DNA of 64,000 nt from positions 61,814,001-61,878,000 of the forward strand of contig NW_027361687.1 in the NCBI RefSeq assembly GCF_039654945.1, read 5' to 3'. A program made the translations under genes and the position numbers. Positions 1 to 64,000 of this stretch are shown here, in pieces. The DNA is from Dendrobates tinctorius. Its lineage: Eukaryota. A model generated the notes under the pieces. The model made no database searches. It had not been told where the DNA came from and saw only the letters and a program-made list of their open reading frames with translations. Positions within the stretch are counted from its first letter, which is position 1, and every line of letters starts with the position of its first letter.

Positions 1-454
1 GCTGTGGGTGCCAGGCTTTTCAGCTGCCTTGGCTGTTTGTCTTTGCTGGCCTGTGTTCCCTCACACAGTTGGAGCTCTACAGAGCCTTCTGCTCTGTACT
101 CCTCCAAACAGACTGATACTTACTATGAACCTGACACACCTCAAACCCTATACTGCAGGGCTTTTAACTAGAATCTGTGGCCTTCAGCCACATGGAACAC
201 CTGGCCATGAATGTAACACTACTGCAACATTACTCTTTGTAGTCTGTTTCAAAACATAAAAGCCCAGAGCAGGTTTTCCCTAAATTTGCCTTGGACAACT
301 AGCATGTCCAAGATCTATACTCACTTTAGTCTGCATTGCAACCACAGCTATGCCTGTGACTGCAATGTCCTCTTATGGCCTCAATACGCCTCCGTGCGCA
401 TCCTGGGGGGAACATACAGTGACCCTCACATGTAGCATCAGTCACTGCCTCACA
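1..454. mobile_element. Solo-LTR-like element cut by the window start; same family as 16019-16953
   Basis: 1-454 aligns by eye with about 16391-16953 (gctgtgggtgccaggc / gctgtggatgccaggc; aaaccc...ctgcagggcttttaac). Both end in gtcact(g/t)cctcaCA. Confidence 0.7.
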
Positions 455-469
455 CTCCATGAAGTAATT

Positions 470-1275
470 AAATAATAGCACCATACCTTGTCTACATAAC
501 AGTGCTGCATAGTGTCCAAATATTTCCTCCATAGATCTATATAACTGCGCCATCCAGTATCTAAATAACATGCATGAATGAGGCTCAGAAGGTACTTCGA
601 TACACCATAAACATATTAGTGCCATACAGTTCTTCAGAATGTCCAAATAATACCACCATAGAGAGTATACATGGCTGTGTCATTCTGGATACACACAAAA
701 TGCAGGCATTGCGCTCAGATAATTTCAGAATACAATGCTTAAATAATGCCGCCATACAGTGTCCACTGTCCACATAATAGTGCTGTATACTGTTCAAATA
801 ATACTACCATAGAGTGTCTACGTAACAGTATCATGCAGGATCCAAATAAAATGCGTGTGTGAGGCAAAGATCGTTCCTCCTTACAGAGGTTACATAATAC
901 TGCCATTCTGTGACCTCATAATAGTACTGTAAAGTGTCAAAATAATGCCACTATAGAGGAACTACAAAAGCGTATCATACAGGATCTAAATAAAATGCAT
1001 GTGTGAAGCCAAGATTGTCCCTCCATACAGAGCTTACATAATACTGCCATACAGTGACCAAATAATAATACTATAAAAGGTCAAAATAATACCACCGTAG
1101 AGGAAGTACAAAACAGTATCATGCAGGATCTAAATAAAATTCATGTGTGAGGCCAAGATTGTCCCTCCATTCAGAGCTTGCATAATACCGCCATACAGTG
1201 ACCACATAATAGTACTGTAAAGTGTTTACATAATACCACCATACAGTGTCCACATAATAGTGCTGTATAATGTCA
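470..1275. repeat. Diverged tandem repeat with short ataatactgccatacagtg-like subunits and a ~144-bp higher-order unit
   Basis: atcat(g/a)caggatc(c/t)aaataaaat recurs at about 830, 974 and 1118. Confidence 0.7.
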
Positions 1276-2721
1276 GTAGGGTGTTCAGAGTGTGTACGCC
1301 ATGGTGGTATGCTTCCCAAGAAAATTGTCCTACATTTTGCTGATATGCCGGGAAATGATGGTAGAAGGAACTGATAACTGGTCTGAGCACATATCTGATA
1401 CAGGGCGTTCATTGTCATGTTTTTCAGCTCCGCTCCCATAGGAAGAGGAAAACTCTGATGCTACATTCAATTTCATCTAAAAGTAAAAAAAAGTATCATG
1501 GAAAATTCTTGTCCATGGAGCTTGCAATCTCATTACTGTAGCTGTTTTTGATCCTGTTTTGTTTGACCCTCAGCTCTGTAGTTGACCTGATCCTTCGTGC
1601 CATTCAGCAGGGCCATTGCTGCTATTCCCTGGGAAGTGAAAATCTCCCGTCCCCACATCAGCCAGGATAATCGAGGTGGAATATTTGATTGTTCGCGAAA
1701 TGAGGTGCTAAATTTGTTTTGAGATTGGTGTCACAGCCAATAAAGGAGTCACCCAGGCTCCGGGCCACGGCGGCTTGATGAGAAATCATTAGGTTATTGC
1801 AGGGAGGCAGAGATGTCAGAAGTACCAGAGGAAGAGAGGGGGGAAAGGTGAGTGACAGGCAGACATGCTATGAGGGGCTTAATGTAGTGAGATCAAAGGG
1901 ACAGTATGCATTGTGCGCACCGATCACCGCCGTAAACCTCTGCATCCCTCCTGGATTTCCATAATGAATATATCCATACACATTACTCATCGTCTTATTA
2001 CCCAATACACTGCGGGATCAGAGGAGGACATTGCATCAGCTTCCATCACCAGGTGACACATTAGCTGATTTTGATAGCACAGGTAACCTACATTTTACAG
2101 ACCTCGACATGGAAAGACAGAAATGCTCCCCCCAGCTCAATGAATCTGAGTCTTTATTCCTGTGATTGACAGTTCTGCTCTGGAAAGATTTTTATACAAA
2201 TATCCATTATGCATCTTGTATTATGCATATTCGTACTGATGTCACCACTACTTAGTCCTCCTGTAGTGATGTCACTACTGCTCAGACCTCCTGTAGCGAT
2301 GTCACCACTGCTCAGTCCTCCTGTAGTGATGTCACTGCTGCTCAGACCTCCTGTAGCGATGTCACCACTACTTAGTCCTCCTGTAGTGATGTCACCACTG
2401 CTCAGTCCTCCTGTAGTGATGTCACCACTGCTCAGTCCTCCTGTAGCAATGTCACCACTGCTTAATCCTCTTGTAGTGATGTCATCACTGCTTAATCCTT
2501 TTGTAGTGATGTCACCACTGCTTAATCCTCCTGTAGTGATGTCACCACTGCTTAATCCTCCTGTAGTGATGTCACCACCACTTAGTCCTCCTGTAGTTTT
2601 GTCACCACTGCTCAATCTTTCTATAGTGATATCACTACTGCTCAATCCTCGTATAGTGATGTCACCACTGCTCAGTCTTTCTGTAGTGATGTCACCACTG
2701 CTCAATCGTTCTACAGTGATG

Positions 2722-3024
2722 CAAATATAAGGAGAAAAAGACTAGGCTAATGATGGTATGCACATTCCAATAGACGATAAAAAACCTTTATTTAATATTG
2801 GATGCAATAAGCTAAAAACATTTAAAATGTAAAGAACCAATAGCCCAAACACCCCCAAAAAACAGGTAATATAAACCTAAAATGTGGCCCATTGTCTATT
2901 GGGATGTGCATACCATCATTAGTCTAGTCTTTTTCTCCTTATTTTTGCTTCTCTGCCTGCAGGCTAGGTATTGCACTCCACTGGAGATTGAGATATGACA
3001 GTAGTGCACCCCTCCTTTTGCATT
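2722..3024. mobile_element. Short retroelement remnant with inverted repeat plus tail (Penelope-like architecture)
   Basis: A 57-bp inverted repeat at 2722-2778 / 2891-2947 is followed by a ~77-bp tail. It is flanked by a 16-bp duplication tcgttcta(c/t)agtgatg (2706-2721, 3025-3040) carrying a variant seen only in those two satellite units. Confidence 0.55.
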
Positions 3025-3485
3025 TCGTTCTATAGTGATGTCACCACTGCTCAGTTCTCCTGTAGTGATATCACTGCTCAGTCCTTCTGTAATGATGTCA
3101 CAACTGGTTAATCCTCCTATAGTGATGTCACTACTGCTCAGTTCTCCTGTAGTGATGTCACCACTGCTCAATCCTCCTATAGTGATATCACTGCTCAGTC
3201 CTCCTGTAGTGATGTCAACACTGCTTAATCTTCCTATAGTGATGTCACTACTGCTCAATCCTCCTATAGTGATGTCACCACTGCTTAGTCCTCCTATAGT
3301 GACATCACCACTGCTCAGTCCTCCTATAGTTATGTCACTACTGCTCAATCCTCCTATACTGATGTCACCAGTGCTCAGTCCTTCTGTAGTGATGTCACCA
3401 CTGCTGAGTCCTTCTGTAGTGATATCACCACTGCTAAGTCCTTCTGTAGTGATGTCACCACTGCTCAGTCCTTTTATAGTGATGT

Positions 3486-5453
3486 TGTAAAGGTCAGCCA
3501 GGGTGGTAGTCATGGCTGAGGTTATTTGCGTTAATGCACCCTGGCCTCCCTTCACAAGTATACACTGTCCATCATTCGGCATACCTGTGTCACGTCGCCG
3601 TCAGACTCGGGGACTGCTGTTCCTGCCTCGGCCACTGGGAAGCGCCGGACTGTCACGTCGCCGTCAGACTCTGGGACTGCTGTTCCTGCCTCGGCCACTG
3701 GGAGGCGCCGAACTGTCACATCACCGTCAGACTCGAGAACTGCTGTTCCGGTCTCGGCCACTGGGAGGCGCCGTGGTTCGCCCGTGGGTGATGCTGGTGG
3801 CGGAGAAGGGGCTCCTGTGCAGGCGTCTGTTGGGCGCAGGCTCCGCTCCTCTGTCAGTCACGAAGGGGTTGGTGCATCACCGTCTAGCCTGGTTCTGGGG
3901 GCGGTCCGTATGAGGTCATCAGACTGTGAGCCTGTGAGGGATAGCCTGATCCTTCAAATACCTTGGGGCCTGTCTTGCAGGCCGCCGGATATAATCTTGG
4001 TTTCCCCAGTGTGCTAGTGTTGTATTTGCTATCTTGACTCTGACCTTAGCTTGAATTTCTGACTTCTCCTGCCTGACGGTTTTGTACTTCTGCCGCCCTC
4101 CTGGTTTATGACTCTGACTTTGGCCTGGATTTTGACTCTGCGACTGCCTGACAATTTTGTACCTCTGCCGCCCTCCCGGTTTATGACTCTGACCTTGGCC
4201 TGGATTGTGACTCTGCTACTGTCTGTCGTTTTTGTACCTCTGCTGCCCTCCTGGTTTACACTTGAACTCCTGACTACGCTTTCGGTCCCGTTTTTAAGCC
4301 CTTCTGGCGACCGTCCTGCTCTGGTCCGCTGCTCTTATACAGACAGCTACCTCCTGGGCACTGCTGTAATTCCAGATCCCTGTAGAGGGGTAAAGGGTCT
4401 CGGGGTTACTCGGGGTGCTGTCTTATTGCAGCCCAGACTCACACCAGACGGACGTCACAACTTGTAGCTCCAGCTCCTGCACCTTCTGGCGACCGTCCTG
4501 CTCTGGTCCGCTGCTCTTATGCAGACAGCTATCTCCTGGGCCCTGCTGTAATTCCAGATCCCTGTAGAGGGGTAAAGGGTCTCGGGGTTACTCGGGGTGC
4601 TGTCTTATTGCAGCCCAGACTCACACCAGACGGACGTCACAACCTGTAGCTCCAGCTCCTGCACCCTCAGGGTCCCCTCCACGAAGCGGGAAGCTTCCTC
4701 TGTCCGGTTGTACACAAAATGAGCCACAATCCATTTCAACTTGCCAATAAACAACTTGACTGAATTTCTTCTTACACAGCACATCCATGTTTGTTACAGC
4801 ATCAACATTAGATTGTACAAAATGCAACCCTTCCTCTTTCCCTTTCCTTCTCTCTCTGTCACCTAGCACATTCCCAGGTCGGACTGTATCTTTTGATTCC
4901 TCAGCGTCCTCCCTGTTCAGACTTACTTAGTTTGGGAGTTCCCTCAGCCATTTCATCCCGGTTCTGAGGGCATCAGCCCACGCAATAAGCTGCCACATGA
5001 TGAGTGACCTGCCCGTAATGCTGTGACTACTCCTTGAGTTACAGTTTCCTCTACTGCTGCGCTGCTACCCTCGCTGATGCTCTGACCCACGATCATTGGA
5101 TAGCTAGGTTCCACACTTGCAACGTTGCGTGGTACGGTGGCCCCCGGGCTAGATAGCCCACCCAAGCTAATGGGCACCCTGGCCCCGACTGACTCTACTA
5201 GGAAATGTTTCCTGCCTTATCCCACCGTAACCTCTCCTATATTATAACTATAACTATGCGTAATACTAAACCCTACAACTATAATGCCCCCATCTAGTGA
5301 CCAACAGGGGGAACTGAACTTTCCCTATCATATAACAGCAAACATAATACAGTAGCAGCAAAAATGCTTTACACATGTAAACCACAATTATACAAAGCGG
5401 GATGTAATTAAAAAGGGGTTAAAAACAGATACCGTTCAATGCAACCCCTTACA
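3486..5453. mobile_element. Solo LTR (Gypsy-like, 4-bp TSD) inserted in the 30-bp satellite
   Basis: Starts TGTAAAGG and ends CCCCTTACA. TSD ATGT at 3482-3485 and 5454-5457. The empty site restores the satellite unit gtgATGTcac. Confidence 0.85.
3588..4641. mobile_element. Second solo LTR nested in the first (5-bp TSD)
   Basis: Starts TGTCACGTC and ends GACGTCACA. TSD ACCTG at 3583-3587 and 4642-4646. Has 63-bp repeats at its left end and a 182-bp duplication over its right end. Confidence 0.8.
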
Positions 5454-6434
5454 ATGTCACTACTGCTTAATCCTCCTATAGTGTTGTCACCACTGCTCAG
5501 TCCTACTGTAGTGATGTCACCACTGCTGAGTCCTTCTATAGTGATGTCACTACTGCTTAATCCTCCTTTAGTGATGTCACCATTGCTCTGTCCTTCTGTA
5601 GCGATGTCTCTACTGCTCAGTATTTCTGTAGTGATGTCACTACTGCTCCTTGCTCCTGCACTAATATCACCACTGCTTAGTCCTCCTGTAGTGATGCCAC
5701 CATTGCTCGATGTAGGATCTTTACACATCTAATATTTCCAGATATAACTTGGCTTGGGCTTTTTTCCCAAAGTACCGTATATCTTGAACTGTGTGTAAAG
5801 AGCCAGGAAGACCCCCTACACATTAGATGGTCAGTCGATCCCACCAAAATAGACTTACTCACAGTCATTAATCTACTGTGTATGGGCAAAATTACATTTT
5901 CTGGTCAAAACTCCCCTATTGGCCAATTTCGGAAAACCTCTCAAAATATTTGTCTTTCTGATATTAGCGATTTGTCTTATGAGAGGCAGATATTAGGTCT
6001 CTTGCTTATTTAACAAAAGATAGTGGGTTGCTTGCGCAAGCCATGTTGGAAAAATGTGAACGTTTGGAGTGATAATTCTAGTTTTTCATTTTCCTTGTCA
6101 CATACTTCTGGTCACCACTTAATTTTTGGCAGCTTTGTGCGACCTAAGCCTTTATCATGTATAGAACCAAGTACAGTCTGGGCTTACATGCATCCAATTG
6201 ATGGTGCAGCTGCTATATTATTTATGCTAATCTTATTTATTTTAACACTATTGTGGCAAGGTCCTCCAGGTGCTGTAAGTTAATTTTCATTTATGTGGTA
6301 TTCATTTAAAAATAAATGCATCAAACAATTCAGGAGAATTGAAAAATAAGAGTTTCATCTTCAACACTTACTATAGGATGCACACAACTGCACCTCCTTC
6401 GACTCAATGGATTGGACCAAAGTTTAACCTGGAG

Positions 6435-6788
6435 TTGTCACAAATATACAATTTTTTTAACTGGTGTAATTGTCGCTGTTCTCCTGAATCCAGCGATGTT
6501 TTTCTTTTGTTCCTGCGCCTCTCGTTTCCTGAGATATAGTCCCTTTTTCCTTGTATATAAATCTAGTCTTGTTATCCAACTGGGCGTGTTTCTCAGACAC
6601 ACCCTCAGAGATGTAATGACCACGCCCACATAGCTACCAAGACTAGATTTATATACAAAGAAAAAGGGGCCATATCTCAGGAACGGAGAGGAGCAGGAAC
6701 AAAAGAAAAACATTATCGGATTCTGAAGCACAGAGCCATGTATACAAGGTAAAGAAGTTACATATATATGGCAAGTGACAGATCCCCT
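6435..6788. mobile_element. Palindromic TTAA-targeting MITE (T2-MITE/Kolobok-like), left tip eroded
   Basis: Long imperfect inverted arms (tttttcttttgttcctgc...tatataaatctagtcttg versus caagactagatttatatac...gcaggaacaaaagaaaaa). Right end gtgacagatcccct|TTAA. Confidence 0.75.
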
Positions 6789-8406
6789 TTAAAAAGGGAA
6801 AATAAGAAAACAGCATTACACTATTAAAGGGCTTGTCTGGTTCCCATTTAAAGGTCATTTTTAAATAATAGAGTAAGTGTTCTATAGATATTGTGGTTAT
6901 CCAAGCTCCACACCCAAACTGACAAGTCATCAAATTCATCAACATCAACCAGTCATGAAACATCAGTCATCAAGAGGACAAAACCTTTAAACCGTTTGCA
7001 TGAAATAGGAAAGGGGGCTTTGTCATTGGGCTGCGTTACTGGGCATAGTCCACATTTAGTGGTGGCGCAGTTGCTGCATAGAAAATATTACTATGTTAAA
7101 GGTTGTAAGGTCCAACTTTTTTTTCCAAGTTTTGATGTTATCACCTACTCATAGGGCGCCAGAACTCAGATCCTCACCGATCACGATCGCATTTTTTTTC
7201 CCATCATTCTAGGGTTTGCATAGGCAGAAGCATTGGCAATGAATGGGTTAACCTGATAAGAGGGATCCTGTGCGACATTGTTCCTGGTGAATGGGTAATG
7301 GAAGACTTTGATTATTTCAGCGCCTTATCCGGCAGTCAGAAGCCAATTACCATATACTGGAGCCGGGAAACAGCATATCTGGGGCTTGTCGTTTTATCTA
7401 CCCATCAGTCTGACTTGAGAGCGGTGCTGAAGTCACACTGACATTTCAAAAAAGGATTGTAAAGGTTCTCAAAGCTTTTACAACGTCGCAGCGAAATAAA
7501 AAAAATCCCACGGTATCCTACATCGAGCTTCCACCAAAGCCAGAATGTGCATTATGGCTGATGCCCGAACAATGGCAACATGGCACAGGTGCACTTAAAA
7601 ATCCACAGCATATTCAATACATTCATTATCCAATAAGTGCCCATGGAGCAGATAGAGGCGATGCTTATAACGTGTGGCTCAGATGTCATATTACTACTAA
7701 CTCAAAATGATATCATGCTGCGTGTAAAAACCGTACACACGTGACATCACTTATATAAGCAATAATTAGCGCTTGTACTAGTAAGTGTGTGAATTGGGGT
7801 TTATGGTGGCTGCAGAGGTTTCCTACTCTATTTAACCCAAGATTCTCTTCTTGTAGTGCTTACTATCCCCTAGCATGTGCAACAGCTCTAAGCACTTTAC
7901 TGATGTACCTCCTGTATGCAAGAATATAACTACCATAATAGCGGCACCCACCACTGGTAACTTAAAACGGGAGCAAGCACACCATGTGAACTTGGGAAAA
8001 CCGAGATATGTGATGGCTGTTTCGCATGGAACGTGCTTCATCTGGAGCTGGAAGAAGTGTGTTTCAAGCTTAACGGCTGTCATTCATCTCTGCTTTCCCA
8101 GGTCCACATATTGTGCATGTTCCTCTCAATAAAGATGGTGTTTTAAGTTACCAGTGGTGGGTGTCGCAATTTTTCAAGCCTATCTCTTGTCAATATATAC
8201 AAACTGTTGCAGCTGAGCACCACCTCAAACTGTGTTTTTTCTGCACATTGTACAGATTCTGTTTGAACTTCCCAATTATAAGTGACATGGATATATGAGC
8301 AGTGCCAGTGTTTTATCCTTACATTTTGCATTATAACTACTATAATACCACCCCTATGTACAGGAATATAACTACTATAATACTGCACCCTATGTACAAG
8401 AATATA

Positions 8407-10000
8407 CAGTGCCTACAAGTAGTATTCAACCCCCAGCAGATTTAGCAGGTTTACACATTCGGAATTAACTTGGCATTGTGACATTTGGACTGTAGATCAG
8501 CCTGGAAGTGTGAAATGCACTGCAGCAAAAAAGAATGTTATTTCTTTGTTTAATTTTTTTTTAAATTGTGAAAAGTTTATTCAGAGGGTCATTTATTATT
8601 CAACCCCTCAAACCACCAGAATTCTGTTTGGTTCCCCTAAAGTATTAAGAAGTATTTCAGGCACAAAGAACAATGAGCTTCACATGTTTGGATTAATTAT
8701 CTCTTTTTCCAGCCTTTTCTTACTATTTAAGACCCTCCCCAAACTTGTGAACAGCACTCATACATGGTCAACATGGGAAAGACAAAGGAGCATTTCAAGG
8801 CCATCAGAGACAAGATCGTGGAGGGTCACAAGGCTGGCAAGGGGTACAAAACCCTTTCCAAGGAGTTGGGCCTACCTGTCTCCACTGTTGGGAGCATCAT
8901 CCGGAAGTGGAAGGCTTATGGAACTACTGTTAGCCTTCCACGGCCTGGACAGCCTTTGAAAGTTTCCTCCCGTGCCGAGGCCAGGCTTGTCCGAAGAGTC
9001 AAGGCTAACTCAAGGACAACAAGGAAGGAGCTCCGGGAAGATCTCATGGCAGTGGGGACATTGGTTTCAGTCAATACCATAAGTAACGTACTCCACCGCA
9101 ATGGTCTCCGTTCCAGACGAGCCCGTAAGGTACCTTTACTTTCAAAGCGTCATGTCAAGGCTCGTCTACAGTTTGCTCATGATCACTTGGAGGACTCTGA
9201 GACAGACTGGTTCAAGGTTCTCTGGTCTGATGAGACCAAGATCGAGATCTTTGGTGCCAACCACACACGTGACGTTTGGAGACTGGATGGCACTGCATAC
9301 GACCCCAAGAATACCATCCCTACAGTCAAGCATGGTGGTGGCAGCATCATGCTGTGGGGCTATTTCTCAGCCAAGGGGCCTGGCCATCTGGTCCGCATCC
9401 ATGGGAAGATGGATAGCACGGCCTACCTGGAGATTTTGGCCAAGAACCTCCGCTCCTCCATCAAGGATCTTAAGATGGGTCGTCATTTCATCTTCCAACA
9501 AGACAACGACCCAAAGCACACAGCCAAGAAAACCAAGGCCTGGTTCAAGAGGGAAAAAAATCAAGGTGTTGGAGTGGCCTAGTCAGTCTCCTGACCTTAA
9601 CCCAATTGAAAACTTGTGGAAGGAGCTCAAGATTAAAGTCCACATGAGACACCCAAAGAACCTAGATAACTTGGAGAAGATCTGCATGGAGGAGTGGGCC
9701 AAGATAACTCCAGAGACCTGTGCCGGCCTGATCATGTCTTATAAAAACGATTATTAGCTGTAATTGCAAACAAGGGTTATTCCACAAAATATTAAACCTA
9801 GGGGTTGAATAATAATTGACCCACACTTTTATGTTTAAAATTTATTAAAATTTAACTGAGCAACATAACTTTTTGGTTTGTAAGATTTATGCATCTGTTA
9901 ATAAATCCTGCTCTTGTTTGAAGTTTGAAGGCTCTAACTTATTTGCATCTTATCAAACCTGCTAAATCTGCAGGGGGTTGAATACTACTTGTAGGCACTG
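8407..10000 (+). mobile_element. Full-length Tc1/mariner DNA transposon (IR/DR type)
   Basis: TIR CAGTGCCTACAAGTAGTATTCAACCCC, 46 bp with 1 mismatch. TA TSD at 8405-8406 and 10001-10002. Inner direct repeats ttattattcaacccct at about 8593 and, inverted, at about 9800. Confidence 0.97.
8773..9795 (+). pseudogene. Tc1 DD34E transposase with two frameshifts
   Basis: MGKTKEH paired-like [25 protein letters not shown]. One extra A in the run 9554-9560 and a 1-bp loss at about 9747. The reconstructed C-terminus AVIANKGYSTKY* ends at 9795. Confidence 0.92.
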
Positions 10001-11769
10001 TAACTACTATAATACTGCCCCTATGTACAAGAATATACTATAATACTGCAATCTATGTACAAGAATATAACTACTATAATATTGCCCTCTATGTACAAGA
10101 ATATAACTACTATAATACTGCCCCTATGTACAAGAATATAACTACTATAATACTGCCCTCTATGTACAAGAATATAACTACTATAATACTGCTCCTATGT
10201 ACAAGAATATAACTACTATAATACTGCCCCTATGTACAAGAATATAACTGCTATAATACTGCCCCTATGTACAAGAATATAACTACTATAATACTGCTCC
10301 TATATACAAGAATATAACTACTATAATACTGCCCTCTATGTACAAGAATATAACTACTATAATACTGCTCTCTATGTACAAGAATATAACTACTATATAC
10401 TGCCCCCCTATGTACAAGAATATAACTACTGTAATACTGCCACTATGTACAAGAATATAACTACTATAATACTTTCCCCTATGTACAAGAATATAACTAC
10501 TATAATACTGCTCCTATGTACAAGAATATAACTACTGTAATACTGCCACTATGTACAAGAATATAACTACTATAATACTTTCCCCTATGTACAAGAATAT
10601 AACTACTATAATACTGCCCCCTATGTACAAGAATATAACTACTATAATACTGCCCCTATGTACAAGAATATAACTACTATAATACTGCCCCCATGTACAA
10701 GAATATAACTACTATAATACTGCTCCTATGCACAAGAATATAATTACTATAATACTGCCCCTGTATGCAAGAAAATAATTACTATAATACTGCTCCTATA
10801 TGCAAGAGTTGCCCCTATTGCTGTGATGAGCGTCGTCATGTTTCCTGGTTGTGTTCGGTATCTTTGTACTATGATATTTCCATACATACGCTTAGTATAA
10901 AGTATAAATTCCAACATAACCAACCACATATTTAAAATGTTATCATCTATAATTAATTCTCCAGCGCTGCGTCCCCATCACAGGCAGACAGCGGGGGTAG
11001 TAATAGGAGGCCAGGGTGACCACCTTTCTTGATTGTTAACCGCAAAAATTATTTTAACGCTTTAACCTTGTGCCCTGAACGCTCAAAAGCTAAAGCACAG
11101 AGATGTAGATGTTAGACCAAGAGCACCAAAGGTCTACCATGCCAGCGTCTCTAAGTGTATTTGCTGCTTTACCCGCAGCACACTGGCGCAGCAGCCTGTA
11201 GAGCGCAGGGTGACGGCGGGTCATTGTGGGACCACTCTTCTGCCTTGTAGACTCGCACTCATAAATGCTGAAATTGATTTCCTCTGCTCCGTTCTCTTAA
11301 ACCGTCAGCTCTCCTCACTTATCTTCCCCCTGCAAAGCAGGCGGCTTTTTCTATTTCAATAGGTCACGGAACAAAGAAGAACATAGCACCGAGCAGAACG
11401 GAGACTTCTATATGAGACTTCAAAGACAACGAGGGCGAACAGGCATATAATATTCAGGCATTTAATAAACGCCATCCTGGCCCGGAGAAGCACAAGATGT
11501 TGTGACATTAACATTTATATAAATCCTCCGCATAAACACCAGCGATTACATCAAAGAGCGTTTCCACCTAAAATGAGAAAAAAAATCCCTCACAAAATGG
11601 AAGTCCTTCAGTCGTCCTCTTCTGTCAGGTTTCTGATCTGGATCCATGTGTGGGAAAGCTTACCCAACAGCCTTATGGCCGCCATGACAGTCCCCACCCA
11701 GCTTTTCTGGATCTCTTAATGGCAAACCTGTAATACATCCTCTTAAATCATGAATGTGTGAGCTCAGTA

Positions 11770-13200
11770 GCTGCACATTTTATTGATGAAGCCAAGAGAT
11801 GTGCACTTTGCTTCACCAATGTATATATCCCAGAAGTTAGTCCAGTGGGTGCATGCACATTGCTAAGATGAAGCCAAGGGAAACCACAAAGATCAGTTTG
11901 GGAGGAGTCCAGAAGGGGTATCGATAATGCTCAGACGAAGCCAAGGGATACCACATGTCATGGTATCTGGAATTTTGGTCTGACAAGCGAAGGGTTAATG
12001 GTTAGAGCCTCTCTTTGACCTCAGGGAGGGTATCTATGGCCACAGGCGAGCAACCTTCCCTGTCGTTTATACTTCATACTTGAGTGTGTCCGACCCTGTC
12101 TTTGCTAAGTGCCTCTCGCCTGTTCCCGTGTCTATGGTGTGTATGATCTGGTCTGGTTTCTGGTTTTGTTTCTTGGCTTTCTGATTTGGTACCGTCCTGC
12201 TCGACCCGTGTTCAGACCTTTGGCTTCCCTCAACTACCCTCTCACTTTCTGATTTTGTACTGTGCAGCCCGACCCGTGCCTGACCTCCTGCTTCCCTGAC
12301 CATTCTTGTTCTGCCTGATTCTGTACCGCATTGCTCCTCCTGTGTATGACTTCTGGATTGTCTGACCATCGCTACTGTATAAACCCCTGGCTCTCTGAGC
12401 CCCCTGCCCGTCACCTCAACGTCCCTGCGATAAGCTCCGCCCCCTCTGACATCACAGGTCACGCGGTGCTAGGTCCTGCAGCCTCTGAGTGCTTCTACCA
12501 GCGCTCCGTCCCTTCCACAGGTCCTGCGACCTCCCAAACTGTGTTCCTACACAGGCCCCTCTGACAGCCCCGCGGTCTGAGTTGCTACGCTGACGCCGGG
12601 ACCGCTGACCAGTCACGCTACCCTCCTGCAGATAAGGGTAAGCGTGATACCACAAAGATGAATTTGGGAGGAGTCCAGTGAGTGCATGCGTATTGCTCAG
12701 ATGAAGCCAAGAGACACCACAAAGATGAGTTTGGGAGGAGTCCAGTGGGCACATGCGCATTGCTCAAATGAAGCCAAGAGACACCACAAAGATGAGTTTC
12801 GGAGGAGTCCAGTGGGCGCATGCGCATTGCTCAAATGAAGCCAAGAGACACCACAAAGATGAGTTTCGGAGGAGTCCAGTGGGCGCATGCGCATTGCTCA
12901 AATGAAGCCAAGAGACACCACAAAGATGAGTTTCGGAGGAGTCCAGTGGGCGCATGCGCATTGCTCAAATGAAGCCAAGAGACACCACAAAGATGAATTT
13001 TCTACATTCCAAAATGAGTCAAGTGGGCATATGCGTATTGTGTAGATGAAGCTGAGGGCAGAACATCTTGATTAATACACTGTAAAGACAAATTTGGGAT
13101 AGGTGTAAAGAGGGTGGTACGCATTGCTCAGATGAAGCAGAGGGCAGAACATCTTGCTTTACTGATTTATGCAACAGGAAAATGTGTCAGGGAGAGGAGT
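11770..13200. repeat. 67-bp minisatellite (GATGAAGCCAAGAGACACCACAAAGATGAGTTT.GGAGGAGTCCAGTGGGCGCATGCGCATTGCTCA)
   Basis: About 5 near-identical units at 12650-13000, with diverged units on both sides. Split by an LTR. Confidence 0.9.
11956..12649. mobile_element. Solo LTR (5-bp TSD) inserted in the 67-bp repeat
   Basis: Starts TGTCATG and ends CGTGATA (close to TGTCACG...CGTGACA). TSD CCACA at 11951-11955 and 12650-12654. The empty site restores gataCCACAaagatg. Confidence 0.8.
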
Positions 13201-14131
13201 CCAGTGGTGACATACACATTGTGTAGATAAGGACGTGGACAGTACATTTTGCTGCATTCCCTTTAAGGTAAGAATGCAAGGATCCTAAAGAACCAAGCAA
13301 AGGTAATAAAAGACCCAATAAAAGCAACTGTTCACTGTAGTACTGAAAAGTGATCGGTGTCACGTTCCTCCTGCTTCAGCAGGAGGCAAACAGAGGACAC
13401 CAAGCAAGATGACTACTTGAGAAATTTATCGTCACTCTTAAGTCTCAGGGGGCAGGTTGCAGGGTCAGTTTAAGAGTTTAACTGGAGTTTCCCTTTAAGA
13501 AAACAACTATATAAATTCTTAACTTCCATTTTGAGCGGCGCAGTTAACTCAAAGAGACAGTTTTCAGAAACCTTTTTTTTTCTCTTTTTCTTCTTAGCCA
13601 GGACTTAAATCCATCATCTGAAAAACAAAAAAAAAAGAAAAGAAATTATCCTTGCAAGTGACAGCTGCTAACACGCATCCTACATTGCATGCCCCTAAAT
13701 ATTTCATAACACCATATTGCGCGCAAATTAAAAGTTGCTTAATTATTTAATCCTCCTATCTTTGTTATCCTTATTTTTTATACATTTGGGGGAATTAACA
13801 TTTAATGTCATTTTTATCCGGCTCTTGCACACAATGAGCTCAAGGAGGAAACATATTGATTTTGGAGCAGGCCCCGTCGTCAAACGGATAGAACTGACCT
13901 GACCTCCCGTTTTAATCGCTTCAAAAAGTCAGCCCGCATTTACTGCCGCCTTATAACTGGGATTAATTATAACGATTAAATGTTCCAATTAGTGTTCCCT
14001 GGTAAAAGGGACTGACAACGTTACCGGAAATCTATACGGCATGGAAGTAACGGCGGGGAGGCAGAAGGAGATCTGGTGAGGAGAAAATCCCTTATGTAAT
14101 GATAGATAGATAGATAATAGATGATAGATGG

Positions 14132-15853
14132 AATGGATTGTCAAAATATTCACACCCCTTGATATTTTTCATGTTTTGCTACTCAAAACCTAGAATTTCA
14201 CTGTTTTTTTGAGGGTTTGAATCACTTCATGTACAGAACATGCCTACAACTGTGAACATTTGGTTTTCTTTTCATTGTGTAGCAAACAACAAATAGGTCA
14301 AAATAACTGAAAACCTCAGTGTGCATAACTTTTCGCCGCCCCTAAAGTCAGCTGCAAGTCGCTATGCATAAGTCTCTATGAGCTTTACATATATGGCCAC
14401 TGGGATTTTTGCCTTTTCCTCAAGGCAAAACTGCTCCATCTCCTTCAATTTAGTTGGTGTCCTCTGGTGAACGGCAATCTTCAAGTCTGACCAGAGATTC
14501 TTAATTGGATTAAAGTCTGGGCTTTGACTAGACCACTCTAAAACATTTACATGTTTCCACTTAAACCACTTGAGTGTTGCTTTAGCAGTATGCTTTGGGT
14601 CATTGTCTTGTTTGAAGGTGAACCTCCGTCCCTGTCTCAAATCACTGACCAACTGAAACAGGTTTTGCTCATGAATATTACTATATTTCGCACCATCCAT
14701 CTTTCGCTCAACTTGGAACATTTTCCCTGTCCCTGCTGCTGAAAAGCATCTGCACAGTATGATGAGGTCACCACTATGTTTCACTGTGGGAATGGTGTTC
14801 TTGGTGTGATAAGCTGTGTTGGTTTCCCACTAGACATAGCGTTCATTTTGGTGGTCAAATAGTTCAATTTTGGCCTCATCTGACATGTCTTTTGACAAAC
14901 TCAAAACAAGCCTTACAATTTTTGTGTGCAAGTAAAGGCTTTTTCTGCTCACTCTTCTATAAAGGAATGTATGGCTTATTGTAGTCGTACAGATAGATAC
15001 TCCAGTCTCTACTTGGGAACTCTGCAACTCCTCCAGGGTTACCTTTGGTCTCTGTGCTGCCTCTCTGATTAATGCCCTCCTTGCCCGGACTGACAATTTT
15101 GGTAGGTGGCCCTCTCTTGGCAGGTTTGTTGTGGTGCCATGTTCTTTCCATTTTTGATGTTGCTCTGGGGGATCATCAGAGATTGGGATATATTTTTATA
15201 ACCCAATCCTGACTTGTCCTTCTCAACAACTTTGTCCCTGACATGTTTGGAGATCTCCTTGGTCTTAATGAAGTTGTTTAGAGATCTCCTTGGTCTTCAT
15301 AGTGGTGTTTGGAGATCTGCTTCATCTTCATGGTGTTGTTTGGAGATCTCATTGGTCTTCATGGTGCTGTTTGGAGATCTCGGTCTTCATAGTGTTGTTT
15401 GGAGATCTCTTTGGTCTTCATGGTGTTGTTTGGAGATCTCTTTGGTCTCTCTGGTGTTGTTTGGAGATCTCCTTGGTCGTCCTGGTATTGTTTGGAGATC
15501 TCCTTGGTCTTCCTGGTGTTTGTTTAGTGGTGCCTTTTGTTCATTTGTTCATTGTGTTGCAGCTTCTTGGCCTTTGAGAAAAGGGTAAAGTGTATATACT
15601 GACAGACTGCACACAGGGGAGACGTCCTGTCACTAAGCATGTGACTTACGAAGGGAATTGCTTGCACCATAAATTTTTAGGGGCTTAATTGCAAAAGGGA
15701 TGAATACATATGCACATGCCAATTTTTTGTTATTTGATCACATAAATGTAATTTATGCCTATAGCTTTCTCAGTTCACCAGCTGATGCATGACAGACAAA
15801 TCGGATTACAAAAATATTTAACCACAGTTTGAGGTTGTAATGCAGCAAACCAC
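14132..15853 (-). mobile_element. Decayed Tc1 transposon (Passport-like), flanked by GATA microsatellite
   Basis: Minus-strand fragments KTKEISKHVRDKVVEK, RARRALIREAAQRPKVTLEELQ and FKQDNDPKH...SPDFNPI. TIR-like aaatattcacaccccttg at about 14144. Multiple frameshifts. The Passport resemblance is from memory. Confidence 0.85.
15243..15522 (-). repeat. 31-bp minisatellite (about 9 units) covering the Tc1 transposase start codon
   Basis: The minus-strand unit reads ATGAAGACCAAGGAGATCTCCAAACAACACC. (g/a)gagatct recurs at 15249, 15280, 15311, 15342, 15373, 15401, 15432, 15463 and 15494. Confidence 0.9.
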
Positions 15854-16018
15854 ATTAGATAGATATGGGACAGATATGAGTTAGATAGCTCATATAGAAA
15901 GAGAATGCCCGCACTCCGAAAGTAGATGTAAAAATCAAGGACTCCATCAAGCCCAGATGTCAATGATTTGATTCACAGAGCTTTTCTGAAGCCCTACATA
16001 GATACTGTAAATATAGAT

Positions 16019-16953
16019 TGTAATGCCACGGTAGCACACTTACGCAGTGATGAGGCAGTGACCCAGCAAAGTTCAAAGCAAAAGTCTCTTTAATGTGTTT
16101 ATTTCACACAATATTAATGTCCAACTCATATAAATGCATAGCATTAATGTCCAGTTCACATAAACATAGCACCCGATATTCTCCGAATCGCAGCTGGGCA
16201 CATATCCTTTGATTACAGTCACTAAACACGCTAGTCCTCCTCTGACCGGTTGCCGTGGGCGATTGCACCGCTGTGTTAATGTCTCTTTACTCGCAGCATT
16301 TCACAGTACACAGTATCCTTCAGTTTACAGTCAGTAAACAAGCTAGTCCTCCTCTGACCTGTTACCGTGGACGACTGCACCGTTGTGCAAGCTGTGGATG
16401 CCAGGCATCTCAGCTCCTCTGGCTGTTTGGCTCCGCTGGCCTGTGTTGCCTCCCACAGGTGGAGCGCTGCAGAGCCGACTGTTCTGTCCTCTTCCAAACA
16501 CCAGATTGACACTGACTCTAACCCTGACACACCCAAACCCTTTCCTGCAGGGCTTTTAACAAAGATATCTGTGGCCTGGAATGAAACCCGGGCCTAGAAT
16601 GAAACGGACTGCACAACTACCATCCTACAGTCTGTTTCACAACACAATATCTCAGAGCAGGTTTCCCTACACTAGCATGTCCAAGACTACACTTATTTTT
16701 ATTATGTCTTGTCTGCATTGCAGTCACCGATATGCCTGTTACTGCCATGCACTTCTATGGCCTTCATACACCTCCATGCACATCCTGGGGAGAACACACA
16801 GTGACCCCTACCTGTGACATCGGTCACTGCTTCACCATTGCAATCACAGCTACACCTGTGACTGCAATGCCCTCTTTTGACCTCAATATGCCTCCGTGCG
16901 CATCTTGAGCACAAACAGCGACCCCTACCTGTGGCACCGGTCACTTCCTCACA
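16019..16953. mobile_element. Solo LTR (4-bp TSD)
   Basis: TGTAATG...CCTCACA with TSD AGAT at 16015-16018 and 16954-16957. Internal duplications of about 112 bp and 121 bp. Confidence 0.8.
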
Positions 16954-17966
16954 AGATAAATAGATAATGTAAAGCCATCCATCAGTATTACCCTTAATTG
17001 TGTCACTCCACATGTGAGGACCCCATCGTTGCCAAGGAAGCATCTCTCATTATTCCTGTGCAGTACAGCCCTTGTACTCTGGAGCAGGCGGATGGCGGCA
17101 CAGCACTCCTCCTCACTGGTAATGAATCTCCTTTCTTTCCTCTGACTGGGCCTTTTTGATGAGATTTTACATTTCCATGTAATCGCTCAGATCTATGGAC
17201 TGTTCATGGGGCAGAATCACCGATACCATAAACATATATATGTATAGCTTATTGATGGAAAAACCATTAACTGTTAGTGATCTCTCACTTCCATGTCCAG
17301 AGAGGACTGATGTGAGCGATATTGCTTGCACTCGTTGCTTACACAAACAGCTGTCGCCGGTGGGCTGAGTGGTATTGAGACATGAGTCACTAGTGGGTAA
17401 CAGAAGCTGACATGCTGACAGCTCAATGTCCAGTTGTATAAAAGTAATAATAAAATTATATAAAAAATACAAGTTGTTTTTCTTATAGCTTAGTGGTTTA
17501 ACAAAAATCAGAACTTTTTTTTTCTGAGACTCGTAACTTTTCTTCAATCGATGGAGCCATGCTTGTTTTTTGCGCTCAGAGCTGACATTTTTAGTCCAAG
17601 TAGAAACCCCCCAAAATGGCAATAATTGGAGCCTTCAATAGACCCTTGGCTGCCACGGCAAGCCATTGGCACCTCGATATCGCATTAGGAATGGGTTTGA
17701 CAGCACTATCTAAACGGTCAAACAGCAGTAATTGGAGACACACAGTCAGTATCCACCAGGTATGGGACAGGCTCAGCTCCATATACTCCATTCACCCACA
17801 TGACGTATATTTAAACTATATGGTCGTGAAGGAGGTATCTCCATAAAAACAATGAGCACGCTCTTTTTACATTTTGACTTTCTTTTCTACTGTTATGTGC
17901 AGAAATTTTAGTTTTCAACCACCCTAACTTTAATTTCAAGCCATAAAATGACAGATTTGCATCTTA

Positions 17967-18557
17967 GGCCTGTTTCACACATCCGTTTGTCACCATCAGT
18001 CAAGATGCGCCGATTTGCAAAAAAAACACGGATCCGCCATTTTTGTTGGCGGATCCATTTTTTTCCTCATAGACTTGCATTATCGGCAGATCTTGACGGA
18101 TGGTCGTCCGTTCGATCCGCTATTGTACGGATCCGCCAAGCGGACGGGACGGAGCCTGTAACGTTTTTTTCATGCGCGGATCCGCATTTTGCGCTTGTCC
18201 GGGTGATTTAACCCTATATCCCGGCTGCGAATCTCTCTCTCTCTCCTCCCCCGACTTCCTCGATCTTCTCCGCCTCCTCCATTCCGCCCCCATCTCGGGC
18301 CATCGCGTGATCTCGGCCCCATATCGCGATAGTCCCACTTACTCCCGGATCATCTCCACATCTCGCGCTCATATCTTCTCCCGGAATTTACCACCTCACG
18401 GCTTCTATCCTGCGGTTCCTTTAAGAATCCTACATCGGCGGATCCCATCGGTCCGCCCGTCCGCTGCCTCACGTTCCTGGATCGACGTTCACAGATCCGT
18501 AATTCGCCTTTTTGGCGGGTGCCGACTGACAGAACAAACGTATGTGTGAAACAGGCC
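17967..18557. mobile_element. MITE, PIF/Harbinger-like (TWA target)
   Basis: TIR GGCCTGTTTCACACAT(c/a)CGTTTG at both ends, flanked by TTA and TAA. CpG-rich, with cggatccg-type subrepeats. Confidence 0.85.
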
Positions 18558-19286
18558 TAAGAAATCCTTCCTCCATCTCCGGTGACTGCCTCAAAAGAAT
18601 ATGTTTCTTGTTTTTTGCATTTTTCTAAATATTTACAGTTAAAACTACTGTCCTTTCTGGGAAAATATAAACAAATATCAGTAAATAACCATTGCCTTAA
18701 AAAGACTATCAAAATTAAATCTGAAGCCAAGTAAGAGATGAAAAAAAAGAATCACCAGAAAAAGCCGTAGCTGACGAGTTATTTACAGCAGAGCTCACCA
18801 GCTGTTAAAGCCTGGAGTCTATCCTCTGAGTAGCTGTCTTACTGTACAACGTCGCTTAGTAAATTTGTGTCATTATGGGGTTTTTTTCACGGTCCCGGCA
18901 ATCTTTCTACTGAAATGTCAAATTAAGAGAAGCCCGTGTAATGTACTTGCTCGAAAATGAGTCTCAAATCACCAACAAGAGTCAACAAACTTTAATAAGT
19001 TCCATTTTTAAATTCAGAAAAGTTTTCTTTTGTTTTGTTTTTTTTTCAAGCAGCTTCTATTCATTAAAGCTGAAATGGTCATCCCAGGGCCTCAAGGTAG
19101 CATTGAGAATAGTGTAGAAAATAGGAGACAGGAGAAAACCAAACCAGAAATTGGAGAAAAAGAAATGTCTGATAACCTCCGGACGTAAGTACAAAGTGTC
19201 TGGTTAACTCTTAAGAGATAGCGATTGTCAGACACCATCCCGACTCAATGGCTGCCACTGGCTTGCAACACCACCTGCACCATTTG

Positions 19287-19474
19287 CAGTGGGGAAAATA
19301 AGTATTTAGTCAGCCACTAATTGTGCAAGTTCTCCCACTTAAAAAGATGAGAGAGGCCTGTAATTGACATCATAGGTAGACCACAACTATGAGAGTATAA
19401 ATCTTGCCAAATCAGTCAAGGTGATTTTCTGGATTTGTTTTCTCATTTTGACTCTCATAGTTTGACTCTCACTG
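19287..19474. mobile_element. Small deletion derivative of a Tc1 related to 52593-54197
   Basis: CAGTGGGGAAAATAAGTATTTAGTCAG...cacttaaaaagatgaga...cataggtagacc matches one TIR of the intact element. gtgattttctggattt matches the opposite TIR. Ends CACTG|TA. Confidence 0.75.
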
Positions 19475-20010
19475 TATATGGATTAATATTATCAGAGATC
19501 TTGGAATAAAGTTAAGATTTATTAATGATTACTTTAGCTGAGCAAAAACACTAAAACTACTTAGGTTCAGCGTCCAATTTGGTCCTCCATGGCAGGTGGA
19601 TTAGAGCAGTATTCACCTTTTCACCCACAATCCTCTGTCTGTGATTTTGAGCTTCCTCCTATTAGATCTTAGATAGTCGACCATGGTAGTGTTCCTCCTC
19701 TGTCCAGGCAGTGTCACCTCTTTCTAGGCCCTAGGTCACTGAACCTCACGCAGCATCATAACGTGGGTTGCACCACAATGTCATGATGTTCCTGGAAGAA
19801 ACATCCATTATGCCGAACAGAGGATTGCCGGCACACAAGTGATTACTGCCCTGGTCTGGTTCCCACGGAAGATGGAACTGGGTGTGCAGCACTTGGGCAG
19901 ATCGAATCTTTTTTCTCATCTCTAACTTATTCATTGTCCACTACTTTTGAAAATGGATAGGGATGATTGTCCTGATTGCTGAGGTCATTGACTGGTGTGA
20001 GATAAGAGAT

Positions 20011-21560
20011 AATAATAATAAATAATAATCTTTATTTATATAGCGCCAACATATTCCGCAGCGCTTTACAGTTTAACAGTTTCAAAACACAAGTCATAAG
20101 TAACAACGCTAACAATACAATAATTAAAGCAAAATAAGACGAAATAAGACGACCCTGCTCGTGAGAGCGTACAATCTACAATGAGGTGAGGGAGATACAG
20201 AGTACAGGTGTGTATTTACAATGGTGTATTTACAATGAAGGTCCAGCCATCTTACAGGAGTGAAGGATGGATGGAGATAGTGAATGGGCTACGCACGCAC
20301 ACTTACACAGAGAATGACTTTGATTAGTGAATGTGATAGGCCGCTCTGAACAGGTGTGTTTTGAGGGAGCGCCTAAAACTATGCAAATTGTGGATAGTCC
20401 TGATTTCTTGGGGTAGAGCATTCCAGAGGATAGGAGCAGCACGGGAGAAGTCTTGGAGTCGGGAGTGGGAGGTACGGATTAGTGCAGAGGTTAGTCGAAA
20501 GTCATTTGCAGAGCGCAGCGATCGGCTAGGCCGATAGACAGAAATGAGAGAAGAGATGTAAGGGGGTGCCGCACTGTGGAGAGCTTTGTGGGTGAGAACA
20601 AGTACTTTGAATTGGATCCTATAATGAATGGGCAGCCAATGTAAGGACTGGCGAAGAGCGGACGCGTCCGAGTACCGATTACCCAGATGGACGATCCTGG
20701 CTGCTGCATTGACTATGGACTGGAGAGGGGATAGTCGAGTGACGGGGAGGCCAATTAATAGAGCGTTGCAGTAATCCAGGCGAGAGTGGATCAATGCAAC
20801 AGTGAGGGTTTTTGTTGTTTCCATAGTGAGAAAAGGGCGGATTCTAGAGATGTTCTTTAGGTGTAAGCGGCAAGAGCGGGCAAGGGATTGTATATGGGAT
20901 GTAAAGGAGAGATTGGTGTCAAACATAACACCCAGACACCGCACCTGCTGCCGGGGTGTTATTGTGGTACCACCCACGGAGAAGGAAATGTCAGATTTAG
21001 GGAGGTTAGTAGACGGCGGGAGCAGAAGAAGTTCAGTTTTGGAGAGGTTGAGTTTCAGATAGAGAGCGGACACGATATTGGAGACTGCGGACAGACAGTC
21101 ACTGGCGTTCTGTAGTACAGCGGGGGTAAGGTCGGGGGAAGACGTGTATAGTTGTGTGTCATCAGCATAAAGATGGTACTGAAAGCCAAATCTGCTGATG
21201 GTCTGTCCAATTGGGGCCGTGTAGAGAGAGAAAAGAAGGGGGCCAAGGACTGAGCCCTGAGGTACCCCGACAGCAAGAGGAAGAGGAGATGACGTGGAGC
21301 CAGAGAACAGAACACTGAAGGAGCGGTCAGAGAGATAGGAAGAGAACCAGGAGAGAGCAGTGTCCTTAATGCCTAGTGACTGGAGCCTAGAGAGTAGGAG
21401 ATGGTGGTCAACAGTATCGAAAGCTGCAGATAGGTCAAGAAGAATGAGCAGAGAGTGGTCACCGTTACGTTTTGCTGTCAGAAGCTCATTGGTCACTTTG
21501 ATGAGTGCAGTTTCAGTCGAATGTAGGGGGCGGAAGCCGGACTGTGAAGGGTCTAGAAGG
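20011..21560 (-). mobile_element. L2-clade LINE, 5'-truncated
   Basis: (TTA)n tail with a gcgctgcggaatatgttggcgc stem-loop. 7-bp TSD AAGAGAT at 20004-20010 and 21561-21567. Confidence 0.93.
20324..21560 (-). CDS. L2 ORF2 reverse transcriptase, C-terminal part (open frame, no native start)
   Basis: [53 protein letters not shown]. No internal stops. Confidence 0.9.
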
Positions 21561-23052
21561 AAGAGATGAGCAAATTGATTTGTAAAACACTGGTCCATCA
21601 GCCACATGAGCAGTCTATATGCGCCAATTGAAAGCCCAGCAAACTGCCTCCTCCTTGCCAGTCTCCGTGGCTCCTCTTTTGATTAGCTAGCCTGGAACAA
21701 AGTCATGTATGTGTCATGCCACAACAATGACGTCGCTCAATGACCATCTAATCAAAAGAGAAGCCGTGGATGCCAGCAGTTAAAAGGTGATTCCGAATGT
21801 GGCCAGTGGACCAGCGACCTCCCTATTTAACGGCTCACCTCTAGTTGGGACAGCATCACTTCTTGTACCGACAAACGTTGTTGGAGGTGCCAGGGATTCC
21901 CGGGGTACATATTAGTTTTCTTTTCTATACATCTCTATAACTTTTCAAAAAGAGACAATTGGATTGCATTAACCAATACCAGGCAGCTGCCACCAAGACT
22001 TATCTATGAATCAAGGTGAATTACGATTATTACCTAGCAATATTTTTTTTTTAATAAAAAAATTATTTGGGGGGATATTAGTGGATAATATACTTTACCA
22101 GAGCAACGAATGCCAGGTAGCTTCTGTAAAGGCAAACATGATTATGAGATGGATAAAAAGTGGCCAAAATTTTCACCACATTTTCTATAAAAAACTAATT
22201 AGCTTAGATTATTCCATACAGATACTTTATTGTCTGTAATCGGACGGGAACATAGCAAAAATCACCCCCAACAATTCATTTCTTTATCCAATGGATTTAT
22301 ATTTTCGGCATGCTTATCCTGTAGGAAATAAAGTTAAAGGCACACAGTTCAGATCTCCAGGGACTTTCAGAGCAGCTTGATGGGACGGGGAAGTTTGATT
22401 TCTAGACCTTAATGTTGACCTATGATTTGTTTCCACGCTATAATCGCATCATCGGTGAGACCCCCACATCTCTGAGAACAAACGCAATTTGGCTTGTCTA
22501 CCTAATTCAATATGTCCACCCACCTTTATTGCATTTCTTGCTCTCCTCCAGATTCACGCTGTGTTCTGTTGTAGTTTTGTGAAGCTTTTTTTAAAATTAT
22601 GACCTATAGATGCTATGGTGATATTGGCAAAATCCCAAGCAGGAAAAGTTTTGTGAGAACAATATGACCAAAACGGACATTGCCACCAGGCAAACCTGGC
22701 AGATCAGATGACTTGCCCATGGTTATGTGAATAAACTTTCCCTATGTTTCTTAAGGAAAGAGTATAAATGAAGTGATGTCACACAAGGCCGTATGACATC
22801 ATCATGTGATCGACTTTTGATCGATTCTCTCCAACTTCTTTGGACATCACAGACAGTTTCAAGCCGTATTCTCAAAATAAAGCAACCCAAACAGATGGGA
22901 AAAAATCTTAGTTCCCTCTGCGTCCTCAGAAAACTGTCTGATATTTCATAATCTTATTATAAAAAGCTTGCAAAAAATCATTACTTGCCACCTGCCTCGA
23001 GCGTCGTGATCTATCCCATGCAGATCCTTTGAGGAGTGCTGTAAGACTATTA

Positions 23053-23394
23053 GGGTGTGTGTACACGCTGCGGATTCTGCTGCGGTTCCGCAGCGGATTT
23101 GGCCCTGCGGATCCGCAGCAGTTTCTGCTGCGGTGTACAGTACCATTATTCCCTATGGGAAATGGAAACCGCTGTGCAGACGCTGCGGAATTTTCCGTGC
23201 GGATTTGCTGCGGTTTCTAAACCACAGAAAGCATTAACATGTCAATTCTTTCTGCAGATTCCGCAGCGGTTTACCATCTCGTGCATTTTGGAGATGGTAG
23301 AACCGCAGAGCAAAACCGCAGGCTAATCCGCAGATGATTTTGAAAATCCACACGGATCAATCCGCAGCAGATTCCGCAGCGTGTGCACATACCC
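23053..23394. mobile_element. MITE, Harbinger-like (GCTGCGG/CCGCAGC subrepeats)
   Basis: TIR GGGT(g/a)TGTG(t/c)ACACGCTGCGG, flanked by TTA and TAA. Same family as 35268-35627, in the opposite orientation. Confidence 0.85.
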
Positions 23395-23426
23395 TAAGGT
23401 TTACTTTTTGTATAACATGTTTCATT

Positions 23427-24850
23427 CTGCTATGTTCACACTGAAGGGTTTTTTTTTCAGAAACGACAAATTTTTCAAAATGGTAAAAGTTTTAGGAAAC
23501 AATATTTTTGGGGAGAGTTTTTGAAAGAGTTTTTAATTTCCCTTAGTGGTTTTGTAAGAATTTTTCTTCAACAAGCGTTCTTTTGCAGCTGCAAGAGATT
23601 GGGCCGTATTAAATAAAGATTCGCTTCCAAGTGACATATACTTTTTTTTCAACCAGGTGTCTTTCAAGACCTTTTCAGGATAAAAAAAAAACACTCTGAA
23701 ATCTCATCACATGAAAAGTGGATTTCCATAGAAATAAATGAATGGAAAGACTTTTCCAAGTCTGAGCAATATTGAAGGAGAATTTTAGAGAGGATCTAAA
23801 AAAAAAAAGCAGCTTAAAAAACCTCTTTGTGAACATAGACTTAGTCTATGTCAACACTCTTTTTGAGGAGTATTTAGAGCAAACGCTGTACAAAATCCTC
23901 TTTGAAAAATGTCCCAAAAATGCTTGGCAAGCGCTTTCTACTCATTAATATGGGAGATCCTTGTTGCTGTTCTTATGCAGAGTTTTATTTAGCTTTATTT
24001 TTTCCAAAGAAGTGGAAAATAAAAAATGCATGATCCAGATGGAATCTGCTCCAAACTGGAAACTGACAATTCAAAAGGCTTAAAAAAGCACTGTTCAAAA
24101 CCACTTCAGTTAAAGCAAAACTCCTCTAAAAACTCAGGGTATTATGTAGACATGATGTACCAAGTTTTTCAAAAGAAATCAATTCGGGAAACATTGGCAT
24201 GTTTTGTATTGTTTGTTTTTTTTGTTGTTTCCTAAGTGCCTTTTCAACATTTTTTGGCCACTTTTTATCAGCCTTTTCACATCGTTTTTGGGACTTATTT
24301 TTTTTAATAGTATTTTCCTGTGTTTTTTCATTTGCCACAAAATATTAAAGAATTTACAAGTGGAATTTGTAGAAAAACGCTCAAAAATTGCTCAAAAAGT
24401 CTTCTGAGCCTTCCCATTGACATGTATTGTAAATGTATACAGCATCTTCAAAGCAGAAAGCACTTGAAGAATAGCCCATTCTCTTCTTTTAACCACTTGG
24501 CATCTTGGCAGTTAAAAGATGCTTAAAAGACTAAACAGATTATTTTTACACAGAAATGCTAGAGTGTTTATTTTAAGAGCTTTTTCAGGCAGTTTTCAGA
24601 GCAGAATGTCATTGAAAACAAGATGTCACAGGCACATACCCAATAAAGAAGAAACGTTCCTTAAGCAGTTTCCACTCGTTCTTGACCATCTCAAAAGACT
24701 CACAGGGAACATAGTCTTAGGTTAAAAAAAACTCCTCCTATGAACCGGGAAGTAAATTTCCCATAGAAATTAATTGGAAGAGTTTTCTAAGCAGATTTTG
24801 GGGAATATTTTGGAGCAGATCTGCTCCTGAACTTTCCTTAAAAACTCAGG
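23427..24850. mobile_element. Cluster of old AT-rich palindromic MITEs
   Basis: Terminal motif pairs gctatgttcacact...gtgaacatagac (about 23429-23840) and gtctatgtcaacac...gaacatagtc (about 23844-24716). Similar copies at about 36150-37356. Confidence 0.55.
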
Positions 24851-26274
24851 CCCTCTGGTCCAGACTTTACTGGAACTCCTCTTCACTCTGTAGCTATACC
24901 AGTTGAGTTCTCAGAAGGCGTTCTCATATTTCCACCGATAAAGGTATGTGCCAGAGGACAGAAACAGCTCAGTTCAGGAAAGAACTATATTTATCCTAAA
25001 TAATTAATGGTTTTCTGGCTGCACACTTTAATAAAACGTGCCATAACCGCCTATGACGATCACCAGGGTCTCACGAGGTGGCATAGATGGCTTTACTGAC
25101 TCTGAGGCATTTCCTTGGATGATGGTCAAGACTAAAGCAGGAATGTTGGCCAAGGATTTGCCTCTGCATGCAGCTTCGCTGCAGCTTTACAGCATGAGCC
25201 AGCAGCGATGATAATGGGAGGTTCGCAGCCAACGAAGAAGCCAAGAATGGTCAGGGGATAAAACAAGTCAGCGTCTGGGGAGTCTGTTTTTTGCCGCTTC
25301 GCTTCCCCAAACATAATAATAAAACCAAAACACTACACGGCAAACAGTTGTGAATACTCATGGTCCTGAAAACCTCATAAAGCCCGGGAGCGAAGAGGAA
25401 CATAAAACCTACATCCTCAGACCAGATGGCACGACAGCTTTTTATTCAGAAATTATGATTATTAACTGTGCCAGTTGTAAAGAGAACCACTTTCTGCACG
25501 GCCTGGCCAAACATTTCCACCACTCATCCAGTGTAACCCGTTGGCTACCTGCAAAGAATGAAATTCAACCCTGGTGATGACATTAACCAGACTAATGCCC
25601 AACGTAATCCATATAAGCCCCAGGTTGGTCAAGTCAGTTGTTACCTACATCTGTTTAATTAAAAAACTTGGTAACATTCCTGTGGTTGATCACTACCTTT
25701 TTCAATCAGACTTAAATTGATGTGGCTCATTTAGAGTTCTCCGACTCTTTACTAAGAGAGTATGGCTCACAGGATTCTCGGGGGTGTGTCTGTACAAAAA
25801 TATCCTGACAGCACCTCCCCCTTAGTAAAGACTATAAAAATCAGCACTAATCAAAAAGGCTCATATCTGGGGAATCATATGGCGCATTAAAAAAATGAAA
25901 TATTCATGGGACAGAAACTTATTTTATTACCACATTTAACCTGGTAACAGATCTTGTTTTAAGGCTTCCATACAAATTAGTCGAAAATCAGTCAACCATC
26001 TGGGGACCTCCCAAGTCTCCAACCACAGGGATGATAAGGAACGGACAATTGAAATTTCAGCAGCTGATCTTTTTTTCAGGGGAGGTACTCTGCTACGAGA
26101 GGAGTCGTGTCAGTGGCTTTCTCCTCTCTTAGTGAAAACACATGAGCGCTCAGTTTGGGAAACAGGAAAGATGTATATCTTTGTACCGTGTTAGCCAGTA
26201 GATAGAAAAATATTCAGAATTGAGAGTCCTCAGTGGTTGATACCTTTTAATGGCTAACTGAAAAGTTGGTAACA

Positions 26275-26319
26275 CATTGCAAGCTTTCGAGACTGCTCAG
26301 GTCTCTTCATCAGGCATTA
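26275..26319 (-). ncRNA. Minimal type I hammerhead ribozyme motif, inverted copy
   Basis: The minus strand reads taatgc-CTGATGA-a-gagac-ctgagca-gtctc-GAAA-gctt-gcaatg. Confidence 0.68.
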
Positions 26320-26519
26320 ACTAATATAACATCTGAAGAATCACATATTGATACACAACACAGCACAGAAAAAATGTAATAGATAAGACAAGTGACGTGA
26401 AGCAGAACTACCATTATGTGATCTGGCATACAAAAATGTTTTGCCACAGGTAGATCCATTCTTTCTCTTATTGTGTGACGATGAGTATTCATCCTTGTTT
26501 CTAAGTTTTACAATCCATT

Positions 26520-27045
26520 TTTCCAGACCCCCCACTACTGTGCTTTAGGCAGCCCCCAAATCTAAGAAGCATCATTGTCAGAAGCTCCCTGTCCTCTCCA
26601 AAAGCTGCAGGAACCTTTCCTTGCAACCAGAAAAAATGTAAAACCTGTCCATTTATAATGACCACGGACAAGATAAAGATCCTCAATTCACATCAGGACT
26701 ACAAGATCCAAGGTACTTTCAGCTTCATCACATCTAATGTGGTGTACTTTATTTGTACTAAATGTCCAACTGGGGGTCTGTATGTGGGGGAGACAGGGCA
26801 AAAACTTAGAACAAAGATGAATTCTCATCGTCGCACAATAAGAGAAAAAAGAATAGATCTACCAGTGGCAAAACATTTTTGTATGCCTGATCACAACACC
26901 ATGGATATGAAATTACTGGTATTGAAAAGTAACTTCACATAACAGAGAGAGAAGAGTCTGGGAGTACAAGCTCATGATGACCTTTGACACTCTCAATGCT
27001 GGAATGAATGTGTCGCATGGAATTATGTCTTTTTACATCAATTAA
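26520..27045 (+). pseudogene. Penelope GIY-YIG endonuclease C-terminal fragment
   Basis: RQPPNLRSIIVRS...PCNQKKCKTCPFI...SNVVYFICTKCPTGGLYVGETGQKLRTKMNSHR...PVAKHF. A stop and frameshifts follow at about 26940. Confidence 0.85.
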
Positions 27046-27267
27046 GGAATTTGCTCCTAAGACCTTGTGGGGGCATCACAACTCATTAGGAGACCCCAAT
27101 CAGAGGACAATAAAACATCCAAACTCCTTATCTAAGAACTGGTCCAATATTTATGTTTCTCCCTCTCCCATAATGATAATTCTGCTTCACGTCACTTGTC
27201 TTATCTATTGCATTTTTTCTGTGCTGTGTTGTGCATAAATATGTGACTCTTCAGATTTTGTATTAGT

Positions 27268-27312
27268 CAATGCCTGATGAAGAGACCTGAGTAGTCTCGA
27301 AAGCTTGCAATG
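27268..27312 (+). ncRNA. Minimal type I hammerhead ribozyme motif (Penelope-associated)
   Basis: caatgc-CTGATGA-a-gagac-ctgagta-gtctc-GAAA-gc-T-T-gcaatg: core boxes, a 5-bp helix II, helix I pairing, and a palindromic AGCT in place of helix III. Confidence 0.7.
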
Positions 27313-28349
27313 TGTTACCATCTTTTCAGTTAGCCATTAAAAGGTATCAACCACTGAGGACTCTCAGTTCTGAATATTTTTCAGTTTGGGAAAGACAGCC
27401 ATTTAGCTTTCCACTTAGCTCCCTGTTTGATCGGGCAGGTTGATGGTCTGATTGTTCAAATCCACAACCCAACAAATGTTCCTTAAGATGTTAGTTGACC
27501 TTGATCGCTGATATCATGTAAGAGATTGGAGGGTCTACCTAGAATGTAAAATTTTATTTTGGATGGACATTACATTTTAACTTTTAGATCACAACATGAC
27601 CACCTCCGTTGAGGGTGGAAGAGGAAACCCCTTTAAGATGATATACATATGTTATATGGTTATTTCAGAAAAAAACTTGGGCACTAAAAATGAGAAAAAG
27701 GATTAAAAAAAAATAATGTAGAGCTGGTGTTATTCATAGGAATTGAGTATGAAAAGTAGAGAAGGAGAGAAGGGAAGGGGCTGCAAGTGCTTTTGAAATA
27801 CGAGAACATCCTACGGCAGTTCAGGGTGAGATTGTAGAGCAGAGATAAAAGAATAAAACACAAAAGCTTAAGAAGCTGTGTAAGAAATACTGGAAGGGAT
27901 ACCTTTCCTATCCTTTTGTGCTTTCATTTGCTGCCAGCGAAAACTTAACGGTTTTGCATGACTATTTAACTTGCCTTTGGCCATTTTGTATTCCTCTTTT
28001 AAGAAGGGGAAGTCCTCCCGATAATGGAGTGGTTGGGTTTGAATCATGTCTGAGAGTCATTGTCACGGAAATCTCTAACAGTGCAACAGTTGTGCTTAGG
28101 GGCCTCCACCTTCTTCAAAGTCCTCTATGGTGTAAATGTTATAATATTGTTTGCCCATGTCTACTTTATGCATTTTCTCAGAGCAGTCCTAATGTCAATA
28201 GATGTTCCTGCCATTAGTTTCTGGAACAGGAAGTAGTTTTCTGATAATTACCATAGGCAGCCATATTAGCTTACATGGGTATAATTTCTACATCATCTCG
28301 TCAAGGTTTCTCTTTCTACTTTTCTCATGTCTCCAAACGGCCATATTAG

Positions 28350-29045
28350 TTTTCATTGTGGTAATTTTTGTGTCACCTGGTCACCTAGGAGTTTCTCTTT
28401 CTCTCCCATGTCTCCGACTGGACCAAATTAGCCCACATGGGCATATTCTCATTACGTAGAGGTTTCTCTTTCTTCCTTGCTCATGTCTCCTGTCGCCCTT
28501 TATTAGCTCTCATTGGGGTATTTCCTGTGTGACCTGGTCACCTAGAGGTTACTCTTTCTTCCTCTCTCATGTCTCCTGTCGGCCATATTAGCTCTCATTG
28601 GGGTAATTTCAGTGTCACCTGGTCACCTAGAGGTTTCTCTTTCTTCATCTCTCATGTCTCCCTGTTGGCTATATTAGCTATTATTGGGGTAATTTCTGTC
28701 ACCTGGTCACCTATAGGTTTCCTTTTCTTCCTCTCTCATGTCTCCCTGTTGGCCATATTAGCTGTCATTGGGGTAATTTCTGTGTCACCTGGTCACCTAG
28801 AAGTTTCTCTTTTTCTTCCTCTCTCATGTCTCCCTATCAGCTATATTAGCTCTCATTGGGGTAATTTCTGTGTCACCAGGTCACCTAGAGGTTTCGCTTT
28901 CTTCCTCTCTCATGTCTCTTGTCAGCCATATTAGCTCTCATTAGGGTAATTTCTGGGTCACATGGTCACCTAGAGCTTTATCTTTCTTCCTCTCTCATAA
29001 TGGCCATATTAGGTCACCTAGAGGTTTTCTTCCTTCCATTTTTAG
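28350..29045. repeat. ~85-bp minisatellite (gtcacctggtcacctagaggtttctctttcttcctctctcatgtctcc...ccatattagctctcattggggtaatttct)
   Basis: ggtcaccta recurs at 28379, 28536, 28621, 28705, 28791, 28879 and 28964. Confidence 0.9.
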
Positions 29046-29499
29046 GTCTCCCATTAGGCAGGGACATGAGGCAGGCCATGGCCTTCACAGCCTATAGGGC
29101 AACCAGATCGTTTTGTAGGGGTGAGTGATAATTCCATCATTTAATGATGACATCACTGTGATAGGAAGTGGCTATCTTCTCCTATTTAGGTTCAGTAGAA
29201 ATAAATATTTTTGGGAGTATGTGGCACAACAATGTAAAGAAAGGTAAAACCTGGGATTGTATATTGGTTCAATTTTTTTTTAAAATGTCCTTTTTTTGTA
29301 CCCAAATATTAACTTTATCAACAAGCAACAATTCTGGCACAGGGAGCAGTATAATTCTTGTGACAAAAGTTCCTTCATTCTCCATCCTCTTTCCAAGATT
29401 CATTCCTATAAAGTGCGGCTTTACGTAAATGTGCATTTAAGCAGAGAAAAAAGGATTTACAATCCTGCGAGCATCACGGGGGCAGAGGCTTTTTTCTCT

Positions 29500-30560
29500 C
29501 CGATATGCAAGAGTGCAGTTAATTTCTTTTTATATACGGCCTTTGTTCGCTGACACGATGCCAGCCAGCTCGATGGACAGGAGCCAAGACCTGAGCCAGA
29601 GTTGGAAGAATATTACTCGGGGAGGTTACGGGGGTGAGACCGTGTAACTCAAGTAACGTGTGGTCAGCTGTATCTGTCTTCTTCATACAAAATGGCAGCC
29701 GTTTTCTGCCAAGTCTCTCTGGCATCAGCATGGAGAACGGCGTCTCGCCTTGCCGCCTTATAAAGGGGTCCTACTGGCTCTCTGTATTATTTGGCAGCCA
29801 TTTTTCTGTGAGATGTTGGTGAATGCAGCCTGCTGGAACCTGTCAGACAAGATGGCCGCTTTTTATCTGTCTTCCAGTGCTGTTGTTATTATTCCGACTT
29901 CCCACAAGATTTCTTGAGAAACTTCACATTTTGCCTGCAAGGAAATCCCCGCTGCTCTGAGTGTGTTTCTTTGGCTACGGAGCGGTGGCCATTTTCATTT
30001 TTTCTGTCAGAAGTTTCCAAGCCGATGATGTGTAATCCAATCCAGAGTTACCCCCTGGCGGCGCGCAGCTGACATAGCTAAAAGGCAACCAAATAAACCG
30101 CCATGTACGACTTTCAGCTTTCTGTGTCATCGTCTCTTGGTTATTTTTTTGCTCCTCCGTCTCCAAGACGATAGAAAAATGCAATTTATTTCTCAGGACA
30201 GAAAAATCATCATTAGAACGACACACACATTTACACACAAAAGCAGCTTAAGACGTCGCCGATTTTCCTCCCGCCTCCCCCTCGCCACAATAAACCCAAA
30301 ACAGCTGGAAATTAATCTTACACTGCTTTTTATTTGACTAAATCCAGCCCTCTCTTACCTTGGTCTTGCCAAGGAGAAAAAAAAAATCTACAGCTCAGGG
30401 CTAATCCCTGCAGAGAAATATCTTCTATTTTCAGTAGTTTTTTTATTATTATTTTATTTTTTTGCTTTTTTTTTCTACAGCCTAAGTGCTTAAATCAGGA
30501 TTAATCCCCTCTCTTTACTCACTCCGTGCCCCTCCTTCATCCTTGCTGTGCAGTTCCTCG
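29500..30560. promoter_or_regulatory. Repeat-free island with clustered transcription-factor motifs (candidate promoter or enhancer)
   Basis: Four YY1-like AA(A/G)ATGGC motifs (29688, 29793, 29848, 29985), a kB-like GGGGATTTCC (29941-29950, -), a CTCF-like CCGCCAGGGGG (30051-30061, -), and TAATCC/GGATTA K50-homeodomain sites (about 30033, 30403, 30498-30507). Motif matches only. Confidence 0.35.
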
Positions 30561-31345
30561 TCTTTCTCTATATTTCTCACTTGGCCAGGACGTGAAAATG
30601 CATTACTTCATAGGCCGCGATGTCTTTACGGGCCGACAAATCTTCCTGATGAGGTGTTTTGTTTGGCTTTTTTTTTTCTGCATGGTCACAAGTCTACCCG
30701 TGCTTTCATCACCTTAGATTGTGTCTCTAAAAGGTGTCAGTACCTGAAAGCAAAATATGGATGCTGGCGTTGTGTATTTCACTGATTTCCTTGGAGAGTT
30801 ATGGTATATACACATGGAGTTTTTTATGTGTAATTTTCAAACAAAAAAATCCATGTGAAAAAAAGCGTCAAACCACTGTTTTTTTTTCGATGGGTATTTT
30901 GATGTGTATGGGCAGTTTTTCTGCTTCATTTGATTCAATGGCACTTTTTCAAGCGGAAAGGCCTCAGGAATGGACATGGAGCTTTCTTTTTGGCCTGAGT
31001 CACACTAAACGTATGAAAAATCGGTCCGAGTCTCCCTGCCGAGAGTAGCACCAGCGTAATGCGAGTGTCATGCGAGTACAATCCGATTTTCCACACCTAG
31101 AATCCGATTTACATCAGAATGCAGTGCGATTGCTATCAGATTGCAATATGATTTTAACATGAGCATTTACATACAGCAATTCTCTGTCATTTACACATCG
31201 TTTTCAAAGGAAATATTTTTCAAAACACAAACAAAACTAGTATATAAATAATAGATAGAATAATCGCCGGTTATTCATCTGCCATGTACGGTAAAATCAC
31301 AGAGTGACAGGTTAGACTAGAATAGATAGAATAGGTATCAGAATA

Positions 31346-31584
31346 GAGGACACCACGAGTGTGAGAAAGTTCTCCTGCTCACGATGCCGTTTGACAGGTC
31401 CTGCGAGTTCACGGCCAATAAACGCACTTCACCTATGTGACGTTGGCGCGAGCGCTGTGGGAAATCTTCCCACGGCGCTCGTGCTGACGTCAGAAAGGTG
31501 AAGTGAGTTCATTGGCCGTGAACTCATAGGACCTGACAGACGGCACCGCGAGCAGGCAAACTTTCTCACACTCGCGGTGTCCTC
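31346..31584. repeat. ~240-bp imperfect palindrome
   Basis: gaggacaccacgagtgtgagaaagtt...tgtgggaa atc ttcccacg...aactttctcacactcgcggtgtcctc, centred at about 31465. Confidence 0.9.
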
Positions 31585-31793
31585 AGACAGGGAATAGGAG
31601 TTCACAGGGAGACACTAAGCACATGGTCATCTAGATGTAGCAGAGCTTGACCCATCGTGGGACAAATGGATTAAAAGCATCTCTGGGGACAGGTGAGGAA
31701 TATTGTTGTTTGTTTTTTTAACCTCTTTTGCAGATGACGAGGGCATCATGGGAATGGGCGCGGTCGTAAGTATGGTTTAATTAAAAATACTAA

Positions 31794-32712
31794 GGCTATG
31801 TGCCCACGTAGCGTTTTAAACCGGACACTAAAAACCAGACTCCTTCCCAGAAATCGCGCGTTTTTTCCCCCCGCGCGATTTTACCGCGATTATGTTCGCG
31901 ATTTTCGCATGCGAAATTCAAGCACTTTCCAAGCGATTTGAAGCATCGCTTGGAAAGTGATTGACAGGTTGGTCACACTCGTCAAACATAGTGTTTGACA
32001 AGTGTGACCAGCTTTTTACTATTGAGGCTGCCTATGCGGCCTCAATAGTAAAAGATAGAATGTTAAAAATGATAAAAAAATAAAAAATCGGGGTATATTT
32101 ACCTTCCGACGTCCCGAGCTGTCTCAGCGACGCTCCCGTTCCCAGTGATGCCTTGCGAGACCTGTGATGACGTTGGTCTCGCGTTGCTATAGTGATCTCA
32201 CGAGACCACTAGAGTAACGTGAGACTACGTCATCACAGGTCCTTGCCGCAAGGCATTACTCGGAACGCTGAGGCCCGGGAATGCTGCGCGTGATGCCGGA
32301 AGGTAAATATACCCCGATTTTTTATTTTTTATTTTTTTTACAGGGGATGGGTCCCAGGGCCTGGAGGACAGTCTCCTCTCCTCCACACCGTGGGTACCAT
32401 CCGCACATGAGACGCTTAACTTTGCGCATGGTGGGCATAGCCACATGCGGGAAGTAAGCGGTTCTCATGCATTCCTATGGGCGTGGAATCGCGGCAATTT
32501 TTTGCGATTCCACAAAATGAATGAGCATGCTGCGATTTTTTCCGTGATGCGATTCCGCCACAGAAAAAAGCGCAGCATTAGCACAGCATGTGCGGAATGC
32601 CATAGGAATGCATGGGGTGCGTTCTGTACGAGTTTTTTAAACGTTTTCACAGCGTTTTCGCGCCAAAAATCGCGGCAAAAACGCTTAAAAATCGCATCGT
32701 GGGCACACAGCC
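31794..32712. mobile_element. MITE, Harbinger-like, nested
   Basis: TIR GGCT(a/g)TGTGCCCACG with TAA TSD on both sides. Inner palindrome at about 32075-32338. Confidence 0.88.
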
Positions 32713-33473
32713 TAAAGCAGTCTGTGTCATTCTTTCAATTAAAGGGCTTTTTTCTGGGTGTCTGTGTTTTCTTACAATGTGACTATGGGGTTAGTAAGGG
32801 GGCGTCTTATTGACTCCTCTCCATTACTAACCTCGGGACTTGATGTCACCTGACAATACAAAGTTGACATCAACCCCCCCCCAACTATCACCCCATTTTC
32901 CACCGCTACAGGGCAAGTGGGAAGAACGAGGCTAAGTGCCTGAATTGGTGCTTCTTAGAGATGCGCCTTTTCTGGGGCGGCTACGAGCTGATGTTTTTAG
33001 CCTGGGGGGCCAGTATCCATGACCCCTTCCTAGGCTATTAATATCAGCCAGCAGCTGTCTGCATAGCCTTTGCTGGTTATTAATTAAAGGGTGACCCTGC
33101 GTCATTTTTTTAGGGTCCCCCATTTTAATAGCCAGTAAAGACTAAGTATACAGTTGTGAGCTGATATTAATAGCCTGGGAAGCTCCATGGGTATTACCCT
33201 CTTCCCAGCCTATAACCCTCTGCTGGTTACGAAAATTGCGCAGGAGCCCACACCATTTTTTTCCAAAAAATAATCTTTAAGTATTTAAATACATATACAA
33301 TAAGCTGCATACACAGTGTACTAATTGTATTTGTCACTGACATCTATATATCAAGCTATTCTATTTGTATTTACTGTATGTAATCCATCTCTTCTATCCT
33401 GTCAGCTCCTGCAGTGATTTTTACTGCACATGGCAGATGAATTGCCCGCTTTTCTTCCATCTATCTTTCTATG

Positions 33474-33475
<2 letters not shown>

Positions 33476-33513
<38 letters not shown>
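33476..33513. repeat. (TA)n microsatellite
   Basis: Pure TA run. Confidence 0.95.
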
Positions 33514-33521
<8 letters not shown>

Positions 33522-34481
33522 CACTGACATCTATATATCTATGTATTCTGTGTGTATATATCTATTCTATTCTAATTTGTCAGTGTGATTTTACTGTATG
33601 CGGCACCTGAATTGCCGGCTTTTCAAAGTACATAGGTGCGTAAAAATCGGACAGCACTCGCATGGTCCGAGTGCTGTGCAATTTTTTTTCTTGCACCCAT
33701 AGGCGTGCATTGGCAAGTCTCAGACGATATACGCGTACAATCGCAGCATGCTGCGATTTTACAGGCACTCTGAATACACCCGAGAATATAAATATGCCCT
33801 TAGGCCGGTGTCCCACTGCCGTAGAATACGGGTGAGTGCTTTGCGAGAAAACATCGCATAGCATTTGGACCAGTGTCAATCTATGGGCAGCTCACATCAC
33901 CGCTTATTTTGCGATGTGCGTGTAAAATCGCAAGCAAGCCTATGGGTACGAGAAAAACCTGGACGCCACACGGAGCATCCGTATAGCTTGCGACAAGTAC
34001 GCACACATTTTCCTGCTAGCAGGAAATTGCATCAGCCAAGAACAGGAAGTTTAGCATGCATATTTTCCTGGCAACCAATAAAAAGCCAGGAACACGCCTC
34101 CACGGATCCACAATCACTGGTTAAGGCTCACCAAAACGTTGAGACAAGACCCAATGGAAAAGAACCCACTCAGTTGTGTTGAAGGTTAGCCTGTCACACA
34201 AGTTTAACACAAACCAGCAAAACAAATACACCAGCAGGGCCTCTATTTCAAAGATTGGAGGAGGGAACTTGTTGGGGAGCTAATATATAGGCTCCTTGAT
34301 TATGTTTTTATTCATTTCAGCCCATTGAACCATTTAATTCAATGGGAAAAGTCAATGAGAAATGTAAAGCCATACGCATGTCATACGGATGTCATATGGA
34401 TGCCATACCGATACATTGGTGGGAGAAAATCGCATCATTGCATTGCAAACGCATTACACACGGATTATCATACGGAGAACA

Positions 34482-36053
34482 TGACTCGCCCCCAGAGGCC
34501 TTGGGATACTCGGTGCCGAGCCCGTTGATTTCAATGGGAGATGTCACAGTGGCCATGACCCAGTCCGTGGCCTCAGGCAGTCAATGTAAAAGGGGTAGAG
34601 TGATGGGGATAAAGTTATTGAGATGATTCGTGACACCACCTGTGGCTTCTGGTCAGTTTGACCAGCGCTGCAGGGTTGCTTCTCTGGGACAGATGTTGTG
34701 GTGCAGCAATGATGTTGAAGCTCCCCACAGGTGGAGCTGTAGTCCCAGGGCAGATGAAGAGGGTTGGTAGATGGTGAAGTAGTGTAGGGCGGACAGTGCA
34801 GGGAAAATGGCGCAGAAAGAAAGCAGAGGACACAGAGGGATGTAGTTCCAAGGCTTTACTCACAGTCTGTTGCGCATACAGATGCCCACTTCGGTGCCGT
34901 GTCCTCCAGGTCAGGGGCTCAGCCAACTCCCAGGCAAGATAGAGTACACCTTTCCAGCACTCCTCCAACATATGCCTTTCCTGAACGTCTCCTCACTAGC
35001 GCTTAAACTGAAGTACTTGTAGTTGTGAATTAAACAAGTTCCTCCTTCTAGATGTTACTTGGAACTCCACTCGTACGGCAGATAGCTGTAACCCGCTTCG
35101 GGGACTTCCTACTCTCAGGTCCCGGCTCACACACGTTGCTATTGTGCCCCCGAGTCTTAGATGGGAATAAAGTGGTGACAACTTCTATTCCTCCGGTTTC
35201 TGCTGCAGGACCATCAGAATCCATACAACTTCGGATACCGGACTCCGAACCATGCGCTTTAACTTAAGGGTATGTGCACACGTAGTTTTTAGTCTCTGCG
35301 GATTTTGTAGAGAAAACCGCAGGAAATCCGCAGGACAAAGTGCTGCGGTTTATCTGCGGATTATCTGCGTTTTTTCTGCGGTTTTGCCCTGCGGTTTTAC
35401 ACCTCATAATGGATGAGGTGTAAAACCGCAGCGTTTCTGCACCAAACAATTGACATGCTGCGGATTGTAAACCGCAGCAAAACCGCGCGGAAAAAAACGC
35501 AGCATGTGCACAGCTTTTTTTTATTTCCATAGGAAATAAAGGTACTGTACAACGCAGTCTGCTGCGTTTCTGCAGAGCCAAAAACGCTGCGGAAACGCAG
35601 CAGAATCCGCAGCGTGTGCACATACCCTAAGGAAGGGCTCTGCGCTCACCCTTGTCCCCAGTTCTCTTCTCCCCACGTTCCGTACTAATCTATCTCTCTT
35701 CTGAAGAATTAGGCTTTCTCTTACTCTTTCCCGTGCCAACAGCTCCAGATCACAGGAGTCTGCTGCAGCAGTTGCTTTAACTCCATCCCTCTCCGGGGAT
35801 CTTCTCTCACTCACTGACCCTTTCCTAATCTTTTTCTGCTCTCTTGTGCAGTCTAAGCTCCATCCGCTTCCCCAGCACCCTTCGTGAACCAAAGCAGCTG
35901 ACTTACAGGGTGCTCCACTATTCTAAAGTGTCTGTGCTGGGTGCAGGTGTTGGAGTGTGGTCAGGTGTCTCCACCTTACCTGGATAGTGGGGTAGCACAC
36001 CTCAGGAGGAGGTGCAGTACCTCTGTGGCGACTGAACCCTCAGGGGCGCCACA
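34482..36053. mobile_element. Solo LTR (4-bp TSD) nested in the large TIR element
   Basis: TGACTCGCCCC...GGGGCGCCACA with TSD AACA at 34478-34481 and 36054-36057. Confidence 0.75.
35268..35627. mobile_element. MITE, Harbinger-like, nested in the LTR
   Basis: Perfect TIR GGGTATGTGCACACG with TAA TSD on both sides. Confidence 0.9.
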
Positions 36054-36306
36054 AACACTCCTGCGACTCTCGACAGGAAGGCTCGAACCGATTTTTCATA
36101 CATTTAGTGTGAGTCCGACCTTACATGGAGAAAAACAGCACCTTGTCCACTGTAGAGCTGTGTCCACACTGATGTTTTTAAGCAGTTTTTGGACCAGAAA
36201 CTAAACGGAAACTCTCCAAATCCTTCTCAAATACTCAAAATTCTTCAAAAACATGCAAGTTCTGCTCCAAAAACTCTGCAAAAAGACATGTAATACTCTT
36301 TATTTA

Positions 36307-36571
36307 AATAATCTTTATTTTTTATATAGCGCTAACATATTCCGCAGCGCTTTACAGTTTGCACACATTATCATCACTGTCCCCGATGGGGCTCACAATC
36401 TGAATTCCCTATCAGTATGTTTTTGGAATGTGGGAGGAAACCGGAGTACCCGGAGGAAACCCACGCAAACACAGGGAGAACATACAAACGCCTTGCAGAT
36501 GTTGTCCTTGGTGGGATCCAAACCCAGGACCCCAGCGCTGCAATGCTATCCACTGAGCCACCGTGCTGCCC
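36307..36571 (-). mobile_element. tRNA-derived V-SINE with L2-derived 3' tail
   Basis: Minus strand: GGGCAGCACGGTGGCTCAGTGG (A box), a GGTTtGgATCC B-box-like motif, the V-domain ttctccctgtgtttgcgtgggtttcctccggg, and the tail gtaaagcgctgcggaatatgttagcgctatataaa shared with the L2 at 20011. Confidence 0.88.
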
Positions 36572-38758
36572 ATGTATTTAAAGAGTATTTAAAGCATTTT
36601 TATGTGGATTCTAGAGGAAAATCTTCCTTAAAATCTGCTTAAAAAATACCCTTAGAATAAGTGCACACAGAGGAGAGGTTTTTTTTAGAAGTTTTTGGAA
36701 GAGAAACTAAGCAGAAACTCTTCAAATCACCCCCCCCCTAAAAAAGAAAACCCTCATCTAAAACCCATGTCTTCAGCTCCAAAAACTCAGTAAAAAGACT
36801 CAGTGTGCACTTACACTTAGAAAGACTTTGTCAAGTGGAAAGTGCACACAATGTCTTTTTCAGGCCTGGAATCTCCCTGAAAAAGTACCGCGAAACCGCT
36901 GCAAAAAATGAACATAAAAATTACATTGCTGTACACATGTTAAGTTTTTTGTTACTTCTTTTACTCGATTCAGGGTTCGGAATTCCAAAAACACTCAGTG
37001 TGCATACAGCCTTTAGGGTATATTTACATTTATTTTTTTTGAGGTGTTAAAAAAAGGCAAGTTTTTCAAACAGAAATCATTCAAAAAACTCTTTTTCGGG
37101 GGGGGGGGGAGTGTTTGGATGAGTTTTTCTTTTCCTGAATCCTTTTTGCAGCCTTTTAATAGGACAGTGCCTATTTTGGAAAGATTTCCTTCAGGAAAGA
37201 AGTGTTTTTCAAAACATCTTCACTGTAAAAAATCTCAAAAACAGCAAAGTGAATTTCTGATAGAAATGAATTGGAAGAGTTTTCCAGGAGTTTTGAGGAG
37301 TGTATTAGAGCCGATCCTCTAAAAAACTTCTTAAAAAACTCTGTGTTAACATAGCCTTTGGGCAAAGTTGCTTGATGCTGTGGTTCTTCTAAATTTTACA
37401 AAAACAAGTTGCCTTGATAGCTATATGTTTATTTAGGGAAAAGCCCTAAATTTGCCATTCCATTGCATCTTTTAAAATGTTAGTACCAGTTTGCATTAAT
37501 TTTACTATACTGTATGTGTGTCGGGTGGTCTTAACAATTTTAGCCATTGGTATAGATGGGATCTAAGAAATATCTTGAAACAACCCTTTAAAAAAAAATT
37601 AACAAAGTGATCAGTTGATTGCCACTGGTCCGGCCCACTGCAGGTCAAATGAGGTATTACCTTTTATTATGTGATGAATTTGATTTTTATTCTCTGGTCT
37701 GGGTGCATAAAGTGGTACCAATGACCTATTAGCGGGAAAGCTCCCGATCAGCCCCATCCTCCTGGCGGATATTCCATCACTTGGCTCCACCTACATGACC
37801 CATTCCAGAAAGTAGACCGAAGCAAAGTGCAACCCTCTTGACTTTATGATAGTCCTCGCATATCCTCTGCATCCTTCCAGGCTAAGAAGAGGTTAATATC
37901 TTCGCGCTCAGTTTTGCAATGGCATCAGACACTTTCTCTGGCAGAAATAAAGCTTCAATTTATGCAGGAACTCTTTCCCAAGTCCACAGCCTGTCTCCAT
38001 TCATCCCCCCACCTCCTCCCATCACTCTCATCAGCCCTAATGAATCCTGATCCTCTGGCGCTTCCTGACGCATTTCCACAAAGAGAAGGTTTTTTCTTTT
38101 TTTTTACCCGAGAGCTGCACCTTACTGGCATTTGCATAAGACTGTCAGTTATATTTTGCTCCCGGTCATGTTTTTTTCAAAATGCTGAAATGTATATATA
38201 TTTGCGCTTTACAGTTAAAAATGGTAGTGGCGAACTCTGAGGTTTGATAATTGACAGCACAAGAGCAATTTTGGATTTCTTTTTCCCCAAGATACAAATG
38301 TATTTTCTGTACTAAGCATAAAGCAGGGATATACCTGACAGGCGCGGAGAAGTGGCTTACGGTAACCTGTCGGAATGTACAACATGGTTAGATCAAGTAG
38401 TAATGCAAAAGTACTCCAGAACTGGAATTAGGATCTGTACCACTATTTTATGTTGGGCAGCATAAATCTCATGACACATCCCATTATAAAACAAAATAAA
38501 AAACAGTTCTATTTTATAGATACTAATATCTTGGCCAGATTGGATACTAAGAGCGTCTCACTCTGGAGGCCCTGTCCATTAAAAGGAATCTGTTGCCAGG
38601 TGTTTGCTATGCAATCTGACAGCAGTATGATGTAGGGACTGAGATGCTGATTCCACTGATGTATCAATTTACTGGGTGCAGCAGTTGGGATAAAATCAGT
38701 TTTCTCTGCTGCAGATCTAGCAGCGCAATGAATACAGAGCCCCGTGTAACCCCGCCCA

Positions 38759-41511
38759 TGTAAGGAGGGGCGGAGACCTTTGTATGCCCCTCCCCCACAC
38801 GGGACCTATGAGACCCTTTTTGTATGATAACTAACAGGGGCTATGGCTTCCTTCAAGAGCTGGAGACCGTGGCGAAAGTATATGTCAATGCCGAGTCCCT
38901 TACGTTCCGTGGTCGCCTACAAGAGGGGGACCAAGTAGCTTTCATCAAGGAGCGATGGCTGTAAGAATGACCTCTGATCGGGAGGCAAGCCCAATGCAGG
39001 AGGCTCAGCGTGTTGAATGGCCGGTTGCCATGGCCGCAGTTTCTGAAGATGTGCAGGAGAGAGCGGCACCTAGACACAGTGAGGCGGCCACAGATGTGGC
39101 AGCAGAGCCGGAAACTCTGGGAGGTGTGTGACCGCCGCTGGAGGGGATGTGGAGCCCAAGGAACAGTGTGGACTCCTCCAGCGGACCCTCGTCCCACACG
39201 TATATAGTTGTGCAGGGCACGTAAGCGGCCCATTCAAATCAGTGGCCATATTTGGACTGAAGTGGATTTCTTTAAGTTGTGGTTGCACCCAGGAAAAGAA
39301 TACCAGGGACTGTTCTGTGTTCCTGAAGGGGCAAGGAGCCCAGTATGGCGCTAAAGAACTCTGGCGTGGTCACAGAATAAGGACCATGTCTATTCGTTTT
39401 CACCTTGTCCCAGTTTGTTTGCACCCGTTGGTGCACCCCATGCTGGATCAAGGGACCGAAACCTCACGGGGTTTAATTATGGTGGACTTTGTGTGCGGCT
39501 GCTACAGAACTGAACTATGTTTCCCCTGGACTGAACCCCATCTCTATCCCTGGACTAGCCCCATGTTAGAATGCAGCTTGCCACCGATTGAGGACCCATG
39601 GCCCACTGAAAGGAGAGAGGTGAAAAGCTGCTGGGTCTGAATGGGACTCACCAGTGTTAAAGGATCACCGAGCCGCTGTGAAAGACTGTGTTCATGCTAT
39701 GGACTGCGAAATGTTCTTGTTTTTATGGACTGGAAGCTCTTAAGGGGTTGTGCTTTTCTTTTTGACCTGACGGTCGAGGATGACCATTGTTTTAAGAGGG
39801 GGAGTGTAAGGAGGGGATGGAGACCCTCATATGCCCCTCCCCTACACGGGACCTATGCGACCCTTTTTGTATGATAACTATGTGTCATGTGTATTGACTT
39901 GTAGAACAGATGTCTTGTGGTGTTATTCATGTGTACCGTAAAATGTTCTGTAGTTTCATTGGACGTCACTTATGCTGTGTCTGCCTGGTGGGGCTAACAG
40001 ATCAAGAGGGACAGAGTGTTGGGTTCCTGCCTCTGCAAAGGAGGAATCCCGAGCCTTGCCCTCTGTGGTCTCCCATTCAGTCCCAACCGCAGAGGAGGCT
40101 GCTCAGCAAAGGCGTCAATCTCAGCATCTTGCTCAAGCTAGTGCTGTCAGGTTGGTTGCTGCTGCCACCTCTGGTTCAGCTTTAGCAATCCGCATTAGCC
40201 AGCAGCAACCAGCTCCAGAGGCTAAGTCCTTTTTGCAGCCTACTGAGCATGCCCGTGGGATGACCTCTCATTGGAGGTCGAAGGTCACATGCTCAGGTCC
40301 TCAAGCAGCTCGGATTGGACCATCAGGAAGATCCCAGAAGGATGCTGCTATAAAAGGTTCGCATGGCCGCTCGGCCATGCGCTAGGATAGACTCTAAAAT
40401 TGTATTTTGTGTGAGTGATGATGGATGCATGAAACTGGTGACTGACTCATTATGTCTCCCCTCCCTTGGATACGCATGTTATAGGGCTATTAGAGTTAGA
40501 GTCAGCGCTTACTAGTGGCTTTGTCTGCGCCACTGTGCTTCCACATCTCAGCATCTCACTCAGCGCCCTATGGTGCCGTCCAGCTCTGGGCACCTTCAGT
40601 ACCGCATTAAGTGGCTGCATCCGCCAGTGCGACACCATGCGCAAGTCTAGCGCTTTCCTCCCTTGTCCGGTTGGTTAGTGGCATCCGCCAGAGCGGTGCA
40701 GTTCGCACGTAGTGTGCTTTATCTATTCTTTTGTTCCTTCCTGGCACCACAGATGCGGTGCCAAGCACTGGTGTGTCTAGAGGGACTCTAACCAAGTGTC
40801 TCAGGGGTAGAGTCCTGTGACTATACACTTGCGCTCCCATTGCCGAGTTCTGTGAGCATAAACAGGCTTTGGCATTTGTGTTTGGCGGTCGGTCGGCTCT
40901 GTGAGGTAACAGAGTCCGCTTCTATACACACTAGGTGGAGTTAACCCTGTGGGTTCCACTATTGTACATATAACGTCTGCCATTACCGAGCAGCAGTTAC
41001 CATCTCTGCACAGTGGACCCCGGGCTGCGAACGCACCTAAATACCTTCTTTATTTGTGCGTTCCGCCAGCCCGTAACATGGAAGTTCCAGTTGAAGGGCC
41101 AGAGCCCGGGCACATTTGCCCAGGGCAGATACTCAGCTGTGGCTGGGAGCCTTGCCAGACCCCAGGAGGGGAAAGGGTGCTGTCCTGGATCTTTGGGCAG
41201 TGAACTGGGCACCAAGACTATGTAGATGCCCTGCCAAAGGGACTTTAAGCATCTAGATTCCGGCATATGGATTACCTCCTCTTTCGGCTGCCGTGGCTGC
41301 TGTGGGTATGGCCATGGACGTCGTTAGGGAGAGAACAGGAAGTTAATGTTGCACTTTATTCATCCCTTTTATTAAACTGTTTCCCTGTTGGACTGCAGCT
41401 GTGCCTGGGATTGCGTCTGTCCTGTCTATTTCTGTACAAGGTGCTGGGGTGTACACTGACTGTGTCTTAGTTGACTTGGCTGGGACTACCACCCCGGGCC
41501 ACCTTGCTACA
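38759..41511 (+). mobile_element. Deleted non-autonomous Gypsy-like LTR retrotransposon
   Basis: A 5' LTR stub at 38759-38833 is repeated at 39805 (TGTAAGGAGGGG...tttttgtatgataacta). Polypurine tract aagagggggag lies immediately before 39805. Ends GCTACA. TSD CCCA at 38755-38758 and 41512-41515. Confidence 0.82.
39964..41078. mobile_element. Probable second solo LTR nested in the 3' LTR
   Basis: Ends CCCGTAACA followed by TGGA. The left boundary (c)GTCAC is preceded by TGGA, but the left end is uncertain. Confidence 0.5.
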
Positions 41512-42949
41512 CCCACACCAGTGATTGGCTACTTTCTGTTTACACTGTACAGAAATCTGCCAATCAGAGGCAGGGGCATGGCTGGACTAGGTGGCATGAG
41601 ACACCTAGTCCTGTGGTGATAATCTCCTGTTGATAAAAATCTGATTCTATTGAAACAGCAAAACAAAGCCTAGTAAATAGTACATAGCTGGAATTGGGGT
41701 CTCTGTCCCTACATCATGAAGCTCTCAGATTGCATAGCAAAAATGTGCAACATATTCACTTTAATGTGAATGAACATGGTGTAATTCTTCACTTTCCTAG
41801 AGGTAGTGTTGCTGAGAAATCAAACATTTACTGCCAAGTTCTCACTGTAAAAAGACTCTCTTCTATCAAGCTGGGATTGTCCAAAGACCGAGAACCTCCT
41901 ACAATGTGGGGTCCATGTTAGATAATTACCTATAAAAAAATTGTTCTGGTTGAAAAGGTTGTCTGAGACTGACACATTGATGGTGTTCCCTAGTTATAAG
42001 TCATGAGTGGTGTGGGTGCGACACCACTAACGATCCAGGACAGGCTGGATGTAAGCGGTGATGGTTGCGGATGGGTACTGCGCTTTTAATCCCATTCACT
42101 ACCATATACATATACAGTATAGGGTGGGGGCATAAATATGTCCTTCCAGATGTATCCACCAACTATGGACACTATACAAATATAGTATTATTGCCATATA
42201 TTGGTATTTTATACCAGCTCTGCAGTGTCCGGGCCTAGGCTGATATATCTCACGGCGGTAGCACGGACTCAGACTAGTGATATCATAGGAAAACCCTGGG
42301 AGTCTCCGAGTGTCTGGCTGAAGCGATGCCCTCAGAGCTGTTGCTTCATTTCCACCAATGCACATAGCTGGGTTTTGTAACAAGGCAATAAAAAAAGAAA
42401 AAGAAAACGAGACAAAGACAATTCCCAGGATGAGGAGCTGAACTAGCTCTTGTTAGGAAATGGTTGTAGTCTCACATTAGAGAACAACCACCCGGGGAAC
42501 GCTTACACATAAAGCTATTTCCCAAATCTGCTCTGTCTATGGCTCTTACCATTTGTATGCTACAAAATCATTTTAATCATTTGTCGGGGAGTATTTTGTT
42601 CCACTCCAAGGAGATGAGGCAATGGTGAAGATAGGAAGTGCCAAAAAAAACTTTGTAGGGTATGCTCCCATTCTGCTACATATAACTCATTAATATTCAT
42701 ACTTCGTGTGAATATTTTGTCTAGTTATGGTCACTAAACACCATTGAAAGAGAACCTGTCACTTCTCATAAATAGGTAATTTTTTACGCTGTGTAAATGC
42801 CGCTGTCCTGATGTGGTGGATGACTTTGGCAATTCTGGTAGTGCAATCATCTAAATATTTTCAGTACTCCAAGAGGTTGAAATTGTAATGAAATGCTGAT
42901 AAAAGAGGTCCTGTCAAGATGTCAGTAGCGATAACTGGAAGAGTTTTTG

Positions 42950-43795
42950 TCTCTCTGCAGGAAGTGAGGGTGGGTCTTTGTCTCTCTACAGGAAATGGGA
43001 GAGGGTCTTTGTCTTTAGGAAGTGAGGGCGGATATTTGTCTCTCTACAGGAAGTGAAAGATTGTCTTTGTACCTCAACAGAAAGTGGGGATGAGTTTTTG
43101 TCTTTTTACAGGAAGTGGGAGAGGGTCTTTCTCTCCAGGAAGTGAAAGAGGGTCTTTGTCTTCAGAAAGTGAGGGCTGGTCTTTGTCTCTCTACAGGAAA
43201 TGAGGGCAGGTCTTTGTCTCTACAGGAAGTGGGAGAGGGTCTTTGTCTCTCAACAGGAAGTGAGGGCGGGTCTTTGTCTGTAGAGGAGGTGATGGCGGGT
43301 CTTTGTCTCTACAGGAAGTGGGAGAGTGTCTTTGTCTTCAGGAAGAGGAAGAGGGTCTTTGTCTTCAGGAAGTGTGGGCTAGTCTTTGTCTCTCTATAGG
43401 AAGTGAGGGCAGGTCTTTGTCTGTAGAGGAAGTGAAGGTGGGTCTTTGTCTCTACAGGAAGTGGTAGAGGGTCTTTGTCTCTGTACATTAAGTGAGGGTG
43501 GGTCTTTGTCTGCAGGAAGTGAGGATGGGTCTTTGTCTTACTACAGGAAATGGGAGAGAGTCTATCTCTCTGCAGGAAGTGGGAGAGGGTCTTTTTTCTC
43601 TATAGGAAGTGATTGCGGGTTTTTTGTCTCTACAGGAAGTGAGGGCTGGTCTCTGTCTGTCAGCAGTAATTAGGGTTTGACATTGACTGTACAGGAAGTG
43701 AGGGATGTTCTTTGTTTCTATACAAGAAGAGGAGAAATGTTATGATTCTAGAAGTTGTGTGTAGAGGGTCTTTTCATCTTTACAGGAAGTGCGGG
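42950..43795. repeat. ~26-31-bp minisatellite (ctacaGGAAGTGagggcgggtctttgtct)
   Basis: Roughly 25-30 variable tandem units. Confidence 0.92.
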
Positions 43796-44939
43796 TAGGT
43801 TTTCACAAGACAAGGGTACAGGAATAGAGAGACAAACTTCATACAGGCGTAACAGAGAGGAGCACTTTAAATTTAGGTCAGGTAAGCCAGTCAGGAGCAT
43901 TGTTAGTTGCAACACGAAGGAAAGGAAGTTCCAGCACCTATAATACTGGCAGTATACTGATGAAAATGAGCAAAGTACTGTCAAAGAGTGGATGACAAGT
44001 TGCAGAGCGGAAATGGTATTGATAATTATATTGTACGGAAAACATCAGGCGGCCTTACCGTCAACTGTAGGTTTTAGCGACAAGCTGCAGATTGTGTATA
44101 TATGTAATTGATTCTAATGAATATCTATCTATAACCTGGAAATGACAAAAGAGCGATAGCCACTTGTTTCCATCACTCTAACTGTTAAGTCCCTGCTGCA
44201 TCCTTCTTTTTGTGAAGTTGCTGGATTGCAACCAACGTTTAACAGCTTTTTATACAGGTCCATTGCTTTTAAAGGTTGGAAAGCGCGTTTCATGCTATAA
44301 ATGATTAATATCGCTGTTACAGCTCAGCCCGTTCTCCTTCCTGGATTCTCTTGACAACCCCCTAGATAGAAACCCATCCATGTCAGTTGGTTAAAAGGTT
44401 TCGCTGTAGCTACCGTTACACTTGTGCCAAGCGAGGCTTACCCGACTGCCTCCAACTACTTTGGGTTAACCCCTCAGAGTTTTTTCATACATCTAGATTT
44501 ACACTATAATGGTTAATATTAAAAGGGGGAGCTCCACCATTGATCATCTTCACAGATGTGTTAATACAGAACATCATTAGGTTTTGTGGGCTGCACTTAT
44601 GTCGTATTTCTCAGGGCAAAGTGTCTTATACTCTTGGTAAAACAAGTTAGGATCTTTGCTGTTCTCAGACACAGAGTTTTGGAAGCACCACTGACTTCTA
44701 TGCTATGACAGCTGACCAGTATAGTTCCCTTTTACACTAATTTAATAAATTACTAATGTAGTAAATGCGATATTTGCAAATCATTCATTATGTTGACTTG
44801 CCCCCCCCAAAAAAAACTACAAAATGCCTGACCAAGAGGTGTTCCCTTTCTGTCTAGTTTACTGTCCACAGCCTGTTTCAAGTTAATCCATCTCTAGCAG
44901 CAGAGGTACTGGGGTTACAGGTTGTGGAGGCAGGCCTCT

Positions 44940-45970
44940 GTTACTCTACAGGAAGTGGGAACCGGTGTTAGTCACTCTACAGGAAGTAGGGACAGTCTTT
45001 GTCACTCTGCTGAAAGTGCAGGCAGTCCTTGTCAGTTCTTGTCACTCCACAGGACGTAGGGGCACTCTTTGCCACTCTGCAGGAAGTGTCAGTCCTTGTC
45101 AGTTCTTGTCATTCCACAGCAAGTAGGGGCAGTCTTCGCCACTCTGCAGGAAGTGTCAGTCCTTGTCAGTTCTTGTCATTCCACAGCAAGTAGGGGCAGT
45201 CTTTGCCACTCTGCAGGAAGTGGGGTCAGTCCTTGTCACTCCACAGGAAGTAGGGGCAGTCTTTGTCACTCCACAGGAAGTTGGGGCAGTCCTTGTCACT
45301 CCACAGGAAGTGGGGTGGGTCTTTGTTATTCTACATGAAGTGGTAGAATGTCTTTGTCACTCTAAAGGAAGTGGGGGTGGATATTTGTCACTCTGCAGGA
45401 AGTTGGGGCAGTCCTTGTCAGTTCTTGTCACTTCTCAGGAAGTTGGGGCGGTCCTTGTCACTCCACAGGAAGTGGGGGTGGGTCTTTATCACTGCTGAAA
45501 GTAGGGGCAGTCTTTGTCAATCTACAGGAAGTGGGTCTTTGTCTCTCTACAGGACGTGAGGGTGGGTCTTTGTCACTCCACAAGAAGTGGGAGTGAGTTT
45601 TTGTCACTCTACAGGAAGTGATGGTGGATTTTTGTCACTCCACAAGAAGTGGGAGTGGGTCTTTGTCACACCACATGAAATGATAGTGGGTCTTTGTTAC
45701 TATACATGAAATGTGGGTGAGTCTTTGTCCCTCTACAGGAAGGGGGGAGCTCTTTGTTTCTGAAAAAAGTGGGTGAAGATGTATGTCTCTTTACATGAAG
45801 TGTGGGCAGGTCTTCACTCTACAGTACTTGTGGGCAGGTCCTCATCACTGTACAGGAAATGGGGAATAAGTTACTGTATCTCTACAGGAATAACTTCCTG
45901 TATCACATCCTGTATCACTTCCTGTATCTCTACAGGAAGTGAGGGTGTTTTTGTTCTTCTGTACAAAAAG
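44940..45970. repeat. Related ~30-bp minisatellite (cactccacaGGAAGTggggcagtctttgt)
   Basis: Tandem units sharing caggaagt and ctttgtc with 42950-43795. Confidence 0.9.
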
Positions 45971-47199
45971 TGGGGGTGAGTAAGTGTCAGTGTGAGAGCT
46001 TGTTTCTCTGAACCTTGTTCTCCTGTCTATCAAACTGCATATAGACATAACAGAGAGGCCAACTTTCAATTCAGGGCAGGAAAGTCATTGAATAATTGCA
46101 CGTACAATGCATGCTGGAAAGTAAGAGAGCGAAAGTTGCAGTCCACACCAAAGATCAAAGAGAATTGTTAAGCTCCCTTTCTGTTATGAAAATGGCGGAG
46201 CCAGGAGACAATCCCCCATTGTTAGAGAATAAAGGTAACAAAAAAAAAATGCAGCTCCACATATCCATAAAATCTTTAAACTTTATTAATCCAAATTAAA
46301 AAGCAACAACTTTATAGCAGTAATACAGGAATTTCTTGCACCTATACTGCTGGCAGAATGCTAATGAAAGGGAACTGCCTACTTTAAATATTAGGATGAC
46401 AAGTTACATAGTAGGAGAATCAAGACAGTCCTCGTACTGGTGTGTTGACCGAAAGCAGTTTTAACTTGTTATGGAGTAAGATCTGCTTTAAAGACTCACA
46501 AAAAGTCCTGATTTTTTTTCTTTTTGGACAACAGCTATTTACACACATCTCTTTTTTTTTAATCAGCTATTTAATGGGAAGGAGCATGGTAAACACTGAA
46601 GAACTTTCTCTGATGCTGTCAATGTAAATGTGATTAGATCATAGTACCGATGAGATATATACACTAGTGCAACGGAAAACAAATAAACTAGTGAGCTAAT
46701 CAATAATATCTGTATACGAGTCCATCAGGCATCTTTTAACAGCAACTTAACACTCTCTTCATCACCGGCCAGGCGGCCAATTAAAAAGTGTCAGACAAAA
46801 CTTGAAAGTATCTGTAAATGTATAAATGGACCTGCTGCTAATAAATCAGCCATCCACTAGTGATATCTCATATCCTCCAAATTTACGCTGTACTGCCTTG
46901 CCACGAGATGAAGATGCCTTGTCAGATCTCAGCAATGGCATCAAAACATCCCAGAACCTTCAAATATTCTTTGGTCCACACTGAGCCCAATTGCAACTCA
47001 TTACCCTGGAGAATTAATTAATATTCCTCATACGTCGTAAGGCCTGAACACACATTAGATTAAATTCGGCCAACTAGACGAGTCAAAATACATCTCAGAC
47101 TTCATCGACCTACATTCTCCATGAACCATAATGAATGAATAAATGGTGTGTGGACCATAATGAATGGTTATCAGATGGTCATTGATCAAAGTCAACTTT

Positions 47200-48400
47200 C
47201 ACCGAAACCGATGATCGTTCGTTGTGGTCAAAATCGGACGACGTTTATGTGTTTATGGGCAACATCACAAAAAAAATGATGAACCTCACACGTTGGGAGT
47301 TATCTAAGATAGCCTCCAAAAAGAAGATGTTGAGAAACTAATGATCAGGCACTCGGATACGTTTTTTTCTAATGTGCATGGGAAACATTACAAAAAAGTG
47401 GTGGACCTCACCAGCTGGAAACCATCTAAGGCATTCTCCCGAAAGATGATATTGGGAAAAAATATCAGTCATTTGTTATGGTCGAAATGGGACCTTTATC
47501 TAATGTGTATGGGCAACATTACAAAGAAAAAGTAGTGGACCTCAACCTTTGGGAACCATCTAAGGTGGCCTTCCCAAAGATGATGTTGGGGAAAAAAAGA
47601 TCAATCATTCGTTATGGTTGAAATCGGACAATGTTTATCTAATGTGTCATGGGCAACTTAAAAAAAAAATGTGCTGGACCTCACCAGTCAGGAATTGTCT
47701 AAGATAGACTCTTGAAAAATGATTTTCGCGAAAAAAAGATAAGGCATTCATTATGGTCAAAATCTGACGAAGTTTATCTTATGTGTATGAGCAACATTAC
47801 AGGAAAAAGTGGACCTCACCCATAGGGAACCATCTAAGGTAGCCACCTAAAAATGTTGTGGAAGGAAAGATCAGGAGTTCATTATGGTCAAAATCAGATG
47901 ATGTTTATCTAATGTGTATTGGCAACATTACAGAAAAAATGGACCTTGGCAGTTAGGAACCATCTAAGGTAGCTTCCCGAAAGATGATGTTGGGAAAAAA
48001 AGATTAGGCATTCATTATGGTCAAAACTGACCTATAGTTATGTAATGTGTATGGGCAACATTTCAATTGGAAAGCATCTAACATGGCTTCCCAAATGATG
48101 TTTGGGAAAGAAAAATTAGGTGTTAATTATTATCGAAATCGGACATTTATGTAAGCTGAACAGGCAACATTTCAAAAAAAGTGGTGAACCTCACCTGTTG
48201 GGAACCATCTAAGTTAGTCTCCCAAAAGATGATGTTGGGTGGAAGGGGGGGAGATCAGGCATTCCTTATTGTCAAAATCGGATCACATTTATGTCATATG
48301 TATGGACAACATTATAGGAAAAAGTGAAATTCACCCATAGGGAATCATCTGAGGTGGTCTCCCAAAAGATGATGCTGGGGAAGGAAAGATCAGACATGTT
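47200..48400. repeat. ~135-bp tandem repeat (about 9 units), probably expanded inside a MITE
   Basis: gcaacat-like motif at 47259, 47382, 47513, 47653, 47791, 47922, 48055, 48164 and 48306. Each unit carries ggaaccatctaagg and ttatggtcaaaatc-like motifs. Confidence 0.85.
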
Positions 48401-50139
48401 GAGATAAATCGTCCAATGTTTTTGTCACTCTCCGAGGCGTGTCTGGCAAAGACTTGCCCACTTTTCCTATTGAAAAGTCATTCACTATCGGCTGAGTGTT
48501 CATGTGTATGGGGGAATTAGGAGTGAGAACTGTTGTTAAGATGGTCACCATCTAAGGGTTCAGAAAGCTGATGCCTCTGAAGGATGTCAAATTTCTTCTT
48601 CCCTGACTTGATTAGATGAATACCGTTTATCGGCCGGCTTTTGTTCTCTATTTACAGACGCGTTGAGTCTATATGTGGGGAACCAAAATGTTAGGTGAAC
48701 ATGGTCTAAAAATCGTTTGAAAAAGTTAGCACCTCACACGAAACCTTTCCCAAGTGTACAATCTTCGAATAGCTTGTTGTTAGAATAATTTACATCCTCT
48801 CTGCCAATGTCATTCTTATCGGATCTTCTGCCTTTTCGTCTGACATCTGCTAACCACATTCAAGGCTTTTTTCACAGACATGACAGGTTGAAAATGCAAA
48901 ACAAAAGATTAATTTCAGACAGAAAAGGAAAATTACGGATTTTGTTGAATATGAGAAAGCGTTAAGGAGGAAAAAGACTGTGCTAAAAATATATATATTT
49001 GCAGTGGCTTGTACATGGAGACAGGCAGTTTTCCTTGGTCCTAGGTGAATTTCTTGCTGTGGGCGACCAATTCGTGTAGGGAAGATAAAAGGCCAGTTGT
49101 GTCCTCTGTTGACTGCAGAAGTAGCGGCTTTTAATCACAGTCCCCGTGTTCAGAATGACCTTGTCGGAGCTCACTACATACCATACAATCTGGGTCTATT
49201 GTTGGCTGAGTGCGTCAGGTTCAGACTTATTTGATGCGGGGCCCGTATACCAAGCAGCGACGCTTTTCTCTTGGCAAAAACATGTTTCAAATGGAAATAA
49301 AGGATGAGTCGCTGGCTGGGAAGAAAGGAACACCGGATCACAGGTTATACTCGTAAAGAAAGCTAGTTTTAATAAGACCCATTTATTGGTTTGGAAAAAT
49401 GGCAAGATAAATATTTGCAAGATGAGTGGTCCTTGTCAACTGGGGTGACAATTTTTCCCATCAAGGACTCTGGTCCATCGGCCAGATCAGAAGTCTCTGG
49501 CCATCGGACAGAAGGATTTCGAAAATCTTACCTTCCATACAGATGATGTCACACCAGATAAAAAGCCTTGCTGGGGATCCTGAAAGGTAAAAGATTCAGA
49601 GTTCCCATCCATGAGTCCAAAAGCACTGACCTGGCTGATGGACCAGAGTCCTTCGAATCGATCCACTCATTTCTACTGATTTACTTTTTCTCCATTCATG
49701 TCAATGTGATGGAAAAGTCAACCATTATGGAAAAACTCAATGCAATTCAATATTTTATTAGCATTTTTCAAGGTTTAAAAGGATAATTCCCATCTGCATA
49801 GATGGATATAGTGCAATAAAAATAAGCATTTTTGGCATTTAATGCTTGTCAAAATTCTTAGTCGTTTTTGAGAAATGAACACTTTTCTTTTTGTTTCCAA
49901 CTCGTTGCCTAGGAGCACGACCACTACTGCTGCCTAGCAGGTAAGCACTATGCTGCACCCGACCAGGATTAACATGTAACCGTGTGCTCTAGTATTCCTG
50001 TTCATTTAAAAAAAAAACTAATAAGCTCAACAGAAAAGAGTTTGTAAACACAGAGCATATACTGTCTAGCAGTGTTGGTCGGTCTCCATGGCAATGAGCT
50101 GTAAACAAAAGAAAAGTCTTAATATATTAAGAAGGGGTG

Positions 50140-51167
50140 AAAGAGCCAAAGAGTGGTCGTAAATGGCTGCACATCCAGTTGGAAGAATGTCTCAAGTGGG
50201 GTACCACAGGGCTCTGTCCTGGGCCCTGTATTGTTCAACATCTTTATCAACGATTTAGATGAAGGAATTGAGGGTAAACTGATTAAATTTGCTGATGACA
50301 CAAAGCTAGGAGGGATAGCTAATACTAGAGAAGAGAGAGAGAGGATTCAAAAAGATTTAAATAAACTGGAGAAGTGGGCAGCAACTAACAGAATGGTTTT
50401 TAACAGGGAGAAATGCAAAGTACTACATCTGGGCAATAAAAATGGAAAAAGCATATATAGAATGGGAGGAATAGGGCTGAGTGACAGCACATGTGAAAAA
50501 GACTTGGGTATACTAATAGATCACAGACTGAATATGAGTCAACAGTGTGATGCAGCAGCAAAAAAGGCAAATGCAATTCTAGGATGTATTAACAGAAGCA
50601 TACAGTCTAGATCACGTGAAGTCATTATTGCCCTCTACTCCTCTTTGGTCAGACCTCATCTGGAATATTGTGTCCAGTTTTGGGCACCACATTTTAAAAA
50701 AGACATCAAAAAACTGGAGCAAGTTCAGAAAAGAGCGACCAGAATGGTGACCGGTCTGCAAACCCTGTCTTATGAGGAAAGGTTGCAGGATTTGGGAATG
50801 TTTAGTTTGCAAAAGAGAAGACTGAGAGGAAACTTAATAGCTGTCTACAAATATCTAAAGGGCTGTCACATTGTAGAAGGATCAACTTTATTCTCATTTG
50901 CACAAGGAAAGACTAGAAGCAATGGGATGAAACTGAATGGGAGGAGACACAGATTAGATATTAGAAAAAACTTTTTGACAGTTAGAGTGATCAATGAGTG
51001 GAACAGGCTGCCACGAGAAGTGGTGAGTTCTCCTTCAATGGAAGTCTTCAAACAGAGGCTGGACAGACATCTGGCTGGATTGATTTAGCGAATCCTGCAT
51101 TGAGCAGGGGGTTGGACCAGATGGCCCAGGAGGTCCCTTCCAACTCTACGATTCTATGATTCTATGA
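50140..51167 (+). mobile_element. CR1 LINE, 5'-truncated
   Basis: CR1 3' end ggtcccttccaac...(ATTCTATG)2 and an RT-domain ORF. Confidence 0.95.
50153..51088 (+). CDS. CR1 ORF2 reverse transcriptase, C-terminal part (open frame, no native start)
   Basis: [45 protein letters not shown]. Confidence 0.9.
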   Translation: MVVNGCTSSWKNVSSGVPQGSVLGPVLFNIFINDLDEGIEGKLIKFADDTKLGGIANTREERERIQKDLNKLEKWAATNRMVFNREKCKVLHLGNKNGKSIYRMGGIGLSDSTCEKDLGILIDHRLNMSQQCDAAAKKANAILGCINRSIQSRSREVIIALYSSLVRPHLEYCVQFWAPHFKKDIKKLEQVQKRATRMVTGLQTLSYEERLQDLGMFSLQKRRLRGNLIAVYKYLKGCHIVEGSTLFSFAQGKTRSNGMKLNGRRHRLDIRKNFLTVRVINEWNRLPREVVSSPSMEVFKQRLDRHLAGLI

Positions 51168-52592
51168 AAATTTTAATAAGCAGTAAATTATAAAATGGCT
51201 TGTATTTACACGCACAATCCAACTATTTCCTTTTCAGAAGATGGGAATAACCCTTTAAAACCATGATGGAAAATTTAATACCGCAGCAGGTGAACACACC
51301 GTAAAAAAATCACAGAATCAAAATTCTACAGGTTGTCTCAGCCAGTTTCCAAGAGAATCCAGAATCCATTTGAAATGTCGGAAATTTTATAGATTGAGAT
51401 GTGATTTAAAAAATGTTTCCTACGGATCTAGAGTAATGGTGGAGCAAGAGGAGGAAGCGAGACGCGTCAGTCATAGATGAGCGCAGCTTGCTGGAACTTA
51501 ATCTCTTTGCAAATCACAGGCTGCCAACCTTTCATTTCCCAAGTGGAAAATTAACAATAATTTGCACTTATTGCTGCCTTTACATGCAATAATTAAATGC
51601 AACCTGCGAAGACGTCACAGGACGTAATTATGTATTATGCAGGTGCTCGCCTATAGGGTTAAATATAGTGGGCAGATACCGGGAGGGAATCAGCCACAGA
51701 ATCCACTTCTTCCTCAGAGTAACCTTGCCTGACTTCCTCTCTTGGTATAATAAATGTGCTTTCTGATGCCTGGGAAAGATACAAAAGGCACATTTTCTGG
51801 TGTAATTGGGACAACTTTACACCAGCCCAGCGGCACATTTTATTAAGGACGAAATGTCAGACTCCGCACACTGTTCTCAGCACAAGTTATGCGCTGCCCT
51901 TGCTCGCTCGCTGGATGCCATAATTGCAATATTTTCTTGTATTCACTAGTCTGAGAGCGGCATCTCTCCGGTGATGAAAGAGAAAAACAAGGAGCCCTCC
52001 GTATTCCTCACACTTTAACCCCTTCTCTGTGCCGCCAATGCGTTTCACACGGGGACAATTATGTCTAAAATTATAGCGAATCTGCTGTTCCTTCAGTACA
52101 GTCTTGTACATAGTAAGCAGTATTATAGTAGTTATATTCTTGTACATAGGGGCAGTATTATAGTAGTTATATTCTTGTACATAGGAGCAGTATTATAGTA
52201 GTTATATTCTTGTACATAGGAGCAGTATTATAGTAGTTATATTCTTGTATATAGGAGGCAGTATTATAGTAGTTATATTCTTGTACTTATGAGCAGTATT
52301 ATCAGAATTATATTCTTGTACATAGGAGCAGTATTATAGTAGTTATATTCTTGTACATAGGGGCAGAATTATAGTAGTTATATTCTTGTACATAGGAGCA
52401 GTATTATAGTAGTTATATTCTTGTACATAGGGGCAGTATTATTGTAGTTATATTCTTGTACATAGGGGCAGTATTATAGTAGTTATATTCTTGTATATAG
52501 GGGGCAGTATTATAGTAGTCATATTCTTGTACATACGGAGCAGTATTATAGTAGTTATATTCTTGTACATAGGAGCAGTATTATAGTAGTTA

Positions 52593-54197
52593 CAGTGGGG
52601 CAAAAAAGTATTTAGTCAGTCAGCAATAGTGCAAGTTCCACCACTTAAAAAGATGAGAGGCGTCTGTAATTTACATCATAGGTAGACCTCAACTATGGGA
52701 GACAAACTGAGAAAAAAAAATCCAGAAAATCACAGTGTCTGTTTTTTTTTCATTTTATTTGCATATTATGGTGGAAAATAAGTATTTGGTCAGAAACAAA
52801 ATTTCATCTCAATACTTTGTGATATATCCTTTGTTGGCAATGACAGAGGTTAAACGTTTTCTGTAAGTCTTCACAAGGTTGCCACACACTGTTGTTGGTA
52901 TGTTGGCCCATTCCTCCATGCAGATCTCCTCTAGAGCAGTGATGCTTTTGGCTTTTCGCTTGGCAACACGGACTTTCAACTCCCTCCAAAGGTTTTCTAT
53001 AGGGTTGAGATCTGTAGACTGGCTAGGCCACTCCAGGACCTTGAAATGCTTCTTACGAAGCCACTCCTCCGTTGCCCTGGCGGTGTGCTTTGGATCATTG
53101 TCATGTTGAAAGACCCAGCCACTTTTCATATTCAATGCCCTTGCTGATGGAAGGAGGTTTGCACTCAAAATCTCACGATACATGGCCCCATTCATTCTTT
53201 CATGTACCTGGATCAGTCGTCCTGGCCCCTTTGCAGAGAAACAGCCCCAAAGCATGATGTTTCCACCACCATGCTTTACTGTAGGTATGGTGTTTGATGG
53301 ATGCAACTCAGTATTCTTTTTCCTCCAAACACGACAAGTTGTGTTTCTACCAAACAGTTCCAGTTTGGTTTCATCAGACCATAGGACATTCTCCCAAAAC
53401 TCCTCTGGATCATCCAAATGCTCTCTAGCAAACTTCAGACGGGCCCGGACATGTACAGGCTTAAGCAGTGGGACACGTCTGGCACTGCAGGATCTGAGTC
53501 CATGGTGGCGTAGTGTGTTACTTATGGTAGGCCTTGTTACATTGGTCCCAGCTCTCTGCAGTTCATTCACTAGGTCCCCCCGCGTGGTTCTGGGATTTTT
53601 GCTCACCGTTCTTGTGATCATTCTGACCCCACGGGGTGGGATTTTGCGTGGAGCACCAGATCGAGGGAGATTATCAGTGGTCTTGTATGTCTTCCATTTT
53701 CTAATTATTGCTCCCACAGTTGATTTCTTCACTCCAAGCTGGTTGGCTATTGCAGATTCAGTCTTCCCAGCCTGGTGCAGGGCTACAATTTTGTTTCTGG
53801 TGTCCTTTGACAGCTCTTTGGTCTTCACCATAGTGGAGTTTGGAGTCAGACTGTTTGAGGGTGTGCACAGGTGTCTTTTTATACTGATAACAAGTTTAAA
53901 CAGGTGCCATTACTACAGGTAATGAGTGGAGGAAAGAGGAGACTCTTAAAGAAGAAGTTACAGGTCTGTGAGAGCCAGAAATCTTGATTGCTTGTTTCTG
54001 ACCAAATACTTATTTTCCACCATAATATGCAAATAAAATGAAAAAAAACAGACAATGTGATTTTCTGGATTTTTTTTTCTCAGTTTGTCTCCCATAGTTG
54101 AGGTCTACCTATGATGTAAATTACAGACGCCTCTCATCTTTTTAAGTGGTGGAACTTGCACTATTGCTGACTGACTAAATACTTTTTTGCCCCACTG
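52593..54197 (-). mobile_element. Full-length Tc1 transposon with ~207-bp IR/DR TIRs
   Basis: TIR CAGTGGGGCAAAAAAGTATTTAGTCAG at 52593-52799 and about 53992-54197, almost identical. TA TSD at 52591-52592 and 54198-54199. Confidence 0.98.
52809..53831 (-). CDS. Tc1 DD34E transposase, intact 340-aa ORF
   Basis: Paired-like [18 protein letters not shown] and STDLNPIE, with 34 residues between the second D and E. C-terminus [11 protein letters not shown]. Confidence 0.96.
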
Positions 54198-57100
54198 TAT
54201 ATTCTTGTACATGGGGGCAGTATTATAGTAGTTATATTCTTGTACATAGGGGCAGTATTATAGTAGTTATATTCTTGTACATAGGAGCAGTATTATAGTA
54301 GTTATATTCTTGTATATAGGAGGCAGTATTATAGTAGTTATATTCTTGTACATAGGAGCAGTATTATAGTAGTTATATTCTTGTACATAGGGGGCAGTAT
54401 TATAGTAGTTATATTCTTGTACATAGGGGACAGTATTATAGTAGTTATATTCTTGTACATAGGGGTAGTATTATAGTAGTTGTATTCTTGTACATAGGAG
54501 GCAGTATTATAGTAGTTATATTCTTGTACATAGGGGCAGTATTATAGTAGTTATAGTCTTGTACATAGGGGCAGTATTATAGTAGTTATATTCTTGTACA
54601 TAGGGGCAGTATTATAATAGTTATATTCTTGTACATAGGGGCAGTATTATAGTAGTTATAGTCTTGTACATAGGGGCAGTATTATAGTAGTTATATTCTT
54701 GTACATAGGAGCAGTATTATAATAGTTATATTCTTGTACATAGGAGCAGTATTATAATAGTTATATTCTTGTACATAGGGGCAGTATTATAGTAGTTATA
54801 GTCTTGTACATAGGGGCAGTATTATAGTAGTTATATTCTTGTACATAGGGGTAGTATTATAGTAGTTATATTCTTGTACATAGGGGGCAGTATTACAGTA
54901 GTTATATCCTTGTACATAGGGGCAGTATTATAGTAGTTATATTCTTGTACATAGGAGCAGTATTATAATAGTTATATTCTTGTACATAGGAGCAGTATTA
55001 TAATAGTTATATTCTTGTACATAGGGGCAGTATTATAGTAGTTATAGTCTTGTACATAGGGGCAGTATTATAGTAGTTATATTATTGTACATAGGGGTAG
55101 TATTATAGTAGTTATATTCTTGTACATAGGGGGCAGTATTACAGTAGTTATATCCTTGTACATAGGGGCAGTATTATAGCAGTTATATTCTTGTACATAG
55201 GGGGCTGTATTATAGTAGTTATATTCTTGTACATAGGGGTAGTATTATAGTAGTTGTATTCTTGTACATAGGAGGCAGTATTATAGTAGTTATATTCTTG
55301 TACATAGGACCAGTATTATAGTAGTTATAGTCTTGTACATAGGGGCAGTATTATAGTAGTTATATTCTTGTACATAGGAGCAGTATTATAATAGTTATAT
55401 TCTTGTACATAGGGGCAGTATTATAGTAGTTATAGTCTTGTACATAGGGGCAGTATTATAGTAGTTATATTCTTGTACATAGGGGCAGTATTATAATAGT
55501 TATATTCTTGTACATAGGGGCAGTATTATAGTAGTTATAGTCTTGTACATAGGGGCAGTATTATAGTAGTTATATTCTTGTACATAGGAGCAGTATTATA
55601 ATAGTTATATTCTTGTACATAGGAGCAGTATTATAATAGTTATATTCTTGTACATAGGGGCAGTATTATAGTAGTTATAGTCTTGTACATAGGGGCAGTA
55701 TTATAGTAGTTATATTCTTGTACATAGGGGTAGTATTATAGTAGTTATATTCTTGTACATAGGGGCAGTATTATAGTAGTTATATTCTTATACATAGGGG
55801 GCAGTATTACAGTAGTTATATCCTTGTACATAGGGGCAGTATTATAGTAGTTATATTCTTGTACATAGGGGCAGTATTACAGTAGTTATATTCTTGTATA
55901 TAGGAGCAGTATTATAGTAGTTATATTCTTGTATATAGGAGCAGTATTGCAGTAGTTATATTCTTGTACATAGGAGCAGTATTATAGTAGCTATATTCTT
56001 GTATATAGGAGCAGTATTACAGTAGTTATATTCTTGTACATAGGAGCAGTATTATAATAGTTATATTCTTGTACATAGGGGCAGTATTATAGTAGTTATA
56101 TTCTTGTACATAGGGGTAGTATTATAGTAGTTATATTCTTGTACATAGGGGGCAGTATTACAGTAGTTATATTCTTGTACATAGGGGCAGTGTTATAGTA
56201 GTTATATTCTTGTACATAGGAGCAGTATTATAGTAGCTATATTCTTGTACATAGGGGTAGTATTATAGTAGTTACATTCTTGTACATAGGAGCAGTATTA
56301 TAGTAGCTATATTCTTGTACATAGGGGTAGTATTATAGTAGTTATATTCTTGTACATAGGGAGCAGTATTATAGTAGTTATATTCTTGTACATAGGGGCA
56401 GTGTTATAGTAGTTATATTCTTGTACATAGGAGCAGTATTATAGTAGATATATTCTTGTACATAGGAGGCAGTATTATAGTAGTTATATTCTTGTACATA
56501 GGGGACAGTATTATAGTAGTTATATTCTTGTACATAGGGGCAGTATTATAGTAGTTATAGTCTTGTACATAGGGGCAGTATTATAGTAGTTATATTCTTG
56601 TACATAGGGGCAGTATTATAATAGTTATATTCTTGTACATAGGGGCAGTATTATAGTAGTTATAGTCTTGTACATAGGGGCAGTATTATAGTAGTTATAT
56701 TCTTGTACATAGGAGCAGTATTATAATAGTTATATTCTTGTACATAGGAGCAGTATTATAATAGTTATATTCTTGTACATAGGGGCAGTATTATAGTAGT
56801 TATAGTCTTGTACATAGGGGCAGTATTATAGTAGTTATATTCTTGTACATAGGGGTAGTATTATAGTAGTTATATTCTTGTACATAGGGGGCAGTATTAC
56901 AGTAGTTATATCCTTGTACATAGGGGCAGTATTATAGTAGTTATATTCTTGTACATAGGAGCAGTATTATAATAGTTATATTCTTGTACATAGGAGCAGT
57001 ATTATAATAGTTATATTCTTGTACATAGGGGCAGTATTATAGTAGTTATAGTCTTGTACATAGGGGCAGTATTATAGTAGTTATATTATTGTACATAGGG

Positions 57101-59329
57101 GTAGTATTATAGTAGTTATATTCTTGTACATAGGGGGCAGTATTACAGTAGTTATATCCTTGTACATAGGGGCAGTATTATAGCAGTTATATTCTTGTAC
57201 ATAGGGGGCTGTATTATAGTAGTTATATTCTTGTACATAGGGGTAGTATTATAGTAGTTGTATTCTTGTACATAGGAGGCAGTATTATAGTAGTTATATT
57301 CTTGTACATAGGACCAGTATTATAGTAGTTATAGTCTTGTACATAGGGGCAGTATTATAGTAGTTATATTCTTGTACATAGGAGCAGTATTATAATAGTT
57401 ATATTCTTGTACATAGGGGCAGTATTATAGTAGTTATAGTCTTGTACATAGGGGCAGTATTATAGTAGTTATATTCTTGTACATAGGGGCAGTATTATAA
57501 TAGTTATATTCTTGTACATAGGGGCAGTATTATAGTAGTTATAGTCTTGTACATAGGGGCAGTATTATAGTAGTTATATTCTTGTACATAGGAGCAGTAT
57601 TATAATAGTTATATTCTTGTACATAGGAGCAGTATTATAATAGTTATATTCTTGTACATAGGGGCAGTATTATAGTAGTTATAGTCTTGTACATAGGGGC
57701 AGTATTATAGTAGTTATATTCTTGTACATAGGGGTAGTATTATAGTAGTTATATTCTTGTACATAGGGGCAGTATTATAGTAGTTATATTCTTATACATA
57801 GGGGGCAGTATTACAGTAGTTATATCCTTGTACATAGGGGCAGTATTATAGTAGTTATATTCTTGTACATAGGGGCAGTATTACAGTAGTTATATTCTTG
57901 TATATAGGAGCAGTATTATAGTAGTTATATTCTTGTATATAGGAGCAGTATTGCAGTAGTTATATTCTTGTACATAGGAGCAGTATTATAGTAGCTATAT
58001 TCTTGTATATAGGAGCAGTATTACAGTAGTTATATTCTTGTACATAGGAGCAGTATTATAATAGTTATATTCTTGTACATAGGGGCAGTATTATAGTAGT
58101 TATATTCTTGTACATAGGGGTAGTATTATAGTAGTTATATTCTTGTACATAGGGGGCAGTATTACAGTAGTTATATTCTTGTACATAGGGGCAGTGTTAT
58201 AGTAGTTATATTCTTGTACATAGGAGCAGTATTATAGTAGCTATATTCTTGTACATAGGGGTAGTATTATAGTAGTTACATTCTTGTACATAGGAGCAGT
58301 ATTATAGTAGCTATATTCTTGTACATAGGGGTAGTATTATAGTAGTTATATTCTTGTACATAGGGAGCAGTATTATAGTAGTTATATTCTTGTACATAGG
58401 GGCAGTGTTATAGTAGTTATATTCTTGTACATAGGAGCAGTATTATAGTAGATATATTCTTGTACATAGGAGGCAGTATTATAGTAGTTATATTCTTGTA
58501 CATAGGGGACAGTATTATAGTAGTTATATTCTTGTACATAGGGGACAGTATTATAGTAGTTATATTCTTGTATATAGGGGGCAGTATTATAGTAGTTATA
58601 TTCTAGTACATGGGGGCAGTGTTATAGTGGTTATATTCTTGTACATAGGAGCAGCATTACAGTAGTTATATTCTTGTATATAGGGGCAGTATTATAGTAG
58701 TTATAATCTTGTACATAGGGGGCAATATTATAGTAGTTATATTCTTGTACATAGTGAGCAGTGTTATAGCAGTTATATTCTTGTACATAGGAGCAGCATT
58801 ACAGTAGTTATATTCTTGTAAATAGGGGCAGTATTATTGTAGTTATATTCTTGAACCTAGGAGCAGTATTAAAGTAATTTTGTAGGTAAGGTTGGTATTA
58901 TAGTATCTATGCATTGTAACCCTCTAGAGGAAATCTGTCTTCTCCCTCTCATTTCTACGCAATTCCATTGTTAAAGGGGGGGAAGGCTAGCCAACAAAAC
59001 AATTGACAGAAATGGTAGAGGAAAAGAGTACAAAATTTTATTTAAATAGAGAAACAGATAAAAATGGTTGCAAAATACATGAGTCTTAATAAACCCTCAC
59101 AGACAAGGCCAGACAGGTCCACAACCAAGTCAGCATCAGCAAACAATGGCCTATAAAAATCTACAACAACACCCCATTAGTGTAGTAGTAATAAAGGCAT
59201 GATTGCCCATAGAGATCCATGGGGAGTATACATTGCACAAAAATTAAATCATAGTGGTTCAAAATCAGGTAAATTACCTTACTGGAAGTATTCAAAGTCT
59301 GACAGCAGAGGACCTGCCTGCAGCCCTGA

Positions 59330-59372
59330 CCCCTACGTACATTTCGGATAAACGCTCCTTCATCAGATAGAC
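59330..59372 (-). ncRNA. Degenerate hammerhead-like motif in a probable Penelope remnant (about 59000-59480)
   Basis: Minus strand CTGATGA-a-gga-gcgttta-tcc-GAAA-tgtacg-T-A-gggg. Helix I is poorly paired. Confidence 0.45.
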
Positions 59373-60159
59373 AGTGGGAGGAGAGAATATATGTCCGGTG
59401 CAAGTGTCCAGTATGATATATGGGCCTTGCACTTGCTGTTAAATTAAAAAAAAATCTGTGTTCGCTGTGGCGGATACTTGCCATATATACTAATAGTGTT
59501 GTCTACAGCACTTTTTTTTTTACATTAATGCCTCCAGAACTGTGATTTCCCCTAAGGTCTGGTCAGCACATAAGCTCTTCAGTCCAGATAATTAGTATCC
59601 GTGCGCGTCTATATTTTCCCATTCGCTTCTCATTTAACCATTATTTTACGGAAAGTTCTGAGCTGCCGAAAATTCTTTGTCCGCGGCGGTGCTTTTCAGT
59701 CGGAGAGCTGTTCTCGCGCATCATTTTTAGGTCCGCCGCACACGATCATGATGAGTGGAGCGGAGCTCGCAGATGTGCTCATCGTTACTTTCGGCGTATA
59801 TATATGTTTTCTTCTTTCCTCTGTTTTCTGCTTGGAAAAGCTTCGCACATTGACGTAAATCTGGCTAACGATTTGCTTAGAACAGGGACAGCGCTTGATT
59901 AACAAGCTTGAAGCAGCCAGCAGTAAATGGCAAAGTACTAGAGCAAACAGCTCAGTCCACAAATACTGGGTGAAGTGGCTGGTAGCGGATTTTCATTAAA
60001 TATTTTATATGTATTTTTTTTATTTTTCTTAGTGGAAATATCAAGAAAATGGATGCGATGTAATAAATGACAGCATATATAAAACCCACTAATAGCAGCA
60101 AGGCCAGGTATATAATGTGCAGAGCTTGTTGGTCTATGAGGGATCTCAGCGACGGTGAT

Positions 60160-60584
60160 AAAGGACTTAAACGAAGGGGGGTTTTGACCTCTGCTGCCAT
60201 TTTTTCTTTTTTTCTCCTTTTCTTCCAAGAACCATAACTTTTTATTTTTACCAACAACATATCCATACGGGAATTCTGTGGACTCTATATTTTGTTTTAC
60301 CATATGGATGAAATAATTTTATACTTTGATACATCGTACTTTGATACTAAATATATGTTTTTTAAATATGTTTTGATTTCTTTATTTTAGATTGATGGTG
60401 ACATTTAAGTGGTGAAGCATTGGCAATCAAAGCTAGCACTGTTTGCCCCTGTTACAGGTGGGTGCTGGCTGTATAACACAGTCAACACCTGCCCGATATG
60501 GAGCAGGCTTAGGCCCAGCGCTGGCTCCGTATACCCACATCTGACGTGCGATGTTCTTTTGCACCATCCATCAGTAAAGGGTTA
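60160..60584. mobile_element. Possible remnant of a piggyBac-like non-autonomous element
   Basis: Ends AAAGGG|TTAA. No matching left TIR seen. Confidence 0.3.
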
Positions 60585-61094
60585 AAGAACATAGCTTGAA
60601 ATGTCTGATAAAGGAACAAAAGAAGAGCAGCATTAAAAAAACATTATTACATGACTATTAAGTGTCAACCTTAACACTGAATTCTATGGGGGGAAAAGAC
60701 CCCAAAAACCTGCTGGATTTTTGGTGACATACCTTGACCCCAGTAGCAATCATTAGAGTTAAAATTACAATTAGAAGTTGTAAATAACTAAGTCAAAGCT
60801 GAGTGTGAACTACAACCCAAAACCCAAAAGGTTGCAATTGTGTTGAGTGCTGCTCCGGGACCAAGCGACCCCAATTTCATTGAAGTCTATAGGGGCAAAT
60901 TCAAGAGTGATCTACTACCAAAATCCCTATAGGTTATTAGGTGATTATGTCGCATACATTGTGACCCCATTGTCAACCTTTAGGTTTGGGGTTATATAAG
61001 TCTAGTGTGACAAAAGCCCAAGCGGTTGAGGTTACGTCTCGAGATTATTCTGGGTGGTCTCTAAGTTTCCAATGGCATGTGTAAAATTAGTTAA

Positions 61095-62703
61095 AGCCGG
61101 TGACATCACAGGAGCATTCATGATATCACCAGCCTGTACTTTTACTACATAGAAGCTGGTGACATCACAGGAGTTTGTATGATGTCCCCAGCCTCTACAT
61201 CCACAATATAGACGCCGGTGACATCACAAGAGGAGTCTGGATGATGTCGCCATATTGTTCTTTCACTACAAAGGAGTCTGGATGATGTCAGCAGCCCGTA
61301 CTTCCACGACAGAGAAGCCATGGACATCACAGGAGTCTGGGTGATGTCACCAGCACAAACTTCCACTACATAGAAGCCGGTGACACCACAGGCGTCTGAA
61401 TGATGTCATCAGCCCGAACTTCCACTACATAGAAGCCGGTGACATCACAGGAGTCTGGATGATGTCATCAGCCCGTACTTCCACTACTTAGAAGCTGGTG
61501 ACATTACAGGAGTCTGGATGATGTCATCAGCCCACACTTCCACTACTTAGAAGCCGGTGACATCACAGGATTCTGGATGATGTCATCAGCATGAACGTCC
61601 ACTACATAGAAGTCGTGACATCACAGGAGTCTGGATGATGTCATCAGCCCACACTTCCACTACTTAGAAGCCGGTGACATCACAGGAGTCTGGATGATGT
61701 CATCAGCCCATACTTCCACTACTTAGAAGCCGGTGACATCACAGGAGTATGGTTGAATGATGTCACCAGCCCGTACTTCCACTACTTAGAAGCCGGTGAC
61801 ATCACAGGAGTATGGATGAATGATGTCACCAGCCCGTACTTCCACTACTTAGAAGCCAGTGACATCACAGGAGTATGGATGAATGATGTCACCAGCCAGT
61901 ACTTCCACTACATAGAAGCCAGTGAGATCACAGGAGTCTGGATGATGTCACCAGCCAGTACTTCCACTACATAGAAGCCGGTGTCACCAGCCAGTACTTC
62001 CACTACATAGAAGCCGGTGACATCACAGGAGTCTGGATGATGTCATCAGCCCACACTTCCACTACTTAGAAGCCGGTGACATCACAGGAGTCTGGATGAT
62101 GTCATCAGCATGAACGTCCACTACATAGAAGTCGTGACATCACAGGAGTCTGGATGATGTCATCAGCCCACACTTCCACTACTTAGAAGCCGGTGACATC
62201 ACAGGAGTCTGGATGATGTCATCAGCCCATACTTCCACTACTTAGAAGCTGGTGACATCACAGGAGTATGGATGAATGATGTCACCAGCCCGTACTTCCA
62301 CTACTTAGAAGCCAGTGACATCACAGGAGTATGGATGAATGATGTCACCAGCCAGTACTTCCACTACATAGAAGCCAGTGAGATCACAGGAGTCTGGATG
62401 ATGTCACCAGCCAGTACTTCCACTACATAGAAGCCGGTGTCACCAGCCAGTACTTCCACTACATAGAAGCCGGTGTCACCAGCCAGTACTTCCACTACAT
62501 AGAAGCCGGTGTCACCAGCCAGTACTTCCACTACATAGAAGCCGATGTCACCAGCCAGTACTTCCACTACATAGAAGCCGATGTCACCAGCCAGTACTTC
62601 CACTACATAGAAGCCAGTGTCACCAGCCAGTACTTCCACTACATAGAAGCCGGTGACATCACAGGAGTCTGGATGATGTCAACAGCCAGTACTTCCACTA
62701 CAT
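61095..62703. repeat. 59-bp hairpin minisatellite (agaagccGGTGACATCAcaggagtctggaTGATGTCA(C/T)Cagcccgtacttccactacat) with 62-bp and 36-bp variants
   Basis: Tandem units visible. 36-bp deletion units at about 61975-62010 and 62430-62645. A ~519-bp higher-order offset (atgaacgtcc at 61591 and 62110). Confidence 0.95.
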
Positions 62704-63559
62704 ATCCTTATTTTTTTTCCTAAATAAAAAAAAAGAGCAAACTCAGTTGCGCTTTCTGAAAAAGATTTTTATGTGTATAATGACCTTTTTTAAATCTATA
62801 TAAATAGATTTAGAAAAAAAAGCTTACAATTTCTAGCGAGGGAGAGAAAAGAGGAGAGACGATAAAAAAAGAGTATAGCACAGAGAGATTTAGTTCCATC
62901 TGAAAGCTGTCGACATGAATAAAAGGCTTTTCTTTGAACCTTGAGTTTAATAGCGAGAGGAGAGAGAGAGATTGGAGTTTGGAGCCCTAGGGTTTAATCA
63001 GAGCTTCATTTGATAAATACAGGGAGACAGAACCTACACAGTCTGAGTGTTGATGCTTCTCCCCCTGCCCTGGTGCTGGCGCTCATTCTCCAGCTAGCCC
63101 TTTGTCTAATAAACCCTTTCCTCACCCCATCGATCCCCCCCTCTCTCCATATCCTCTACATCCCCTTCTTGTCATCATTTCATTTTTTATTTATGGCGAA
63201 GCCTCATAACATTCAAGGACTTTCCTCACTTTTCCACAGTAAAAGGAGAACTTTGAACGCTCCTCAGTCTGTTTACCGTAAATGTCATACCACAACCCCT
63301 TTAAAATGTTTTTTTTTTTTTTTTTAATACATATTAGGTGCTCACCAGGTGGGCACCATACTAAGTACGGGGTGTACGCATATGCTCAGTCACTCTCCCT
63401 ACAGCCAATAGACATAGATTTCTGTCTGCTTGTCAGGAAAGGACCACAGCCTCTGGAGTAACATGGTGGTATTGTAGCTGAGGAAACTACCACAGGGAAA
63501 ATAGAAAGGGACTATATTGTCAGCTGCCAGGGGGGAAGGAGACTGATTATGTGCAGAAT

Positions 63560-63935
63560 CCATCCCCTGCAGCTGAGTTGTGTAATATGAGGTTCTGCAG
63601 CAGTCGAGGTGTAAATGATTAATTTCTGTAGCAGCTGCGAGGTGTTTCATGAGGTTCTGTAGCAATTTAGGTGTATAATACGAGGTTCTGCAGAAGCTGA
63701 GGAGTATGATGATGTTGTTGCAGCAGCTCAAATCTATTATGATGTTCTGCAGCAGCTGTGGGGGTGTATGATGATGTTCTGCAGCCGCTGAGTGGGTATG
63801 ATGTTTTGCAGCACCTGGGCGGTGGATAATAAAGTTCTGCAGCAGGTGGGGGGGTGTATGATGATGTTCTGCAGCAGCTGGGGGGTGTATGATGATGTTG
63901 TGCAGCAGCTGCGGTGCATTATGATGTTCACATGA
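63560..63935. repeat. Diverged ~32-bp minisatellite (tgatgatgttctgcagcagctgtgggggtgta)
   Basis: Recurrent gatgttctgcagcag units that explain the His/Ala-rich minus-strand ORFs. Confidence 0.8.
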
Positions 63936-64000
63936 GGTGGTGCCAATAATGGGCATGGTTGTCTATGTGGTGTCATGGCATCACGTATCAAACAGGCTGC

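What the first reader, a model, noticed from the sequence alone, without database searches (positions are those of the whole stretch)
8330..54199. Two different Tc1 families inserted at the same TA, in the same orientation, of one 35-bp satellite
Seen: removing the Tc1 at 8407-10000 restores GTACAAGAATA-TA-ACTACTATAA. Removing the Tc1 at 52593-54197 restores the exact reverse complement. The monomer has 8 TA dinucleotides and both elements use the one at positions 15-16. Both transposase genes also run in the same direction relative to the monomer. The elements differ in TIRs and protein sequence, so these are independent insertions, and they are the only two young Tc1 copies in the window. 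Known: Tc1/mariner elements need TA and prefer AT-rich, deformable flanks, but are not regarded as satellite-specific. Inference: the satellite may act as a landing pad or safe harbour, or as a sink that captures Tc1 elements. Caveat: n=2, chance of same TA and orientation is about 1/16, and the array is very TA-dense.
Basis: partly seen in the sequence, partly recalled or inferred. Interest (0 to 1): 0.85.

Follow-up and report, generated by a model that had tools for sequence, protein, structure and literature searches.

The report
Two Tc1 transposons, one satellite TA
Two unrelated Tc1 cut-and-paste transposons do sit at the same TA of a 35-bp frog satellite, but the satellite holds a third of the window's preferred Tc1 target sites and that TA is one of the two best fits to the usual Tc1 target motif, so this looks like ordinary target choice and not a special landing pad.

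Summary
E1 (8407-10000) and E2 (52593-54197) are different Tc1 families. Both carry TA duplications at the same TA of the 35-bp monomer, in the same orientation relative to it. E2 has an intact 340-aa gene; E1 has two frameshifts.

A landing pad is not needed to explain this.
- **Target share:** the satellite is 9.9% of the window but holds 29% of its TAs and 33% of its ANNTANNT sites.
- **Which TA:** ANNTANNT is the majority-rule Sleeping Beauty target. The TA used is the only one of the eight that fits it.
- **Relatives:** fish copies of both families (89-91% nucleotide identity) show A at -3 or T at +3 in 20 of 22 half-sites (P=1.5e-7).
- **Chance of the same TA:** 0.33-0.97 across my target models, not 1/8. 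Orientation adds 1/2.
- **Abundance:** read depth suggests about 10^4 E1 copies and about 6x10^5 monomers, so roughly 100 or more such insertions are expected per genome.

One caveat: fuller position models rank a second TA (ATG-TA-CAA) above the one used.

A precedent exists: the Mboumar mariner in ant satellite showed no intrinsic preference in vitro.

First-reader notes on other pieces of this genome (s1-369629, s1-376914) describe Tc1 insertions or footprints at one TA of a minisatellite. I could not check them.

Verdict: ordinary, low interest.

The parts
8332..8406 (+). Satellite array A, the two monomers left of E1. The last two bases (8405-8406) are the left TA of the target duplication.
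   Evidence: (period 35, 90% matches).
8407..10000 (+). E1, a Tc1-like element of 1594 bp. Inverted repeats lie at 8407-8452 and 9955-10000.
   Evidence: 46-bp repeats, 97.8% identity. (family word depth of about 10,000 against a single-copy depth of 2.7).
8773..9792 (+). E1 transposase gene, broken by two 1-bp frameshifts (extra A near 9554, missing A near 9742).
   Evidence: HTH_SB, HTH_Tnp_Tc3_2 and DDE_3 in the pieces. (both indels are shared by about half of the family depth).
10001..10807 (+). Satellite array A, right part. 10001-10002 is the right TA of the duplication.
   Evidence: (22.9 copies, 90% matches).
52102..52592 (-). Satellite array B, the part left of E2, with monomers in reverse orientation. 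52591-52592 is one TA of the duplication.
   Evidence: (13.9 copies, 92% matches).
52593..54197 (-). E2, a Tc1-like element of 1605 bp. Inverted repeats lie at 52593-52799 and 53992-54197.
   Evidence: 207 bp, 99% identity. (89-91% identical over its full length to fish copies).
52809..53831 (-). E2 transposase gene, an intact 340-aa reading frame.
   Evidence: (gap-free alignment to the SB100X catalytic domain 5cr4, E=2.8e-80). (D153, D244, E279, H187, P247, K248).
54198..58876 (-). Satellite array B, main part (132.9 monomers). 54198-54199 is the other TA of the duplication. It contains a 100% identical duplication of about 1.9 kb at a shift of 2004 bp.

Best explanation
Two ordinary, independent cut-and-paste insertions by two Sleeping-Beauty-type (DD34E) Tc1 families landed in a very abundant, TA-dense satellite.

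The transposase captures a TA in bendable DNA of the form A-Y-R-TA-Y-R-T, with A at -3 and T at +3 the strongest positions. Each 35-bp monomer offers one TA that meets both strong positions. That is the TA used, whose left half ATA-TA is a perfect half-site. One further TA is good by other measures.

The satellite therefore collects Tc1 elements in proportion to its target content and concentrates them on one or two TAs. The shared orientation is a 1-in-2 coincidence.

- **Shown here:** the anatomy, the target counts, the motif in relatives, and the rough abundances.
- **Inferred:** that these two families follow the Sleeping Beauty rule in this frog, and the genome-wide expectation.
For: **1. 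Target share.** The satellite is 9.9% of the pre-insertion window. It holds 1354 of 4648 TAs (29%) and 149 of 447 ANNTANNT sites (33%).

**2. Literature on the motif.**
- SB100X prefers ATATATAT. Its majority-rule target is ANNTANNT, with -3 A and +3 T the most conserved positions. Residues H187, P247 and K248 tune this choice (PMC8934666).

**3. Same residues in E1 and E2.** Both align without gaps to Sleeping Beauty numbering. Both keep D153, H187, D244, P247 and K248, and E2 also shows E279.

**4. Fit of the site.** Of the 8 TAs in the monomer, only the one used fits ANNTANNT (context printed).

**5. Flanks of relatives with retrievable DNA.** These are E2-like copies in a catfish and three unnamed assemblies, and E1-like copies in Prochilodus.
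- 20 of 22 half-sites have A at -3 or T at +3, against a background of 0.36 (P=1.5e-7).
- 7 of 9 full sites fit ANNTANNT, against a background of 0.147 (P=4e-5).

**6. Other E1 copies in frogs.** 12 contigs of run X5 and 10 of run X9 match from 8402, that is ATATA followed by the element end. Further out they continue as an AT repeat.

**7. Chance of the same TA.** Across 13 model variants it is 0.33-0.97.

**8. Abundance.**
- Single-copy depth is 2.7.
- E1 consensus words have depth about 10,000, and 20,000-60,000 when summed.
- Satellite depth is about 1.7 million in all four organisms.
- This suggests roughly 10^4 E1 copies and 6x10^5 monomers, and so on the order of 100 or more E1 copies expected in the satellite.

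**9. Density null.** I used Dendrobates tinctorius figures as a proxy: Tc1 is 6.57% of about 6.35 Gb (PMC11152451). The null then predicts about 1.1 Tc1 in this window's satellite and about 2.2 outside it. Observed: 2 and 2.

**10. Precedent (PMC2581405).** Five Mboumar mariners sit at one TA of a MITE in ant satellite. In an in vitro hop assay 9 of 45 insertions fell in the satellite, against 0.19-0.26 expected.
Against: - **A second TA ranks higher in fuller models.** Models using -3 to -1 or -6 to -1 rank TA no. 2 (ATG-TA-CAA) above the one used. The reason is that +1 A and +2 C were never seen in the 22 half-sites of close relatives. Under those models the probability of the used TA is 0.01-0.35, and both insertions there has a probability of about 0.0001-0.12.
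- **Small, non-frog sample.** The sample is 22-32 half-sites, none of them from this frog.
- **No direct genome-wide count.** No tabulation of flanks in this genome was possible.
- **Rough copy numbers.** They come from summed contig word depth, which the tool itself says is not a copy number.
- **Proxy genome figures.** The species is not known, so genome size and Tc1 content are borrowed from other dendrobatids.
Confidence: 0.8

Rival explanations
1. The satellite is a real insertion hotspot. Something beyond the local motif draws Tc1 transpososomes to this TA: the periodic bend of the array, its nucleosome phasing, or a heterochromatin protein.
For: - Both elements chose the TA that fuller motif models rank second, not first.
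- The two sampled words of the 60-bp E1-satellite junction are held by runs of at least six organisms, including very small runs. This fits a multi-copy junction.
- First-reader notes s1-369629 and s1-376914 describe Tc1 events at one TA of a minisatellite elsewhere in this genome (unchecked).
Against: - n=2.
- The observed density equals the target-proportional expectation.
- The multi-copy junction is also what the null predicts.
- Which two words were sampled is unknown, and words with five or fewer flank bases occur in any E1 copy.
- The one tested precedent, Mboumar, showed no intrinsic preference.
Confidence: 0.08
2. Retention bias (a safe harbour by selection). Insertions land anywhere, but in satellite they are neutral, are excised less, or are lost less by deletion, so young copies pile up there.
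For: - Both young copies lie in satellite, while the two copies outside it are old and degraded.
- None of about 165 monomers shows a length variant of the kind an excision footprint would leave at that TA.
Against: - In a genome of about 6 Gb that is mostly repeats, most insertions are neutral anyway.
- It does not explain the same TA or the same orientation.
- Four elements cannot show an age difference.
Confidence: 0.08
3. A strand-specific trap. The arrays are transcribed in one direction like a uni-strand piRNA cluster, and insertions in one orientation are favoured because they yield antisense small RNAs.
For: Only the shared orientation of the two elements relative to the monomer.
Against: - A coincidence of 1 in 2.
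- In relatives the poorer half-site lies on the 5' side (L043, L047), while in the window it lies on the 3' side. So no orientation rule is visible.
Confidence: 0.03
4. Assembly artefact. Tc1 copies were mis-joined into collapsed satellite.
For: Array B contains a 100% identical duplication of about 1.9 kb, which could be an assembly effect.
Against: - Both elements have exact TA duplications that restore a perfect monomer.
- A contig of the source sample runs without a difference from unique DNA into the array (6763-8361).
- The E1 junction words exist in many independent runs.
Confidence: 0.01

Closest known systems
Target-site preference of Sleeping Beauty, ZB and Bari (Tc1 family, DD34E)
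   Same: - TA duplication.
- Preference for an AT-rich palindromic ATATATAT / ANNTANNT target.
- E1 and E2 share the 340-aa layout, the catalytic residues and the target-tuning residues H187, P247 and K248 with Sleeping Beauty.
- Their relatives show the same -3 A / +3 T rule.
   Different: - The preference of E1 and E2 themselves was not measured.
- The site used has only one perfect half (ATA-TA). The other half (ACT) keeps only the +3 T.
Mboumar mariner in the satellite DNA of Messor ants (PMC2581405)
   Same: - A Tc1/mariner element found repeatedly in satellite DNA.
- Five copies lie at the same TA of a repeat unit.
- The hotspot idea was proposed there too.
   Different: - It is a mariner (DD34D), one family, in an insect.
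- Here two Tc1 families sit in a frog satellite.
- In ants the assay found no intrinsic preference (0.20 observed against 0.19-0.26 expected).
Truly repeat-specific elements: R1/R2 in rDNA, TRAS/SART in telomeric repeats, the piggyBac-like Pokey in Daphnia rDNA (named from my own knowledge)
   Same: Mobile elements that live at one position of a tandem repeat.
   Different: - In those families most or all copies sit in the repeat, through a sequence-specific nuclease or a strict target.
- E1 has thousands of copies, and its flanks elsewhere are AT repeats and unrelated DNA.
Fish-to-frog horizontal transfer of Mariner/Tc1 in poison frogs (PMC6278860)
   Same: - E2 is 89-91% identical over its full length to fish copies, and E1 is 89-90% identical to Prochilodus copies.
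- Both families are high-copy and young in the frog.
   Different: This bears on where the families came from, not on target choice.

Membership tests
Tc1 family (DD34E) of the Tc1/mariner superfamily | TA target-site duplication | tested here: met
   TA lies on both sides of E1 and of E2. Removing the element plus one TA restores the monomer.
Tc1 family (DD34E) of the Tc1/mariner superfamily | Terminal inverted repeats beginning with CAGTG | tested here: met
   E1 has 46-bp repeats at 97.8% identity. E2 has 207-bp repeats at 99% identity.
Tc1 family (DD34E) of the Tc1/mariner superfamily | Transposase with a paired-like helix-turn-helix part and a DDE_3 catalytic domain | tested here: met
   HTH_SB, HTH_Tnp_Tc3_2 and DDE_3 score above the Pfam cut-offs in E2 and in the E1 pieces. 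E2 matches the SB100X catalytic domain 5cr4 with E=2.8e-80.
Tc1 family (DD34E) of the Tc1/mariner superfamily | Catalytic triad D, D, 34 residues, E | tested here: met
   E2 has D153, D244 and E279. E1 has D153 and D244 in the first piece, and the NPIENLW stretch with the E in the piece after the frameshift.
Autonomous (potentially active) element | Uninterrupted transposase reading frame | tested here: met
   Met for E2 only, with 340 aa. Not met for E1, which has two frameshifts. Activity itself was not tested.
Repeat-specific (site-specific) transposon | Most copies of the family lie in the repeat that is the target | tested here: not met
   - E1 word depth implies thousands of copies.
- The listed flanks of other copies are AT repeats, not the satellite.
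- All 12 distinct relatives in fish and metagenome contigs lie in unrelated DNA.
- A full census in this genome was not possible.
Repeat-specific (site-specific) transposon | Insertions in the repeat exceed its share of available target sites | tested here: inconclusive
   In the window there are 2 young elements, and the satellite holds 33% of preferred sites. The density matches a target-proportional null built on proxy genome figures. No genome-wide count could be made.

The most novel reading that the evidence does not exclude
The 35-bp satellite is a true Tc1 trap. Many Tc1 families insert at this one TA and in one orientation far more often than the local motif predicts. The cause would be array structure, heterochromatin tethering, or strand-specific selection like that on a piRNA cluster. 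The arrays would then act as a genome-wide sink for newly invading (horizontally transferred) Tc1 families.
Probability: 0.06. Interest if true: 0.6.

Novelty: already known. Interest (0 to 1): 0.15.

Why it matters
If the satellite were a real landing pad, it would be a natural safe-harbour target for Sleeping-Beauty-type vectors. It would also be a mechanism by which giant frog genomes absorb invading transposons.

The evidence instead points to the textbook behaviour of Tc1 elements: a TA within an A..TA..T context, met by a TA-dense and very abundant satellite.

The useful outcome is a worked null model for this genome:
- One preferred site per monomer.
- About a third of the local targets lie in satellite.
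- A chance of the same TA of 0.3-0.97, not 1/8.

Similar notes from the scan can be judged against this null.

Tried and rejected
**Fetching frog DNA around relatives.**
- The exact E2 protein is not on record.

**Scans of public collections.**
- Scans of viral contigs for both inverted-repeat ends and both proteins found nothing.
- A metagenome scan for the satellite found nothing.
- A metagenome scan for E2 relatives gave 36 loci. Only a handful had usable ends, and several had palindromic flanks that look like assembly artefacts, so I left those out.

**Excision footprints.**
- None of about 165 monomers has a 3-5 bp insertion at that TA.
- The joints with G or T between 8406 and 10004 are plain monomer variants.

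**The arrays as part of one dispersed element.** Rejected, because the flanks of arrays A and B share nothing.

**Reads.**
- It gave depths and some flanks but did not list junction-spanning contigs, so the junction copy number stays unknown.
- The junction run search sampled only 2 words, which is too few to be decisive.

**Motif models.** The full position-weight model from 22 half-sites is overfitted and contradicts the simple ANNTANNT reading about which TA is best. I report both.

**Other points.**
- Notes of the scan give titles only and could not be checked.
Full report
**What is there**

The window holds two arrays of a 35-bp satellite (monomer starting GTACAAGAATATAAC).
- Array A is on the + strand, at 8332-8406 and 10001-10807.
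- Array B is in reverse orientation, at 52102-52592 and 54198-58876.
- Monomer matches are 90-92%.

Each array is interrupted once.
- E1 (8407-10000) is 1594 bp, with 46-bp inverted repeats that differ at one base.
- E2 (52593-54197) is 1605 bp, with 207-bp inverted repeats at 99% identity.
- Both start CAGTG and end CACTG, and both are flanked by TA on each side.
- Taking out the element and one TA gives AGAATA-TA-ACTACT for E1 and the exact reverse complement for E2.
- So the same TA of the monomer was used, at positions 12-13 in my phase.
- The E1 gene lies on + in the + array and the E2 gene on - in the - array, so the orientation relative to the monomer is the same.

The two elements are different families.
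- They share 67% nucleotide identity over 739 bp of the catalytic core and nothing elsewhere.
- Protein identity is 44-54%.
- The flanks of the two arrays share nothing, so these are two separate loci and two independent events.

**What the elements are**

E2 encodes an intact 340-aa protein.
- It carries HTH_SB, HTH_Tnp_Tc3_2 and DDE_3 domains.
- It aligns without a gap to the SB100X catalytic domain (5cr4, E=2.8e-80).
- It has D153, D244 and E279, a DD34E triad.

E1 has the same layout, but two 1-bp frameshifts in A-runs.
- In the reads of the source sample, each frameshift is carried by about half of the family's word depth: 12,622 of 28,360 and 9,796 of 19,697.
- So they are real, and E1 belongs to a frameshifted subfamily that was itself amplified.

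The nearest proteins point to a dendrobatid frog.
- For E2 they are Ranitomeya imitator gene models at 95-98% identity.
- For E1 the best hit is a 343-aa protein from a read assembly at 98%; Ranitomeya imitator gene models also match, at 83% and 93%.

Both families have copies in fish that are 89-91% identical in DNA over the whole element.
- For E2 these are in Hemibagrus guttatus and three unnamed assemblies.
- For E1 they are in Prochilodus magdalenae.
- This fits the fish-frog horizontal transfer of Mariner/Tc1 already reported for poison frogs (PMC6278860).

**Is the coincidence more than chance? Step 1: being in the satellite**

- After removing the two elements, the satellite is 9.9% of the window.
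- It holds 1354 of 4648 TAs (29%).
- It holds 149 of 447 sites of the form A..TA..T (33%).
- Two insertions both falling in it has a probability of about 0.09-0.11.

**Step 2: the same TA**

The literature sets the expectation.
- SB100X prefers ATATATAT centred on the TA. Its majority-rule target is ANNTANNT. The A at -3 and the T at +3 are the most conserved positions.
- H187, P247 and K248 of the transposase tune this choice (PMC8934666).
- ZB, SB and Bari share the motif (PMC7913693).

E1 and E2 keep H187, P247 and K248. Among the eight TAs of the monomer, only the one used has both A at -3 and T at +3 (contexts). Its left half, ATA-TA, is a perfect half-site.

I tested the rule on relatives whose DNA I could fetch.
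- There were seven distinct E2-like copies and three E1-like copies in fish genomes, plus three one-sided ends in metagenome contigs.
- 20 of 22 half-sites have the expected base, against a background of 0.36 in the same loci (P=1.5e-7).
- 7 of 9 full sites fit ANNTANNT, against a background of 0.147 (P=4e-5).

The frog reads agree. In runs X5 and X9, 12 and 10 contigs carrying the E1 end match the window back to 8402 (ATATA plus the element). They then continue as an AT repeat.

**A caveat on step 2**

- Models that also weigh -2/-1 and +1/+2 give an A-Y-R-TA-Y-R-T consensus.
- They rank the TA in ATG-TA-CAA first and the one used second.
- The reason is that A at +1 and C at +2 were never seen among the 22 half-sites of close relatives.
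- Adding five sites of other Tc1-like families, where such bases do occur, brings the used TA to 0.2-0.35.
- Across all 13 variants the probability that two insertions share a TA is 0.33-0.97, always far above 1/8.
- The probability that this TA is the one used ranges from 0.01 to 0.73.
- So the motif explains why two elements coincide, but with this small sample it does not firmly predict which of the two good TAs is used.

**Step 3: orientation**

- The target preference is palindromic and both ends of an element carry the same repeat, so 1/2 is expected.
- In the window the poorer half-site lies at the 3' end of both elements.
- In the two relatives with one poor half (L043, L047) it lies at the 5' end.
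- No orientation rule shows.

Together, given two insertions in the satellite, the same TA and the same orientation has a probability of about 0.17-0.48, not 1/16. Including step 1 it is about 0.02-0.05 per window. The scan has already read more than 500 windows of this genome.

**Genome-wide expectation**

From:
- A contig of the source sample covers 6763-8361 without a difference at depth 2.7, which I take as the single-copy depth.
- E1 consensus contigs have depth 9,800-10,016 (about 3,700 copies). Summed depth per bin is 20,000-60,000.
- The satellite bin 10022-10110 sums to 1.7 million, about 6x10^5 monomers or some 20 Mb.
- Three other organisms show similar values.
- The tool warns that summed depth is not a copy number, so these are orders of magnitude only.

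With one preferred site per monomer, and about 3.5x10^7 such sites elsewhere in a 6.35-Gb genome, the satellite would hold 1-3% of preferred sites. It would therefore hold on the order of 100 or more E1 copies.

For all Tc1 elements I used Dendrobates tinctorius as a proxy (Tc1 6.57% of the assembly, PMC11152451).
- The null gives about 0.0075 elements per preferred site.
- That is 1.1 expected in this window's satellite and 2.2 outside it.
- I see 2 and 2.

The 60-bp E1 junction (8377-8436) gave only two sampled words. Both are held by runs of at least six organisms, some very small. This fits a multi-copy junction, as the null predicts. It is not decisive, because I cannot tell whether the sampled words reach far enough into the satellite.

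**Comparison with what is known**

The closest case is Mboumar, a mariner found in the satellite DNA of Messor ants.
- Five copies lie at the same TA of a MITE.
- 9 of 45 insertions fell in a 7-monomer array, against 0.19-0.26 expected. Only 1 of 53 hit the favoured TA.
- They concluded there is no intrinsic preference (PMC2581405).

E1 and E2 pass every test for membership of the DD34E Tc1 family. They fail the main test for a repeat-specific element, since their copies and their relatives lie in all kinds of DNA.

**Verdict**

- The satellite is a passive sink because it is dense in good Tc1 targets.
- Nothing here calls for a landing pad.
- A real hotspot, retention bias or a strand-specific trap cannot be excluded with n=2, and together they get about 0.2.
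- Two first-reader notes on other pieces of this genome (s1-369629, s1-376914) report Tc1 insertions or footprints at one TA of a minisatellite. I saw only their titles and could not test them.
- A genome-wide flank census would settle the matter.

Noticed in passing
window 52593-54197 and 8407-10000; loci L037, L039-L048: Both Tc1 families have fish copies that are 89-91% identical in DNA over the whole element, non-coding parts included. E2 matches Hemibagrus guttatus and three unnamed assemblies. E1 matches Prochilodus magdalenae. This fits the fish-frog horizontal transfer already reported for poison frogs (PMC6278860).
   Followed up: partly
window 9554 and 9742: The two frameshifts of E1 are each shared by about half of the family's word depth in reads of two to four organisms. 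So a frameshifted, non-autonomous E1 subfamily was amplified to thousands of copies, presumably moved by intact relatives such as P0121 (343 aa, 98% identical).
   Followed up: partly
window 54500-58450: Array B contains a 100% identical duplication of about 1.9 kb at a shift of 2004 bp (about 57 monomers). It is either a very recent duplication within the array or an assembly effect.
   Followed up: partly
window 14350-15530: A third, old Tc1 copy lies on the - strand, 38-40% identical in protein to E1 and E2. Its start-codon region is expanded into a 31-bp minisatellite (15244-15525, 9 copies).
   Followed up: partly
window 7908-8331: A stray satellite monomer (7908-7940) is separated from array A by about 390 bp. 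That stretch includes a MITE-like unit with inverted ends of about 24 bp (about 7947-8170). It may be another, non-Tc1 insertion at the edge of the array.
   Followed up: no
window 19287-19462: A scrap of an E2-like inverted repeat (84-87% identical), preceded by TG where TA is expected. It is an old, degraded copy or a MITE remnant.
   Followed up: no
window 10001-10110: The 35-bp satellite has a summed word depth of 1.7-2.7 million in runs of four different organisms. It is therefore a major satellite, tens of Mb, shared across related frog species.
   Followed up: partly
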